From assembly GCA_965178125.1 (NCBI GenBank), contig OZ237756.1, forward strand, positions 1 through 64,000: DNA of 64,000 nt, in the 5' to 3' direction. The notes below the pieces were generated by a model. It made no database searches and had not been told where the DNA came from. It worked only from the letters and a program-made list of their open reading frames with translations. The position numbers and the translations under genes are program-made. Positions 1-64,000 of this stretch are shown piece by piece; position 1 is the first letter of the stretch; the number at the start of each line of letters is the position of its first letter. The DNA comes from Bilabrum cf. latius (taxonomy: Eukaryota).

Positions 1-2544
1 AGTCTGATGCTGGCCTCCGTAGTGCTACCAGCTGAACTGCAGTACGGACAGTTACGGAGTGAACATCGCGCCGACACTATCGAGCATTTGTCAGTGGCTC
101 CATTCTCGCAATGCTTCGTGGAGGTCGTGAAGAAGACATCCATCATGAATCACTTGGAAATGCTCAGGTATACACTCCGTCGGGCACTTTGCAGAATCGA
201 AAGACTGCTCGTAGCAGCTGTCTGTGGTGCAGACAGGATTCCCACGTATCAGCGATCGGCGATGTGGGCGCTAGCTGCATCGATGAGCAGATGCTGTATG
301 GAAGGCTGCGTGGCTCTACGGACAGATGCATGGTCTCAGGTTGTTGCAGAGCAAATTGCCGTAACGTGGCTTCCCGCTACTAGGCCAGTTCTTCGAAACT
401 TAGGGCCTTCGACACTGGAGTGGTCCAGCGTCCGTGACTGTTTGCAATCTGCTAGCAGTATGCCTGAGCAGTCTAATGTAATGGCGGTTGCATCCGCCAT
501 CATTGATCAAATCGGAAATGCGGTGTAGTCAGTCAGGGCTGGGGGGTGCAACGGTACGTTCTTGAACTCGTGGACTGTGCTTGCCGTCTGTGAGGTCATG
601 GTAACGTCTTGGAGCCTGTGTGCGTTGGCAGAAGGCTTGGGCATGACATGGCAGATCTCTCGGATCTCCGAGAGGTATGGTCTTTCTGGACTCGTATCAA
701 CGCAAGGTGACGAGCACTTCCAGTTGGGCATCAGCGGTGTGAACAACGGAATCACCGGCTTTCGTGCTATGGTACGGGCTGACGTGCAGGCTGACATTTT
801 GTCTCGACTGCCTGAGCGGTCCAGGCTATTGTTGCACTTTGCCAAGTCTACAGACATGTCCCACGCTGTAGTCATGGAGCAGCAGCTACGGAAGCTTTAC
901 CTTGCGCAAATGCACCTGGCAAAGCTCCACCTTCGCAGTGGCACACGGAAAGGAATGCTAGCAAGGGGCAGCCTAGCTGTAGCACTGTACGGGCTGCTCC
1001 TATCTCGGCTCAGGTGCTCAAGGAGTGCAATACTAGTTGGCTTGCAGATGTGCATATCCAAGATTGCCTTCAGTCCCAGGCCAGATGCAGGCGCAATGTG
1101 GCGCGGCTCTAAGAACGCTGGGAATCTCAGGGGTGACTTGGCGACCACGACATCTGCTAGGGCCTCCAAGCTAGGCTATGCGTTGATAACATCGTTATCC
1201 TGGACCATGCAACGCAAGCTTGCTGCCGAGTCATCTGTCCGGACCTCGTACGTCGCTTCAATTCTTCGTGCTGTCGTAGGCACCAGGCAGAACGGACAGC
1301 CATCCCTCGCAGACGAGCAGTTTCGTCGTATGGTATCAGTGTGGCTTTTACCTGCGTGTGTGATTGGGTCTGCAGTATTGCTGCCCGATCGGTTGCAGCG
1401 GCCCCCTCTGCCTGGAACGAAGCGACCAAGGGGAGGCCAGCCGTCGATTGCACGATCTGGACTTTAGACAGTGCTCGACGTCTCGCCACCACCAAGAACC
1501 GCCCAGCCTGCCGTTACCATTGCCCAGCACGTGGAGTCTGTCGTGCTAGATCATTTCAAGTGGATGAACCCAGGCTTTGATTGTCCTCAAGTCTTCAGAG
1601 GGGCGCTGAACAGGTAGGATGGGTCACTGCGTCGTGTCATCGATGTAGGCTACTACGGCGCTGGTCTCTGCATTAACCTGCCCTGTAGTCCATCAGTAGT
1701 GCCTGCACTATCAGAAGCCCCGTACTACAAGGCAGCAGGCAAGGGGCTGGTACGCAGGTCACTAGCTCAAAGCTTGAAAGCTGTGGGAGATGTCCGATCC
1801 ATGGTGGCCCGAGCACGTGCAGAAGCAGGAGAAGCAGGCGTGAGTGCCGACCAGAGGCACGAGCTTTGGCGTGCGTATCACATACCTCAATCGCAACACT
1901 GCAGCTAGGTTCTTCGGATGTACACACGTGCTCGTCCTCTTGACGATGGCGACAGCATCCTGTCACAGGCATCCACCACTACTTCTGCTCTTGAGCATAG
2001 CCTAGATTCGTTGGGACATATTTGGCCCGGCCATGAGAGCGATGAGGAAGAAGGGCAATAGAAGCGATCAAGGCACATGCGGCAATCCGGCGAGCATGCG
2101 AGCTCGAGTCCCGCAGAACGAACGGAGGCCAACGCATTCAACCGAACTGCGATCGGCAGCAGGGCATCGGAACCATTGAGGCCTGCCTCGGAATCAGCAT
2201 CCAGTGGGGCTGGCAGCGATGATGATCCAATCGGTCGATTGCTGCAGATGCCTACCGACAAGGCTGGTAGTGACGGCCTTGCCGAGTTGCAGCCGCCGCT
2301 GGGAGCAGCCTCCAGCGCCATCACGCAGCCGCCGACTTCAGCACTGTCACGACCTAGAGGAATTCGTGGTGACCAGAACATGGCGCCATCAGTGCCCGGC
2401 GCTGGATTGCGTGGTATGGGCCAGCGAGATATTTCACGGGCACGTGGCGAAATCGAGATCCTTCTTCTTGGCACCGCTCCACGGTGGGTACACATCCCAG
2501 CAATTGAGCAAGAAGGCTGGGGGTTTGACGAGAAATGGACATGA
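1..2544 (+). CDS. Hypothetical protein, 5'-partial (>847 aa with TAG=Gln)
   Basis: ORF-track pieces 7..528, 562..1467, 1699..1908 and 2077..2544 share one frame. They are separated only by TAGs (5 in total) and end at TGA 2542-2544. No family recognised. Confidence 0.7.
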
Positions 2545-4026
2545 GGCCAGTGAGGTGTCATGTTCTGTGATTTTCTATGCAGAACAGATAACTTGCAGAA
2601 CCTCGAGCTGCATGTGCAGCAGTGAAGAGCTGCATTGCAGCACTGCAGACAGACAAGCCTCTCTCGCCATGAGTTATATCCACTGTAATATAAAGAGGTG
2701 CACTGTTTCAAGACGACATGTGCGTGTGTTGTATTTGGGCTAATGTAGTGCATGCAGGACGTCAGCCCTTCTCATGGAAGTAAATGAACCATGCATCCGA
2801 TTCTGAAGGGTTAGGGCTAACCCTATCATGTGTATTACAAAACAGATTCCTAGCCCACAAACATCCAAGCATCGGTACCGTGAACCGGTGCACACCCTGC
2901 TACAGGCTTGCCCTGCTGGACGTCCTCGGCGCCGCGCATGCTGGTTCCGCTGTTCACGACCGTTTGCGGATTCTGGCGCAACCACACCTCTCAGCGCCAC
3001 ATACCGGCTCAACTGTACTGAGGCCTGTTGGGATTCATGTTAATTACCACTTACTGCCATATGTCGTTGTATGTTCAAGGTGACATGCTGCTGTGGGTCT
3101 GCTTTTGGTCTCGCCTCATTGGGGCGCGCCATGGCGTTTGCAGACAGAACAGCTAGGTACCGCATAGCCCGAGTACAACAACCGCCAGGTATTTTGATTC
3201 TATTGTATTCATTCAAATTGATTGTTGGTGTTTCTGTTAGGTTCTGGCATCTGTATGGGATCATCGCTGGTCTGCTAACGTGCTTGTGCGTTGTCCGGTT
3301 TTCATGGCAGCACTCGGGTATGTTGCCATGCATCGAGGGGCTATTAATTAGTTTCAATCGATATATTCTTTTTCTATGCATTGCAGGCAGCCTTTAGGAC
3401 CCACCTGTGCTGATGAGACCCTCTCGCCGCTTCTGGCAAACATTGCATGGAACTGAGCAGATCTGTGCGGTGGGCGAGCAGAGAGTCAGACCGGCCAACC
3501 GTATAGGGATCCGTACGGATGGCGGTTGATTCTTTGGTCTCCTCAGGGCAGTCCCAACGATGCGTCCCGTCCCCAGCTCCTGGACTCGGCCTTCGGCGGC
3601 ACGCCCGTCATCCTCTCACGCGGCTGCCCGCGCACCCTCCCAGCACTCAGTCCTTGAGTCGGGCGGGAGCGCGGGTGCGTGCTTCGAGGCAGCGCGTGCC
3701 CCCGGGGCGAGAAGGAGCAGGCCAATGACGAGGAGCAGCATCCCGGGACAGGTGTCTCTGTAGATCCGATCGTCGAGTGTGGAGGTGTGTGTGGCAACAC
3801 GATGAACCTGATGTCCCAGATCCGCAATGAGGTGGGGCAGGCAGTGCATGGGAAGCGCAAGCTCCTCGTGCACGCGCTTCATGCCGGCTCGCTGCCATCG
3901 GCCGCTGACTTGATCCCCGGGCTCGCGCACTTGTCGCGGCCCGTGCTGTCTCAGTCACGGACGGGCGAGCTGGATGGAGCACCTGCCCGACGGGGAGACA
4001 ACCCCCTATTCTCGCGGGCGAAACAC

Positions 4027-4390
4027 AGCAGGGCACACCTCCTTGGCAAACCCAATTTGCACGACGCGGTTTGGTCCAGACTCGCCGGGTGGGCGTCCAT
4101 CCCGTGCAGCCCCCTGGGTGCTCGTCACCCACGGGCAGCACCACCGAGGAGACCGAGGCCGAGATTCATTGTAAACCAAGCAGACAAGCATAATCATACA
4201 CCAAATATGCATTGCTAATCACTTGCACCTCTTGTCGACTGCTTGCATATCTGCAACTGGCCCAGATCTGCCTCAGTGCGATCTTGCGACCACTTGGACA
4301 CTGCGCGGCAACACCGTCTTTGCGGAACATGATACTTTTTGCGGAACATGATACTTTCGCGGCGCCCGGGCCTGGCCTAGGATGGTACTG
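4027..4390 (+). mobile_element. Telomere-associated repeated unit, copy 1 (3' part of a possibly longer element extending left towards ~2.8 kb)
   Basis: 364 bp matching 4686-5049 at a constant offset of 659, with 5 substitutions and no indels. Ends ...GGATGGTACTG directly against (TAACCC)n, with no poly(A). Confidence 0.6.
4321..4357. repeat. Short tandem duplication TGCGGAACATGATACTTT x2 near the unit 3' end (also at ~4980-5016)
   Basis: Seen directly in both unit copies. Confidence 0.85.
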
Positions 4391-4685
4391 TAACCCTAAC
4401 CCTAACCCTAACCCTAACCCTAACCCTAACCCTAACCCTAACCCTAACCCTAACCCTAACCCTAACCCTAACCCTAACCCTAACCCTAACCCTAACCCTA
4501 ACCCTAACCCTAACCCTAACCCTAACCCTAACCCTAACCCTAACCCTAACCCTAACCCTAACCCTAACCCTAACCCTAACCCTAACCCTAACCCTAACCC
4601 TAACCCTAACCCTAACCCTAACCCTAACCCTAACCCTAACCCTAACCCTAACCCTAACCTAAACTAACCCTAACCCTACCCTAAA
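4391..4685 (+). repeat. Interstitial telomeric array (TAACCC)44 plus ~5 degenerate units
   Basis: Perfect TAACCC repeats at 4391-4654, then TAACCT AAAC TAACCC TAACCC TACCC TAAA. Confidence 0.98.
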
Positions 4686-5049
4686 AGCAGGGCACACCTC
4701 CTTGGCAAACCCAATTTGCACGACGCGGTTTGGTCCAGACTCGCCGGGTGGGCGTCCATCCCGTGCAGCCCCCTGGGTGCTCGTCACCCACGGGCCGCAC
4801 CACCGAGGAGACCGAGGCCGAGATTCATTGCAAACCAAGCAGACAATCATAATCATACACCAAATATGCATTGCTAATCACTTGCACCTCTTGTCGACTG
4901 CTTGCATCTCTGCAACTGGCCCAGATCTGCCTCAGTGCGATCTTGCGACCACTTGGACACTGCGCGGCAACACCGTCTATGCGGAACATGATACTTTTTG
5001 CGGAACATGATACTTTCGCGGCGCCCGGGCCTGGCCTAGGATGGTACTG
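4686..5049 (+). mobile_element. Telomere-associated repeated unit, copy 2 (5'-truncated, flanked on both sides by telomeric repeats)
   Basis: About 98.6% identical to 4027-4390, with the same 3' junction to the telomeric array. Confidence 0.6.
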
Positions 5050-5577
5050 TAACCCTAACCCTAACCCTAACCCTAACCCTAACCCTAACCCTAACCCTAA
5101 CCCTAACCCTAACCCTAACCCTAACCCTAACCCTAACCCTAACCCTAACCCTAACCCTAACCCTAACCCTAACCCTAACCCTAACCCTAACCCTAACCCT
5201 AACCCTAACCCTAACCCTAACCCTAACCCTAACCCTAACCCTAACCCTAACCCTAACCCTAACCCTAACCCTAACCCTAACCCTAACCCTAACCCTAACC
5301 CTAACCCTAACCCTAACCCTAACCCTAACCCTAACCCTAACCCTAACCCTAACCCTAACCCTAACCCTAACCCTAACCCTAACCCTAACCCTAACCCTAA
5401 CCCTAACCCTAACCCTAACCCTAACCCTAACCCTAACCCTAACCCTAACCCTAACCCTAACCCTAACCCTAACCCTAACCCTAACCCTAACCCTAACCCT
5501 AACCCTAACCCTAACCCTAACCCTAACCCTAACCCTAACCCTAACCCTAACCCTAACCCTAACCCTAACCCTAACCC
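5050..5577 (+). repeat. Interstitial telomeric array (TAACCC)88
   Basis: 528 bp of perfect repeat, reverse complement of TTAGGG. Confidence 0.98.
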
Positions 5578-5582
5578 CTTAA

Positions 5583-5799
5583 CCGCTTGGAGGGTGCGAT
5601 GGATAGCCGTGCTGGCTAGGGCTATGCAGTGGTTGGGAGCCGCTTGGAGGGTGCGATGGATGGCCATGCTGGCTAGGGCTATGCAGTGGTTGGGAGCCGC
5701 TTGGAGGGTGCGATGGATGGCCATGCTGGCTAGGGCTATGCAGTGGTTGGGAGCCGCTTGGAGGGTGCGATGGATGGCCATGCTGGCTAAGGCTATGCA
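5583..5799. repeat. 57-bp minisatellite, ~3.8 copies (subtelomere-like)
   Basis: Unit CCGCTTGGAGGGTGCGATGGAT...GGTTGGGAG starts at 5583, 5640, 5697 and 5754. Confidence 0.95.
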
Positions 5800-5894
5800 T
5801 TATTTTGCAGTGCAAAAGCTCTGAGTATTGAATAACGCATACTTTCACAGGGCACTCAGCAGCCACGGGGCGCGAATGCTACCGTGGTCCAAGT

Positions 5895-6819
5895 TCATGA
5901 TCCGCTACCGCCAGCACCCCCAGCGGCAGCTCCAGCACCTCCTGCAGCAGCTGGAGCTGCCCGCTTGGCTGCCTTGGCTTCTTCCTTGGCGACCATTTCA
6001 TCGATGAAGTCCTGCAGGGGCGCTGCCTCCTTCTCGGGCAGCAGCTCGAACTCTTGCATGAAGAAGAGCAGGTGCTTCAAGCAGGAGTTGGTCAATGGGA
6101 CTGCATCTACCTCCTCAATCTTATCCCAGTGATGATGGAATACGTGGCAATACACGCGGAAAATCCGCCTTAGGATCTTGGCAGCGGTGGACTTGAAGTC
6201 CTTCGGGAACGCCTTCTTGGAGTCCGTCACGAAAAAGTCCTCGTTCGAGATCAAAGAACCCGCCCAAGACAACAAGCGGTCAATGTATTCTCGAGCAGGT
6301 ACACGCCTAGGTTTGGGGTTCGCGTCATCTGCCCAGAAGTACTCAAAACGAGGTCCAGCCTGCGAGTGGTAACTCAATTGGCTTTGGGCAGGAGTAAGAG
6401 CAAGATTTTAGCGATAAGAAATGAACAATGTAACCCAAAATGAGCTTACAGTCATAGCTGGGAACTGCGAAACAGATGTTGGGACGAGAAGCAAGGCAAA
6501 CGAAATAGAGTGTAGTTGCCAGCGATGCATTACGAAGGCATCGTTGAAGCTCAACGGAGCTTACCTTCTCGGGTGTGACGTCATCTTCAATGATCGTGTA
6601 AATCAAGGTAACTTCGTTGAAGAAATCCGCAACATGAACCGCAAGCCACTCCTCGTAGCGCTCGCCGGGAGGCAGCTTGACTGCTTGCCTCATGTCTCCC
6701 GAGCCTAGGGTTTTCTAGACCAGGCTATGCAGGTCATATCTTTTGGTGCCCTTTTTATGGGACTTCAGAGGCTTCGACGGCTTCGATTTGCCTGCTTTAC
6801 GGCTGCGAAAAGAAATCAT
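5895..6819 (-). CDS. MOB1: MOB1/phocein-family kinase activator (3 exons: 6819-6565, 6464-6450, 6359-5895)
   Basis: Motifs TLGSGDMRQAVKLPPGE..EWLAVH..DFFN, PAMT/AGPRFEYFWAD and KILRRIFRVYCHVFHHH. GT-AG introns; one in-frame TAG (6715); TGA stop. Confidence 0.9.
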
Positions 6820-7243
6820 TGAGCAGCCAAGAAGCACCGCACCATTGAACGATACTTGTTGTAGAGCCAGTTATTGAGCCTTGGATAGATCTCACAGCGC
6901 TTCTGTTCTTTCTGATTCCATGATATTCAACGAATTTAGTTTTGTACCACTGTGTGGATTCTTATGGCCGTTGCAGCTAGTCCATCGGTTTTCCAGTCGC
7001 TCCCGAGTGCACTGCAGCCGCTGCCAGTGGCGACCACAGGCATGCAGGCTGGGCACGCAACAACCACGCGACCAGGTCGCAGCGCTGACGGTTTGAACGG
7101 TATAAAGCAACGCGATATGGTGAAAGTCACACGCAATGCTCAATTGACCAGTTCTCGAATTGAACCGGTCAAATAACAAGTACAGCCTGGCAGTCGACAA
7201 GGGCACCACGAACACACAGTCCCGGCCCGACACCCCGCCCTCC

Positions 7244-10200
7244 TTACAGATCTGCACCGCTGCCAGCAAGGGGTGTGTCATCAGTATTTGTTCCCAATGA
7301 CCCAGATGCTGCATTCAGATCAGCCCCCTAGGATACCCTGGCAGTGCCAGGGATCCTGATCCGCTCTACACCTTGTCCCTGTCCCTGACCCTGACCCTAG
7401 CCCTGCCCCCCAGCCCCTGACTACGCCTGATCCTGCTCCAGCAAGGCGGCCCCGTCGTGCGTACTCTCTTCCACTAATTGACTAACTTCGCTAAGGATGG
7501 GTCTCCGGGCCACCGCTGGGGGCGAAGAGGAACCCACCATGGACCCATCAGGCGGAGATGCAGAAGCTGTACTCGCCGACAGAGTCCCACCCTAAGTTCC
7601 GTGCCCAGCTGCCTGCACGCGCAACAGCCGGGCAGAATTGACTCGCGGGATGTGGCGCGGCCCTTGCACGCCCCCCCTCGGTGCCCTTCCACCCACACCG
7701 ACACCGCTCGCCGCCAGCTCAGCCACCCGGCCCACGGAGCTACCGGGCAGTTGTCCGCTAGGAGATCGGCCTGTGCTTCCGTCTACAGCGAGCGCGTTGG
7801 GGGACTACGGGACCGGGCTACTGCTCCTCCCAGCCTCGGCCTCGCTGCCCACAGACGCAGACCTGGCTGGGTCCCTGGCTTCCCCGATCATGCTGACTGT
7901 AGCCCGCCGCATCTCCCTGGTCCGCAGCAACCGGTCCATGGCATGCTTGGGCACACGCACCAGGACGGACCCACGGGAGAACCGAAGCGGCTCGTCCGAC
8001 GGGTGGATCGTGTGGAAAGCAGGCACCCGCAGGCGCCTGCCACCGGCCCGTAGCAGCGCCCCACGCATGAGGATGCACGTGTCCTCCTCCAATAGCACCC
8101 ATCCACGGTGCCCATAGCCTATGCTTCGGCCCATGGAGTCCCCAGCGCCCACAGCCGCAGCCTCCGAACCCCCAACGGAGGCCTTTGAATCCTCGAAGGA
8201 AACCTGCAGCGGGTTTGACACGGATTCTCCGACCGCTTGGCCTGGCCTGTGCCCCGCTGCTCCCTCGCGCCCCCTCGACTGCATCGCTTCTATCTCAGGC
8301 TCGGACAGACCCAGGAACTGCCTAGAGGACCCGGACAGCAGCTCGTTTGCAGAGGGTACGGGCCCATGCATGGCCTCGTCGACATCCTTGCGCTGCAGCA
8401 CAGGCACCTGCACGGTGCTCGGGGGCAGCAGCGTGGAAGCCACCAGCGGGTCGCAGCCCAGCCCGCCCCAGGATCCGTTGTGCTCTTGCTCGCCCGATGC
8501 CGCGCCAGTACCCTCATTGCTGTGGCTGTCTCCCCACGGAACGATTACCGTGGCGAGCCCGAGCGCCTGCTCGATGTCGAGCCGCCTGCTCGTGGCGAAC
8601 GAGTCCAGGAATGCGTGAGCCACATGGGCTGCTGCAGATCTCCACGCAGCTAGCGTGAACACGGTAGACTCGCGCATGAGCGTGCGCACGCCGTTAATGC
8701 TCAGCCTAGCCGCACTCCCGCCCGTGGCGGAGATGGCAGACGTGGTGTGAGCGGTGCCCAGCAGCACCTCGGCCGCTCCCACGATGGAACCGGGACCCAC
8801 GCGACGAGCCGGCACTCTCTCGGCTCCAAGCTGCACCCTGAAGCTGTTCTTTTTGGTGATGCGCCGCCCTCGCCCGGACTGGCCCTGCGCGGCGGCGGCC
8901 ATCGCCTACAGCGCTAAGGGCGATGCCCGGCCCCCACCCTCACTGGACGATGCCGCCTTGATGTCCCTCGTGTCGAAACCCTTGGGGGCCGAGCCTGCCG
9001 TGCCCGCCGCGAATACCGCCACTGACCCCTCCAGCACGATGATGATCCCATCCGGATCATCCCCTTGCTTGAACAGGAACTGCTCGTTAGATAGCACAGC
9101 ATACTGCGACTGCCGGATCACGCCCGACAGAGACTCGGGGGGCAGGGCCCTCCCAGCCAGCGCTGACGTGCGCAAAATGTCGGCGAGCGATTTCTGAGGC
9201 ACAGCGGAGGGGTTCCCTGACGCCTTCTTGCAGCTGCTATTGTTGTGCTTGAGGATGAGCTCCAGCTGCTTCTCATCGATGCCGCCCTCGTGGTGCAGTT
9301 TCATGGCCAGGTGGCGCTCCTTGAACAGCAGCGCCAGGGCGGCCTGCTGCGTCTGAATTGACCGCACAACAGCAGGATACCCAGACCGCAGCCGCTCTGC
9401 CCAGTCTTCTGCGCTCTGCTACTACGTCTCGGATTCGGCCGCTATGCGATTCCCAGTGGACTCATCGATCGACCAGCTCTTCCGGGCTCGCCGCACCGCC
9501 GCCTGGCCGTGAGAGAACCCCACCGCTACATCGTATGCTGTCGCGACATACCCGCTGATGAAACCGTCCGTCACGCAGTGCAGCCACTCGAACCTCCGCA
9601 GCAGCAACAGCCACGAGGGCAGCTCCACGAGGCTCTCAAGCGCGTCCCACTAGTGCATTGCCTCAGTGTCCGCGTGGTCCAGCTCCTCCGACTCTGCCAG
9701 CAGCAGCAGCCGCAGAGCGTCCCTGCCCAGCAAGCCGGCCTCGTGTCGGTGCCAGTATGCCGCCTTGGAAGCCGCGATGAACCGACGCCTCGTCTCGGCC
9801 GCCACCACCTCGGACCCCTGCGCCACGGGTGCACTCGAGGCGATGCTAGCCGCTTCGCGTGCGTCCACGCGCACAACCTCGCTGGACGAGGACTGCAGAG
9901 CAGCGTCCACCGCGCTGTCGAGGGCACGTGATTCACCCTCTACTAGCGTGGCTCGCCGGGCCGACAGCGCGCCGGCAGCATCGTCGTCCGCCTCCACTTC
10001 TTCCTTCTCGCCGTACAGGCACTGCCACCACCAGCTCTCCCGCCGCTGCTTGTCGGCGACTTGCTTGGCAGTCGCCGGGTCATACCGAGCTAGGTACCGG
10101 CCCCAGCGAGCTGACACCCGCTGGGGTGCCTGCGAGGCATCCGTGCCTGGTACCCGCCCCTTGCTGATCCTGTCAAAGTACGAGCTGCGCGAGTACACGG

Positions 10201-11795
10201 GGATGTAGCTCCAGACCGCGTTCCAGTCCGCCATGGCGAACTCGTCCCTACCGGTGAGCTCCGTGGCGCTGTCGCCCGTCGCCGAGTTGATCAGGTCACT
10301 GGCGTGCTCAAACATGCGGCGCTGCACTGGCGACTCTTTGCCGAGCCCCAGCTGCCCCAGCAGCAGCTTGGTGGTGGACCCATTGATGAGCAGCGTGAGG
10401 AATGCGATGCCCGCCACATAGAAGAGCACCCTCTCGCGGAGGGTCACCTCGATGTTCTCGTCCTGCTCCACGATCAGGCCAAGGCTGAGTCCAACTGCCC
10501 CGCGCAGACCTGCGTACGACAGCACGATGGCGCTCCGCCAGTCCAGCGGGTATCCCGACCACGCTAGCACCGGATAGCAAACGAGCACGCAAGCAATGCG
10601 CACCGCGTGCAACGCAATGTACAGCACGATGAGGTAAAGGAACTCGGTACCTCCTACGTACGAGGAGAAGAGCGCCTTCTCCGCGATGATGAGGCCCGAC
10701 AGGAGGAAGATCACCGTGTTGGCCAGGTACCCCAGCATCTCCCAGAACGAGTGCATCGTGTGCTCCACCTCGGGACTGACCCGCGTCTTGGCGTACCCGG
10801 ACATCAGCACGCCCAGCGTCACCACCGCCAGCACGCCGGAGGTTTCAAGCGCCGTCCCCTCTGCCACTGCAAAAGCCGTGTAGCACCCCACGACTGTCAT
10901 GGTCACTTCAGAGATGGCGTCGTTGTACACGTAGCCGAGCAGCAAAGTGATGGCGATCGCGCACACGGCGCCCCAGATTGGACCAACCGCGGCCAGCTGA
11001 ATGCCCATCCCCACCATGGCCCCCGGACTGGACTCGATGGTCTCCGTCAGGATGCCCCTTACAAGGGAGAAGAGCACGATTGCACTGCCATCGTTCAGCA
11101 AGCTCTCGCCCTCGATTAGCGTCTCCAGCGGCTTTGAGGCGCCTAGCTCTTTGAGCAAAGCAACAACTGCCACTGGGTCTGTGGCAGCCAGAATAGAGCC
11201 TAGCATAAGGTGCGCTGTGAACGTCCAGTCGTACTGCTGGAAGAGCGAGTTCGTCACTGCGGCAGTCAGCAGCGTGCCCAGCACCATCCCCGGCACTGCA
11301 AGCGCAAGGATCTGCCAGAAGGACTTTCTGAACACGTGAAAGTCTACGGAAAAAGCACTTTCAAAGATGAGGGTGGGGAGGAACACGAATAGAATGACAT
11401 GTGGGTCTACATTGGCCCATCCCTCCAGGATTCCTCGCAGCTGCACGCCCTCCTCCGGCAAAAACTGGTCCAAAGTTCCAAGCAAAACTCCAAGGACCAA
11501 TAGAAGTACCTGCGCTAGCCTATAATCGCGCTAGGATACTTAGTGGTGCAAGCGCCGATGGGAGAGGTGCGGCACGCGCCGCGCGCGCATGGCATTTGTG
11601 TGCGGCCACGGACCGTGAATGGTACCGGCAACAACTTACCGTGTATGGTGCCGGAAAGGGAAGAAACTGAGGGAGAATGTTCCTGCAGAGCAAACCCAAT
11701 AGCAGCGTGATACACACGAAAATCGCCGCATCTGCAACTGCCTCATGACCTGGTTCCTCCGGGCCAACGGGCTCTGGGGGACTCTCTCCTATCAT
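7244..11795 (-). CDS. CPA1 Na+/H+ antiporter, SOS1/NHX7-like, with a C-terminal cyclic-nucleotide-binding-like domain (~1470 aa; intron 11639-11510)
   Basis: Motifs FLPTLIFESAF, ATDPVAVVALLKELG, IEGESLLNDG, AGLRGAVGLSL and FLFKQGDDPDGIIIVLEGSV. Nine in-frame TAGs; stop TAA 7244-7246. Confidence 0.9.
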
Positions 11796-12005
11796 GACAG
11801 ACTAAACGAGTATGGTGTATTTCAACAACGCAGACAAAGGCTACTTGTTGACTCTTGTGCGCCCGTCTAGCTTGGGTTGTCTTGCGTCACGGAAATCAGT
11901 GCCGATGAATCAACACCTTACAAACAATGAAGCAGCAGAAGGCTCCTTGCGGCATTATTAGCTTCAACGAGCCAATATTTCGCTGGTATTGGGGATAGAT
12001 CGATC

Positions 12006-13414
12006 ATGAAACTTGCAAGCTTTGATGCTTTTCAAAAAATTCGTGCTGGTTCCGCTCCATTTGTGGCGGACCGAACTTTATGCGGTGCGACGAGTAAGTT
12101 TTACGTTGTTTCTGTTCAAAGCATCGTTGTTTCCGGTGATGCAGCAGCGCTGAAAATCAGGTGGCTAAATTTCTGTCAACCGCAGTTACGCTGGTGACTG
12201 GAGTCGTCATGGTGCTCATATTGCTACAGGAGGTCAGGTTGTATTTGACAGTAGACTACGAAGATGAGGTGCACGTAGATTCAACTCATGCGGAAGAGGA
12301 CATGTCTGTGCGATTGGACATGACCTTCTTCCACCTGAAATGCGATGGTGAGGCTCGAAGTCGTTGCAGCAGTCAGCATGTCTCTCTTCCTGTACATGCT
12401 GTCGCATTTTTAGCACAACCGTTATCGACTAGCAATTGTATCGCAGACGTAGAGTTTGAGATTTAGGATAGCAAGGGATAGTTGTATCCTCCCGGAGCTG
12501 CCCGTCTGACCAAAGCCAGCGTGCGAGACGCCGACCGCCAGCTGGCCACCGCCGTTGCCATGCACAGGCAGCTTCTGGCGGCGCACGGCAAGCGGCAAGG
12601 GTGGAGCCTAGGGTCAATGCTAGGGTTTGGCGGCAGAGCGGTAGGACCCGGTGATAGCGACGACGAGTACGGTGACGACCCGGACGCCGACGTGGCTGGC
12701 ATCGTGAATCCCTCCCGGCTGGCGCAGGCGATGAACATCGCCAGGCAGCACTCGAGCGGGTAGGGCTCGGGCAGTGCGGGACAGGGCAGCAATGGCAGAC
12801 CGGAGCTAAGCAGAGATGGGTGCAGGGTGCACGGCGGGCTGCGGCTCAAGAAAGCAGCGGGCAATTTCCACGTGGTGCCGCGCCCCTTCAGCGCCAGGGG
12901 GTCCACTGGCTTCTTCCGGGGCATGCCGGTGGACGAGCTGCTGTTGTACAACGCGTCACACGTGGTGCACGACCTGGCGTTTGGCCCTGCCTTCCGCGGG
13001 CAGGAGAGCCCCCTCCGCGGTGTGGTGCGCGCCCACGAGGAGGGCCCCGCGCAGTTCCAGTACTACGTGACCGTCGTGCCCACGCTCGTGTCGGGGGGGC
13101 GGGCCTCGCTGGCGGCCTGGGTGGGCTCCTGGATCGGGCTGGGGGGCAGCGAGGCACTGGCGCTCAGGAGCGCGCAGTACTCGGCCACAGAGTTCACGGC
13201 GGCGACTGACCCCACCTCGGTTATGATGTCACCCCCAGGGGTCATCTTCCGATTCGATTTCTCTCCCGTCATGGTCATGCGGAAGGAGCGGTCGAGGACG
13301 ATGGCGCAGCTCCTCACCTCTGTGTGCGCCATCCTCGGTGGCGTGTTTGCAGTGAGCGGGATGCTGGACGGGGCAATTCACAGGGCGGGGAGACTCTTCA
13401 AGAAAGCGGATTGA
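12006..13414 (+). CDS. ER-Golgi intermediate compartment protein (ERGIC3/Erv46/Erv41 family); introns 12094-12185 and 12348-12446
   Basis: Motifs LASFDAFQK, RTLCGA, GCRVHGGLRLKKAAGNFH, FQYYVTVVPT, PGVIFRFDFSP and LTSVCAILGGVFAV. TAGs at 12464, 12479 and 12761; TGA stop. Confidence 0.9.
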
Positions 13415-13597
13415 AGCGATAGTTTAGATTGCATCATTGGTAAGATGGCGTCAAAGCACACAGCCTCTGGGTGCGGTTTATCTCCCAAACCGGAAGCGAT
13501 CACTGCCTCTGGGTGCGGTTTGCGACCAGATAGTCCTCGGTCCTCAGGGTGGTTGTGAGGCCATTCGTAGCAACAGTTGCACACATAGTTTGTGTAC

Positions 13598-15589
13598 ATG
13601 CTGAGCTTGCTTATTCTCTCGGCGGTGGTGGGCGGAGCCGTGGCATCTGACCCAGTTCATGCTGCCTTCGAGGCGGATGACTTTCGCGTTGTACAAGACA
13701 TTACTCAGGGAAAAACTGGCCGCGGGGTCCTCGCTGAGAGCAAAAATGCCACCTTGCTCTCGTCTGGGTTGCCGAAGCGCGCTTTCTACGCCGCGGGGAG
13801 TCCTTATGAGATCGGCTACGTTCGCGGTTTCTTGGACTACAACCACACTGAAATCATGACGAATTACTTCTTGCTGCATGCGGTGCCTTCTTTGATCGAC
13901 AAGAATCTCGATCTGGAGCTCACCAGGAACAACGAAACGCGAGGCGCCTGGGACATTGTGTGCAGCCTGATTGAAGACATTGTCGTGTCTGGCTCGGTTA
14001 AGAGCTTCAAGCACGACGTCCAGACTGGCTCGATTCCATCCGATGTGCAGAATGAAATGCAGGGCATCGTAGATGGCGCGATTGCTGGCGGAGCGAATGC
14101 ATCCGTGGTGACTCTGGAAAAGATCGTCACAATTAACGTAGGCCTGGACTTCGCGAGCGCTCTTGTGTACTCGGGCCAAATCCTCGATATCCTGGAGGAC
14201 AGGGCTGCGTCGTGGATTCAATTGCAGCCGCAGGAGCAGCGTGACGCAGCTGCGACCATGATGCATGCTGTGCTGGCTCGCCTGCGGGGCGCTGGACCCT
14301 CTGCGTGGCGCTCGCCGGCCCTGTGCGACGCCTTCGCGGCCTGGGGCGCTGCCACTGCGGGGGGTTCTGGGTCCTACTTTGCTCGGGATTTCCAGCTTAG
14401 TATGGGACAGGTACTGCAGGACCTGCTGGCTCCGACCATTTTCGTGCCTGTTGCCTCGCAAGGGGACAGTGACGCGCCCATTCCGCTCGTGGCCGCCACA
14501 GGGCCCGCCTTCGTGGGCGTGTTTACGGCTCTGAATGCCCAGGGCTTTGCCATGGGCGTGGACACACTGCGGACCTGCCAGGGGGACCCCAAGGCGGTGG
14601 GTCTCAACTCGGTGCTTCTGGTTCGGCTCGCGGGCCACGCCTCCCCCGACTCGGAGACTGCCACAAGGTTCGTGGCGAGCGCCAGGCGAGGGGCTTCCTA
14701 CCTGTATCCCATGAGCGACGCAAATGGGGATGCGCGCATCTTGGAGGCTGGCACCTGGAGGCCCTCCTCGGCGGGCGTGCAGGACTGGGGCTAGAACGAG
14801 ACATGCGTGCAGGACGCCTCCCTGCGCGCCCAGCTGCCCTCCTTGCAGGCAATGCAGGGCTGGGTAGAGGCCTCTGAGCGGGCGGGCACGTGGGATCAGG
14901 GCGTGTTCGTCCGATCGAGCAAGTTCGCGGGCGAGTTTCCCAGCGAGCTGGTTCTCCCCTACAGCGAGAAGCTGTTCCAGGCGGCTGGGCTTCAGCTCAA
15001 CTCATCCGCATGGCTGGCTCGCAGGGGGCAGCTCATGGACGGGTCTTGGCAGCAGGAGAACGGGCCGGCTGGCAAGAAGCTGGCGGCCAAGTTCTTCAGC
15101 AACCCGCGGGTTGGGCTCGGCGCCAGCGGGGCCCCGCCGAACCACCTCGTTGTGAGCAACACGGCGCTGTTCCCCCAGATGCGGGTGAGTCAGATGGGCG
15201 TGTGGGCCAGCTCCATCCCCGGGGAGGCGATCCAGTGGAGGTACGACTCCCTGTCCTGGCTGGTGGATCGGCAGGCCAACGGCGGGGTGGGTGGGGTGGA
15301 CTTGCCTACCGCCATGCGGCTCATCGAGTTCCTCAAGCCCTGCCACATGGAGAATGCCACTCTGGCGATAGAGGGGCTTCCCAACGGCGTGCGAGTGGAC
15401 GAGGTGTCGGGTGACCTGTGCACCCCCGAGTACTGGGTATTCGACCGGCTGCACGCCAGCGACCCGCTGTCCGCGCCCATCCAGGGGTCGCTGGCCGTCT
15501 GCGACCTCAAGGACAGGCGCATGGTCACCAAGACCGGGTACTTCCGGGACGCATGGATCCAGCTGACGCTGCCGAACTACCTCAAATGA
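13598..15589 (+). CDS. Secreted Ntn-hydrolase-like protein (C45/AAT or acid-ceramidase-like)
   Basis: Signal-peptide-like N-terminus, GSPYEIGY, EMQGIVDG, a candidate nucleophile motif L-CDAFAAWGAAT..YFARDF, and LNAQGFAMG. One TAG (14792) joins two same-frame ORFs; TGA stop. Confidence 0.7.
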
Positions 15590-15804
15590 GGCTGCTCCAA
15601 ATAAAGTTCGCTGGGAAAATTGCAATTTTCGGGAAAAGGCGTGCTTGTGCCGCACGAGTTGGTCGCAACTCATACTTGCGACCGTTGCGTGTTGCCACGT
15701 CCCATCCTAGTCGATCCACGGATCAGCTTGATACAACTGGGTAGTTCATCCAAATCGTCAGCTTGCAAATGAATTTGTTTTGAGTCTCACGGGTCCAGAG
15801 CATC

Positions 15805-18030
15805 ATGCCATCTGAAGCGCAAGAAGAACACAACTCATAGAGTTTGCGCAGCAAAGACAGAGAATTTGAAACAATTCCAGGGGTGATAGAATTGAGGAGC
15901 CCATGTTTATACTGCTCCTACGGATTTGGATGGCGATGGTTGCTTATGGTTGCCTGCGCGGCTCTATCGGCTCTAAACTGTAGCACGATGGTAGATGCGA
16001 CTACACCAGTCAAATTCGACAACATATAGCAGCACCCAGACTCTAACGAGCTGTCTATATCGGTTGCAGGGTTCCAGTGCAGGGTCGATGCGACATGGTC
16101 ACGCGCCTGGCCGGTTTTATTGGCTCTAGTATTTCTTGCTTTAGTGGGTGAGGTTGTGGGTGTTGCTGTGCCCGTGCTGCGCGGTTGGCAAGAATTTTCT
16201 TTAGTACAGACTCTGATCCTTCTAAACGTTACAACGTACTTATCACAAATGGTGAGATGTCCGCTTGCAGAACTGTCGCTTATTTCGGCTCGCCACGTCT
16301 CCCCCGCCGGCGACTCAGTAGCCAACACCACGATCGCCTCGCACGAGCTTGGAACAGGACTGCCAGATAGCTTCAGACTTAACCGAAACGGGAGTTGACA
16401 CCCTCATCGCTAGATTCTTATTCTGCGTGTCTTGCAGGCCCTTGATGGCATCGTGCTGACAGCGAACGGGTGGCCGGTATTTGGGGCCATATTTGCCCTG
16501 TAGTGGGTGGGTTCGCGGTATGTACTGGCGAGTGCAGTAACCTTGCGATTTGAATCGAAGGTGCCACGGCGAGCAGGTTGCCGAGGCGGTCTGCAGCTAG
16601 TAGCCTTCGAGGACGGACCGGGGGCACCTATGACCAAGCTTTCAGCCCTAGACCGTGGCTTCCGAGCACCCTCGGATGGCATCCTACACGCGGTCTCTGG
16701 ATCCAGGCAGGCACAGTTGCAGGCGCACCACGCCATCGCCAGTGCCAGTAGCAGCGGATCCCCTGCTGTCCAGCCACCCCCGCGGCTGTCCACGAGTCTA
16801 CAGCGGGGTGCCACATCCGCGCGAGAGCTACGACACAAAGATAGGGTCCTTGGGGCATACGAACGCAGAGGGATCGAGTGGGAGCCGCTGGGGCGGGGCG
16901 GCATCGGGCGGGTGCTGCTGCAGCTTGGCGCGCCGGGTATGGGAATGGTAGGGGGCATGTGGAGCAGCGAGATGCGCGTGGGTGCAAGCATGCCTGAGGG
17001 ACATGATGCCTGGGTGCCGGCAGGGGACTCAGCGGTGGTGCGTCGGCGGGGCTCCACGGTGGAATTGAGGACGGGTCCACCGCAATCGGCTGGGGCCCTT
17101 CTGCCCAGGCCTTCGAGGCGGGTGCTGGATGAGGCACCTCCTGCGGCAATGAAGGGACGCGGGCACGTGGCATTGGATGGAAGGAAGGGTGATCATGTGC
17201 CGCTGGCGAACCCAAGGCCGGCAGCCCTCCCAAGTAAGATAGGAAGCAATGCCGTATCTATCTCTGGCAGCGACCTGGAGCGGGCCGACGGAGAAACACA
17301 GGCTATTGGTAGAACCGATGGCGAGCAAATTGGTTCTGCAGGTAGCTCAGATGGAGACACTTGTGGCAATGTAAAAAAGGAGGGTGACGATGATGACAAA
17401 AGGCAGTTCCGTCCATGCGGGGAAGGTGCGGTGGCAGTCTGGCTGCGAGCCGCCCTGGTGGAGCTGGACTCCATCTCCGACTTCAGCTCGGCGCTAATCC
17501 TGGGACTGGACTCTTGGCCCGGGGTGGTGTACACGGTACTGGCCACGGTCGGGCTCATCCAGACACTGGCACAGTTCGTGCTCTTCAACCTGCACGGCAG
17601 CTCCACGCCTGCTGTGCGGGCCCTGCGCATGGGCAGCACTGTGATGCTGGACCTGCCCATGACCGCGATTGACGTGAGGGCCGTGGTGCTGCAATCCAAC
17701 CCCGCGAGCTAGTCCTACCTGATCTTCTCGTTCCTCATCAAGGGAGCCACCATGGCCGTGCATGCCGCCCTCACGTGGCACGAGCTCGGCACTTGGCTGC
17801 AGCAGGCCCAGCAGCCGTACTTGGACCGCGAGGAGGTCCCTCCCTCCTGTCTCTGGCTCGCGGGACGAGATGTAGGGGCTACCATCGCCTGGCTCTACTC
17901 GGCTTGCTGTCGCGGCTGCTGCTCGTCCATTGCGTGCTGTAGATGCTGCAGCTGCTGTGGGTCGGGGTGTGGCGGGTCTCCGCACCCAGCCAAGGTGGGT
18001 GCAGAGGCGACGGATCGGCCGGAGATCTGA
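15805..18030 (+). CDS. Hypothetical multi-pass membrane protein with a Cys-rich C-terminus (intron 16252-16437)
   Basis: Same-frame segments joined by 4 TAGs and one GT-AG intron; several hydrophobic stretches; TGA stop. Confidence 0.65.
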
Positions 18031-18113
18031 TGACTTGTGACCCCGTCGAACTTGAGCTCACGTTGTTTGCGGCATCATGATTTCGGCATCAATAGTCAGT
18101 ACTCGGAGCCAAA

Positions 18114-20282
18114 ATGGCCGAATGGCGCGCTCGAATCATGCCTATACTCCCTCGTGCCCCCCGATCACTTCACAATGCCAAACTATCCGTAAGCATGTTA
18201 CCAGGACTAGTACCTGAAAGCGCAGAGTTTCCTGAAGTTCCGAAGGACCAGACGGGCCACCTGTCGTTTGCGGGGCGGGCTGCCGGCCGCCCACGAACCA
18301 CATCGCCAGGCGGCACTGATGCGATTCATAGCAGACAAAAAGCACATTAGGGTGGTGAAGATGCATATTACGACGAGAAAGAACGAAACGAGGTTGAATG
18401 GGAGGCCAGGATATCCTCGAGGCTGCTCACACCAACAGGACCAACGTCCCAGTCGATCACCGAGGCACTCCGCTCAATAAGTCCGTCACAGACACCCCAA
18501 AATGAGACACATGGCAAGAACAAGGATGATGCTGCACGTGAACGCACTGATCCGTCTGAGGCTGCAGGCGCTGTGAAAGGCGAGGCGGTACGACGCGGCA
18601 GGCGGCGCCGGAGCTCGGTGTTTGGAGGTACGTAGGCCGCCGGCGGAGCATCAATGAGCACCGAAGCACAAATAAACGCGATACAAGCGCACCTTCCATC
18701 GGCTCGACGCGAGCTCGAAGCCTTGATTGACCCTATGGGAGACTTTGACTGGCATTTCTTGGGTGAGGTCCTGGGCGCACCAGCTCGAGACCAGCGTGTC
18801 GTTGCTATGGCCAAGAAGGAGATGGCAGGAAGCCATAGTGCCAGCACCTCTATAGGCCAAGATCACGATGTAGGCAAAGCATGCATGGAAGATGGGCTCA
18901 GAGGAGTTGACGATTCCAGGACCGAAGCGCTGGCCCCAGCAGAGGCAGAGGCCGGGCTCCCCGAAGGTGCAAGACACGCCGGGGCACCCATGCTGGACCG
19001 AAAGGAGGAACAGCGAGTGGCAGGTAAGCTAGGGCATGCAGGAGGGTACGCCCGCAAGGCCGAGCTGGAGAGGTCCCGCGGCCTGACCTCCCATCCGGGC
19101 CCGGGAGCGGCCGATAGAGGGGCGGCAGACACCCTCGCTGCCAGGTCGATTGGAGCTACTGAGGCCGGTGACGTGGATCCGGACCAGCTGGCATTCGTGC
19201 AGGAGCTGCTCGGCTGGGGGGAAGACAGGCGAACCCGCTGGCTGCAGCGCGCCCTACAGGTGACCCGGATGCTCTGGCAGGATGCAGGCATGTCGAGGCG
19301 GGACCAGGACATGTTCCTATCAGCACACGGGAGAGCCGAGGGGGGGGAGGGGCAGGCCCTGCCTCCCGGTGAGCTCCTCTCCCGATGCCTGGCAGTGGCC
19401 GAGCACATGTCGCTGCTAGCCGACCACTCTGCCGCGACTGACACGGTGCGGGCCGCTGCCGAGCTGCGGGAGCGTTTGGTGCAAGACTTGCGGGACACGC
19501 TGGCTCACACCAGGTCCAAGCTATCGCGTAGGCTGATGAGCGCCCTCTAGGACATCTAGCGCGGGGTGGAGACCTCGCTACGTCCCTCGGGGCTCCCCCC
19601 TAACGGTCAGCTTGACACAGGCACGCGTGGGTTGGGTGCGGGAAAGGACCCGAGGCTCGGCGAGTTGGAGCGCAGCGCCACGAAGCGAGATGCAGGGCTC
19701 TCCGTACCAGAGAGGGACTCGCTGCTGCAGGGGAGGGTGCGCGTGCGGGTGCTGCTCCTGCACCTGCTCCGCTCCAGCCTATCCATTGCAGAGGGGGTGG
19801 CGAGGTGGCGGCGCAGCATGTGGAGGCCGCACCCTTTCTTATTCCGGGGCCGGAACCTGCTGCGGGCCATCCGGAAAGACACGCGGTTCCTGCTTGAGGA
19901 CAGCACCCCGGCGCTGCTGCAGCTGCTGGCCGTACCGTTTGACGAGATCAAGCTGCTCCTCGCTTTCTCCTTCCCACCGCAGCCGAATAGCCCACCCGCT
20001 GCACGGAGCGGTACCAGACCTGGGGAGAGCGACGCGACAGGCGCGACAGGCTCCGGCAAAGATGTCCCACAGGACCCCCTGAGCGTCGGCAGCGTGGTGG
20101 ACCTGGTGGAAGTGAACGAAGTCATCCCAGATCCGCGCATTCTGGACAGGCTGGACCGCGCGGTACGCATGGTGCATCTAGAGGCTGGCCTGCAGCAAAG
20201 GCTGAGGAGAGAGACAGCGAGGCTGAATGAGGAGCACTTGTTCATCCCAGTGCTACGGTGGAGGCGCAAGGGGAAGATTTGA
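18114..20282 (+). CDS. Hypothetical protein (~722 aa)
   Basis: One frame open from ATG 18114 to TGA 20282 apart from 4 TAGs. Confidence 0.7.
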
Positions 20283-20350
20283 GCCGCGCATTGTATAGAA
20301 TATCAGTCAACTTTTCTATCGCAGGAGTAGCAAGCACCGAATCACCACAA

Positions 20351-22075
20351 TTAAGATATCCCAAGCGACTCTGCAGCGCGCTCCACGGCCTCATCGCTGA
20401 CCCGCAGCACGGCCTTGCCCCACGACCCCTTGCTCGTCATGTGACGATGAGCCTCTTCGACGTCCTCGAGACGGAACCTCGCTGTGAGCGGGACCATGGA
20501 CTCGCCGACTCTGCTGCTGCCGGCCTGCACCTCCTGAAACATGACCAGATCTCCCCTATCACGAAAGCTGGCAGGGTTACCCGCGTCGCCCTCGCCTGGC
20601 GCCAGCAAGTGAGCTGCGATGGCACTCTGGTCCAGCTCGCCCCAGCTCTCGGCCAGGACACTGTCCCTCGACAGCGCGCTCGCACACAGCATCGCGGGCC
20701 CGTGCATGGCAGCCAGGGCCCGCCGCACGATGCCCCCTTTCTCCGCCGGACTCCTGCTCCTCAGCGTGGCCCCCGTCCAGTGCAGCCGCTTCAGCATCAG
20801 GCGCATCATGTTCACAGGAGTCATTTCTTCGTTGCCGCTGCCTTCCCCGCGCTCGAGAGCGGCGGCTGCCCCTCGACCGAAAGCGATTTGGACCAGCGCA
20901 CCTTCAGTCCCGAGCACATCGAGATTGCGCTGCATGTAAGGGCCCCCGATTGAGTCCAGCACCACAGACACCCCATCCAGGGGGCCCTCCCGCCCCTCGC
21001 CCGCGCGCCTGGAAGGTCGGTCGAGCACGCCACCACTGGCCCACATACCCGGGTGCAGGTCCAGCAGCTCGGATATGCCCGGCATGGGAATGCCCTGGAA
21101 CGACTCGGAATGCACGGCGGGGGTCCCCTGCTCACCTGTGTCCCCGCTGTGCCTGTGGGGCCTGACATCTGCCCCGCTCCTTGCCAGCTGCTTGCATCGC
21201 AGGTGCAGGTGCTCGGCTCGCCGCACAGCCTCCGGGCGCTGGTGCTCCAGCCACTCCCTCACCTCTGTGTCTCGCAGCACATCTCTGAAGTCTGACCAAG
21301 CCCCTTCCGACTCGGGGCCAACGGGGTCGCTGTCGTATGCCACGCACAGGCTCGCGCCCATTCCAAGCGTCTCGGCCTGTCTTGCTCGACTGCTTGTGGT
21401 GACAGCAACTGCTCCAACGCGACTCGCTACGGCGATTGCCATGGAACCAATCCCTCCGGCACCTCCGTGCGCGAGGAGCACCTCGCCCGGGCCAAGGCCA
21501 CCTCGCTCTACCACGGTCGACCAAACCGTGGCTGCATTCTCTGGCGTACATGCTAGCACATCCATGAACGCACCCATATCTACAAGTCTCGAATGTTTAT
21601 CTGATTTTGAATTAGGTATTCTCTGCACTTTCCGCAGCTGTGCAGCTGGAACTGAAACGTACTCTGCGTACCCACCGCCATTCGTAAGTCCATATACCAC
21701 ATCCCCGGGGCTCAACCGCCCAGGACCAGCTTCTGTTCGTCCTGTACTAACAACTACCCCAGCCACTTCCAGGCCGAGGTACGGGCTGCTGCCTCTTGGG
21801 GCTGGATAAGCACCACTTTTCTAGAGGAGGTCTGGTTTGCAGAGACCACATGCAGCGACATGCACCAGGGCATGACCGGCTGGAATATTAGGTATCGGTA
21901 CCCGCTCAATGCTCATATGAGCATCCTTGCCTCTGCCATGATGAACTGCTGCCAACATCGTGCTCGGAATCCCGCTCGAAAGCAGTCTTGCACCAACTGC
22001 AAGTGTGTACGTTCGAGTGGATCGCAGCCCCCGAGGCGCCAAAGAGGGCCTCAATCGCCTGATAACACCTATCAT
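20351..22075 (-). CDS. NADPH:quinone oxidoreductase, PIG3-like (MDR superfamily)
   Basis: Motifs KPDLL[TAG]KSGAYPAPRGSSPYLGLEVAG, GGGYAEYV, LAHGGAGGIG, VVLDSIGGPY and GATLRSR. Stop TAA. Confidence 0.9.
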
Positions 22076-22357
22076 TTACGGGAATGTAGTAAAGGGTTGG
22101 ATACTAGAAGTAGATAATCGTAATATGTGAAGCCGTGCACAGGAGAGATCCGGAATGCGGATCTCCGACTAGGCCTGCACTGGCAGCCTCCCCGTAGACA
22201 GGACATGTAGCCGCAATGTTAGCAGCCGCATAGTTAAACAATCCTGAGTCACCACTAAAGTGACACCACCATAATGATACGGCCACCATCATGGCAAGAA
22301 CACCTGGTAGGTCGGCGGATTGGATGCGGCACCAAGGCGGCCCAGCAGGCCTGCATG

Positions 22358-23392
22358 TCACTCTGATGCCTTTTTAAGGCATATCCTGGGGATGTGCCAC
22401 TGACCCCTCCCTGCAGCGGTGTCCGAGGTCACTCGGATCATCTCGTCAAAGTACTCGCTCACCTTGGCCGCGCCCATGCCCGTGGTGGACCCCACAATGT
22501 CGCAGTAGCTGGCCTGCCAGCTCTTCAGGATGCGACTTAGCCCCAAATCAAGCTTGCCGCTGGCATCGATCGAGTCCAGCTTGATCAGCTCCTCAGTGGA
22601 AGCAGCCAGGTCTAGTCGCGCGAGGCCCGACCCTACGCGACCGGCGGCGCCTTCCGGCTTTCGATCCTTCGGGGTTCCGTCCTGGTCCTCCGAAGCAATG
22701 CCACTTCTGGTAGCAGATAAGCCATTCCTTGCCGCGGACATCACCTCCCAAAGCACAGACCGTCCCACCATCCAGTCTCCACCGGCCTTCTCGCCAAACA
22801 CCCGAACTGCATGCCAAAAGTCTGCGGGGTTTCGCTCTGGTCGAGCCCCGGCAAAGAAAAGCATACCATAGTCTTCTGCCAGTATGTGTACTCCCGCCCC
22901 GCCTGGTTTGGCGACACGAAGCATTGCGTCAAAGCACGACGCGCGCTAATCCTTCGTCAAAATGTGGATCTAGTGGCGGTTGAGCACCAGATCAAACGAA
23001 TTGTCTTCCAATTCAGCTAGCGTACACGCATCCATGACTTTAAAGGTGCAACGATCGCTCATCTTTAGCTACGAGGCTCTGGTTTGCGAGACCTCCACCA
23101 GCTTCTCTTCGAGGTCAATGCCAAGCATGGTTGCATCAGGCAGAGCTTTTGCGAGCTCAAAAAAGAAAACGCCAGACCCGCACCCTACATCGAGTATCTT
23201 CGGGCTCGATATGTCGCGAAGGGCCTCGGCTATGCGTGGGATTTCGAGGGGGGCAATCGCGTTCACCTGGGACTGAAGAACTTCGAGCATGCCAGTGTCG
23301 GTCATCACGGCCCTGTGATCGTCGTAAACATTCGAACCATACTTGGATTCTGCAACGCTGTCGAGCGGGCCGCCAGTTCCAACACTCGCCAT
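22358..23392 (-). CDS. Class I SAM-dependent methyltransferase
   Basis: Motifs ILDVGCGSG, LGID, DNSFDLV and MLRVAKPGG. TAGs at 23069, 22970 and 22946; TGA stop. Confidence 0.88.
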
Positions 23393-23534
23393 AGCAATTT
23401 CGGATTGGTCACGGCATACGTCCGCCGATGATGACGGCTGCCGCGCACCTGCAACTGCAGCGCACTGTGACCAGATTTAGACCCACAAAGGCGAGGCGCC
23501 CTATTGCTGTTAGAAGTACAATATGTCATGAATT

Positions 23535-26500
23535 TCATTCTGTGCTTGCGCGGACCCCTCCATGCTCCCACGAGTCGGGCGCGAACGGATCCTGGCTGCC
23601 ATCCCCCGGGCCACTGGCATCGGTGAGAGAGCGGACGAGCCCAGGCTTCCCCCCCGCATCTGGCACACCTGCGGCTGCTAGGCGCTCCCTCAGCCACGCT
23701 GTGGGCCCATCACCGCCCCCACCCCCCACCTCCTCTGCCTGCCCCCGGCCGCCAGTGCCATCGGATACCAGCGGCGCCCGCAGCGCTGCAGCAGTGGCCC
23801 CCGGGCTGTCCCCGTCCTCCACCGGAGGCTACCACCCGCCACCCTGTAGCCCCGAACCATCACCATCGGTCATCTCCAGACACAGGTCACACCTCAACTG
23901 CAGCCGGCGCCGCACATGAACCCGCACCTCACCCGCGGAAGGCCCCGCCCCACCCGCACCACCCGCTGCCCGCAGCCCGGCTGCGTTGATCCGCGGCACC
24001 ACGACCATGGCCGCAAAATCCGCCACGTCGGGCCTCTGCTGCTCCAGCAGTAAGCGCGAGGGGGCTGCAGAGGTGACATGTGGGTATCTGCCCCTGTCCG
24101 GGCGGGCGGGCGCGGCCATGGGGCCCGCTGCCTGCCCCTTTCCCCTTACCTTCTTGAGCTTCCCCTTGCCCAGGGCCTTGCCCGAGCCTCCGGTGGCCTT
24201 TGAGAGGAGAGCCGCGGCCTCTTCCGCAATGGAGGCATCGTTGGCAGAAGCGGCCAGCATCCACTGGGACAGCGCATCCGTGGCTTGTTCTCCCAGTGAA
24301 GCATTCTGCAGCCACTGCTGCACATACATGTCGCTCAGCAGGGGAGCAGGCCCCGACTCGGAGTCCTCCACCGCGGGCACAGCCGCTGCATCGGCCCTCT
24401 TGATCCTCCACACGTCACCCTCCAGCAGAGACGAGACGTGCTCGAGCCGCCGCCGCGCCTCCACCACGGCCTGCACCGACACGCGCGCCCTCTCTCTCCA
24501 CTTGTGCACCGACTGCCGGGCCGACTCAAGGGCAGCGCCACTGTCCTTGGCGCTCGCCCTGGCAGCCTTGACACCGCGCTCCGCCTCTTCCTTGGCCCCG
24601 CGGGCAGCCCCCAGATCGGCGTGCAGCCGGGCCACCACCGCTTGCAGCACTGCCAGCTGGCCCGCTGCTGCGTCTCGCTGTTGCCGCGCCACGCCCAGCT
24701 CTTCCTGCGCCTGTTTCTGCGCGGCGTGTAGCTTCTTCACAGCTGACCGGAGCAGTTTCCTATCTCCCTGCGCTTTGACCCGCTCTTCCTCCGCAGCTGA
24801 GGCCCTCTCCCGCGCCTCCCCCGCGTCCCGACTGGCAGCCTCTGCCTCCCTCTGCAACCGCCCGCACTCGGCCTCCAGCGCCTCCTTCTGCTCCTTGGTC
24901 TCCTGCAGCACGCCATGCGCAGCCTCCACCTCCCCGGCAGCCTCCTTGTGCTTGCCCTCTGCCGCCTCCAAATGCTCCTCCAGCTCCTTCACCCTGGTTG
25001 CAGCAGCATCCGCCTACCCCCTAATCTCCTCAAGCTCCTTGCCCATGTCCCGGTGCTTACCCTCCCACCCACGACCCTCCTCTCGGGCCTCATCCAGGGA
25101 CTTCTACAGCGCGACCAATCTCTCCGACTGCGCCTGCCCCTGCGAACCTGCCTCTTCTAGGGCCAACCGCTTCTCCTTCCGCAGGATCGAAGCCTCCTCC
25201 CGAGCCTCCTTGGCACCCTCCTGGGCTGCCCTCAGCCTCCCCTTGATCTCCGAAAGCTCCCCATCCCGCTCCCGCAGCTGCTTGCTGGCCTCCTCCTGCG
25301 CCCCCGCCGCCGTCTTGGCCTCCTCCCGGGCCTCGGCCAGCTCTGCCTCCCGCTCCCGCAGCTGCTTGCTGGCCTCCTCCTGCGCCCCAGCCGCCGTCTT
25401 GGCCTCCTCCCGGGCCTCGGCCAGCTCTGCCTCCCGCTTCCGCAGCTGCTTGCTGGCCTCCTCCTGCGCCCCCGCCGCCGTCTTGGCCTCCTCCCGGGCC
25501 TCGGCCAGCTCTGCCTCCCGCTCCCGCAGCTGCTTGCTGGCCTCCTCCTGCGCCCCCGCCGCCGTTTTGGCCTCCTCCCGGGCCTCGGCCAGCTCTGCCT
25601 CCCGCTCCCGCAGCTGCTTGCTGGCCTCCTCCTGCGCCCCCGCCGCCGTCTTGGCCTCCTCCCGGGCCTCGGCCAGCTCTGCCTCCCGCTCCCGCAGCTG
25701 CTTGCTGGCCTCCTCCTGCGCCCCAGCCGCCGTCTTGGCCTCCTCCCGGGCCTCGGCCAGCTCTGCCTCCCGCTCCCGCAGCTGCTTGCTGGCCTCCTCC
25801 TGCGCCCCCGCCGCCGTTTTGGCCTCCTCCCGGGCCTCGGCCAGCTCTGCCTCCCGCTCCTGCAGCTGCTTGCTGGCCTCCTCCTGCGCCCCAGCCGCCG
25901 TCTTGGCCTCCTCCCGGGCCTCGGCCAGCTCTGCCTCCCGCTCCCGCAGCTGCTTGCTGGCCTCCTCCTGCGCCCCAGCCGCCGTCTTGGCCTCCTCCCG
26001 GGCCTCGGCCAGCTCTGCCTCCCGCTCCCGCAGCTGCTTGTTGGCCTCCTCCTGCGCCCCCGCCGCCGTCTTGGCCTCCTCCCGGGCCTCGGCCAGCTCT
26101 GCCTCCCGCTTCCGCAGCTGCTTGCTGGCCTCCTCCTGCGCCCCCGCCGCCGTTTTGGCCTCCTCCCGGGCCTCGGCCAGCTCTGCCTCCCGCTCCTGCA
26201 GCTGCTTGCTGGCCTCCTCCTGCGCCCCCGCCGCCGTCTTGGCCTCCTCCCGGGCCTCGGCCAGCTCTGCCTCCCGCTCCCGCAGCTTGCTCCCCAGTGA
26301 CTTTGCCCTGTGCTCCACTGCCGAGTCCCTGGCCTCCTAGCTCAATGAGGCCTCTTGCACCTCGGCTTGCGCGGCTTCCAGTTCGGACTATAGGCTGGCT
26401 TGCGCTGATCTCGCCTTGGACAGCTCGGCCTCGATCTCACGGCAGCGCGCCGTGACTGCATCCGCCCGCTTGGTTTCTGCCTCGGCCTTGGATGTGGCCT

Positions 26501-27425
26501 CATCCGCCCGCTTTGTTTCTGCTTCGGCCTTGGAAATGGCCTCGTCCGCCCGCTTGGTTTCTGCCTCGGCCCTGGATGTGGCCTCATCCGCCCGCTTGGA
26601 TTCTACCTCGGCCTTGGAGATGGCCTCATCCGCCCGCTTTGTTTCTGCCTCAGCCTTGGATGTGGCCTCGTCCGCCCGCTTTGTTTCTGCCTCGGCCTTG
26701 GAGATGGCCTCGTCCGCCCGCTTTGTTTCTGCCTCGGCCCTGGATGTGGCCTCGTCCGCCCGCTTGGATTCTACCTCGGCCCTGGATGTGGCCTCATCCG
26801 CCCGCTTTGTTTCTGCCTCGGCCTTGGATGTGGCCTCGTCCGCCCGCTTTGTTTCTGCCTCGGCCTTGGAGATGGCCTCATCCGCCCGCTTTGTTTCTGC
26901 CTCGGCCTTGGAGATGGCTTCATCCGCCCGCTTTGTTTCTGCCTCGGCCCTGGATGTGGCCTCGTCTGTCGGCATGGCTGTCTAAGCAAGCTGTTTGTCT
27001 ACATTCTCAAGCGAGCGTTTCTTTTCTGCCTCTTCATGTTGAATCAGTGATGTGCGGGCGGTTTGCAACTCTGATTTCAAGTTGTTGACAATCGATTCCA
27101 AGTCTTGCTTATCTTTGGCTAGCTTCGCGTTCTACGATTGTAGCTTCCTTCTGTCAACATCGGTACTCTCGTCCCTGCTGTTTTGTCTAGGCAGGCCTGG
27201 TCGAACCGCGAGCATAGGTGCTATAACATCTGTGGCTTTCCCATCAGCCGTGGAACAGATCATCTCAGCCAAACGAGGCGAGCCCAGCAAGGATTGCACG
27301 GCATCAGCAGCAATGTTCACATCGACCTTGCCCCCAGAAGCTGGTCCAACAAGTGGAGCTAGCTACAACCTATGTTGATCGTGCGAAGTACGTATCCAAT
27401 CTTCCAAAGAGTCGAGTTCATCCAT
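23535..27425 (-). CDS. Long coiled-coil protein with internal 14-aa and 28-aa tandem repeats (~1296 aa)
   Basis: One frame from ATG 27425 to TGA 23535 with 8 TAGs; E/A/K/R-rich heptad composition. Confidence 0.8.
25275..26282 (-). repeat. Coding tandem repeat, 84 bp x12 (REREAELAEAREEAKTAAGAQEEASKQL)
   Basis: Near-identical DNA units seen directly. Confidence 0.95.
26466..26969 (-). repeat. Coding tandem repeat, 42 bp x12 (ADEATSRAEAETKR variants)
   Basis: Near-identical DNA units seen directly. Confidence 0.95.
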
Positions 27426-27585
27426 ATTGCTAGGATCCGATGCGGAAAGAGCAAAAAAAGGCTTCAGATTAATGTCACGGTATAATAGAATATAATTCAG
27501 AATTTCGGTTTTCTAAATTCAATGCTGCGAGCCGTTTCGAAGCGCTCATAAAATTAATACGCAGTCATCCTTAATAGCATTCGCC

Positions 27586-28165
27586 ATGGACGGAGGAAAT
27601 ACAGGAAACTTTTTGAAGTCTAGGCCCTCAACACGGGTGAGTTTCGATGTCATGATGAGGCTTAAGCATCGCCTCGAACAATACGCGCGAAATGTCGCTC
27701 ACTGAGAATTGGCGGTAACTATCGTAATTTGCCCGCGGCCCGCAGGTGCATGCCCCAGCTGGTGGCCATTCTAGTGTTGGGTTTTTGATTGGGTCGGAAC
27801 CAACTACCCAGGACCCCATCCCGCGAACGAGCGCCGCCGCTAGGGCTTACGCTGCACGCCAAGGGACTGCTGCAAGTGCTGCCATGTCTGCAGCTGATAC
27901 GGCGCCGGTTGCGGCGACGGCAACTACCACCTCAGCACCATCAGTTGATGTGAAACCGCTCGCAGAGCGCACTCAGGCAGCAAGTGCGAGCACCGCGGCC
28001 TCCAAGGTGGACACTTCGGCCGGAACAAGCCGAGTTGCCGTTGGCACCTCGAGCAACCATTGGGCGAGTGGCAGCTCGCAAAACTCAGGCAATTTCATCA
28101 CGGACCGCCCTAGCACTCGCTTGCACGCTCCAGCTGGGGGCCACTCGCGAATTGTGTTGGGCTGA
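27586..28165 (+). CDS. SPIRAL1-like microtubule-associated protein (intron 27637-27745)
   Basis: Two motif copies: NTGNFLKSRPSTR/VHAPAGGHSS and QNSGNFITDRPSTRLHAPAGGHSRI. These resemble the plant SPR1 motif NTGNF.TDRPSTKVHAAPGGGSS. Confidence 0.7.
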
Positions 28166-28285
28166 GGGCGTGCGAGCCTGCCTAGCCCTGCGGATGGACT
28201 GGAATACTTGGTGAGAATCTATTGTGAATGCAACCAATAGAAGAATTAGAATCAACAATCTACGTTTACCCGAAGCTGATTCAAT

Positions 28286-31200
28286 TCACGCCGAGAATTC
28301 TGAAGCGAGTGACTGTGCGCTGAGCCCCATGCGGCCACGTCCGCCGCTCTTGCCCTTGCCGCTGCCCTTGTGCCCGCCACTACCACCCCCGCTGCGCGAA
28401 TCGTTTTGATCCTTGCGCTGACCCTTTGGCTGCTCCCCGTACAACCGCCAGTACGCATGTGCCTCGCCTCGACTGCTGCCGCCGTCCCCTTGCTTCCGGT
28501 CTCGGCCCTGGCCCCGTTTGCCCTTGGCTTTGGCCCTGTCATCGTCGCTGCCGCCCGCGCCATCGTCTCGATCAGGGGCATCAAAGGCTCCGTCTCCAAT
28601 GGAGGCGGCCAGGGCCAGTTGTCGAGACATCTCGGAGGAAGACACGCCTGCAGCGCTGCTGCTGCTGCTGCTGGATGATGACGATGCACCAGAGCTGCCG
28701 GTGGCATGGCTACCTCTGTCTCTGCCACTGCCTCTGTCCCTGTCTCGTTTGCTAGATTTCTTCCTCCTGTCACCACTTTCCGAGGCGTCAGATGCACGCC
28801 CACCGGCACCCAGCTCCTCGTCCTCCTCGCCGTCCCCCTTGCGCCCGCCATCCCTTCGGCCGTGGCTCTTCCCGTCCTTCTTGCCCTCGTTGGCGCGTGT
28901 CTGCCGAGCTTGCCGCGACAGTTCTGCCGGAGCATCAGCCAGTCCGAATGCCCTGGCAGCGTGCCCTAGATGCACCTCGCGGGGGTTGAAGAAGGGCCGC
29001 AGCTCCCGCGAGTGGCACGCATAGGCACGCACATGGCTCTGCCACCCCTTGATGGCAGTCTCGCGCAGACCTGCATCTCCTAGCCCCAGTCGAGTCGCCA
29101 ATGGGTTCTTCCCCAGCCATGGGGCCCCACCCGCCACCACTTCCAGCGCAGCCTGCCACTGAGAGGCACGCAGCTCCACTGCGTCGGCCGTCGCAGCCGC
29201 GGCCGCATCCGACGCGACGGGTGTCTCCAGCAGCCTCCGCAGGGCAGACAGTTCCCTCGGGGCAGACACGCCGTCGCTCCTGTACTTGGGCCCTTCGTCC
29301 TCCCCCTGGTCCTCTTTGGGCGAAGGCCGGCCACTCGGCAGTGCCAGTTTGCTCGGGGGAGGGGCTGTGGCAAGCGCCTTGAGCAGCGTGGCGTTGCTCT
29401 GCTGGCCAAGCTTGAGCCCTCGGTTCTTGAGGTACGCCGCAAAGGGAGCCTCATGCGGAGCCAGCAGCATGAGCGCCCTCCCATGCCTGCCCCCTCTGGC
29501 CGTGCGCCCCGCCCTGTGCACATAGTCCTCTGGGTCATGCGGTGCATCTGCCTGCACGATCACGTCTACTCCAGGGAGGTCCAGCCCGCGGGCAGCCACG
29601 TCAGTGGTCACGAGGCACGCGCGGGGAGCAGTCCTGAGCTCCTCCACTGCGGCCCTTCGCTCGCTGGTGGAGGCACCGCCGTGCAACAGCAGCAGACGAG
29701 GCAGGGCGGCAGCTCGGGTGCCACCTTCTCCGTCTCCGCCCTTGGCTGCCCGTGCGTCGGCTAGCAGCTGCGGCCACACGGCCTGCAGTAGCTTGTGATG
29801 GAACTCCGCCGAGTCCCTGCACGAGAAGAACACAACCAAGCGGGCGGCCGGGTCGGACCACCGCACGGATGCGCTGCTGTCGGAGCCCCTGCTGCCCTTG
29901 CGCCTAGGGTCCTGCGAGCGACCCAGCGGACGCTCCAGGAAGTGCCGCAGACACGCGCAGAGGGCCGGCAGCCTCCACCGAAGAGGCACAGGCGCCACTC
30001 TCTGGGCCAGCTGGGGGGGCGCGTGCAGCATGCGGGAGGAAGAGGGGGCCCCGGCGCCCGCCCCGCTTGCAGCCGCCCCGCTACCTGCCCCCCCGCTGCT
30101 GATGGGTCCCAGCAGCTGGGCCTGCGACTGCCCCTGCCCCGCCCCCTCGTCCTGGCCCCCAGCAGCCCCACCCTTGCCCTCCGGCCCATCCTTGTCCCCG
30201 CCCTCCTCCTCGGGCTGCACCTCCCTGGCCTCCACGCCCAGCAGCCGCACAGAGCCCTTGTCCCCGTCCACCAGCCACGGGGGGCTCTGCAACGAGGCGG
30301 CTGCCACTCCCCGCATGTCCGGGCCCAGGGTGGCCGACAGCAGCACAACCCGGAACGGTTCCATGAGGCCGGCGCTCCACGGTGACGGGAGGTCGTACTC
30401 GGAGTCAAAAGTCCCCGCGCGCTTCCCGTCGCCCGAGTCGTCTGGCTTTACCTGGGGGGCCCGCTTCTGGCCCGTCTTCTGCCTGCGGATCTCGGATACG
30501 CACCGCCGCAGCTGCTCGCCCTGCCCCTCGGCCGTCACCCGGTCCCACTCGTCACACACCAGCCAAGCCAGCCGGTCCACCTTCCAGGCCTCTGTGCTCT
30601 GCAGGTGGTCCAGGCAGCGGCCGGGGGTTGCCACCACTACCGCGGCCCCCTTGCGCAGCCTGGCTTTCTCCGTCTTTCGCTTCTCACCGCCAGCCACCAG
30701 TGCCACCACCACGCGGGCAAAGGGGGCACACAGCCGCTCCAGCACGCCGTGCACCTGTGCAGCAAGTTCGCGTGTCGGCACAAGCACCAGGCAGCGCGTG
30801 CCCATGGCCCGCATGTCCCCAACGCCTCCCCCCTTAGAGTCTCCTGCCCCGCTGCTGCCCTTGGCCTCCTGCCCCTGCCCCTGCCCCTGCCCCTTCCCGC
30901 CCGGCGACCTGCCTCCATAGCCCTGCTGCAGCAGCCAGTGCAGCACTGGAAGGGCAAATGCAAGAGTCTTCCCGCTCCCCGTCTCGGCCTACACCACTGC
31001 GTCCCGTCCCGCATCGACCGGCAGCCTTGCCTCTGCCTCTCCCGCTCCCACAACCCCAGTGCCCCCCTGCGGCAGCCTGCTCCCCTCCATCACCAGAAGA
31101 GGGCCCAGGGCGCGCTGAACCTTGGTGGGCGCACGAAGTCCAAGCCCTCTGCGACCTACCGCCGAGCTGCTCACCGCGTCCGGCTCTGCCACGGCCCTGG

Positions 31201-32017
31201 CCACAGCACCCCCGCAGAGTCCCAGGGCGGCGAACGCCCGCAGGTACTGCCCGTTCGACCCAGCGCCACAGAGCTCCTGGGCCTCTGACACCGCGGAGGA
31301 GGCACCTGCCTTGGCGCTTTGGATCCATGCTCTGGCGCGCAGCTCCTCCCTCGCCTGCTCCTCCACGGAGACAGGTCCCTCGGCGCTGCCCATCCCCGAT
31401 GCAGGCGCCGCCCCACCTGCTGCAGGCGCGTCCTCCTCGGCACCCTCCCACAGGTGCTGAGAGGAATGCACGCGGGCACCAACGCTCGAGCTAGCAGACT
31501 AGGCGGCAGCTACCGCTCCGCTCCCGCCGCTCCCTTCAAGCCCTGCCAGGGAGCCGATCAGCAGCGGCATCCTCTTCGGCTCCTGCTTGACCGGATTGGA
31601 TCGGGAGTGTTTCCTGGGTTTCCGCTTCGGCGCTTCCTCGGGTGCCCTCGGTGCTGGCTACGCAACACTATCGACCGGCTCGGATCGCACCTGAGTGTAT
31701 TTCCTCTCACGATCCGGTCTGCCAGACTTGCCCTCGCGCTTGGGAGACTTTGCTCGCGCCCCGAATACAACAGCAGCCTCGTCTGCAGATTTCTCGGACC
31801 GTATCCGCTTCTCAGGACGCGATGGCTTGGTATTCTCGTCGTCTCTTGATGGTGCCTTTCTTTTCTTGCCGGCTCGTGGCTAGGAATCGGGCCGATTTGT
31901 CGATATCTTTAGCTAGCCCTTAGATAGGGATACGAGAGGAAGTAGCCCCTTCGACTTCTTCTTGTGTTTTTTAGCTTGCTTAAGTATCTTAGTTGTCCCC
32001 CCGAAATTCAAATCCAT
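28286..32017 (-). CDS. DBP7: DEAD-box RNA helicase DBP7/DDX31-like (~1243 aa)
   Basis: Motifs DAVV[TAG]AETGAGKT, VPTRELA, GGEKRKTEKARLRKG, ATPGR.LDHL, DEWD, SAT, TTDVAARGLD, YVHRAGRTAR and HLGHAARAFGL. Five TAGs, all in the 5' third; TGA stop. Confidence 0.9.
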
Positions 32018-32204
32018 GCCTGTACCTCACAGAATATGGTGAGTTGCACCACGCACCTTTTTTTTGTGTGCTTCGCCGTAGGTTCGCCGGCGATGAAAGT
32101 TCGTCGGGTTGGACATTGCATTTTTGTCTGTTTGCAACAACGTGCTACCGGGAATCATCTCAAAGGAATTTGGCATTCTGCATTTATTTCTGTTGTGATC
32201 CCGC

Positions 32205-32554
32205 ATGGGGTTTACAATATTTGGACTGCTGAAAGCGATTGTGCTGTGCTTGAACGCAATGGCAGTGCTCCATGAAACTCGGTTCCTCGCCCAGCGTGAG
32301 TCGTATCATCCAACCAGGTAGCATTCGAAAATTATTCATAAGACATGTTCTCCCATTCATGCATTGCTCATCCTGCAGATGGACTTGCTGTTTCGATAGC
32401 ATCTAGAGCGGAAGGTCCGCTAGCACAGTCGATGGACAGCGGGCAAGGTTGGAAGGCACAAGTAGGGGGTTTGTTGGCTGCAGCTAGGTATCTCCGATGG
32501 CCTCTTGTGATACTCAACACATTTTTGATAGTTGTTGAACTTGTACTTGGCTGA
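32205..32554 (+). CDS. YOS1: Yos1/IER3IP1-family small ER-Golgi membrane protein (intron 32296-32378)
   Basis: MGFTIFGLLKAIVLCLNAMAVLHETRFLAQ...WKAQV...YLRWPLVILNTFLIVVELVLG; TGA stop. Confidence 0.88.
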
Positions 32555-33048
32555 TTTTGAGTAATAGTTTTACTTGCAAACAGAGTATTTTTGTGGTAAT
32601 ACAGTACTACCCAGTAAGCATGTCCGATGCGTACAATTCTTGAGCTACACTGCAGTCGAAAGTTACAGCTTGTAGTGTCTGTGGCGTGGCTGACTTTTAA
32701 AGCCGGGCGAACCACGTCCGTTGTGTTGGCTCCTCTGAGCCCCCCGGCCCATCTTTTCGATCCTTATAAGTTCGCCGAGCCATGAATTGTCAGATTGTGA
32801 TCTACCAAAAGCTGTGTCACGGTGTGCGAGTTCTGCACGTTCTGGTTCACGCATGCCTATACAAGCACAAATATAGCCATCGATTCATCCACTCACCGCG
32901 GCAGGCATCGAAATCATGGCCTTCCCGACAGCATATCCACACGTGTATATTACGATGGGTGAGCACCGAAATACTACCTTGGGGTACGGCTGATCGCTGG
33001 TGCAGTGGCTGGATAGGGCAATTTCCGGAACAACTGCCAGTAGATCGC

Positions 33049-35274
33049 ATGCCGGCTCGCGCTTGCCGTTCCTTGGGCCAGTCTGATCGAGAGAATCATT
33101 CCCACCTTGTATCAAATAAGGTCATGTACGCCAGTTAGCGAGCACTGAGAAAGCTACCGGTACCAGAGCTGCAGCAGACCCTGATGCGGTTGAGATTTGC
33201 GTTGATGCCTCTCAGCGATGCCAATACAATGGAGCGCATTGATAACTTGTGTAACGCGTTTATGGACGACCCAAACCAAGGAAACAAGCGGCAAGCGCTT
33301 TTGCAGTCGAGAGCAGAATCGCACCCGAATTGGCTAGAGAAGTGGTGGGACGGCTCCTACCTTTCGCATCGCGGTAGCCTTCAGGTGGACATGAACTATT
33401 TTCTTGAGGTTCGCCAGTCAAACAGTACCTTGGACCAATCAAAGAAGGACCCCATTCGGCTCGCTGCTCGGCTGCTGCGAGCCACTGCAGCAATCAGGCT
33501 CGATGCAGTCTCCGAGAAGCTCCCAGCCGAATCCGACCGCAGCGGCCCCCTGTGCATGAGCCAGTACGCTCGAGTCTTTGGCCATGCTCGCCGTCCTGGG
33601 CTTGGCAGCGACACGCTAGCTTGCTTCGAACCGCTCCCGGCAGGGATGGCTGGCGACCAGCACTTTGCAACCGAGCACGGCCCTCCTCGCATGTCCGGCG
33701 GCGGGGCCCCGGTGCCGGGCCACGTGCGCTGGGCGGCCGTGATCCGCAAGGGCCGCATCTACCGGGTCATGCTCACTCAGGAGGACGGATCTCCGCGGCC
33801 CGACCTGGAGGCCTCCATCCGCGGGGCCGTGCTGCACGCAGATGCAGAGGCCGGCTTGGCGGGCGAGCTGGCGGGCATGCCCTTGCAGGCGGGGGCCAGT
33901 CTGGCGCACGACGAGGCAGCCGAGGTGGCGCGGGCCAAAGGGCCAACTGGAATGGCTGCCCTGACGGCTCTCCCCCGGGATGACGCAGCCCGGGCCCGCG
34001 CCGTGCTGGAGACTTCCTCCCCCGCGTGGGCCGAGACCTTCCGGGCCGTGGACGAGGCCACCGTGGTGCTCTGCATGGACGACTGGGCCGGGAACTCGAG
34101 GGGCGTGGGGACGCAGGCCGTGCTGCACGGGGTCAGGGCGGGGGACCGGTGGTTCGATAAGCATTGCATTGCGGTGCAGCCGGATGGCCGCGCCACGCTG
34201 CTGCTGGAGCATGCACAGGGGGACGGGACCGCCATCCTACCCTGGGTGCAGCGCATGGCGGAGGCCGCACCGGGGGACGCAGGGGTGGACGACGATGGGG
34301 TTGCACCTGGGGAGGATGCATGGAAGGGTGCGGGGGAAGCGGGGGCCCGTGTGCCGTCTCTCGCGGCGGCGATGCAGCACGGTTGGGAGCCGCTAGAGTG
34401 GGACGCGGGGGCAGCAGTACCCGAGGCCAGCGCGCAGGCAGGGTCCATCATCGCGGGGCACTGGGACAGCTTGGAGACTGCAGTGGTGGACATGGAGGAC
34501 TTTGGTGCATTGCACTGCAAGAAGACGCTCAAGTGCGGCGCCGATGCCCTGGCCCAGCTGGCCGTCCAGTCGGCGCAGTGGGCGACCTACGGCACGGTGC
34601 TGCCCACCTACGAGAGCGCGTCCACGAGGCGCTTCCTGCACGGGAGGACCGCCACGGTGAGGAGCGCCACGCACGTGTCCCACCGGGCCGCCTCGGCGCT
34701 GTGGGCTGTGCCCCTGCGGTCTGACTCGACGGAGCGGCGCGTGATGCTGCAGGCGCTGAGCAGGGACGCGATGGAGCACCACCGAGGCATGGCGCAGATG
34801 GCGGTGGAGGGGCAGGACATCGACAGGCACTTGCTTGGGCTCAGGCTAGTGGGGGAGGAGGAGGGTCTGCCCCCTGCCGAGCTGCTGGAGGACCCCATGG
34901 TGCAGTACTCGAGTCGGTGGCGCATCTCCACCTCCCACTGCGGGTCCGAGCACACGGGCTCGTTCGGGTTTGGGCCCGTGGTGGAGGACGGGATCGGAGT
35001 GGGCTACATGGTGAGGGGAGGGTCCATGTGCTTCAACGTGACTGGCTGGAAGGGCAGGGAGGACCCGCCCACGGACCCGCATGCCTTCGCCGGGGCACTC
35101 GAGACGTCCTTGCGCCGATTGCGGGAGGTGCTGGACACGACAGCCCCCGATTCTCAGCGGGAGTCTGCCATGTCGGACGAGCTGGAGGAGACCATGAAGA
35201 GGCACGGGCTGGGGGCGGAGGACCTGCGGCCGAGCGGGAGCAAAGGCGAGGGCCAAGCCGGCGGCCGGCAGTGA
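33049..35274 (+). CDS. Choline/carnitine O-acyltransferase (start 33049 or 33124)
   Basis: Motifs MYAS[TAG]RALRKLPVPELQQTL, NWLEKWW, PLCMSQY, RWFDK, EHAQGDG, TYESASTRRFLHGRT and FGFGPVVEDGIGVGY. Confidence 0.92.
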
Positions 35275-35445
35275 GCCATAGTGGGGCAAATACTAGAGGG
35301 CCATAGCCTGGGTGGGAGAGAGGGGGGCTGGCGCGTTGTTCGCATCCGGATGGACCCGAGATATCAAATTTGGTTACTTAAGGCCGAGTCAACGGCACTT
35401 GCGTCGGAGAGATGGTGATACAGACTCATTGAGACTCTACTACAG

Positions 35446-38246
35446 TCACTTCTTCGCCCCCTTCTTGCCGCTTGGACTTCTCTTGCTCTTCTTGCCTCCT
35501 GGACTCTTCTTGCCCTTTGCACCCGCACCTCCGTTGCTGCCCGGAGCAGGGCCGAGTCCCAGCACCCCCTTGAGAATCCGCAGGCCGGCCGACTCGGGCA
35601 GCGCGTCAAGCGAGACCCCTGCACTGCAGAGAGCCCCCTTGGCCACCTCTCCCGCCCGAGAGCCCTTCTCCACCAGCCCAAGCACCGTGAAGGCACCCCG
35701 ATTGGTGCCGCAATGCGCAGCCAGCCGCTCTCCGAGCCCTTTCCCTGCTGCATCGCTGCCTCCCAGCGCCTGAAGCACCCTGGGTGCGAACAGGCACAGG
35801 TCCTCGTCCTTTGGGGCATCTGCCCCAGCTGCCTTCGCAGCCTCCACCACCGCCGCGTCCTGAGCCAGCAGCAGACGCACGGCCTTGTGCGCCACTGGGT
35901 GCTCAAGCACAGAGGACACAGAGGGGGAGGAGGTGCCCGCCCCAGAGGACGCCCCACCCTCGGCATGCTGACCGCCCTTCTTGCCACCCGAAGCGGCCGC
36001 CTCGTCCTCATCTTCGTCCTCGTCTTCGTCCTCATCTTCGTCCTCTTCGTCACCACCCCCGAAAAAGCTCCTCTTCTTGCCCGCAGACGCCCCCTCCTCA
36101 TCCTCATCGTCGTCCTCATCCTCTCCCTCGGCAGGCGGGGGCAGCAGCAGCGCCTCAGCCAGCGCCTCCAGCACCAGCCCCGCCCTCTCCAGGTCCTTGC
36201 GCGCCGTTGCCTCCTTCACCTCAGGGGGGTCCTGCGCCAGCTCCTCCCTGATCGACTCCACCTCGTCCGCCTCCTGCTGCCCCGCGCTGGACCGGGCCTT
36301 CTTGCCCTCCCCGCCCTTGCCCGCCCCGGGCCCTCGACTGCTCTGCGCAGCCTCCGCAGCAGCCAGCGCACCCTCCTTCAGCACGCCGAGCGACCGGAGC
36401 GCCCTCTCGCGGAGCACCCGCACCAGCTCCAGACCCACAGGCCAGGACCACTCCCCGCACAGCACACGGGCCGCCCTCGACTGCACGCAGTCCGCAAGCG
36501 ACACCTTGCACGCGTCCAGCAGCTCCCCTCTCCTCACCCCTGCTTGCTTCTTGCTCGCAGGCACCAGCTCGCGCGCCTCTGCCCCCACCGCCTCCCCCGC
36601 GTCCTCATTGGCCCTCGAGGCAGCGGCAGCAGTGGCCGAGTCATCCTGGATGTCCGCCGCCAGCTCGGCCATGGCCTGCTGCTCCAGCTCGCTAGAGGAA
36701 GCGCCCGCGCCACTGGCAGGTCCGCTCTCCGACCCTGCCTTGCCGCTGTCCGAGTCCGCCGCTGGCTTGGACTTTGGCTTGGGAGCGTCCTTGGGCACCT
36801 GCAGCGGCTTGAGCTTGAGGACATCCTTGGGAGTGAAGTACCTCCGGTTGCAGGGGGACAGCACAGAGAGGAACACCTTGCGTCCGTGCGCGTCCCGCAG
36901 CATCCTGGTGAGGGCGCCAAGCCTCTCAGCAGCTGGCTTGAGGATGGCTTTCTGCAGGAGCTTGGTGTCGTCAGTCACGGCGAGCAGCCGCACCAGCAGC
37001 ATGTGACCCTGATCGTGCTCTGCCACGTCGTGGATGTGCTCACTCACCGCCCGCGCCATGACCTTCCTGTCCTTGGCAGAGCCCAGTCCCGCCAGCATGC
37101 ACGCCGCCCTGCCCCCCTCCCTGGACGACACCAGGGCCAGCATCGCGTCCCTGCACACGGGCACCAGACTCTGGGCCACTGCGGGCTCGGCGATCTGCAA
37201 GCACTGGTCCAGCAGCCGCTGGCTCATCTGCAGACCCAGCAGTTTCTTGTCTGCCTGCACCTGCACCACCCGCGCCATGGCCCGGCTGGCCCGCCTGCCC
37301 GCTGCCTCCCGGTCCTCGGGGCTCACCTTGGCCAGCACGCCCGCGGCGCTGGTGGAATCTCCAGCACCCGCGGAGGATGCCGATGAAGAAGAAGAAGAGG
37401 ATGAAGAGGAAGACACCCCGCCCTGGGCCTCGGCCCTCGCCTGGTGCCTGTGCTCGTGCCCCATGGCCTCCCGCAGCAGCTCAAAGGCGCCACGCTGGGA
37501 CCAGCCCCGCTGCAGACCCTCCTCTAGCACAATAGCAGCGCGTGCATGTGTCATGGCACGCACCGCGTGCCCTCTGAACGCCGCCCGAACGCCCTCCTTG
37601 GCTGGCCCGCCTCCATACCGCAGCAGCTTGGCGAGCACGGGGTGAGCGTACTCGTCCTTCGAAAGGGCTAGGATGGACCCGCTCAACTCCAGCCAGATAT
37701 CCCGCCTCATCTAGGCTGTTCCGTTCTTCAAAATTGCTTGTACGATGCGAGAGCAGTCGTGCTTCGCGCTCATCTCCTTGTAGTGCCCCTTCAACAAACC
37801 ATGGGTCTCTGCGATTAGCTCATTGCGACGGTCTACTCCGACCCGTTTCTAGCGGAACTGCTCCCAGAGCCCCTTGGCTCGTTGCGCAAGGCCTCCAAGT
37901 GGTTGCTGCATTCTGCGGCGCCGCTTCATTTCCTGCAAAGGCAGACATACGATGGTTCACAACTTCAACTGTTGGATGCGCATGCAGATACTGGCCTTGA
38001 ATACGGCAGGCAAGACTAATTGGTGCTCACACGTTGTTCCTATCGTGACATAGCAACTGGTTGTCCAGACTTTGCACCTCTACCACCACGCCCTCTACCT
38101 CTGCTGCCGCCTCTGCCACCGCCTCCCCTCCCGCGACCGCGGCCACCCCCGCCCCTGCCACCACCATCAGATGGTCTTGGGCGTTTCTGACCAGGTCTGA
38201 CGCCACTAGATGGAGGAGACTTGCCTCTTGATGAAGATCCACTCAT
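35446..38246 (-). CDS. PUF6: Pumilio-repeat nucleolar protein PUF6/PUM3-like (intron 38030-37933)
   Basis: RGG-rich N-terminus; motifs KHDCSRIVQAILKNG, KLLRYG, GSAKDRKV, TDDTKL and GTNRGAF. Three TAGs; TGA stop. Confidence 0.85.
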
Positions 38247-38443
38247 TCTGCGAATTGTGTTGCCTAGTATTTTTACTGGATGCTCCGCAATGAAGAACAT
38301 CCCAATGGCGCCGCGCGGAGCGTGATTGCGGAACCTCCAGATTGATGAGCGCTTCGAACTCGTGAGTACCTCTGTATGTGCTTGGCAGCTTCCTGAATTT
38401 TATTCAGCGTCCCCAAGACTGAGTAATATACTGTAGAGTCTCA

Positions 38444-39550
38444 ATGGATAGGGCAACCAGATCAAGAGCTCTCAAGCGCCCACGACCAGGCGAGGCAAGC
38501 AATCCCCGGAGTGAAGCCGCTGGTGCTCCCCCACCTGGTATCGGTGCTGTGGACTCCCCAGTCCCTGCAAAAAGGGGCAGGGTGAATGATACGTAGACAC
38601 GGGCAACCCGGCGACGAAAATCAATCGTGGAGCCCTTGCCGCGACATTTTGGACTGCCACTGTGGGGAGCAGCCTCGGCAGGCTAGCACTCGTCCTACTT
38701 CGACACGAAACTCGCGACTTTAGTCGACAGCACGTTAGGCAGGCAATCATTGGCCGACACATAGGATCTATCGCCGTGGTTGATGAGTGGATCTGCTCCA
38801 AATTTTGATCGATAGCAGCGAGCAGTTCTGCAGGAGCAGCTGAGAAAGAGGTTGCAAGAGGATGCTACGATTGCATCTGCTCTATCACCGCCAAGTGTTA
38901 GCAAGTAGCCTTCAGGCAAGCGATCTCGGCCCACCCATAATCGCGAAGGCTAGCCAGGAACGTCCTTGAGCAGTGATAGCAGCAGTAGCAGCAGCAGCAG
39001 TAGTGCAGCTGCTAGGGCAGATAGCTAGGAGCAGACTGAGACTCAGCGGTTCGGCAAGAGGAGTAGACATACTGGCACATTTGGTGGGGGCAGCGCAGCC
39101 TCTTCAGGGGCAGGCGTGGGGGCAGGGGTGGGCGCGGGAGAAGTGTCTGCCGAGTCGCTGCTGCGAGCCCTAGATGCCGAGAAAGAAGCCTCGATCGCGT
39201 TTCAGGGTTAGCTGCGTGAGTCAGTGCAGCCTACAAAGGCTGGGAGTGGCGGGGATGCGGGCTTCGGGGGAGGATAGCCGGGTAAGGAAATGGGAGGAGA
39301 GACATCAGGGGAGAGGGGAGGGGAGGATGAGGAGGGCGGGGCTGGTGCCAGTGCCAGTGCTGCGATGGTCAGAAGAGGCAAACAGGTGCGCAGAAGAGCC
39401 AGTTCTGCGGCGAAGACGAAGGCATCAGGCAGCGATACTGCAGCCGGCGCTGGCGCAGGTGGCAGGCGAGTGCAGCCCCGGAGGCAGTCGAAGAGGCTGC
39501 GGGCGGGCAAGCCGAGCCAGAGCGAGCAGGCCGACATGGAGGAGGGCTGA
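38444..39550 (+). CDS. Hypothetical low-complexity protein (~368 aa), visible only with TAG=Gln
   Basis: Frame from ATG 38444 to TGA 39550 has no TAA/TGA but carries 9 TAGs. It fills an otherwise empty 1.1-kb gap in a gene-dense region. Confidence 0.65.
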
Positions 39551-39773
39551 TGACTGAATACTAGCACTAGACGTGACGAACAACTGTAGTTACAGGCAAG
39601 CCATCACCACAAGCACCGGATGGATCCGGAATCCAGATCCATCAGCTGCTATCGACCATGGCTGTGATGCTCGCAGAGCAATTCAACGAGCATCCTTCTG
39701 CTGTAGAGTTCTGACTGATCATAGGTAGCATTGGATAGCCACTTCAGAGAACGATTGGAATTGACGTCAAGTC

Positions 39774-40618
39774 ATGCTAGCAAGAAAGGTGTTTGCACAG
39801 CGATGTACAGCAGCATGCAAGAGGTCTGCCGGCTCGCTATCTCGTTGCATGTCCTCCAACCCAATGTATGGCAAGGGAAGAACTGCTCTGTTTGTTTGTG
39901 ATATCCAAGAGGCGTTTGCCAGCAGGATTCTTGAAATGGACCAAGTTGTTCATACGTCTGGTTTCATGGTAAGAAACGTACAGACTTTCCTAACTATTTC
40001 GCGGTCTGGTACGACAGCCGGCCACAGACAATATTTAAAACCTTATCATGCATATTTTTATCGCAGTGCGACGTGGCATAGATCCTTGATATTCCCATCG
40101 TGGTGACGGAACAGTACCCCAAGGCCCTTGGCAGCACCGTAGAGGCCCTCCAAAGCCAGGTTTTGAAGCCCACAAATGCGACCCTGGGAGCTGGGAAGGA
40201 TGGAGATGCCGTGCGTGTGTTTGACAAGCTCCGTTTCAGCATGGTATCGGACGATGTGATGCGGCATGTGGAGGCCACCCCGCAGCCCGCCTGGGCGGTG
40301 GAGGACGGGCTGGAGGGCCCCTTGGCCCGGGTCGTGCTGGTGGGGATCGAGGCGCACGTGTGCGTGCAAGGCACTGCGCTTGACCTGCTGGAGAGGGGCA
40401 TAGACGTGCACGTGGTCGCAGAGGGCGTCTCGTCCCAGCGGCGGCTGGACCGGAGCGTGGCCCTGGAGCGGATGCGGTAGGCGGGGGCATGCATCACCAC
40501 GGCAGAGGCCGCGGCGCTGGCACTGGTGCGAGGGGCGGACCACCCGAACTTCAAGTAGGTCAGCAAGCGGCTAATCAAGCACAATGCGGACCGTGACAAC
40601 ACGCTTGATTTCATGTGA
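39774..40618 (+). CDS. Isochorismatase-domain protein ISOC1/ISOC2-like (intron 39969-40066)
   Basis: Motifs TALFVCDIQEAF, VTEQYPKALGSTV, LVGIEAHVCV, ALERMR[TAG]AGA and HPNFK. Targeting-peptide-like N-terminus; 3 TAGs; TGA stop. Confidence 0.9.
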
Positions 40619-40870
40619 TGGGATGGGCTATGACAAGCATGCTGTGGCCTTGCCTGGCCGGCAAAAATCTCAGTACGGGCGGGTCTGTGTATATTCCACA
40701 GCCCCTTCCACCAGCTTCCGCCAGCACATCTGCAAGTAGGTACGCAGTGGCCTCCACTGGTCGCATCTACAACACCAGGCGAGTGTGCGATAAATGAATG
40801 TCAGCCAGATGAATGCGATACTTGTGAAGATGAATGCAATAAATTAACGTCGGCGAGACACATTGGCGCG

Positions 40871-42310
40871 ATGGCCTCAGACGACAAGTTAGATACATTG
40901 CTTGGTGAGCTGAATATTGCTCCGGACAGTCATATGCCACCACCGGGAAACGGAGATGCGTTGTTGACACACGTGCTGCCAACCATGGAGCCTTCCTTGG
41001 CGAATATCATCAACAAGAAAAGCTTACGCTGGGTATTCGTAGGGGGAAAAGGGGGTGTAGGGAAAACTACAACGTCTTGCTCTCTAGCAGCCGAGCTGGC
41101 TCGGCACAGGGCAAAAGTGCTTGTCATTTCGACGGACCCAGCGCACAACTTGTCGGATGCGTTCGACTAGAAGTTCGGAAGGACTCCAACTCTCGTGCAT
41201 GGCTTTAGCAATCTATATTGCATGGAAATCGACCCCAAAGCAAGCATGCGGGATCGGTCAGCGGCGATGGAAGCGCAAGTCAAAGCAGCGCAGGGCCAGC
41301 AAGGGCAACAAGGGGGCATAGCGGGTTTCTTGGGCGGGATGGGCCTTGGTTCCATTGCCAAAGACATAGGTGAGGCTATTCCTGGAATTGATGAAGCGCT
41401 TGCGTTCGGTGAACTGCTGAAGAGCGTGGTTGAGATGGAGCACGAAGTGATCGTTTTCGACACAGCTCCAACCGGGCACACGCTCAGGATGCTGCAGTTT
41501 CCAGACATGATTCGCAAGGCCACGGGGATCATAGATAAGATGAAGCAATCAATGGGTGGTCTGTTCTCAATGGCCGCTAGCATGATGGGAGGCGCAGGCG
41601 GTCCAGGGGGAGGTGGCATGGGTGGGCTCATGGGCCAGCTGGGCGAGATGCAGGGCGTCGTGGACCGTGTGAGCCAGCAGTTCAAGGACCAGGCTCTCAC
41701 TACATTCGTGGCGGTGTGCATCCCTGAGTTTCTATCCGTGTACGAGACAGAGCGGCTCGTGCAGGAGCTGGGCAAGCAGCAGATCGACTGCCGCAACATC
41801 GTGGTGAACCAGTGCCTGTACGTTGAGGGTAGGCACCTGGACACTGCAAGGAAGGCCATGCTTGAGGCAGGGGCGGACTAGAGAGAAGGGGCATCTGTAG
41901 TGGAGCTGGTGCGTGCCCGCCGGCGCATGCAGGCCTCGTATCTGTCCCAGATCGACGAGCTGTACCCCGCCATGCACGTGTGCAAGATGCCGCTTATGCT
42001 GGGAGAGGTCAGGGGGGCGGCGAGGCTCAGGGCCTTCGGGGAACAACTTGGCAGGCCGCACCCGGGCCCCGGACCAGTGCAGGAGGATGAGAGGGAAGAG
42101 GTTGAGGGCTTGTCGGCGGGGGCATCGGGTGGAGCAGCGGTGGGTGGGGCGTCTTCAGGTGCGGGTGCGGGTGTGGGTGTGGGCGGCTGGAAGGGCGGAG
42201 ACGGGTCGTTGCTCGCGGATGTGCGAGAGGCCATGGGAGATTGGGGGAGGGGGGGTGGGGACGGAGGCAGTGATCCTGGGGGCGACGGTGACGACATCGA
42301 TGTCGACTGA
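40871..42310 (+). CDS. GET3: Tail-anchored protein targeting ATPase GET3/ASNA1
   Basis: Motifs [31 protein letters not shown][TAG][20 protein letters not shown] and [14 protein letters not shown]. TAGs at 41168 and 41879; TGA stop. Confidence 0.95.
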
Positions 42311-42465
42311 ATCAAATACATTGTACTGCCGGGTAATCCACAGGCCAAGCCAACTAGTGTTTTCAACGCGAACATGTGCACCCCCCATTGTGGCAGTATC
42401 AGAGCAGGCCGCTTGTGATGCAGTCCGCGCAGCCACCTTCCTATCCACATCCACCACTCCGATCA

Positions 42466-45400
42466 TCACACGTACAGACTTGCGGCGAACACGATGTCCC
42501 GCCTCATCTTGGCAGAGGCCCCCTTGAACTTGGCCTCTAGCGCCTCCTCCCCCACGCCCCGCGCTGCCTCGGCCAGCTGCCGCAGCAGCTCTTCCAGCCT
42601 GCGGATGACCCGGATGACACTCCCCTCGAACAGCTTGGTCAGCTTCATCACTTCTTTGAACTTTTTGCCCGCTGCCCACGCGTCCACCACCGGCATCATA
42701 TCCACCCGGAAGCTCTTCACGTATTCCTCTACGTCGATCTCGATCAACGACTCAGCGCTCACGTCACCGATCCGACGAGCCGCCTCCCGCAGCGTGCGCA
42801 CGGGTCCCGCCAGCCTGGGGGGCAGCTCCGCGTCCTCCATGGCATCCGTGGAGCTGCCCTCCCCGAACACGGCGCAGCTAAGCAGCGAGGCCACCTAACC
42901 CTCGTCCAGCTCGCTAAAGGTGCCCGAGAAGATCAGCTCCGTCACCAGGAGCTCGTCCGCCGTGTTGACCTCGCAGGCCACACGCCCCTTGAGCTGCACC
43001 ACGCCCTTGTCGTCCACGTAGTCGAGTCGTCGCAGCACGCGCTTCATCTTGCGGAGGGTGTCGCGCATCACGAGCGCCTTGGAGGAACGGATCTGCCTCT
43101 CTAGGAACCTCGTCTGCTCCACCAGCGCGTCCTTACGCTTCAGGGCAGCCACCCGCTCCCGCCGGTCTGCCTTGCTCCAGTGCATCGCGGCACAGTCCCG
43201 CAGCTGCCCCTCCACCCCGGCAGCTTCCTCATACACGGCCTCGAAGGCGGGCTCTCCCCCCAGCCCGAGGTCCTTCCTGGGATCTAGCAGCGGAGGAGCT
43301 CCGTCGAACCGCCGCAGCACCTCAGTCAGCTTCTCGCCCACCTATGTGAGTTCCTTGCCCGGCTTACCCCCCTTGCCCTCGGCCAGCCCTGCCTTGCCCC
43401 CCGTCAGATACACCCGCACCTTGCTCAGGGCCTCCACCGCTGACAGCAGAACGGGGAGCACACGGGGGCGGCCCTCGCCCGCCCGGGCCGCCTTCTTGCT
43501 GCAGGGCTGCGGCGCGCCTTCCCCGCGCCTGGCCTTGCCCTCTTCCTCGGTCCCATCCACAGTGCCTGCCCCCAGCTTGGCGGCCAGGTGTCTCGAGTCG
43601 TCCATCGTGAGCAGCACCGCCTTGACCACCACATCGCTCGCAGGCAGGTCGGCCAGGGAGACATCTCCGCCGCCCCCACCGGCCTTATTCCCACCCTTGC
43701 CCTTGTTCTTCTTGTCTTTCTTCCTCTTCTTCTTGTCCTTCTTGCTGGACTAGCCAGTGGCAGCGCCAGCACCCGCCCCACTTCCCCCGGCCCCCTCTAC
43801 CTCGCCCTCTCCCATGGCCAAGCGCCGCTCCCTCTCCCGCAAGAAGGCCCCCTCTCTGGCTTCTACCTCGCTGACAACGCCCCAGCCCCAGTCCGTCGCC
43901 CCGTCACGCACACGCACCAGCCGGCCTGGGGCAAGGAACCGCACCGTCCTGCTGGGCTGCATGGCCATGTCCCTCATGAGCCCCCTTTTGTCCTCCAGCC
44001 TCTCGCAAAGCATGTGGAAATGGCGGGTCTCGCTCTCCTCCTGCACCTCGACCTCGCCCGCCTCCTTGTGCTTGACTGCCAGCGCTCTCTCCATCTCGGG
44101 GACAGCTCGCTCGTTCTGGAACTGGTGGAAGGACTACTGCATGATGGACTCCGGATCCACTCCCGCTGCCTCCACCCGCATGAGGTTCAGCAGCATGTTG
44201 TAACTCAGGTGGAAGCTCGAATCCAGGGGGTCTGCCTGCCCCCTCAGGATCTCCTTGGCGCCCTCGGGCTCCATCGCCTCGTCCACCATCTGGATCACAA
44301 TCCCGCGGTCGTCGAGCCCTCTCCGCCCGGCCCTTCCGGACATCTGAATGTACTCACCGGGCCGGATCAGACGGAAGGAGTTGCCGTCGAACTTGCGGAG
44401 GCCTGTGAAGATGACCGTCTTGGCCGGCATGTTGACGCCCATGGCGAACGTCTCCGTGGCGAAGAGGATCTTCACGAGGGACTCCTGGAACAAAATCTCC
44501 ACGACCTCCTTCAGAATGGGCAGCAGACCGCCGTGGTGGATGCCCACGCCTCGCTTCAGCAGCGGCAGCAGCGCCTCGATCTGAGGCAGCGCCCGATCGT
44601 CCTCGGACAGCGCCGAGATGGCCGCCTTGAAGACCCTCTCTGTGAGCTGTTTCTCCTCGTCCGTGGTAAAGTCCAGCCGGGCCAGCTGCAGGGCGTATTT
44701 CTCGCAGTCTCGCTTGCTGAAGCTGAACACAATCACGGGGTCATAGCCTCGTTGCATCACCATGCGGATCAATCGCTGCAGGTCAGGGGTGCCGTTCTTG
44801 CCGCCCTGCGGCTTGCGTTTGCGCTTGCGGCCCCCCGCCCCCTCTGATGCCTCCACGGCGTCCTCGATGGCGCTCGTCTTGAGCCGAGCCATGGCCTGCT
44901 CGAAGTTGTCCGACCGGAAGCGGCCCTTCTCGTCCACTACCAGGTACACGCCCTCGCCGCCCGCGGGGAATATAAAGTGCTGCAGCGGCGTCGGCCTGTA
45001 GTCCGTGTATACCACGTGGCACGTGTGGTGGTGCAGGTGCCGCGTCCATGCCGCGAACTCCTTGGCGTTGGGGATGGTGGCCGACAGGAACACGAACCGG
45101 ACCGTGTCTGGCAGCATGATGATGGATTCCTCCCAGACCACGCCCCTCTCCTTGTCCCTCATGTAGTGGATCTCGTCGAAGATGACCCACTTGACCGCCT
45201 TGATCACCTCGCTGCCCCGGTACAGCATTGACCGCAGGATCTCGGTCGTCATCACCAGGCATGCCGCCTGGGGAGCAATCGTCACATCACCTGTCATGAG
45301 ACCCACGTCCTTGAACTCCTCCACCATTTCCCTGTACTTTTGGTTGCTCAGCGCCTTGATGGGGCTCGTGTAGATGACCCGCTACCCGTCCCGCAGCGCC

Positions 45401-45960
45401 ATGGCGATCGCGTACTCGGCCACCACCGTCTTGCCCGCGCTCGTGTGCGCCGACACCATGACGCTCTCATTGCGTTCTAAGCACGCGATGCTTCGCCGCT
45501 AGAAAGGGTCCAGAGAAAACGGGTACTTCCTCGCTGGGTTGTCGGGGAGGCGGTCGTCTAGCGCGGTCGTCTTGCCCTCGTCTACATCGCCTTTTGACAA
45601 CGCGGAGGCGCCCGATGTACCGGCCTCATCTGCATCCGTGGATGTTGTTGAACCGATGGCTACAGCTGTCGATGATGCCGCGGACGAGGAGGATGAAGAG
45701 GACGAAGCCATCGCCGGTTGTCCCCCTTCGCCTGCTCCGGACGCTGGCCCAGAGGCAGGCAGGGCAGGAGGCCGAGCCGCATCTCTCAACTCGTCGTCCT
45801 CGATGACTTTTGACACTTGCTCAACACTATCTGTACTGTTCTGTTCGCCATCTTCTGTTTTCCGCTTCTTCGCAGCCGAACCAGTAGTGGCACCTTCAGC
45901 CAATGAAGTGAGGCCATCTTCAGTCGGCTTTTCATCGAACACATCGAACAAATCATCCAT
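42466..45960 (-). CDS. MTR4: Exosome-associated RNA helicase MTR4 (SKIV2L2)
   Basis: Motifs YPFSLDPF[TAG], [47 protein letters not shown] and [11 protein letters not shown]. Six TAGs; TGA stop. Confidence 0.96.
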
Positions 45961-46160
45961 AGCACGAAATGTATTGAAGAAGCAGCTGCTCGAAGCTGCA
46001 AGCTATAAATTGTGCGTACTTGCAGTTCCTCCCTGTCCCCATTCGCAGAGCAGTGCCCTGCAAAAGCGACGTGTGCAAAAGCAACAAACCGTATGGGCGA
46101 TGTACTAAGCAACCATTGAAGAATTTGCAATGAAGGAATGAAAATCAAAAGAGTGTTAGC

Positions 46161-46655
46161 ATGCTTTATCGTTTGAAGTAGATGAAAATACAAAATTGGC
46201 TGGCGTTTGGGACAAGAGGGGTGCACATGGGCCCCTAGAATATGGTATCGCTCGAAATGACCTTGAACAAGTACAAGGAGGCCACAAAATTGGCTCGTGA
46301 TGCGTACCGTCGCCGATAGATTGCGGTTCGAAACGAAAAGGCAGCTAGAGATCGTGCCCACAGGAGAATTCGACAATCGGTCGGGGGCAGTGCTCCCAAT
46401 GCGGCTAGCCACACCAAAGCGCAAATGTCAGCCTTTGCCAAATTGGAATCGAGGCTTAGGAAGAAGCGCGGCGAACCCGAGCCGGTCGCACCTGCCGCAC
46501 GCAGAAAGCTCGCGAAGGCACCAAGCGAGAAACCTCGCGAGCCGCTGCCGGAAGAGTGCTGCGGGAATGACTGCAGGCTGTGCGTGTGGACGGTGTACTG
46601 GCAAGACCTTCAAGCCTGGGAGGATGTGCACTCACGGGAGAAATCCAGGCAGTGA
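46161..46655 (+). CDS. Oxidoreductase-like domain protein (OXLD1-like); start uncertain
   Basis: C-terminal PREPLPEECCGNDCRLCVWTVY motif. The frame extends upstream to ATG 46161 through 3 TAGs. Confidence 0.7.
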
Positions 46656-46815
46656 GGCTTGTCGTGGAGCTTGGAGTGCCTCCCGAGCACGAGAGGAAGC
46701 GTGGGGTGGGGGCTTGTCTGATGCACAGCCACACGACCATCCGCAAATGGACACAAAAAAGAAGATTTGTAATCGTGCGTAGCATGTATCAGGCTAGGCT
46801 GCGCATCCGGCTGCT

Positions 46816-47601
46816 TTACTTCATCCAAGGGCTCACGAACTCGACCACGCCGCGCTCGTTCACCCGCATCCTCTTGACTGCTCTCAGCTGCTTCTTGCTC
46901 ATCTTCTTCACCTTGTCGGGGTTGCTGATCTTCTGGTACACAGTGGCCCTGGCCTCCCCCTCCTCTCTCTTCCTCTTCCTCTCCTCCCGGGCATCCCGCT
47001 CGGCCTGCAGCCTCTCCCGACGAGCCTGCCGTACCGCGTCCGTGGCCTCCTTGGCACGCCTGCGAGAAACGCTCATCGCCTGCTGCGCCCGCCATGCACC
47101 ACCGTCTTCGTTTGCCTTGGGTTTTAACAGCACCGAGGTGCGCACTTGCTGCGCGTCCTTCCACGCGCGCCCGCTCACGCGACTGCCAACCGCTTGGCCG
47201 CTTTGCGCGGGCTTGGCTCTCCCCGGGGCTTTCACCCGCCTTACGTACACAACGCGTTTTGCCTTGGCGGCTCCTGCGCCAGAGCTAGCTTTAGCTGCAG
47301 TACTGCTCGGTGCTGCTGCTTCCTCCTTTGTTTTGCCTCCCCTTGCAGTGGCGCTGGACGACGAGCTCGATGAGGCAGCCGAATGTGCTGCTGAATCAGC
47401 CCTGCCACGAGCAGCCGTTTCATCTGATTGAAAAGCAGCTGATGAATCTGTGCTGGCAGCAGTGCCTGCTGCTTCGGATGGCGCGACCAATCCAGCAGTT
47501 GCAGTCTCAGGTTTCAGCAGCGGGTACATCACAACCCTTTGCGTCTTCTTGCCGCGCTTGCGCTTAGGCTTTGGACCAAAGATATCTTTGACAGATGCCA
47601 T
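46816..47601 (-). CDS. CCDC86/Cgr1-like ribosome biogenesis protein
   Basis: SGRAWK motif, basic coiled coil, YQKISNPDKVKKMSKKQLR. No TAG; stop TAA. Confidence 0.75.
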   Translation of the reverse strand: MASVKDIFGPKPKRKRGKKTQRVVMYPLLKPETATAGLVAPSEAAGTAASTDSSAAFQSDETAARGRADSAAHSAASSSSSSSATARGGKTKEEAAAPSSTAAKASSGAGAAKAKRVVYVRRVKAPGRAKPAQSGQAVGSRVSGRAWKDAQQVRTSVLLKPKANEDGGAWRAQQAMSVSRRRAKEATDAVRQARRERLQAERDAREERKRKREEGEARATVYQKISNPDKVKKMSKKQLRAVKRMRVNERGVVEFVSPWMK

Positions 47602-47732
47602 CGCGACTGAACTTGTACGAACAAGAGATTATCAAGTGTGTTCCTCGCGAGACTGTCTCGATCGAAAGCGAAGCTTTGAGGAACCTTCACCAGCAAGATT
47701 GCATTTTTTCAGATCCGCCGATCAAGACGATT

Positions 47733-50700
47733 ATGTCCAGCTTCCGATCGCATATCACTGGAATCACTGCAGGCTATGGTGACGTGAGTTGAGCCTGGAA
47801 ACTCTCGGCTCAGGATACGGCTCCTGACCCTTTTTGTTTTGGCACGACGTATCCACTTTTTTCTCAGCGCTAGACAATGGCGCAGGTCAATGCTGTTTGC
47901 TCTACCAATTCATTATTATGTTGTGCATATTCCGACGGTCTGGTCGGTGCGTTCTTGAGACGGTCTGGGGATCAGCTGCTGAGTTTTAGGCCATTCGCAA
48001 CCGCACCTCTTGAATGGGAGGCGGCAGCCGCGACGACGGTGTCTGATAGAGATCATGTGTATTCAATGCAAGGAGCATTTTGGACAAAGGGTGCATGGTC
48101 ATCCCATCGGTCTGCGGCACTCTGCCAGCCGCATCCAGCTGCCTCGGTCGCCTGCCTCGCGGTGGATCCGACCGGGAGTCTCGTTGCTTCGTGCTGCTCG
48201 GACGGCAGAGTTGCGATACACCGCCTAGAGACCAGAAAACGACGTGCAAGCACTACCCCCGCCCCTTCGATCCCTTCTGAGGCGAGGGCGGTGCTGGTGG
48301 CTGCCCACTGGCTGCACAGGGGCGAGCAGCCTGCCCTCCCACCTGCCCACGAGGAGCACGACTCGGAGCACGAGCAGGACGGGCGCAGCGCACCGCCACC
48401 CCTTCCCTCATCGGCCATGTCACCCCAAGTCAGACACGGCCACCGGGTTCATGCTTGCTGCTGGGCCCCGGATGGAAGCGCGCTGTACACGGTGGGCGCC
48501 AGGGGATGTGTGGCCCAGTTGAGGGTGCGGGCTCAAGGGGGTATGCCGGAGCGGCCGCTGCCAAGTGCTTCCGTGCTGGTCCCAGCCGGCCAAGGGGATA
48601 CCACGGTATGGACGCGTGGCTTGGTGCACGGCATTGCGGTGCTGCCTCCCGCCGCAGCCGCTAGTTGCAGCGAGGCTGAGGAAGCCGTGGATGCAGCTGC
48701 CGATAGTAGTGGCAGTCACGCACAGTCTGGGACATAGGCTGGCTCCGGGGGGCTGGTATTGGCTGCAGGGCTGTCACTGAGCACGCAGTTGGTGCAGGCA
48801 GAGCTGGATCGCAGGCGGGGTGCTGTGTTGGAAGGGCGGAAGAGAGGCGGAAAAGAGCAGGACGAGGAGGGGGTGGCGGCTGCAGGCACACCATTACCGT
48901 TATTGAAGAGTGCAGCAGACGCTTTCGCAGACTCTCCCACGCCAGCTGCCGAGGCAGACAGGCGCGCTCTGTTGCTTCGGTCTCTGCCGCGGGATCGACT
49001 GGAGGGGTTGCTTGCGAGACTAGGGGGTTAGTTGGGTGTGACGGGCATGGGAAAAGACGTGCAGCCTCCGCCACGACTGTTTATTCACAGATCGGACGGC
49101 ATCGGCATGAGGGTGGACCCCGGTCTGGTGCACCCCTCTCGGTGCGCGGCTACTAGACCGGGACAGGGACGCGGGGGACTCGCCCCGAGGTGGATGCCGC
49201 CACCGGTGGATGCCTGTGTGGCGGGGATGGTGCGGGGGCCAGCAAGGGACGGGCCAGGGCACGGTTCGCTCTCTGTGCTGCGGCCCCACCCTGCAGTGGC
49301 GGTGCACCGGCTGCCTGGTGCTGGTGGGAGCGGGCGGAGGCATGTGCATGGGCATGGGCATGGGCATTGGGTAGCGAGCGTGGCCAGTCCAGAGGTTTGG
49401 GTCGCAGCGGCCTGTCAAGCGGCCAGGGAGGCAATCAACCGACCGATGACAGGTGAACTAAAACCCAAAGCGCGCACATCGGCAGGACCAGTGGCAGATC
49501 CGATGGAGGCCGCTGCTGCTTCATTGACCGACTGGTTTGCGGTATGGCGGCCCGTGGGACACATTGCTGGGAGGACCCCGCTGGTAGTGGGCGGAGAGAG
49601 GGGCAGCACGATCAAGGTGCCGCCAGGGGTGGAACTGTCTCACGTACTGCCGTCCGTGCAGCCAACTGTGCAGGGCAGGCGATTCGCAGTCCCACGGCAG
49701 CCAAGCTGGCGTGTTGCTACCCTCGAGGCACCCAGCCTGTGGACTTCTGTCGACCGCGCCAGTGACCATGAGCATGACTGTGCTGCTGGACCAGCACATG
49801 GACCAGCACCCAGTGGCTTAGTGCCCGCGGTGTCACCTGCTAGTATGCCAGTTTTGTGCTGTGCTCTCAATGCCTCCGATCTTGCGGGGAGCACGGACAG
49901 CATGCAGGCCCTTCTCGGGGCTCCGGGCGGCGCTGCATTGTCGTTGGGTGCGCATGCTGGCCACACGGTTGTTGCCGATGTGACTGGGGGCTTGTCTGTA
50001 TCCACTCTCTCGATTGCTAGTGATGCAGCAGCGGCAGCAGCGAATGGATTGAGCGACTCAACCGACCCCGCTTGGCCCGTCCTTGCCTCCGGACCTGACC
50101 TGCTTGCGGCATGTGCTGTGGACAAGGGCATCACAGTCCCAGGGGATCGAGCCCCGCTGGGGGCCGCGGTCGCTCTGCAGCAGTTTAGGTCTTCGCGCGC
50201 TCTTGTGGGCATCCTGCCCGTGCCCAGTGTTCCAGAGGAGGTGTTGCTGCTAGTGCGCGGGACCAGTATGCTGGGTAAAGGCGCATTGCGCGGGCATGCG
50301 AGTGGTGGGGAGCACCAGCGAGGGGCCTGGGCCGCTGTGTCTCTTCGGGTGCATTCGATACAGGGGCTCGCCCGCCGGCTGGAGGTGGAGGCATTTTCGA
50401 TGCACTCGTCCACAGTGAAGGGGATCATGAAGGAACAAGGCGGGGGCAGCGGGGCGGAGGCCGGGTCTGTCGTTCGTCGTGCTGCGCTCGAGGCAGCGGC
50501 AGGGAAGGCGTGGGCTGCTCTGGAGGCGGTCGGGGCAATGAGTGACGACGGGAATCCGATTGTTGGGGCGGGCGGTCTGGAGCTGCTGCGGGCAGCAGGG
50601 CGAGCTCTGGCTCGGGCCATGCTTGTGGCAGGTGTGCTAGAGGTGGAGGACACACGGTGTGCTGGCGAGGCCGGCGCGAGGCATCCTCTGGCTGTCCTGC

Positions 50701-52382
50701 TGCGTGGACCGACAGCGATGCAGCATAAAGGAGCCAAGGGGAGGAGCTCGAGTGCTTCTATGGGCCTGGGTATTCCTGCCATGCTTCGGAGGGCAAGCAG
50801 CGGGAGGGAGGATGCGGACGGAGGTGCTGAGGCTGGTGCTGGGGCTGGTGCTGGGGCTGGTGCTGGGGCATCCGCGAGTACAATCAGGTCAAGTGGTGGG
50901 CCAATGGAGGGCGGTGGGGGCTGCAGCTGGCTCACTGTGCCGTCCATCAGTCTAAGCGCGGCCCACGAGAAGGCCAGCAGTTCGAGCTCACCAGCAGGAG
51001 GTGATCAAACAGTTCATTAGCCTGGCCATGACTTCGAACCCGCTGGTCGAGATGCCCCCGATGTCGTGCAGTTTACCATCGAGCAGGTGCGATCCGCTGC
51101 CATGGAGTTAGGCCCTGCGCTAGGGGTGCTGGCCGGTGGGGCACACGCAGGGGACGAGTCTTCTGACGATGAGGTGATGAGGCTGCTGGGGGCATGTCGC
51201 CTGCCGGATGGGAAGGTAGGCCTGCTTCACGGTCCAGGAAACAATAGGAGAGTGCTATCCTGGAGTGACGGAGCGGGGGCTGTCCTGGATCTGGACCATG
51301 CCGGCGGAGCAGATGGCCATGGACGCTGGCTGGGAGCCGGCTGGGTGGACGAGGTGCAGCAGGCCCGCAGCGTGCTTGCTGGTGCAGGGGTGGGCGCGGG
51401 CAAGGGCACGCGGGGCGGAGGTGCTGTGCTGACCGCACTAATGGATGCATCTCGGCTGCTGGCCCTCCGCTTCCAGCGAGTGGGGCAATCCGCTGCTCCT
51501 GTCGGTGATCCTGCCGGTGCTGCGCCTGGAGGGTAGCGGGCCGAGGCCGACAGCCCCGAGGCGATCGCAGCAGCGTGCAAGCGCACGGCCCTGTAGGGCG
51601 CCAGTCCCGCTGCAGTGATTGCCGTGCGGCGCGCAATTCACGACGCTGACGAGCCCGCGGGTGCAGCGAGGAGCGTGATCGATGCACTGCGGTCAGGCGG
51701 CCTCGGGGCCGAGCTGCCGGTTCCACTGGGAGGAGGCAGCGAGGATGTGAGTAGGGGAGGCGGGGTGAGCGTGCAGCAAGCGCTCAAAGACGCGGAGAGA
51801 GATGTGACTTGTGTATCTGGGGCTGTGTTCAAGGGGGCTGGGTGCGGCGTACCGCTGCTGAGGGCGGTGGAGGACGCGCTGACAGGGGCCTTAACAGCAC
51901 GCGGAGGAGGATAGGGCGAGTGGGCGGGCTCAGCTGATGCCGCGCGTAGCATCGTATGCGCCGCGAGCCGCACTTCTATGGGCGCAGACGCCTTCTTTGC
52001 CGCAAGAGCGCTGCTGGGAGGCGGAGTGCACCTGACACCCAGGACTTCCAGCGACAATGACGGTGCATCAGGGGATGGTATGCCAACAGCTCCTGTGGAT
52101 ATCCGCGTGGAGTGGTCCACTGCCGCGAGAGAAGAGTTAGGCCCAGGTGCTGTGCGAGTTTCCATGCAGGCGGACACCGGATTCGACGTGTTCACACGCA
52201 AGCAGATGCAAGTCGCCATGGAGGGCGAAGAGGGGCTGGAGCAGCTCCAGCCTCGGTTGAGAATGCGCGTATGGGTACGGGAGGAAAGGGACTTGCAAGT
52301 GCTGGGCAGGGGTGGGGGCGAGGGCGAGGGGTCGGTACCCTCCCGCAGAGTTCGAACCCTTCGTTTTTAGATCGCGGAGTGA
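47733..52382 (+). CDS. Large protein with N-terminal WD40-like repeats (~1520 aa; probable intron 47784-47867)
   Basis: WD-like segments VACLAVDPTGSLVASCCSDGRVAIH and VHACCWAPDGSALYTVG. Six same-frame ORFs joined by TAGs (8 in total); TGA 52380-52382. Confidence 0.7.
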
Positions 52383-52461
52383 GAAGTTTGGGCTTAAACT
52401 TATTTTCTTGAAATTCCGTAACTCGTGTCCGGGAAAGGTGATGAAAGGCGCGCAGTCTCGA

Positions 52462-54010
52462 TCAACTTCCGGACAACCACATCTGCAACCCAGCTTGCTC
52501 CACGTCTGGCCCCACCCCGTGTCCAAGCTAGCTGCCATCCCCTTGCCCATGCACTAGCTCGATGCTGTCTGCCAGCACCGCCCCACGCACTCTGCTGACC
52601 AGCTCGCGGACGACTCCCTTGGCATCTCCTTGGCCGAGGCCAGCATGGTCCCATACCTTTGTGACGTCTGTTGGCTTCGCCTAAATACTCGCAGATAAGC
52701 TTGCCGACAAATGCCGCCCCCCACCACTCTCGAGCCCTGCAGCCACAGCGCTCCCCGCCCACTGGCTCGGCATAGCGATGGCATCGATCGGCATCAGCAG
52801 GCGAGATGTGCTAGAGATGCAGGCCGCATCCCATTTGTCCAAGTCCCCTGCCAGCGGTGCCTCCCTTCTTACAGACAGGCCCATCGCCTCGGCCTCCTGC
52901 ACCGCAACTCGCAGCACGGTCCCCTCCAGCACGCCTTCCTTCGCCGTCCACAGAACGCCACCCTAGAGCACCAAGAAATTCGTCTGCGTCCCTTCCAGCA
53001 CACGCACCCCGGAACTCTCTCCCTTCTGGCCCTCCTTTTCCCCACTGCCACTGGCCCCGGCACTGGCACTGGCTCCACCCGAAGCCAGCAGAACCTCCTC
53101 GACGGTGCTGGGCTTGGCCTCCTCCAGCCCGGCCCTCTGCCGCACCCACTCGCTGTCTTTGGCCTCTGCGTTGGACCGGGGGGCACCGCGCACGTGTGCC
53201 ACCACATCGCGCGCCCTGGCAGATGGCAGTGGTCCAATATGGGTGTATAGTTTCAGCGGCGCACCCTGCAGCGAGGGCACATCAGGAGGCAGCTAGCGTC
53301 TCCCGCTTCCATCCCAGGCCAGCAGCAACGTGATCTTAGCTTCTCCGCGATTTAAGTCGGCACCTATGTTATGTGAACCCTCTGTCTCTGCTGTGATGCC
53401 TTGCTACGGTCGCTACTCGGAGCGGTGCAGTGCTTGATACGCCAATAGCCCGCGGCGAATGTCTCGAGCTATGTACGGCCGCAATAGCGCCGCATCCGTA
53501 ATCGTGCGAAGCACATCGGGAGATACCATAGCGCTGTTGTCTTTATTGATCATGAGTTTCGAAGACTTGGCTGCGATGTGCAGAGCGGACAATACGCCTA
53601 GTAGTTGCAGTTCATGACTTGCTGCACCTGCTTTTTTGGGTACGCACCACACTACGTTGGCCTCACCAAGTCTCTCAACGTGCGTGTCGAATCCAAAGAC
53701 CTTTGTGGAATCCACCGTCCTGGCGGTTGTATATGAGCCTGCACGTGCAATCTGGTTGCGCTTCTTGGCAGATTTCAAGCAACTAGTACAACTGCAAGTG
53801 TAGATATGCAACAGCTGCAGGCGACTAGCGGCTTATCTTACCACGGGGTCCCATACGCAAGAGATCTTTAGCAGACATGTTCGTTTGACAAGCTCTCCCG
53901 TTTGCAACGAGTATCTACTGGGCCGCAGGCGTACACTTCAACGCATAGGTGGTCGAAAACGAGGCCAATCCAATCGAATAAAGAGCCCCAGGGACAACTA
54001 AACGATGCAT
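52462..54010 (-). CDS. Class IV aminotransferase-like protein (D-amino acid aminotransferase/ADC lyase fold); at least 2 introns near the 5' end, start uncertain
   Basis: Motifs PR/GSYTTARTV..VFGFDTHVERL, RSNAEAKDSEWVRQR, LEGTQTNF, VLEGTV and ISSTSRLLMPI. At least 5 TAGs; TGA 52462. Confidence 0.75.
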
Positions 54011-54579
54011 GGCAGAGATATGGGCCCTATACGCAGACTTATGTCCGAAACGAAACATGAAGATCTGGAACTATCACAAAATCTGACCCATACTGTTATT
54101 GACGTGGATTCCACGGGCATGACGAGTGCAATGTAGCGTGTACCTAATTGTACCGAACCGACATTGGTTGCGATTGCCACGCCCATTTCTCGAATATAGG
54201 CCGCCGAATCACGGTAGTTAGCACGTCAAAGCTTATAATCTATTGACTAAGCTGCGATTGGACTCTTTTGATAACATACATTCAGCGTTTGCTTTGGCCT
54301 TCGAGGTAGGTCAAGCAAAGCAGCGCCGACTCGGTTGATTAGTGCATCGGACACACAGGAGAAAGCAGTGGGGGCACAGAGCTATCGACTCAAGTTCTAC
54401 CGTTCAGCTGTTGTACATCCAGCACCATGTCTTAGTTTCGACCCGGGCCGAGCGGACCAGTTGGCGGGCCGACCCCAAGCATTGGCATGACTTCAGCGTC
54501 GCCAATTCACCAAATGATCAGCGCGTACGGGTCAGCCGGTGACGGGGCCCCGTCATTGGCTCGATAGTTTATATTGTAG

Positions 54580-57500
54580 CACTAGCGAAAATCTGAGCGT
54601 GACCTCTAGAAGCGCCGCGAGATGGCCAAGCAGCGCCGCGAGATGCCCATCTGGAAGCGCGACCAGTAGCGCGAGGCCAAGAAGCGGCAGGCGCTGAAGC
54701 GCATGCAAGCGGAAAGAGCTGCCGAAGAAATCAAAAAGTGCACCTTCAGGCCGCAGCTGTCGGGGCACTCGCTGCGGCTTGCTGCCAAATCCCGGAGCCG
54801 CACTGGCCCGGGGGGCCGGCAGGACCAGGACCCTGCTGCGGCCCTCGATGACAGCGTCACCAGCCTGGACTAGGTGACCACGAGCGTGGGGGGATTTACG
54901 AGCCACGCGGGCGGGAGCGGCAGGCGTGGAGCCTCCCGCGTGCCGTCCGCTGCCCTGACTGCCACTGCCTCGAGCGCCAGCAAGCGCAAGGCGAGCATCC
55001 CGGGGCAGCAGTACCAACCCCCACCGCTGGGGGAGCAGGGGACGGTCGGGCAGGGGTCGCCCTTGGCCCCTGGACCCCGGGGCGGAGGCGGGGGTTCCAT
55101 CCCTGGGGCGTATGCGAATCAGCACAAGACAGGCGGGGGCCCGGTCGGGCAGAGGCGGGGCTGCTGCAGTGGCCGGAAGGGGCCTCGCGAGGGGGCGGGG
55201 AGGGGGAGGGGCAGGGGTCGGTCCGGAGGATCCACCCCCACCGCGGGGTCATCACGAAGTGGGTCCCCTTCGCAGGGGCGATCGGGGCATCCGGTGCACG
55301 GCATTGCAGTTGGATCTCCCACAGACAGCGGCCTGGTGCAGCTGAAGCGGCCGCCGTCTGTTGGTGGGGGGAGGCGACGCAATGGGAAGGATGGCCCCGC
55401 GATGGTGGGGGGAGCTGGCACCCCCGGCTTCGAGATGAACTGGCTGCAGATGAATGACCCAGAGGTGGCCAAGGCCATGCAGGTGCGTCGCTCCCTGCAG
55501 CAGGGCAAGCACCAGCAGCCGAACGTTCCCCAGGGCACACAAGGCAGCCGCACCATCGCCGCACCGTCGCCTCGCGGGGAGCAGCCTCCTCCTCCCCAGG
55601 GGCCGCCGCCCCCCGGGGCTCGACGGATAGCAACCGATGGAGGGAATGAGCAGCCGCAGCCGCAGACACATGGGCAGCCGCAGACACAGGAGCAGCCACC
55701 AGCCTAGGCAGCCGCTGCCCCAGCGCCAGAACCAGCGCCAGCTCCGGCACCAGCTGCCACCGAACAGCCCGCAACTCAGCCAATCCCCGGTGCGGCCAGC
55801 AGCTCACCGGAGCTCCCAGCAGAGCCCACTGCAGCGTCCAAGTAGGCGCATCTTCCTGTCCAGCCAGCGGGACAGCCGGCCCCGGTGCGGCCCCCTTCGA
55901 CTAGCCACTCCCCGCCCGAGTCCCCGACCCCCCCGGGAGCGCAGCCTAGCGGCAGGAGGAGGAGGAGGAGCAGTGGCAGCAGCGGGGGCGGCAGCCGCGC
56001 GAGCTCACCCCGAGCTAACTCCTCCTCTCCTCTGTCTGCGAGCAAGGGCAGGGACAGGGTGAGGGACAGAGTCAGGGAGCGGGACCGGGCCCAGCGGCTG
56101 AGCCAGCGGGCCGCTGAGCTGGAGGCGGAGGTGCTGGCGCGGCAGGCGAGCCACGAGCAGGACAAGAAGCAGGCCGTGAGTGATGCTCGGCGGGCCAAAC
56201 AGTAGGCAGAGGCCAAGGCGCAGGCCTTCGAGCGGTCCATCCAGCAGCAGGTGGAGCAGGGCAGGAGGGAGGCCAAGGCGCAGGTGCAGGACATGAGGCA
56301 GCGCATGGCCGAGCAGGTGGCCGAGGGCAAGGCCGACCGGGCCGTGACCCAGGAGCAGCTCAGGGGCACCGAGCGGCAGCTGGCCCAGGAGCTCGAGGCG
56401 AAGAGGAAGCAGCTGCAGGAGGAGGCGGCGGGCATGAGGGCAGAGGCCGATGAGGCCCTGGCATCGGCCCACCGCGCCATCAGGGAGAAGGAGGCGCGGT
56501 GGCAGCTGGAGCGGCAGGAGATGATGCTGCGGGCCGAGATGGAGGAGGCCGGCGCCAGGCAGGCGGCCGAGGTGCAGGACGAGAGGACGCGCCTGGAGAA
56601 GGAGCTGCGGGAGGGGGGTAAGGAGGAGGGTGAGTTGCAGCGGGTCGTGCAGGCGGCGCTGGAGGGGCTGCAGGCCAAGCACAGGGAGGAGGCAGGTGCG
56701 CTCAAGCAGGAGCATGAAGCGGCGGTGCGGGCGCTGAAGGAGGCACAGCGAGGGGCAGGAGCTGGATCGGGCGGGGCGGGAGCGGGGGTGCCGGACGGGG
56801 CGGGGGGCAGGGCGGTCGCGGCGGCAGCTCTGCAGTCTGCGGCCGCTCGCGCAGTCGGCGTGTTCCGCTAGGAGAGGATGCGGGCCAGGGAACAAGAGCT
56901 GGCAGCGCAGGCAAGCGCCGCGGAGGATGAGGTGAAGGCAGAGCAGGCGCGGCACGAAGAGGAGAGGTCGGCGCTGGAGGCCCGGCTGCAGGAGCAGGTC
57001 AAGGAGGGGCGCATGCATGCGGAGGCCATGCAGGAGAAGCTCCAGGAGCTGGCGCGAGAGCAGGCCTAGCAGCTGGCGGACGCGAGGCGGCTGGGCGAGG
57101 AGAGACTGGCGCTGATGCGCGAGGAGCTGCAGAGGGAGCGGGAGGAGGCTGCCGCCAAGGAGGGCCAGCTGAACGAGGCCCTGGAGGAGGCGGCCAAGGG
57201 TCACCAGCGGGCGGCGGTGGCGAGCCGGTGGCACCGCGCCATGACCAAGAGCAACACTGCCACGCTGAGGGACCGGCTGCGGGCGGCGGAGCAGGCCCTT
57301 GCGGCGAGTCAGGAGGCGCAGGGGTCTCTGCAGCGGGCCCTTGAGGAGGAGAGGCAGCGGGTGGTGGAGGCCACGGGGGCGGCTGCAAGGGACCTGGAGC
57401 GGGAGCAGGCGGCGGCACGGGACCGCCTCGAGACGGCGGAGCGGAGGCACGCGGACGCGCTTGCGAGGCAGGCTGCAGAGCACCGTGCCGAGCTGTCGAG

Positions 57501-58650
57501 GGCAGCTGAGGAGGCGGAGCGGCGGCAGCTGGGGCAGTACAAGGAGCTTGTAGACAAGCACCTGACTCTGCAGGAGCAGCTGACGGAATCCAGGGTGGGC
57601 AAGGAGATGGCCGAGCAGGCGCTGGGGCGGGCGAGGGACCGAGTGGGCGAGCTGGAGGCCCGGCTGGGGGAGGAGAGCAAGGAGGTGCAGGAGCTGAGGA
57701 ACAGGGGGGACGTGAGCGCGGAGGAGTACGCGCGGGTGCTGGATGACTTCGCGGGGCAGATCCAGGGCCTGCGGGAGAGCCTGGCCAAGGCGGTTTCGGA
57801 GCGGGGCGACCTCTACAGGCGGTTCGTGGATGAGCGGGCGGCTCGGCTCGCGGCGGAGCGGCAGCGGGACGGGTTGCTGGAGGAGAGGAGGGGCTGGAAG
57901 GCCCGCATGTCGGGGCAGGCGCGGCAGCTGTCTCGGCTGCTGGACGACCTCAGAGGCAACAAGGACCGGTTGGTGCAGTCGATGAACGACGTGTTGGCGG
58001 AGCGTCAGGAGGTGCAGGGTGAGAGAGAGGCGCTGGCTCGCAGGGAGGCTGCACTGGTGGGCTTCCTGCAGAGGTACCCAGAGGCATCTGCGGATGTTCT
58101 GGATGCGTACGGGGCGGCTGGGGTGGGCGGTTTCTCGGGAGGTGGCTCTCCTACCGTGGGCATGGGCTTGGACATGGGAGTGGCATCGCTGGAGGAGCAG
58201 CAGGCGAGGCAGGCCGCGTTCGAGTTGGAAGGTCAGCACGAACATGGCTACCCGCAGCAATACCAGCAGCATCAGGGCGACGATGGGGAGCAGGATCAGC
58301 AGCACGGCCGGGGGTGGACGCAGCAGCACGCGGCAACTACCGCAGAGGGTGGTACGTTGTCGGCCCGTGAAGAGAAAACTGCCGAAGCGAGCGAATAGGC
58401 GGACATGCGTGCATCTGCTAGCGACAAGGCAAGTCCTGGTGCTGCCTTTGCAGCTCTCCGGGCAGTCGCTTCAACGGACTTGCCGGAGCCTGCTGGGCGT
58501 GGTCACAATGGCGCGCACGGCTGGATGCAATCCGGTGCGAGGGCAGCACTGGAGGCCGGATCAGCAGTTGATGTATCAGCGATCGCTGCCCGGCAGCGTG
58601 CTGAGCTAACCGCAGAAAGGAACGAGGCGCATGCCAAGGCAGGCACCTGA
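54580..58650 (+). CDS. Large coiled-coil protein (main exon; additional 5' exons probably from ~54041)
   Basis: One frame from the acceptor at 54579 to TGA 58650 with 10 TAGs. CTFRP motif, a G/P-rich linker, then a long E/Q/R/A heptad region. Confidence 0.75.
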
Positions 58651-58885
58651 TCGCTCCATCCAGTACTGTTGTTGCACTGTCTTGTGTTGTGACCTTAGCT
58701 GGGATTATATGTCCTGGTAAAATATTTGAATCGATTAATTGGGACAAAAGCGTACGCCATAGCGGAAAAGGGCTTTGTCTGCCTTGTCTTGAATATCTGA
58801 ATTATATTGAATGTACCGTGTAGATTAATCCGATCCGGCCCACCACCAAGTGCAATGTCCATCGTTGTATTGGGTTGTCACCGCC

Positions 58886-59574
58886 ATGACGAAGGTTACC
58901 CCTATCGTTCGCCACAAGAAGGTGCTGAAGCACAAGAAGAAGTTCAAGCGCTACCAGTCGGACAACTTCATGCGTGTCGGCGTGAGTTCTCGTGGTTGTC
59001 TTGCGCACAGGTGCTATTGTGGTCGATACCTAGCCCTGTTCAGTTGACTTTGCTCGCATTTGGTGCATAAGAGTATGATGTTGTATTGATTGAATCAACT
59101 GATTGCCTGCGCATTGAAATGTATGAGCTGCATCAAGTCGAATGAAGCTAGGTGTCTGGTCACAACCGCTACTGCAACCCGCTACTGGAGCCGTGTGTGT
59201 TTGCCAATTACTCCATGCATTGGACTGTATTCTGAATGCCAACAATATATACGCAGGAGAGCTGGAGGGCGCCCCGTGGTATTGACGGCCGCTTCCGCCG
59301 CCGCTTCAAGGGTACCCCAATGGTGCCCAAGATTGGCTACGGTACCGCCAAGGAGCACAAGCACTTGCTGCCCAGCGGCTTCAAGAAGTTCCGCGTGTAC
59401 AACCCTGAGGACGTGGACGTGCTCCTGATGAGCAACCGGGAGTACGCCGCCGAGATCGGCGCTGGTGTTGGTATCAAGAAGCGCGCTGCCATCATCCAGC
59501 GCTGCGTTGAGCTGAACGTGAAGGTGACCAACGCCCGCGGCAAGCTTGCGTCTCGCTTCGAGGACTACGAGTAA
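58886..59574 (+). CDS. RPL32: 60S ribosomal protein L32 (intron 58982-59256)
   Basis: KKFKRYQSD..RV / ESWRAPRGIDGRFRRRFKG..PKIGYG..HLLPSGFKKF. Ends with TAA at the expected length; no TAG. Confidence 0.97.
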
Positions 59575-59832
59575 ATGCAGTCTCTGGTCCACGATGGTAT
59601 TGGCTGATCGGGTTGTGGTCGGCCGCTGGGAATGGTAAGGTCAGGAGGTAGCCTGGAGTCGTGTACGTAGTATATGGCTGCAATCGAAATATTATTTCCT
59701 GGACCACACATAGGATCCTAATGTATACATACGCTCAATGGGAGAGGCCGATCAGGCAGTACGCAGCATGGCTTGTGCTCGGCAACATGCTGCAACTGCA
59801 GCAGAGTCTAGCTCTGCTGGATGAGAGTTTCC

Positions 59833-62800
59833 TCACTCGTCCTCTAGTTCGTCTTCAGTCCCATCATCTAGATCATCGTCGCCATCATCCAGATCGTTGA
59901 AGTCATCTGCCACCAGCGGATCGACTTGGCCTTCCCCCGTCGATTCCATTTCGGCAAGGTCTGCGCCCCTCGCACGGCCGTGGCCACCCACACCCACCCT
60001 GATTCCTAGCTCCTGCTCGACCCCGTACTCCTCCACTTCCCCCCAGGGCTTGTTGTCCTTCTAACCAGCACCATCCGGTGCACCACTCGCCGCCGTCGAG
60101 TCCTGTCCCCGGCCCGCCTCTGCCTCGCTGGCAGCCGCCTCAGCCTCTGCCTCTGCCCGGGGCCATAGCCCCGCCCCCCTCAGGACGCCCTCGCCTTCCC
60201 CAGACAGCACCAGCCCCAAGATCCCGTCACTGGGGGGCCCAACGGACCCCACCTCGGGGAGCAGCGGACGCACAGCCGCCCGCACATCCGCTGGTCCAGG
60301 GGCGACGGGGAACTCCCTCTCCGGTGCCGGCCGGTAGCACGCACAGCAGGCCCCCAGCCATCGGGCGCTCACCACGCGCGTACTTGCAGAGCGCACCGCA
60401 GAGAGTGCCTTGCTCGTGCCGGGGCGACCCACTGCCACGTGAGTCATGAGGTGGAACGGATTGGGGGCATGCACATGACCTGAAGCAGCAGGGACTGCAG
60501 GAGCAGACCCAGCTACCCCCACCTCGCTACTGCCCTAGCCCTTGCTCTTGTCTTTCCTCTCGGCTTCAGCGTGATCTTGCCCCTATCCTTGCTATGGGCT
60601 CTACCCTCCTTGGAGGTTGACCAATACCGGAACCCCGTCCTGCTGCTGTACTGTGAATCCCTTGGGCAGCGAAGGCACAGGCAGGGTGTAGGGACATGGG
60701 GTGCCCGGCAGCTGACTCATCCCTGCACCGGTCGATGCTGCTGCTGCATCTGCATCTGCAGCTGCAGGTGCCGGCACAGTGCCTGTGAGCATGGGGGGGG
60801 CTGGTGCTCGCAGGACCCTTGCCCCCATGGTGGAGAGGTGCTTGGCCAGGGGGTCGTGCAAGGGATCCACGCCCAGAGGGAATACGCCGGTGGTTGCAAC
60901 CACCACGCCTCGCATGGCGACTCGGAGTCGCAGGGGCAGCAGCAGCTTGGTGTCCCGCCACACGTCTGGCACTGCTCGCGGCATCGCGGCTGCGGTTGCT
61001 GCTGGCTCTGGCGCATCGGCCGGCGGGGAGTCGTCGTGGCCTGACACTGATCCAGCCGTGGATGCGATCGAGGAGGAGGAGGATGATGACGACGACGAGG
61101 CACCCCCTTCACTACGACGAGTGCTGCTGGTGCCGTCGCCGTGCAGTGCAACAGATGATGCGGGCAGCGTCCGTACAACATGCCTGTGCCCCTGCCCCTG
61201 CCCTTGCCCCTGCTTATCCAGCCCTGGTTCCACCCACACGTGCTGATGCCAGGCAAGAAACGAGACCCACTCGGGAGCCCGAAGCACCGTGGGGCACAGC
61301 TCAGCCGACACGTCCAGGCTAGATCCACCAGCCCAGGCCGCCGGCTGTTTTCCTCCTGGTGCCTCCGTCCAGCGCCATGGGGTGGACCCTGCCTTGGATC
61401 GAGCGAGAGCGAGCACAGCCTCTCTAGTGACTGGCCCTGCGGCGCCGTGCGACCCGCCTGCCCCACTGGAAGAGGCGGCTGCCTGTCGGAACTGCTTGGT
61501 CTGGAGGTCCTGTGGCCCATCGATACTAGTCGGTGCAGATGGGGGCGATGCAGGTGCAGGCACCGGCGCAGGCGCGGGTCTCGCTCTCTTGCGGCGGATG
61601 AGAGAGGACCCCGTGCCCTTGGCGCCACCCGGGGATTGGGAACCGATGCTGCTCCCGCTTGGGCTTGATACACTGGTACTGGCACTGGTGCTGCTGGTGC
61701 TGGCTTTAGCTGCGACATCTGAATCGCTCGACAGTGTACTGGGTCTGCTGGCATCGTGCGTTTCCTACTGACTCGCTGTAGCACTTAGCATGGATTCCGT
61801 TGGAGGCCCGTCGCTCGCCATGCTGGACTCTGCGCGCTAGTCCACCCGTCTTCTCTTGGAAGCGGGCGCTTCCTGATCCACCGCACTGAGTGGGCCTGTC
61901 GATTGCCCTTGTCCTTCCTGATCCACCGCACTGAGTGGGCCTGTCGATTGCCCTTGTCCTTGCCCTGCCCCAGCTGCCTCAACCACGTTGCCCCCAATGC
62001 ACGTGTCAAGAAAGCCGCGGCTCGGCAGCCCGCCCCTCCACTCCCAGCATACCTCCCCCCGCTACTGAAGGGCGCCGACTTCGCGCGGACTGCCATGCCA
62101 GGCCTCGTCATCCCCCACGGGCAAAGGCAGGGACCCGGGTGCAAACCGCATGGCCCGTGCTACACCCAGCGATGCACCTGCACTGGCACCCGCACCCATG
62201 CTCTGCTCAGCAGGCAGCAGCACCTCCTGCCCCGGCTTAGACAGTCCGTAGTAGGCAGCGTGCACGTCCTCCAACACGTCGAGAGCATCTGCTAGAGCCA
62301 GCCTGGGCTCCTCTTGCACGTCCACGCTGCCCGCTCCCGCTCCCGCTCCCGGTCCTCTGGGGGCACCTCCCGCGGCGAAGGCCTGCTGCCCGGGGGCGTT
62401 GTTCACGTCCCTGAACCCCCGGAAGAACACGTACCTGGCGATGACTAGGAGGTTCCGCGCCCCTCCCCACACCGCCTCCGTGTCGTCGAGGATGACCGTC
62501 ATGGAATCGTCCTGGCGGTGCGAGTGCAGCCAGGCCTGGCTCTTGCTGCTGCCGTCCCCGCCCTCGTTGTCCGACCGAGATATGATGCGGTGCCCGAACA
62601 GCTTCCTCTCTGGGTCGAGCAGCCGCGCGATCGCGTCCGCGTAATCCCTCGTGCCCGCCGTGTTGATGCCCAGCTCGAAGCGGCGGGAGGCGCGCCGCAG
62701 GAAGGCCCGCACGCCCGGCCGCAGCTTCACGAAGTACGTGCCCCCACCGAACTGAACTATGTGCACGGGGCACCGAGGCACGCCCAGCGCCCTCGGGTCT

Positions 62801-63759
62801 GCAGTGGCGTGCAGCAGCGTGTGGTCGATGTCCAGCACGAGCCTGAGCTTGCGGCGGGCCCTCAGCCGCTGGCTCGCCGCCTCATCGGAGGCCCGCGCCA
62901 CGCGAGAGGAAAGAACAAGTTCATGGCCTCCTCTGGCCCGCAGCTTGAGCGTGCCTGCGGCCCCGCGCTGGCCCGCTCCACTTGCCCCAGCGGTTGCTGA
63001 TGCTTCTCGCGTACGTGCCGGTGCTCCTCCAGCCGCTTCCAGGGCCCGCTGCAGCGCATCAGCCGTTTCCAGCCGATCCCAGGGGTCTTTGCCAACTTCA
63101 TTCAAAGGACAACTGCGATGATGCCACCGGGATTCGTGCAGGCGCCAAATCGGGCCCCAATCGCGTGATTTGCTGGCAGCCGTTGACAGCGACCGCAGCT
63201 CGGGTTCGCTCGCATTTCTCCGAGTTGCCAAGTCCCAGGTCGTTAGCTCCTAAAGCTGAACCGCGGAATCTCTTACTAAATGAAATGTTCCCGGTGATGG
63301 TAGCTCGGAATCTACTTTACGGAGAGCCGCCATGTTCTAGCCGCACGATACGCATGCTCCCTTGAACTCACCGGGGTGAGAACACTCGGCTACCACAGCT
63401 AACCGTATGAATGCACCCATATTTTCATGCACTCCGGGCCTGTTTGATACTATGGGCACCCATGCCGGGCACTTCAATGGGACGCATGCTTTGGACTCGG
63501 GCACGAGCCAGGCAAGCAGCATGCCATCGACCGGGCTTCGAACCACAACCTTGTGTACTTCGCTATCAGGGGCGCTAGATGATGCCGCAGCCGCACTTGG
63601 GGAGGCTAGTGGCTACATCCACTTGATCTTGGCAAGGATATCGCCCCGCTTGACGACATCTTGCTGCTGTTTGATGGCCTTTACGTGGACGACTGGATCA
63701 GTGCTGCCGTGAGACACCTGCCGAAATCCGGCGCACACAACAGACACTATGTCATCCAT
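59833..63759 (-). CDS. FCP1: RNA polymerase II CTD phosphatase FCP1/CTDP1-like (~1308 aa)
   Basis: Motifs CSHPGEFKGACVSCG[TAG], LRLVLDIDHTLLH (DxDxT), VKLRPGV, LFGHRIISR and ILDDTEAVW. BRCT-like MRGVVVATTGVFP...THVAVGRPGTSK..VVSARWL. Eleven TAGs; TGA stop. Confidence 0.9.
61871..61960. repeat. Exact 45-bp tandem duplication within the FCP1 linker
   Basis: TCCTGATCCACCGCACTGAGTGGGCCTGTCGATTGCCCTTGTCCT x2, frame-preserving. Confidence 0.92.
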
Positions 63760-64000
63760 GCACGAAGATGTAATATATATGAAAACAAAATAGGAAACAG
63801 GATGATTCGAATGTACGGCCAGAGTGCGGTAGGAAAGCCTTAAAAAGCTCCGACGGTGTGACCGTAAATTGCACTGCACTGCCACGCCGCGACTCGCCGC
63901 AAAGCATACGCGTCCTGCACCACAACAACAATCAACGACTAGCATGGCCAGCGAATCCAAATCAACTGAAACAGAAGACCGACCCGCACTCTCCGGTTTG

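Follow-up and report, generated by a model that had tools for sequence, protein, structure and literature searches.

To our knowledge, the meanings of UAG and UAA almost always change together. NCBI table 15, in which TAG is read as Q and the rest of the code is standard, is a bookkeeping entry that covers Blepharisma nuclei and some phages. Reassignment of both UAR codons to Gln is described for many ciliates, hexamitid diplomonads, Ulvophyceae, Streblomastix and Amoeboaphelidium in the accessible portion of PMC11687900, which also places reassignment of UAG alone to Gln in four lineages: two phyllopharyngean ciliate lineages, Protocruzia tuzeti and Iotanema spirale. The ciliate lineages among these show that the change arose independently more than once and that UAG can be uncoupled from UAA. 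Iotanema spirale, a member of the Fornicata known from its transcriptome, reads nuclear UAG as Gln and keeps UAA and UGA as stops; the accessible sections of PMC5304391 predict that this works through a tRNA-Gln with a CUA anticodon, which pairs with UAG and not with UAA, together with an altered eRF1, which carries T32G.

Here we analyse a stretch of 64,000 nt from Bilabrum cf. latius (GCA_965178125.1, contig OZ237756.1, positions 1 to 64,000), hereafter the window, which comes from the nuclear genome of a eukaryote rich in GC and poor in introns. Judged from sequence comparison, UAG is very probably an ordinary Gln sense codon in this organism, with UAA and UGA staying terminators, a code formally identical to NCBI table 15. 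This is a rare code change, and we found no earlier report of it for the organism's group. The phage cases under table 15 involve bacterial-type translation with suppressor tRNAs, whereas the setting here is eukaryotic and nuclear. Iotanema spirale, likewise a non-ciliate protist in which UAG alone has turned to Gln and UAA is kept, is a metamonad and thus belongs to an unrelated supergroup, whereas the present organism is apparently a stramenopile. The other UAG-only lineages belong to the ciliates, in which the code readily changes; MTR4 phylogeny places the organism here outside that group, and it differs from them in its GC-rich genome (56-67%) and its TGA-dominated termination. The UAR codes share with it a change from stop to Gln, presumably by mutation of a tRNA-Gln anticodon, but there UAA and UAG change together, whereas here UAA ends three of 21 genes and is never found in frame.

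Across 21 ORF models (16,656 codons) we counted 100 in-frame TAGs, distributed over 20 of the models, where the original prediction gave about 100 in 22 of 26, and all nine TAG positions quoted there proved to be in frame. Pfam-supported models, 13 in number, hold 59 of the 100, which places UAG in frame inside conserved genes; the other 41 lie in seven ORFs that have no Pfam match and whose coding status follows from length alone. Eighteen models terminate at TGA and three at TAA, where 22 and four had been claimed. Because they were defined as free of TAA and TGA, the absence of in-frame TAA or TGA from all 21 and the lack of any TAG terminator are partly built in. The long open frames themselves are not due to chance, since shifted frames of the same DNA hold about 0.019 TAA or TGA per codon (34 TAA and 272 TGA in frame +1, 46 and 274 in frame +2), and the chance of a 1,164-codon frame without either is about e^-22. 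Once TAG is taken as sense, the number of ORFs of at least 1000 aa rises from 0 to 8. The features discussed below are as follows, with X1 and X5 to X7 denoting sequencing runs.

7244..11539, minus strand: gene for a Na+/H+ exchanger that carries a cNMP-binding domain, nine TAGs downstream of the first Met (Pfam Na_H_Exchanger, E=1.5e-51); ends TAA
12140..13414, plus strand: ERGIC/ERV vesicle-transporter gene, three TAGs (Pfam COPIIcoated_ERV, ERGIC_N)
20351..22075, minus strand: quinone-oxidoreductase/PIG3-like ADH gene, one TAG at 21821-21823 (Pfam ADH_N); ends TAA
22358..23476, minus strand: SAM-dependent methyltransferase gene, three TAGs (Pfam Methyltransf_25)
28286..32026, minus strand: DBP7-like DEAD-box helicase gene, five TAGs (Pfam DEAD, Helicase_C, CTE_SPB4); ends TGA
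32296..32378, plus strand: 83-nt GT..AG intron, absent from X5, X6 and X7 contigs and present in X1
32770..35274, plus strand: carnitine/choline acyltransferase gene, one TAG at 33136 (Pfam Carn_acyltransf, E=7e-116); ends TGA
35446..37956, minus strand: PUF/CPL-domain gene, TAGs at 37851 and 37713, 5' intron 37932-38029 (Pfam CPL, PUF_NOP9)
39774..40618, plus strand: isochorismatase-domain (ISOC/MAR1-like) gene, two exons, intron 39968-40065, three TAGs at 40079, 40478 and 40556; ends TGA
40871..42310, plus strand: GET3/ASNA1 ATPase gene, identified by homolog search, two TAGs at 41168 and 41879; ends TGA
42466..45960, minus strand: MTR4/DOB1 exosome helicase gene, six TAGs with first bases 45501, 45384, 44136, 43752, 43344 and 42897 (Pfam DSHCT, DEAD, MTR4 barrel); ends TGA
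47793..52382, plus strand: long ORF containing WD40, seven TAGs downstream of the first Met (weak Pfam WD40 match)
52462..53832, minus strand: class IV aminotransferase-like gene (AT4), six TAGs (Pfam Aminotran_4)
54247..58650, plus strand: long coiled-coil ORF, thirteen TAGs after the first Met, no Pfam match, taken as coding from its length only
59833..63759, minus strand: FCP1-like CTD phosphatase gene, eleven TAGs (Pfam NIF, PDB Fcp1); ends TGA

The conserved genes bear on the amino acid that UAG encodes. The MTR4 translation is collinear with human MTR4 in the PDB across the TAGs (E=3e-295), and its C-terminus, ...FAASLYV, is followed directly by TGA, the human protein ending ...FAASLYL. 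TAG columns 154 and 193 hold Q in 120/120 homologs each and column 1022 in 75/120; among the same 120, column 609 has R49 vs Q39 and column 873 has A40, S28 and Q5, while Q stands at both 609 and 1022 in close relatives. In GET3, 113 of the 115 aligned homologs have Q at site 100, and site 337 is Q in P0145, a protein 95% identical that shares the end ...DIDVD with both the window's GET3 and P0146. The acyltransferase TAG corresponds to the Q of 'AHQDALPRLPVP' in carnitine acetyltransferase (1t7n) constructs, four of the five shown reaching the site, and that of the PIG3-like ADH to Q in three of four solved homologs and N in the other. To combine such sites, log-odds were summed over six of eight TAG columns, those with at least 60 aligned residues: Q scored +14.2 nats, the next residue, E, -11.0, and all others -11 or lower. 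Q is the majority residue in 4/6 of these columns, compared with 7/1343 columns at non-Gln codons and 12/38 at CAG. Close relatives (77-95% identical) carry Q at five TAG sites of the window; of nine observations at these sites, seven are Q, one K and one A. In P0397, a 90%-identical FCP1 fragment, the TAG of aa 129 is matched by Q.

Distant homologs gave no Gln signal at MTR4-873, MTR4-609, DBP7, AT4, ISOC-40079, ISOC-40556 and FCP1-221; because these positions are variable, they neither contradict nor support Gln. In PDB alignments ISOC-40079 pairs with R, K and K and ISOC-40556 with E, I, A and R, and the sole in-domain TAG of AT4 aligns to K in distant transaminases. The TAG of the FCP1 motif CVSCG (63337-63339, FCP1-221) falls in a column with K7, Q4 and E3 among 20 aligned homologs. 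The DBP7 TAG at 30989-30991, ahead of motif I, is uninformative on the amino acid because it aligns to Ala in DDX18/HAS1. Thus, of nine TAGs originally quoted as sitting where homologs carry Gln, six hold up, namely three in MTR4 (45499-45501, 45382-45384 and 42895-42897) and those in GET3, the acyltransferase and the PIG3-like ADH; ISOC 40478 does so by half (Q, Q, N and S, hence Q in 2/4 solved homologs), and the DBP7 and FCP1 CVSCG examples do not. The DBP7 motif had also been misquoted as AETGAGKT; the sequence reads AETGSGKT.

An independent metagenome contig (L001) encodes a GET3 ortholog 74% identical to that of the window (352/473 residues), with three in-frame TAGs at positions other than the window's. 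Two of them lie opposite window CAG codons, one of these at a position where 115/119 homologs have Q, and L001 in turn has CAG at site 100, where the window has TAG. Since this ortholog carries in-frame TAGs of its own, the trait belongs to a clade.

At each TAG they cover, four runs from three studies read as the window does. Three GT..AG introns retained in the DNA run X1 do not occur in the contigs of X5, X6 and X7, which come from two studies; X5 is labelled 'probably DNA', and X5 to X7 are taken as transcript-derived only because these introns are missing. The listed pieces of X5 to X7 span 12 in-frame TAGs with no other letter at any of them, the sole difference in 20 kb being 36519 G>A in X7. 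X6 and X7 contigs cross the acyltransferase TAG and X5 and X6 spliced contigs both PUF/CPL TAGs, in each case with 0 differences, and ISOC appears spliced in contigs of all three runs, its joined frame being open for 248 codons from ATG 39774. As the intron-less contigs equal the DNA at 12 TAG sites, editing and sequencing error are excluded, and UAG stands unedited in mature mRNA. Retention of UAG in RNA, which the original prediction had proposed to check, was therefore seen at 12 of 12 covered TAGs.

These data bear on explanations that would do away with the in-frame TAGs or give them another meaning. TAG is one C-to-T change from CAG, and one could therefore suppose that CAG was misread in base-calling or assembly, that the mRNA is edited U-to-C, or that pseudogenes have decayed by C-to-T mutation. 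Such an origin is scarcely credible given the agreement of the four runs and the intron-less contigs; moreover, TAG is alone in frame, where random or RIP-like decay would also give TAA and TGA, and relatives in other data sets carry in-frame TAGs of their own. Were UAG sense but read as something other than Gln (Glu, Lys, Leu, Tyr or Pyl), or decoded ambiguously, this might account for some TAG columns in which distant homologs mostly carry K, R, A or E, but the summed log-odds, the two invariant MTR4 columns and the TAG/CAG swaps between orthologs all point to Gln, and several TAGs of the Na+/H+ exchanger stand beside CAG in a GQGQGQ repeat, leaving other residues with next to no probability.

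The remaining alternatives accept UAG as Gln and concern termination. In a UAR=Gln code, sense TAA might simply be so infrequent that 64 kb of GC-rich DNA would show none; indeed, with a GC3 of 0.72 and 125 CAA to 552 CAG in the models (TAG accounting for about 13% of Gln codons), it would be uncommon. The CAA:CAG ratio nevertheless predicts about 23 in-frame TAAs per 100 TAGs. Moreover, the ten longest ORFs hardly change when TAA is taken as sense (the longest 900 either way, the ninth and tenth going from 489 to 492 and from 485 to 490), no genes are merged, and reading past the three terminal TAAs adds only 24 (Na+/H+ exchanger), 2 (PIG3-like ADH) and 8 codons before TGA. L001 GET3, too, stops with TAA at a C-terminus matching that at which the window's GET3 has TGA. 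We therefore consider a UAR code very improbable; within this one 64-kb window UAA still acts as a terminator and not as a sense codon. Context-dependent dual use of stop codons occurs in Condylostoma and karyorelict ciliates, and UAG could similarly be Gln inside genes and also a stop at some transcript ends. Models that by construction show no TAG terminator would hide such use, and in the WD40 ORF, whose last TAG stands only 4 codons ahead of TGA, termination at that TAG is possible. However, C-termini fixed by homology end in TGA or TAA (MTR4, GET3 and L001 GET3), the last TAG lies 20 to 901 codons from the stop in 18 other TAG-holding models, and the base after sense TAGs is without strong bias (A22, C35, G36, T19). 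Dual use thus appears very unlikely, and the reading that the original prediction proposed, UAG as Gln beside UAA and UGA stops, is supported by homolog columns, relatives, the metagenome ortholog and the spliced contigs alike.

If UAG is an ordinary Gln codon, its decoding would presumably rely, as predicted for Iotanema spirale, on a tRNA-Gln with the anticodon CUA, one base from CUG, and on an eRF1 that may have lost affinity for UAG. A GC-rich genome that terminates mostly at TGA could have favoured the change, since UAG would then be rare as a stop and open to codon capture. No tRNA gene or Rfam family was found within the window, and eRF1 is not encoded in it.

To place the organism, we built a one-gene FastTree of MTR4 (121 sequences, 981 columns), in which the query, P0018 and Cafeteria group together with an SH-like support of 0.98, Mucochytrium being sister to the wider clade (0.984) and oomycetes next (0.997). 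Cafeteria roenbergensis/burkhardae (Bicosoecida) is the nearest named relative in this tree, and the organism is probably related to this bigyran stramenopile flagellate, in agreement with an earlier weak guess of a heterotrophic stramenopile. Cafeteria itself shows no sign of UAG=Gln, since its MTR4 is predicted as one uninterrupted protein of 1,213-1,215 aa under the standard code. We found no report of nuclear UAG reassignment in stramenopiles in the literature, and an independent origin of the code change is plausible. On balance, we lean towards the broader view that the organism represents the first stramenopile lineage whose nuclear code has changed: GC-rich bigyran flagellates close to Cafeteria, a clade of which public data contain no fewer than two to three species-level members, would have reassigned UAG alone to Gln independently, probably through capture of a stop made rare by TGA-dominated termination, and their public gene calls would be broken off at each UAG.

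Another origin in a non-ciliate would provide independent evidence on the way eRF1 and tRNA-Gln separate UAG from UAA, and a GC-rich, mostly UGA-terminating genome allows codon capture to be tested against ambiguous-intermediate models. With several diverged members in public data, the reassignment could be dated and the tRNA and eRF1 changes traced. Databases already hold truncated proteins for this group because standard-code pipelines split its genes: P0163 stops at the L001 TAG, P0266 and P0267 represent a single MTR4 split in two on one contig, and P0397 stops exactly before the FCP1 TAG of aa 221. The same sequence was also found in runs labelled as other organisms. As for the TTAGGG telomere noted earlier, the repeat is real, but it is internal, (TAACCC)n occupying 4391-4684 and 5050-5577 of the window.

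In the window UAG is a sense codon at glutamine positions, and UAA and UGA are stops. The sequence, with a GC content of 56-67% throughout, carries densely packed eukaryotic nuclear genes. Read with the standard code, the window has stop-to-stop frames of 900 aa at most and none of 1000 aa. Reading TAG alone as sense yields 8 frames of at least 1000 aa, with a maximum of 1,529, while reading TAA alone as sense leaves the ten longest frames essentially unchanged: the longest is 900 aa both ways, and growth is confined to the ninth (489 to 492) and the tenth (485 to 490). We counted 100 in-frame TAGs, spread over 20 of 21 ORF models (16,656 codons from the presumed starts), which end in TGA (18) or TAA (3). 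Freedom from TAA and TGA was itself a criterion in drawing the models, which accounts in part for their having neither codon in frame. The same DNA read in frames +1 and +2 holds 34 and 46 TAAs and 272 and 274 TGAs; given this load, frames that run past 1,000 codons with neither cannot be put down to chance. TAG makes up 12.9% of the glutamine codons of the 21 models (CAG 552, CAA 125, TAG 100) and adjoins CAG within GQGQ repeats. Family matches were obtained for 13 TAG-spanning frames, which hold 59 of the 100 TAGs; the other 41 lie in seven ORFs lacking a Pfam match, whose coding status is indicated by length only.

Family-supported genes with in-frame TAGs (basis Pfam unless stated; coordinates for genes discussed in the text)
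20351..22075, minus strand: quinone-oxidoreductase-type ADH
28286..32026, minus strand: DBP7-like DEAD-box helicase (DBP7)
32770..35274, plus strand: carnitine acyltransferase (CAT)
35446..37956, minus strand: PUF/CPL protein (PUF)
39774..40618, plus strand: isochorismatase-domain protein (ISOC; PDB search)
40871..42310, plus strand: GET3 (homolog search)
42466..45960, minus strand: MTR4
59833..63759, minus strand: FCP1-type phosphatase (FCP1)
Further genes: Na+/H+ exchanger with cNMP-binding domain; ERGIC/ERV protein; methyltransferase; class IV aminotransferase; WD40 protein (weak match)

The ORF at 38423-39550 (plus strand, 375 aa), with low-complexity Ser/Gly/Ala runs and no Pfam match, contains 9 TAGs; at about 2.4% of codons this is roughly 4x the average. 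Either it encodes a Gln-rich protein that evolves fast, or the frame is not truly coding. A coiled-coil ORF at 23535-27518 (minus strand) includes two long in-frame tandem arrays, at 25264-26287 (84 nt x12.2, 97% identity) and 26459-26963 (42 nt x12, 90%), which encode near-perfect protein repeats of 28 aa and 14 aa.

To assign the amino acid, TAG was translated as X and the products were aligned with homologs (120 each for MTR4 and GET3), sites being numbered by residue. MTR4-154 corresponds to the glutamine of 'LDPFxRR' in the helicase Q-motif region and is Q in 120/120 homologs, as is MTR4-193; GET3-100 is Q in 113 of 115 aligned homologs and MTR4-1022 in 75/120. Among the 120 MTR4 homologs, the columns at MTR4-609 (R 49, Q 39) and MTR4-873 (A 40, S 28, Q 5) are mixed, and MTR4-737 falls inside an insertion, as does GET3-337, in a lineage-specific one. 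Across the six of these eight columns with at least 60 aligned residues, Q scored +14.2 nats in profile log-odds and no other residue exceeded -11.0. Q-majority columns accounted for 4/6 TAG sites, compared to 12/38 for CAG, 1/6 for CAA and 7/1343 for non-Gln codons. Among solved structures, the CAT TAG aligns to Q in carnitine acetyltransferase, the ADH TAG to Q in 3/4 quinone oxidoreductases, and the ISOC TAG at 40478 to Q in 2/4 ISOC/MAR1 proteins, two other ISOC sites being variable.

The original prediction had quoted nine TAG sites at glutamine positions. All nine lie where they were placed, the one slip being the DBP7 motif, which reads AETGSGKT rather than AETGAGKT, and MTR4-154, MTR4-193, GET3-100 and the log-odds bear out the glutamine reading. 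Its DBP7 and FCP1 examples do not hold as glutamine positions: the DBP7 TAG aligns to A and FCP1-221 to a mixed column (K7, Q4, E3 among 20 aligned homologs). Both positions are variable, as is that of the aminotransferase TAG, which aligns to K, and none is informative on the amino acid. The Fcp1 structures in the PDB leave the N-terminal region with the FCP1 TAGs uncovered. Recoding of the pyrrolysine or selenocysteine type is ruled out, since TAGs are too dense for it and fall in glutamine columns.

Four matching public sequencing runs (X1, X5, X6 and X7, the last three from two studies other than that of X1) were compared with positions 28001-48000; of the further runs listed, X8-X15 contain small shares. 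X1 covers this region with introns kept and has none of three intron joints, whereas X5, X6 and X7 all have contigs skipping 32296-32378, 37932-38029 and 39968-40065, each with GT..AG ends on the strand of its own gene. None of the matching runs listed is recorded as RNA, and X5 was guessed as DNA by the tool; nevertheless, we read the X5-X7 contigs as spliced transcripts, because little else would readily account for three introns being removed precisely. The listed X5-X7 pieces span 12 in-frame TAGs with 0 differing letters, and over the 20 kb a single difference was reported, 36519 G>A in X7.

In-frame TAGs spanned by the intron-less contigs
CAT: 33136
PUF: 37851, 37713
ISOC: 40079, 40478, 40556
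GET3: 41879
MTR4: 45501, 45384, 43752, 43344, 42897

UAG is kept in these intron-less contigs, and both base-calling error and U-to-C editing are excluded at those 12 sites. Concealment in introns is likewise ruled out, since the transcripts are unspliced at the TAGs and the homolog alignments run through them. Once the two ISOC exons are joined, the frame stays open for 248 codons from the ATG at 39774, with three TAGs inside. An organellar or phage origin does not apply to nuclear eukaryotic genes with spliceosomal introns. The genome is intron-poor: the three introns (83, 98 and 98 nt) were the only ones seen in the 20 kb, two of them at the extreme 5' end of their genes.

If TAA also encoded glutamine, about 23 in-frame TAAs would be expected at the CAA:CAG ratio. 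Past the three terminal TAAs, a TGA follows after 24, 2 and 8 further codons, and no two genes become joined. The MTR4 TGA directly follows the conserved C-terminus of the family, and the GET3 C-terminus is common to the window and two relatives' protein fragments, P0145 and P0146. The end of ADH at TAA is not anchored by homology, because its C-terminal 200 residues have no PDB match. Together with the GET3 gene of a relative, which ends in TAA, the terminators of this 64-kb window agree with UAA and UGA having been kept as stops. That UAG also terminates somewhere is unlikely. In one ORF the last TAG stands only 4 codons ahead of the TGA; nothing in the window requires termination at UAG.

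Public protein collections contain fragments 77-95% identical to the window proteins, fragmentary because standard-code gene calling cuts at TAG. Nine observations of relatives' residues at window TAG sites gave Q 7, K 1 and A 1: Q at GET3-100 (P0146, P0163), MTR4-609 (P0266), MTR4-1022 (P0267, P0269) and FCP1-129 (P0397, 90% identical), and, at GET3-337, Q in P0145 (95% identical), K in P0146 and Ala in L001. P0397 terminates exactly ahead of the window TAG at FCP1-221. L001, a 1,907-nt contig, was the one contig returned by a GET3 scan of JGI metagenome contigs. Its GET3 ortholog (GC 53.5%; 352/473 aligned residues identical to the window) is open only with three TAGs read through, 0/3 of them at window TAG sites. 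TAG325 stands opposite window CAG314 (a column with Q in 115/119 homologs), TAG415 opposite CAG404 and TAG468 opposite GAG, while window TAG100 faces a CAG. At the same C-terminus L001 has TAA and the window TGA. Judged from these alignments, TAG and CAG replace each other as synonymous codons do, TAA acts as a terminator, and the UAG trait belongs to a clade, for which public gene calls are, as a practical consequence, truncated. P0163, for example, is the L001 GET3 gene cut at TAG325. For both P0163 and the MTR4 C-terminal fragment P0269, 4120 nt is given as the longest contig, suggesting that GET3 and MTR4 are adjacent in the relative, as in the window.

A FastTree phylogeny of MTR4 (one gene with few named taxa; 121 sequences, 981 columns) groups the window with P0018 and Cafeteria roenbergensis (support 0.98), nested in a clade of environmental sequences to which the labyrinthulomycete Mucochytrium quahogii is sister (0.984), with oomycetes next (0.997). 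With moderate confidence, the organism appears to be a bigyran stramenopile, probably near bicosoecids, in line with what had been a weak guess at a stramenopile. Standard-code gene calling gives Cafeteria MTR4 as a single protein with no interruption. Sequence matching the window exactly appears to occur in runs labelled as other organisms and, in small shares, in algae and protist metagenomes, and a related MTR4 cluster (P0007) includes a protein that is assigned to a Symbiodinium assembly. Algal cultures may commonly have members of the group as co-inhabitants or contaminants.

As to mechanism, an excerpt of PMC5304391 states that only anticodon CUA reads UAG without UAA, that tRNA-Gln(CUA) is one mutation from tRNA-Gln(CUG), and that Iotanema eRF1 carries T32G in its GTS motif. 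By analogy, decoding would be by a tRNA-Gln with anticodon CUA, and eRF1 would have to lose recognition of UAG. UAG was possibly already a rare terminator, as TGA ends 18/21 genes in this GC-rich genome, which would have eased its capture. The window contains no tRNA genes (ARAGORN), Rfam matches or eRF1 gene. The code itself is already known as NCBI table 15. UAG=Gln alone is listed in an excerpt of PMC11687900 for two phyllopharyngean ciliate lineages, Protocruzia tuzeti and Iotanema spirale, alongside UAG=Leu (a rhizarian, some ciliates) and UAG=Ser (Scotinosphaera). Full-text literature searches, covering few subscription journals and no supplements, turned up no earlier account of UAG being reassigned in the nuclear code of stramenopiles, bicosoecids, Bigyra or Cafeteria; the only stramenopile code items were Labyrinthulea mitochondrial codes, as titles in reference lists. 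The case is of high interest for the study of code evolution.

Telomere-type repeats lie inside the window (4260-5800) rather than at an end. Two (TAACCC)n arrays in the same orientation (~49.5 copies at 4391-4684 and 88 copies at 5050-5577) are each preceded by one shared ~130-nt unit that includes a doubled 19-mer (4319-4357, 4980-5016), and the second is followed by a 57-nt repeat x3.8 (5583-5799). The region has the appearance of a subtelomeric unit that was duplicated, of an interstitial telomere tract, or of chromosome ends joined in assembly.

What the first reader, a model, noticed from the sequence alone, without database searches (positions are those of the whole stretch)
7244..9424. 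Homology-free evidence that TAG behaves as a synonymous Gln codon
On the minus strand of the antiporter, a Gly-Gln repeat reads CAG GGC TAG GGT CAG GGT CAG GGA CAG GGA CAA GGT (TAG at 7397-7399). A run TAG TAG CAG occurs at 9424-9416. FCP1 shows the same pattern (TAG CAA GGA TAG GGG CAA near 60577-60594). TAG alternates with CAG/CAA in the Gln slot of low-complexity repeats, and consecutive TAGs argue against leaky readthrough.
Basis: seen in the sequence. Interest (0 to 1): 0.75.

Follow-up and report, generated by a model that had tools for sequence, protein, structure and literature searches.

The report
UAG read as glutamine, nuclear genes
This window comes from a compact, GC-rich protist genome (nearest named relative Cafeteria) whose nuclear genes use the stop codon TAG as an ordinary glutamine codon, while TGA and apparently TAA still end genes, a rare kind of genetic-code change.

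Summary
TAG sits in a Gly-Gln repeat (7399-7397, minus strand), TAG TAG CAG lies at 9424-9416, and the 60594-60577 pattern is as described.

The conclusion, TAG = Gln sense codon, is right. The low-complexity argument alone is weak in this window (2 TAG in 36 Q-flanked G-x-G slots, p=0.02; Q-adjacency not significant). Stronger evidence carries it:
- **Transcripts.** Spliced contigs from three runs (two studies) cover 7101-11506 without gap or base change, so the TAGs are neither intronic nor edited.
- **Conserved Gln sites.** TAG falls on invariant Gln sites of MTR4 (116/116 and 114/116 homologues) and on a Gln of GET3.
- **A related contig.** A syntenic metagenome contig (L001, about 60% amino-acid identity in the antiporter) needs TAG as sense too. 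In well-aligned columns TAG pairs with CAG in 12 of 21 cases, including the TAG TAG pair with CAG CAG.
- **Coding signal.** It continues after TAG but stops after TGA/TAA.

TAA stays a stop: the ERV protein ends ...KKAD+TAA in L001 and ...KKAD+TGA here, with no in-frame TAA. This is a UAG-only reassignment like Iotanema, apparently in a bicosoecid-related stramenopile. My literature searches found no such report. The tRNA and eRF1 basis is inferred, not shown.

The parts
7244..11795 (-). Coding region of a Na+/H+ exchanger with a cyclic-nucleotide-binding domain. ATG is at 11795-11793, the intron is 11636-11507, and the TAA stop is at 7246-7244. It gives 1473 aa from the first Met, with 9 in-frame TAG.
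   Evidence: Pfam PF00999 1.5e-51 and PF00027 3e-07. Splice joint 11506->11637 in contigs of X5, X6 and X7. The spliced frame has a 70-nt 5'UTR and a 143-nt 3'UTR.
7101..11865 (-). Extent of the transcript contig (X5 record 7, 4635 nt) with one 130-nt GT..AG intron. It covers every TAG of the finding with 0 differences and 0 gaps.
   Evidence: tables 3, 4, 5 and 8
7370..7405 (-). (Gln-Gly)6 tract with TAG at 7399-7397 in one of its six Gln slots.
   Evidence: not conserved in L001
9416..9424 (-). TAG TAG CAG, between the exchanger domain and the cNMP-binding domain. It aligns to CAG CAG AAG in L001. The predicted protein of the 97% relative ends just before it.
9650..9652 (-). In-frame TAG. 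It is Gln in the 97%-identical relative (P0148) and CAG in L001.
7328..8908 (-). The other in-frame TAGs of the antiporter, first bases at 8908, 7807, 7594, 7423 and 7330 (7399 is listed separately above). All lie in poorly conserved C-terminal sequence.
60577..60605 (-). TAG AGC CCA TAG CAA GGA TAG GGG CAA in the NIF-domain (CTD-phosphatase-like) protein 59833..63999(-).
42466..46155 (-). MTR4/DOB1 helicase. TAGs at 45501 and 45384 fall on near-invariant Gln sites and the TAG at 42897 on a mostly-Gln site. It ends with TGA at the conserved C-terminus.
41168..41170 (+). TAG in GET3/ArsA (40634..42310) aligned to Gln of a solved Get3 structure.
6715..6717 (-). TAG in MOB1 (exons within 5895..6870). 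It is CAG in L001, with 20 of 20 flanking residues identical, and is covered by the spliced transcript contigs.

Best explanation
The organism reads UAG as glutamine throughout its nuclear genes. UGA (the main stop) and UAA still terminate. This is a UAG-only reassignment of the kind NCBI lists as table 15. TAG makes up about 13% of Gln codons here and about 25% in a related metagenome contig, and it interchanges with CAG by single C/T changes between relatives.

Shown:
- TAGs lie in mature, unedited mRNA.
- They are in frame between conserved domains.
- They fall on conserved Gln sites.
- They show a Gln-like substitution pattern between relatives.
- TAA and TGA sit at conserved C-termini.

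Inferred, not shown: a tRNA-Gln with anticodon CUA (one base from CUG) decodes UAG, and eRF1 has lost UAG recognition while keeping UAA and UGA. This is what Panek et al. proposed for Iotanema.
For: 1. **RNA.** Contigs of X5, X6 (one study) and X7 (a second study) stop at gene borders. They carry GT..AG joints on the minus strand: 6359->6565, 11506->11637, and in X7 alone 6802->6896. The DNA-like run X1 lacks these joints. X5 record 7 covers 7101..11506 with 0 other letters and 0 gaps. The spliced frame is 1473 aa with 9 TAG and a 143-nt 3'UTR.

2. **Homology.** In MTR4, TAG219 aligns to Q in 116/116 homologues, TAG258 in 114/116 and TAG1087 in 74/116. Human MTR4 has Q at all three. GET3 TAG179 aligns to Q in 3iqw.

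3. **Relatives.**
- The 97% relative has Q at window TAG 9652, and its predicted protein ends just before TAG TAG.
- L001 is syntenic for four genes. Its antiporter is open for 1406 codons only with TAG as sense (13 TAG); the longest ORF anywhere on L001 under the standard code is 317 codons.
- Of 21 well-aligned TAG columns, 12 pair with CAG and 1 with TAG, against a 2.7% Gln background (p about 7e-16). Ordinary Gln residues pair with Gln at a similar rate.

4. **Coding signal.** The coding frame is the best-scoring frame in 76/105 stretches after TAG and 75/96 before it, against 6/19 after terminal TGA/TAA. Stop triplets with coding signal on both sides: TAG 30/1011, TGA 5/1463, TAA 0/496 (Fisher 3e-10).

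5. **Stops.**
- In the window, 17 of 19 long ORFs end in TGA and 2 in TAA.
- In L001, 3 of 4 end in TAA.
- ERV ends KKAD+TAA in L001 and KKAD+TGA in the window.
- There are 0 in-frame TAA, where about 10 (L001) and about 21 (window) would be expected if TAA followed the CAA:CAG ratio. The zeros are partly by construction.
Against: - No tRNA gene lies in the window or in L001 and no genome is held, so the decoding tRNA and eRF1 are unseen.
- There is no protein-level evidence.
- 8 of 21 well-aligned TAG columns pair with other residues (A2, R2, S2, P1, G1).
- The 96% relative has His at one window TAG, DDX18/HAS1 have Ala at the DEAD-box TAG, and human MTR4 has K and S at two TAGs. All of these are variable sites.
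- The tool labels X5-X7 as RNA only by guess (X5 'probably DNA'). I call them RNA because of the splice joints.
- In the 97% relative, predicted protein P0147 ends where the window has CAA. This could mean a TAA at a Gln site; the DNA could not be fetched.
Confidence: 0.92

Rival explanations
1. Both UAG and UAA encode Gln (the table 6 ciliate/hexamitid type) and UGA is the only stop. TAA would be rare in frame simply because the genome is GC-rich.
For: Both TAA-terminated window ORFs have an in-frame TGA soon after, at 25 and 3 codons. P0147 of the 97% relative ends where the window has CAA, and one C-to-T change gives TAA.
Against: ERV ends at the same conserved KKAD with TAA in L001 and TGA in the window, and 3 of 4 L001 genes end in TAA. 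There are 0 in-frame TAA in 2604 L001 codons (about 10 expected) and 0 in 16,355 window codons (about 21 expected). 0 of 496 TAA triplets are embedded in coding signal. Coding likelihood drops after both window TAAs.
Confidence: 0.04
2. The code is ambiguous: UAG is Gln inside genes but also terminates some genes, depending on position near the mRNA end, as in Condylostoma and karyorelicts.
For: It is not excluded. My ORFs were delimited by TAA/TGA, so a terminating TAG near a 3' end would go unseen. One example is TAG 4 codons before the TGA of 47793..52382.
Against: No gene needs TAG as its stop. MTR4 and ERV run to conserved C-termini that are followed directly by TGA or TAA. TAG occurs late in coding regions, for example 7330, 28 codons before the stop.
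Confidence: 0.05
3. The code is standard and the TAGs are not translated as such. They would be introns or 3'UTR, RNA-edited to CAG, leaky readthrough sites, pseudogene lesions or assembly errors.
For: Introns do exist here (three joints), and one ORF-internal TAG (11533) does lie in an intron.
Against: Transcript contigs run through all nine TAGs unspliced and with no base differences. The cNMP-binding domain lies downstream of three TAGs. There are 99 TAG in 19 ORFs, up to 15 per gene, with adjacent pairs in both species. The same DNA occurs in independent runs. The TAG/CAG pattern is conserved across species.
Confidence: 0.01
4. UAG is a sense codon for another amino acid (Leu, Glu, Tyr, Lys or Trp), as in other UAG or UAR reassignments.
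For: Some TAG columns pair with A, R, S, P, G, H or K.
Against: At invariant sites the partner is always Gln (116/116 and 114/116 in MTR4; GET3). 12 of 20 between-species partners are CAG, and no other residue exceeds 2.
Confidence: 0.02

Closest known systems
Iotanema spirale nuclear code (UAG=Gln, UAA/UGA stop; Panek et al. 2017, PMC5304391; abstract and section 9 read)
   Same: UAG alone is reassigned to Gln and UAA is kept as a terminator, so the two codons have different meanings. The expected mechanism is tRNA-Gln(CUA) plus an altered eRF1.
   Different: The lineages are unrelated: a metamonad there, an apparent bicosoecid-related stramenopile here. UAA is the primary stop in Iotanema, whereas TGA dominates in this window (17 of 19) and TAA in L001 (3 of 4). 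Here there is genomic DNA with synteny across two species.
Phyllopharyngean ciliates Hartmannula sinica and Trochilia petrani (UAG=Gln; McGowan et al. 2024, PMC11687900; abstract and introduction read)
   Same: UAG is read as Gln and widely used as a sense codon, and UAA is retained as a stop.
   Different: Those are ciliates with UAA as the preferred stop. This genome is GC-rich and intron-poor, with TTAGGG-type repeats and mostly TGA stops.
NCBI table 6 (ciliate, dasycladacean, hexamitid: UAA and UAG = Gln)
   Same: UAG is read as Gln.
   Different: TAA is not used as a sense codon here.
Programmed stop-codon readthrough
   Same: Translation continues past UAG.
   Different: Readthrough affects single sites at low efficiency. 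Here UAG is about 0.6% of all codons, occurs up to 15 times per gene, and sits on catalytic-motif Gln sites.

Membership tests
UAG-only reassignment to Gln (table 15 / Iotanema type) | In-frame UAG inside bona fide, expressed coding sequence | tested here: met
   Spliced transcript contigs cover all 9 TAGs of the antiporter and the MOB1 TAG. Pfam and PDB alignments run across the TAGs.
UAG-only reassignment to Gln (table 15 / Iotanema type) | UAG aligns with Gln at conserved positions | tested here: met
   MTR4 116/116 and 114/116; GET3; 12 of 21 ortholog columns pair with CAG.
UAG-only reassignment to Gln (table 15 / Iotanema type) | UAA still terminates | tested here: met
   ERV ends KKAD+TAA in L001 and KKAD+TGA in the window; 3 of 4 L001 stops are TAA; there are no in-frame TAA. 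Within the window alone this is only suggestive (2 of 19 stops).
UAG-only reassignment to Gln (table 15 / Iotanema type) | UGA still terminates | tested here: met
   MTR4 ends ...AASLYV+TGA at the conserved C-terminus. 17 of 19 ORFs end in TGA. Only 5 of 1463 TGA triplets are embedded in coding signal; the one I checked (51805) is off-frame to its gene.
UAG-only reassignment to Gln (table 15 / Iotanema type) | Cognate tRNA-Gln with anticodon CUA | not testable with these tools
   No tRNA in the window or L001; no genome held.
UAG-only reassignment to Gln (table 15 / Iotanema type) | eRF1 altered in its stop-recognition motifs (GTS, NIKS, YxCxxxF; named in PMC5304391 section 9) | not testable with these tools
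   eRF1 is not in the window, and no seed sequence or search was left.
Table 6 (UAR=Gln) | UAA used as a Gln codon in frame | tested here: not met
   0 in-frame TAA against about 21 (window) and about 10 (L001) expected; TAA sits at a conserved C-terminus.
Context-dependent stop/sense code | The same codon also terminates genes near mRNA 3' ends | tested here: inconclusive
   No gene requires a TAG stop, but 23 genes are too few and the ORFs were delimited by TAA/TGA.
Bicosoecid-related stramenopile (taxonomic placement) | Groups with Cafeteria inside a stramenopile clade | tested here: inconclusive
   The single-gene MTR4 FastTree puts it sister to Cafeteria (SH-like 99) within a clade next to oomycetes. 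Branches are long (0.62/0.64) and Cafeteria's composition is flagged as deviant. No rRNA was available.

The most novel reading that the evidence does not exclude
This would be the first nuclear stop-codon reassignment in stramenopiles. A clade of bicosoecid-related flagellates, with at least two species of about 60-80% protein identity and different GC content (62% and 54%), reads UAG as Gln while keeping UAA and UGA as stops. That would be a further independent case of UAG and UAA having different meanings, this time with genomic DNA and transcriptome runs already public, so the tRNA and eRF1 basis could be worked out directly. A side effect would be that TTAGGG-type telomeric repeats become an open (Gly-Gln)n frame, which may feed the GQ tracts seen in several proteins.
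Probability: 0.5. Interest if true: 0.8.

Novelty: new member of a known kind. Interest (0 to 1): 0.7.

Why it matters
UAG-only reassignments, with UAA kept as a stop, are rare. The papers read here name Iotanema, a rhizarian (UAG=Leu) and a few phyllopharyngean ciliates. Such cases show that the ribosome and eRF1 can tell UAG from UAA, which matters for code evolution and for engineering.

A new case in a GC-rich, intron-poor flagellate with DNA and RNA data in hand would be a convenient system for finding the suppressor tRNA and the eRF1 change.

There is also a practical consequence. Standard-code gene calling shatters these genes. The close relative's antiporter is filed as pieces of 683, 99 and 137 aa, so public protein sets for this lineage are fragmented and need re-annotation with TAG=Gln.

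Tried and rejected
- **No genome.** The whole genome is not held.
- **No earlier notes.** Our own findings hold nothing for this genome.
- **No RNA holder listed.** The look-up of sequencing runs listed no run on record as RNA. X5-X7 are RNA only by the tool's guess plus the splice joints I saw.
- **Homology-free tests that gave nothing usable:**
  - Adjacency of TAG to CAG/CAA was not significant.
  - The length of the next open stretch after standard-code ORFs did not discriminate: median 67 after TAG, 44 after TGA, 11 after TAA.
  - GC3 minus GC2 as a frame marker picked the coding frame only about half the time.
  - A first sliding coding scan was contaminated by antisense frames and gene ends (TAG 69, TGA 24, TAA 6). 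The six-frame, two-sided test replaced it.
- **Runs that did not finish.** timed out and was rerun faster. The maximum-likelihood tree did not finish, so FastTree was used instead.
- **Uninformative site.** The DEAD-box helicase TAG aligns to Ala in HAS1/DDX18, which says nothing either way.
- **Halocafeteria considered and rejected.** It was considered as the source organism. Its reported GC is 46.8% against 61.6% here (passages found by term search).
- **Literature.** Eight searches found no paper reporting a nuclear UAG reassignment in a stramenopile. The library lacks most subscription journals, and supplements were not read.
Full report
**What the window is.** The window has 61.6% G+C. 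It is densely packed with long frames on both strands that stay open only if TAG is read through. With TAA and TGA as the only stops, seven frames exceed 1200 codons. These frames carry ordinary eukaryotic proteins:
- a Na+/H+ exchanger with a cNMP-binding domain
- the MTR4/DOB1 helicase
- a DEAD-box helicase
- GET3/ArsA
- carnitine acyltransferase
- an ER vesicle (ERV/ERGIC) protein
- MOB1
- a NIF-domain phosphatase

Spliceosomal introns exist but are few. No whole genome is held and no tRNA gene lies in the window.

**The observation.** On the minus strand, 7405-7370 reads CAG GGC TAG GGT CAG GGT CAG GGA CAG GGA CAA GGT. 9424-9416 reads TAG TAG CAG. 60594-60577 reads TAG CAA GGA TAG GGG CAA. 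All are in frame.

**How strong the low-complexity argument is.** Taken alone it is weak in 64 kb.
- In 19 long ORFs, trimmed to the first ATG, there are 16,355 codons with 99 TAG, 545 CAG and 118 CAA.
- TAG is next to CAG/CAA in 11 of 99 cases, against 8.1 expected. 383 of 2000 within-gene shuffles reach this value.
- TAG fills 5 of 322 G-x-G slots (p=0.058) and 2 of 36 such slots flanked by a Gln codon (p=0.022).
- The GQ tract is absent from the ortholog in L001. It shows an open frame, not the identity of the residue.

- The stretch 7000-11700 is held by four runs of one organism label (X1-X4, share 1.00). Three further runs from two other studies (X5-X7, share 0.86-0.95) also hold it; the tool guesses these are RNA.
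- Laid on 5850-12100, the X1 contig is collinear with the window.
- The X5-X7 contigs stop at gene borders. They carry joints with CT..AC ends, which is GT..AG on the minus strand. One is 6359->6565, with a 15-nt piece between the two sides (MOB1). Another is 11506->11637 (antiporter). X7 alone has 6802->6896.
- X1 shows none of these joints, so I treat X5-X7 as transcript assemblies, although the tool marks X5 'probably DNA'.
- X5 record 7 (4635 nt) covers 7101..11506 with 0 other letters and 0 gaps, then continues at 11637..11865. X6 and X7 agree over 7415/7488..11506.
- All TAGs from 9652 to 7330 are therefore in the mature message, unspliced and unedited.
- The TAG at 11533 is intronic.
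- The spliced message gives 1473 aa from the first Met, with 9 TAG, a 70-nt 5'UTR and a 143-nt 3'UTR.
- If TAG were a stop, the protein would end at 9652 and the cNMP-binding domain (residues 817-847) would lie in a 2.5-kb 3'UTR.

**Which amino acid.**
- MTR4 (42466..46155, minus strand) was aligned with 116 homologues. These are the rows of 900-1500 aa among hits P0002-P0120; P0001 and hits outside that length range were left out.
- TAG219 aligns to Q in 116/116 and TAG258 in 114/116.
- TAG1087 aligns to Q in 74/116. TAG674 gives R 52 and Q 34. TAG938 gives A 35 and Q 24.
- Two further TAGs lie upstream of the conserved part.
- Human MTR4 (6ro1) has Q, Q, K, S and Q at the five aligned sites, and the protein ends at the conserved ...AASLYV followed by TGA.
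- GET3 TAG179 aligns to Q of 3iqw. Its second TAG lies in an insertion.
- The DEAD-box TAG aligns to Ala of HAS1/DDX18, a variable site.

*A close relative (96-97% identical, proteins from Logan contigs).*
- P0148 runs through window TAG 9652 with Gln and ends exactly before TAG TAG.
- P0149 and P0147 are further pieces of the same gene. The gene is evidently split by standard-code gene calling.
- In another gene, P0145 has His where the window has TAG.
- P0147 ends where the window has CAA. This is unexplained, because the DNA could not be fetched.

*A more distant relative (metagenome contig L001).*
- L001 is 11,755 nt with 53.9% G+C.
- It carries the same four genes in the same order: the unnamed 676-aa protein, ERV, the antiporter with the same first-exon boundary, and MOB1.
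- Its antiporter is open for 1406 codons only if TAG is sense (13 TAG). The longest ORF on L001 under the standard code is 317 codons.
- Across the four gene pairs, 21 TAG columns have at least 10 of 20 identical flanking residues. TAG pairs with CAG in 12, with TAG in 1, and with A, A, R, R, S, S, P, G in 8.
- The window's TAG TAG pairs with CAG CAG. The MOB1 TAG (6717-6715) pairs with CAG with 20 of 20 flanks identical.
- Gln makes up 2.7% of well-aligned residues, which gives p about 7e-16. Ordinary Gln residues pair with Gln at a similar rate (64 in the list, where Q-Q columns count twice).
- TAG thus behaves between species as a Gln codon that interchanges with CAG by one transition.

**Coding signal without alignment.**
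- With leave-one-gene-out codon usage, the coding frame is the best-scoring frame in 76 of 105 40-codon stretches after a TAG. The figure is 75 of 96 before a TAG and 6 of 19 after terminal TGA/TAA (Fisher 0.001).
- A second model was trained only on Pfam-supported stretches. It asked that a triplet's own frame be the best of six on both sides. Embedded triplets were TAG 30 of 1011, TGA 5 of 1463 and TAA 0 of 496 (3e-10). I checked one of the five TGAs (51805); it is off-frame to its gene.

**TAA and TGA.**
- In the window, 17 of 19 ORFs end in TGA and 2 in TAA, and coding likelihood falls after both kinds of stop.
- In L001, 3 of 4 genes end in TAA. ERV ends ...FFKKAD+TAA there and ...LFKKAD+TGA here.
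- No TAA lies in frame in 2604 L001 codons (TAG 23, CAG 48, CAA 21) or in 16,355 window codons.
- If TAA followed the CAA:CAG ratio, about 10 and about 21 would be expected. The zeros are partly by construction, because the ORFs were delimited by TAA/TGA, but those ORFs span full-length orthologs.
- TAA is therefore a stop. The code is UAG-only, not the common UAR=Gln type.
- A context-dependent dual use of UAG cannot be excluded with 23 genes.

**Mechanism (inferred).** By analogy with what Panek et al. argue for Iotanema (PMC5304391, section 9 read), only anticodon CUA reads UAG without reading UAA. It is one base from tRNA-Gln(CUG). eRF1 would need weaker recognition of UAG. Neither gene is in the window or in L001.

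**Who it is.**
- The best named MTR4 relative is Cafeteria (68% identity).
- Unnamed metagenome and transcriptome proteins reach 67-72% identity and are filed full-length.
- A FastTree of 37 rows puts the window sister to Cafeteria (SH-like 99), inside a clade next to oomycetes. Branches are long and the composition warning includes Cafeteria.
- Placement as a bicosoecid-related stramenopile is therefore tentative.

**Is it known?** UAG=Gln with UAA kept as a stop is known in Iotanema (PMC5304391) and in two phyllopharyngean ciliates (PMC11687900, abstract and introduction read). Eight full-text searches found no report for any stramenopile nuclear genome. The Halocafeteria genome preprint has no passage matching 'genetic code' or 'stop codon' and reports 46.8% GC. 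The library lacks most subscription journals, and supplements were closed.

**Verdict.** It is a new member of a known, rare kind of code variant.

Noticed in passing
window 4319-5799: There are two internal telomere-type arrays: (TAACCC)n at 4391-4684 (49.5 copies) and at 5050-5577 (88 perfect copies). Each is preceded by the same 19-nt unit x2 (4319-4357, 4980-5016). A 57-nt unit x3.8 follows at 5583-5799. The collinear X1 contig ends near 5760 by my arithmetic, so an assembly join cannot be excluded. Under TAG=Gln the minus strand reads (Gly-Gln)n here, in a frame with 96 TAG.
   Followed up: partly
window 7371-7409 and other loci: Short pieces of four other X1 contigs match the antiporter's GQ hexamer tract (table 8). 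GQ tracts also occur in the DEAD-box helicase and the NIF-domain protein. The (CAGGGN)n hexamer is one transition from the telomeric unit TAGGGT. A link between them is speculation.
   Followed up: no
window 6360-6564: The MOB1 transcript contigs carry 15 letters between the two sides of the 6359->6565 joint (table 5c). This fits a 15-nt micro-exon inside that interval.
   Followed up: no
window 18028-18033, 39548-39553, 42463-42468: Three of 17 TGA-terminated ORFs end in a tandem TGA TGA.
   Followed up: no
P0147 (97% relative) against residue 1018 of the window frame 7247..11539(-): The relative's predicted protein ends where the window has CAA (Gln). The relative therefore has a standard stop codon there, or the gene call was cut for another reason.
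   Followed up: partly
L001 1-11755: Gene order and the position of the antiporter's first intron are conserved between the window and L001, although G+C is 54% against 62%. TAG is a larger share of Gln codons in L001 (23 of 92) than in the window (99 of 762). L001 also has an adjacent TAG TAG, in the 676-aa protein.
   Followed up: yes
window 23535-27518 (-): A 1327-aa protein with no Pfam match is built largely of two long tandem-repeat blocks, units like ...KAEAETKRADEA... and ...EASKQLREREAELAEAREEAKTAAGAQE.... None of its 9 TAGs lies inside the repeat blocks.
   Followed up: no
window 13559-15589 (+) and L001 1328-3613 (-): A 663-676-aa protein with an apparent signal-peptide-like N-terminus has no Pfam family. 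In the large protein search only two proteins matched it: the 96% relative and one at 36% identity.
   Followed up: no
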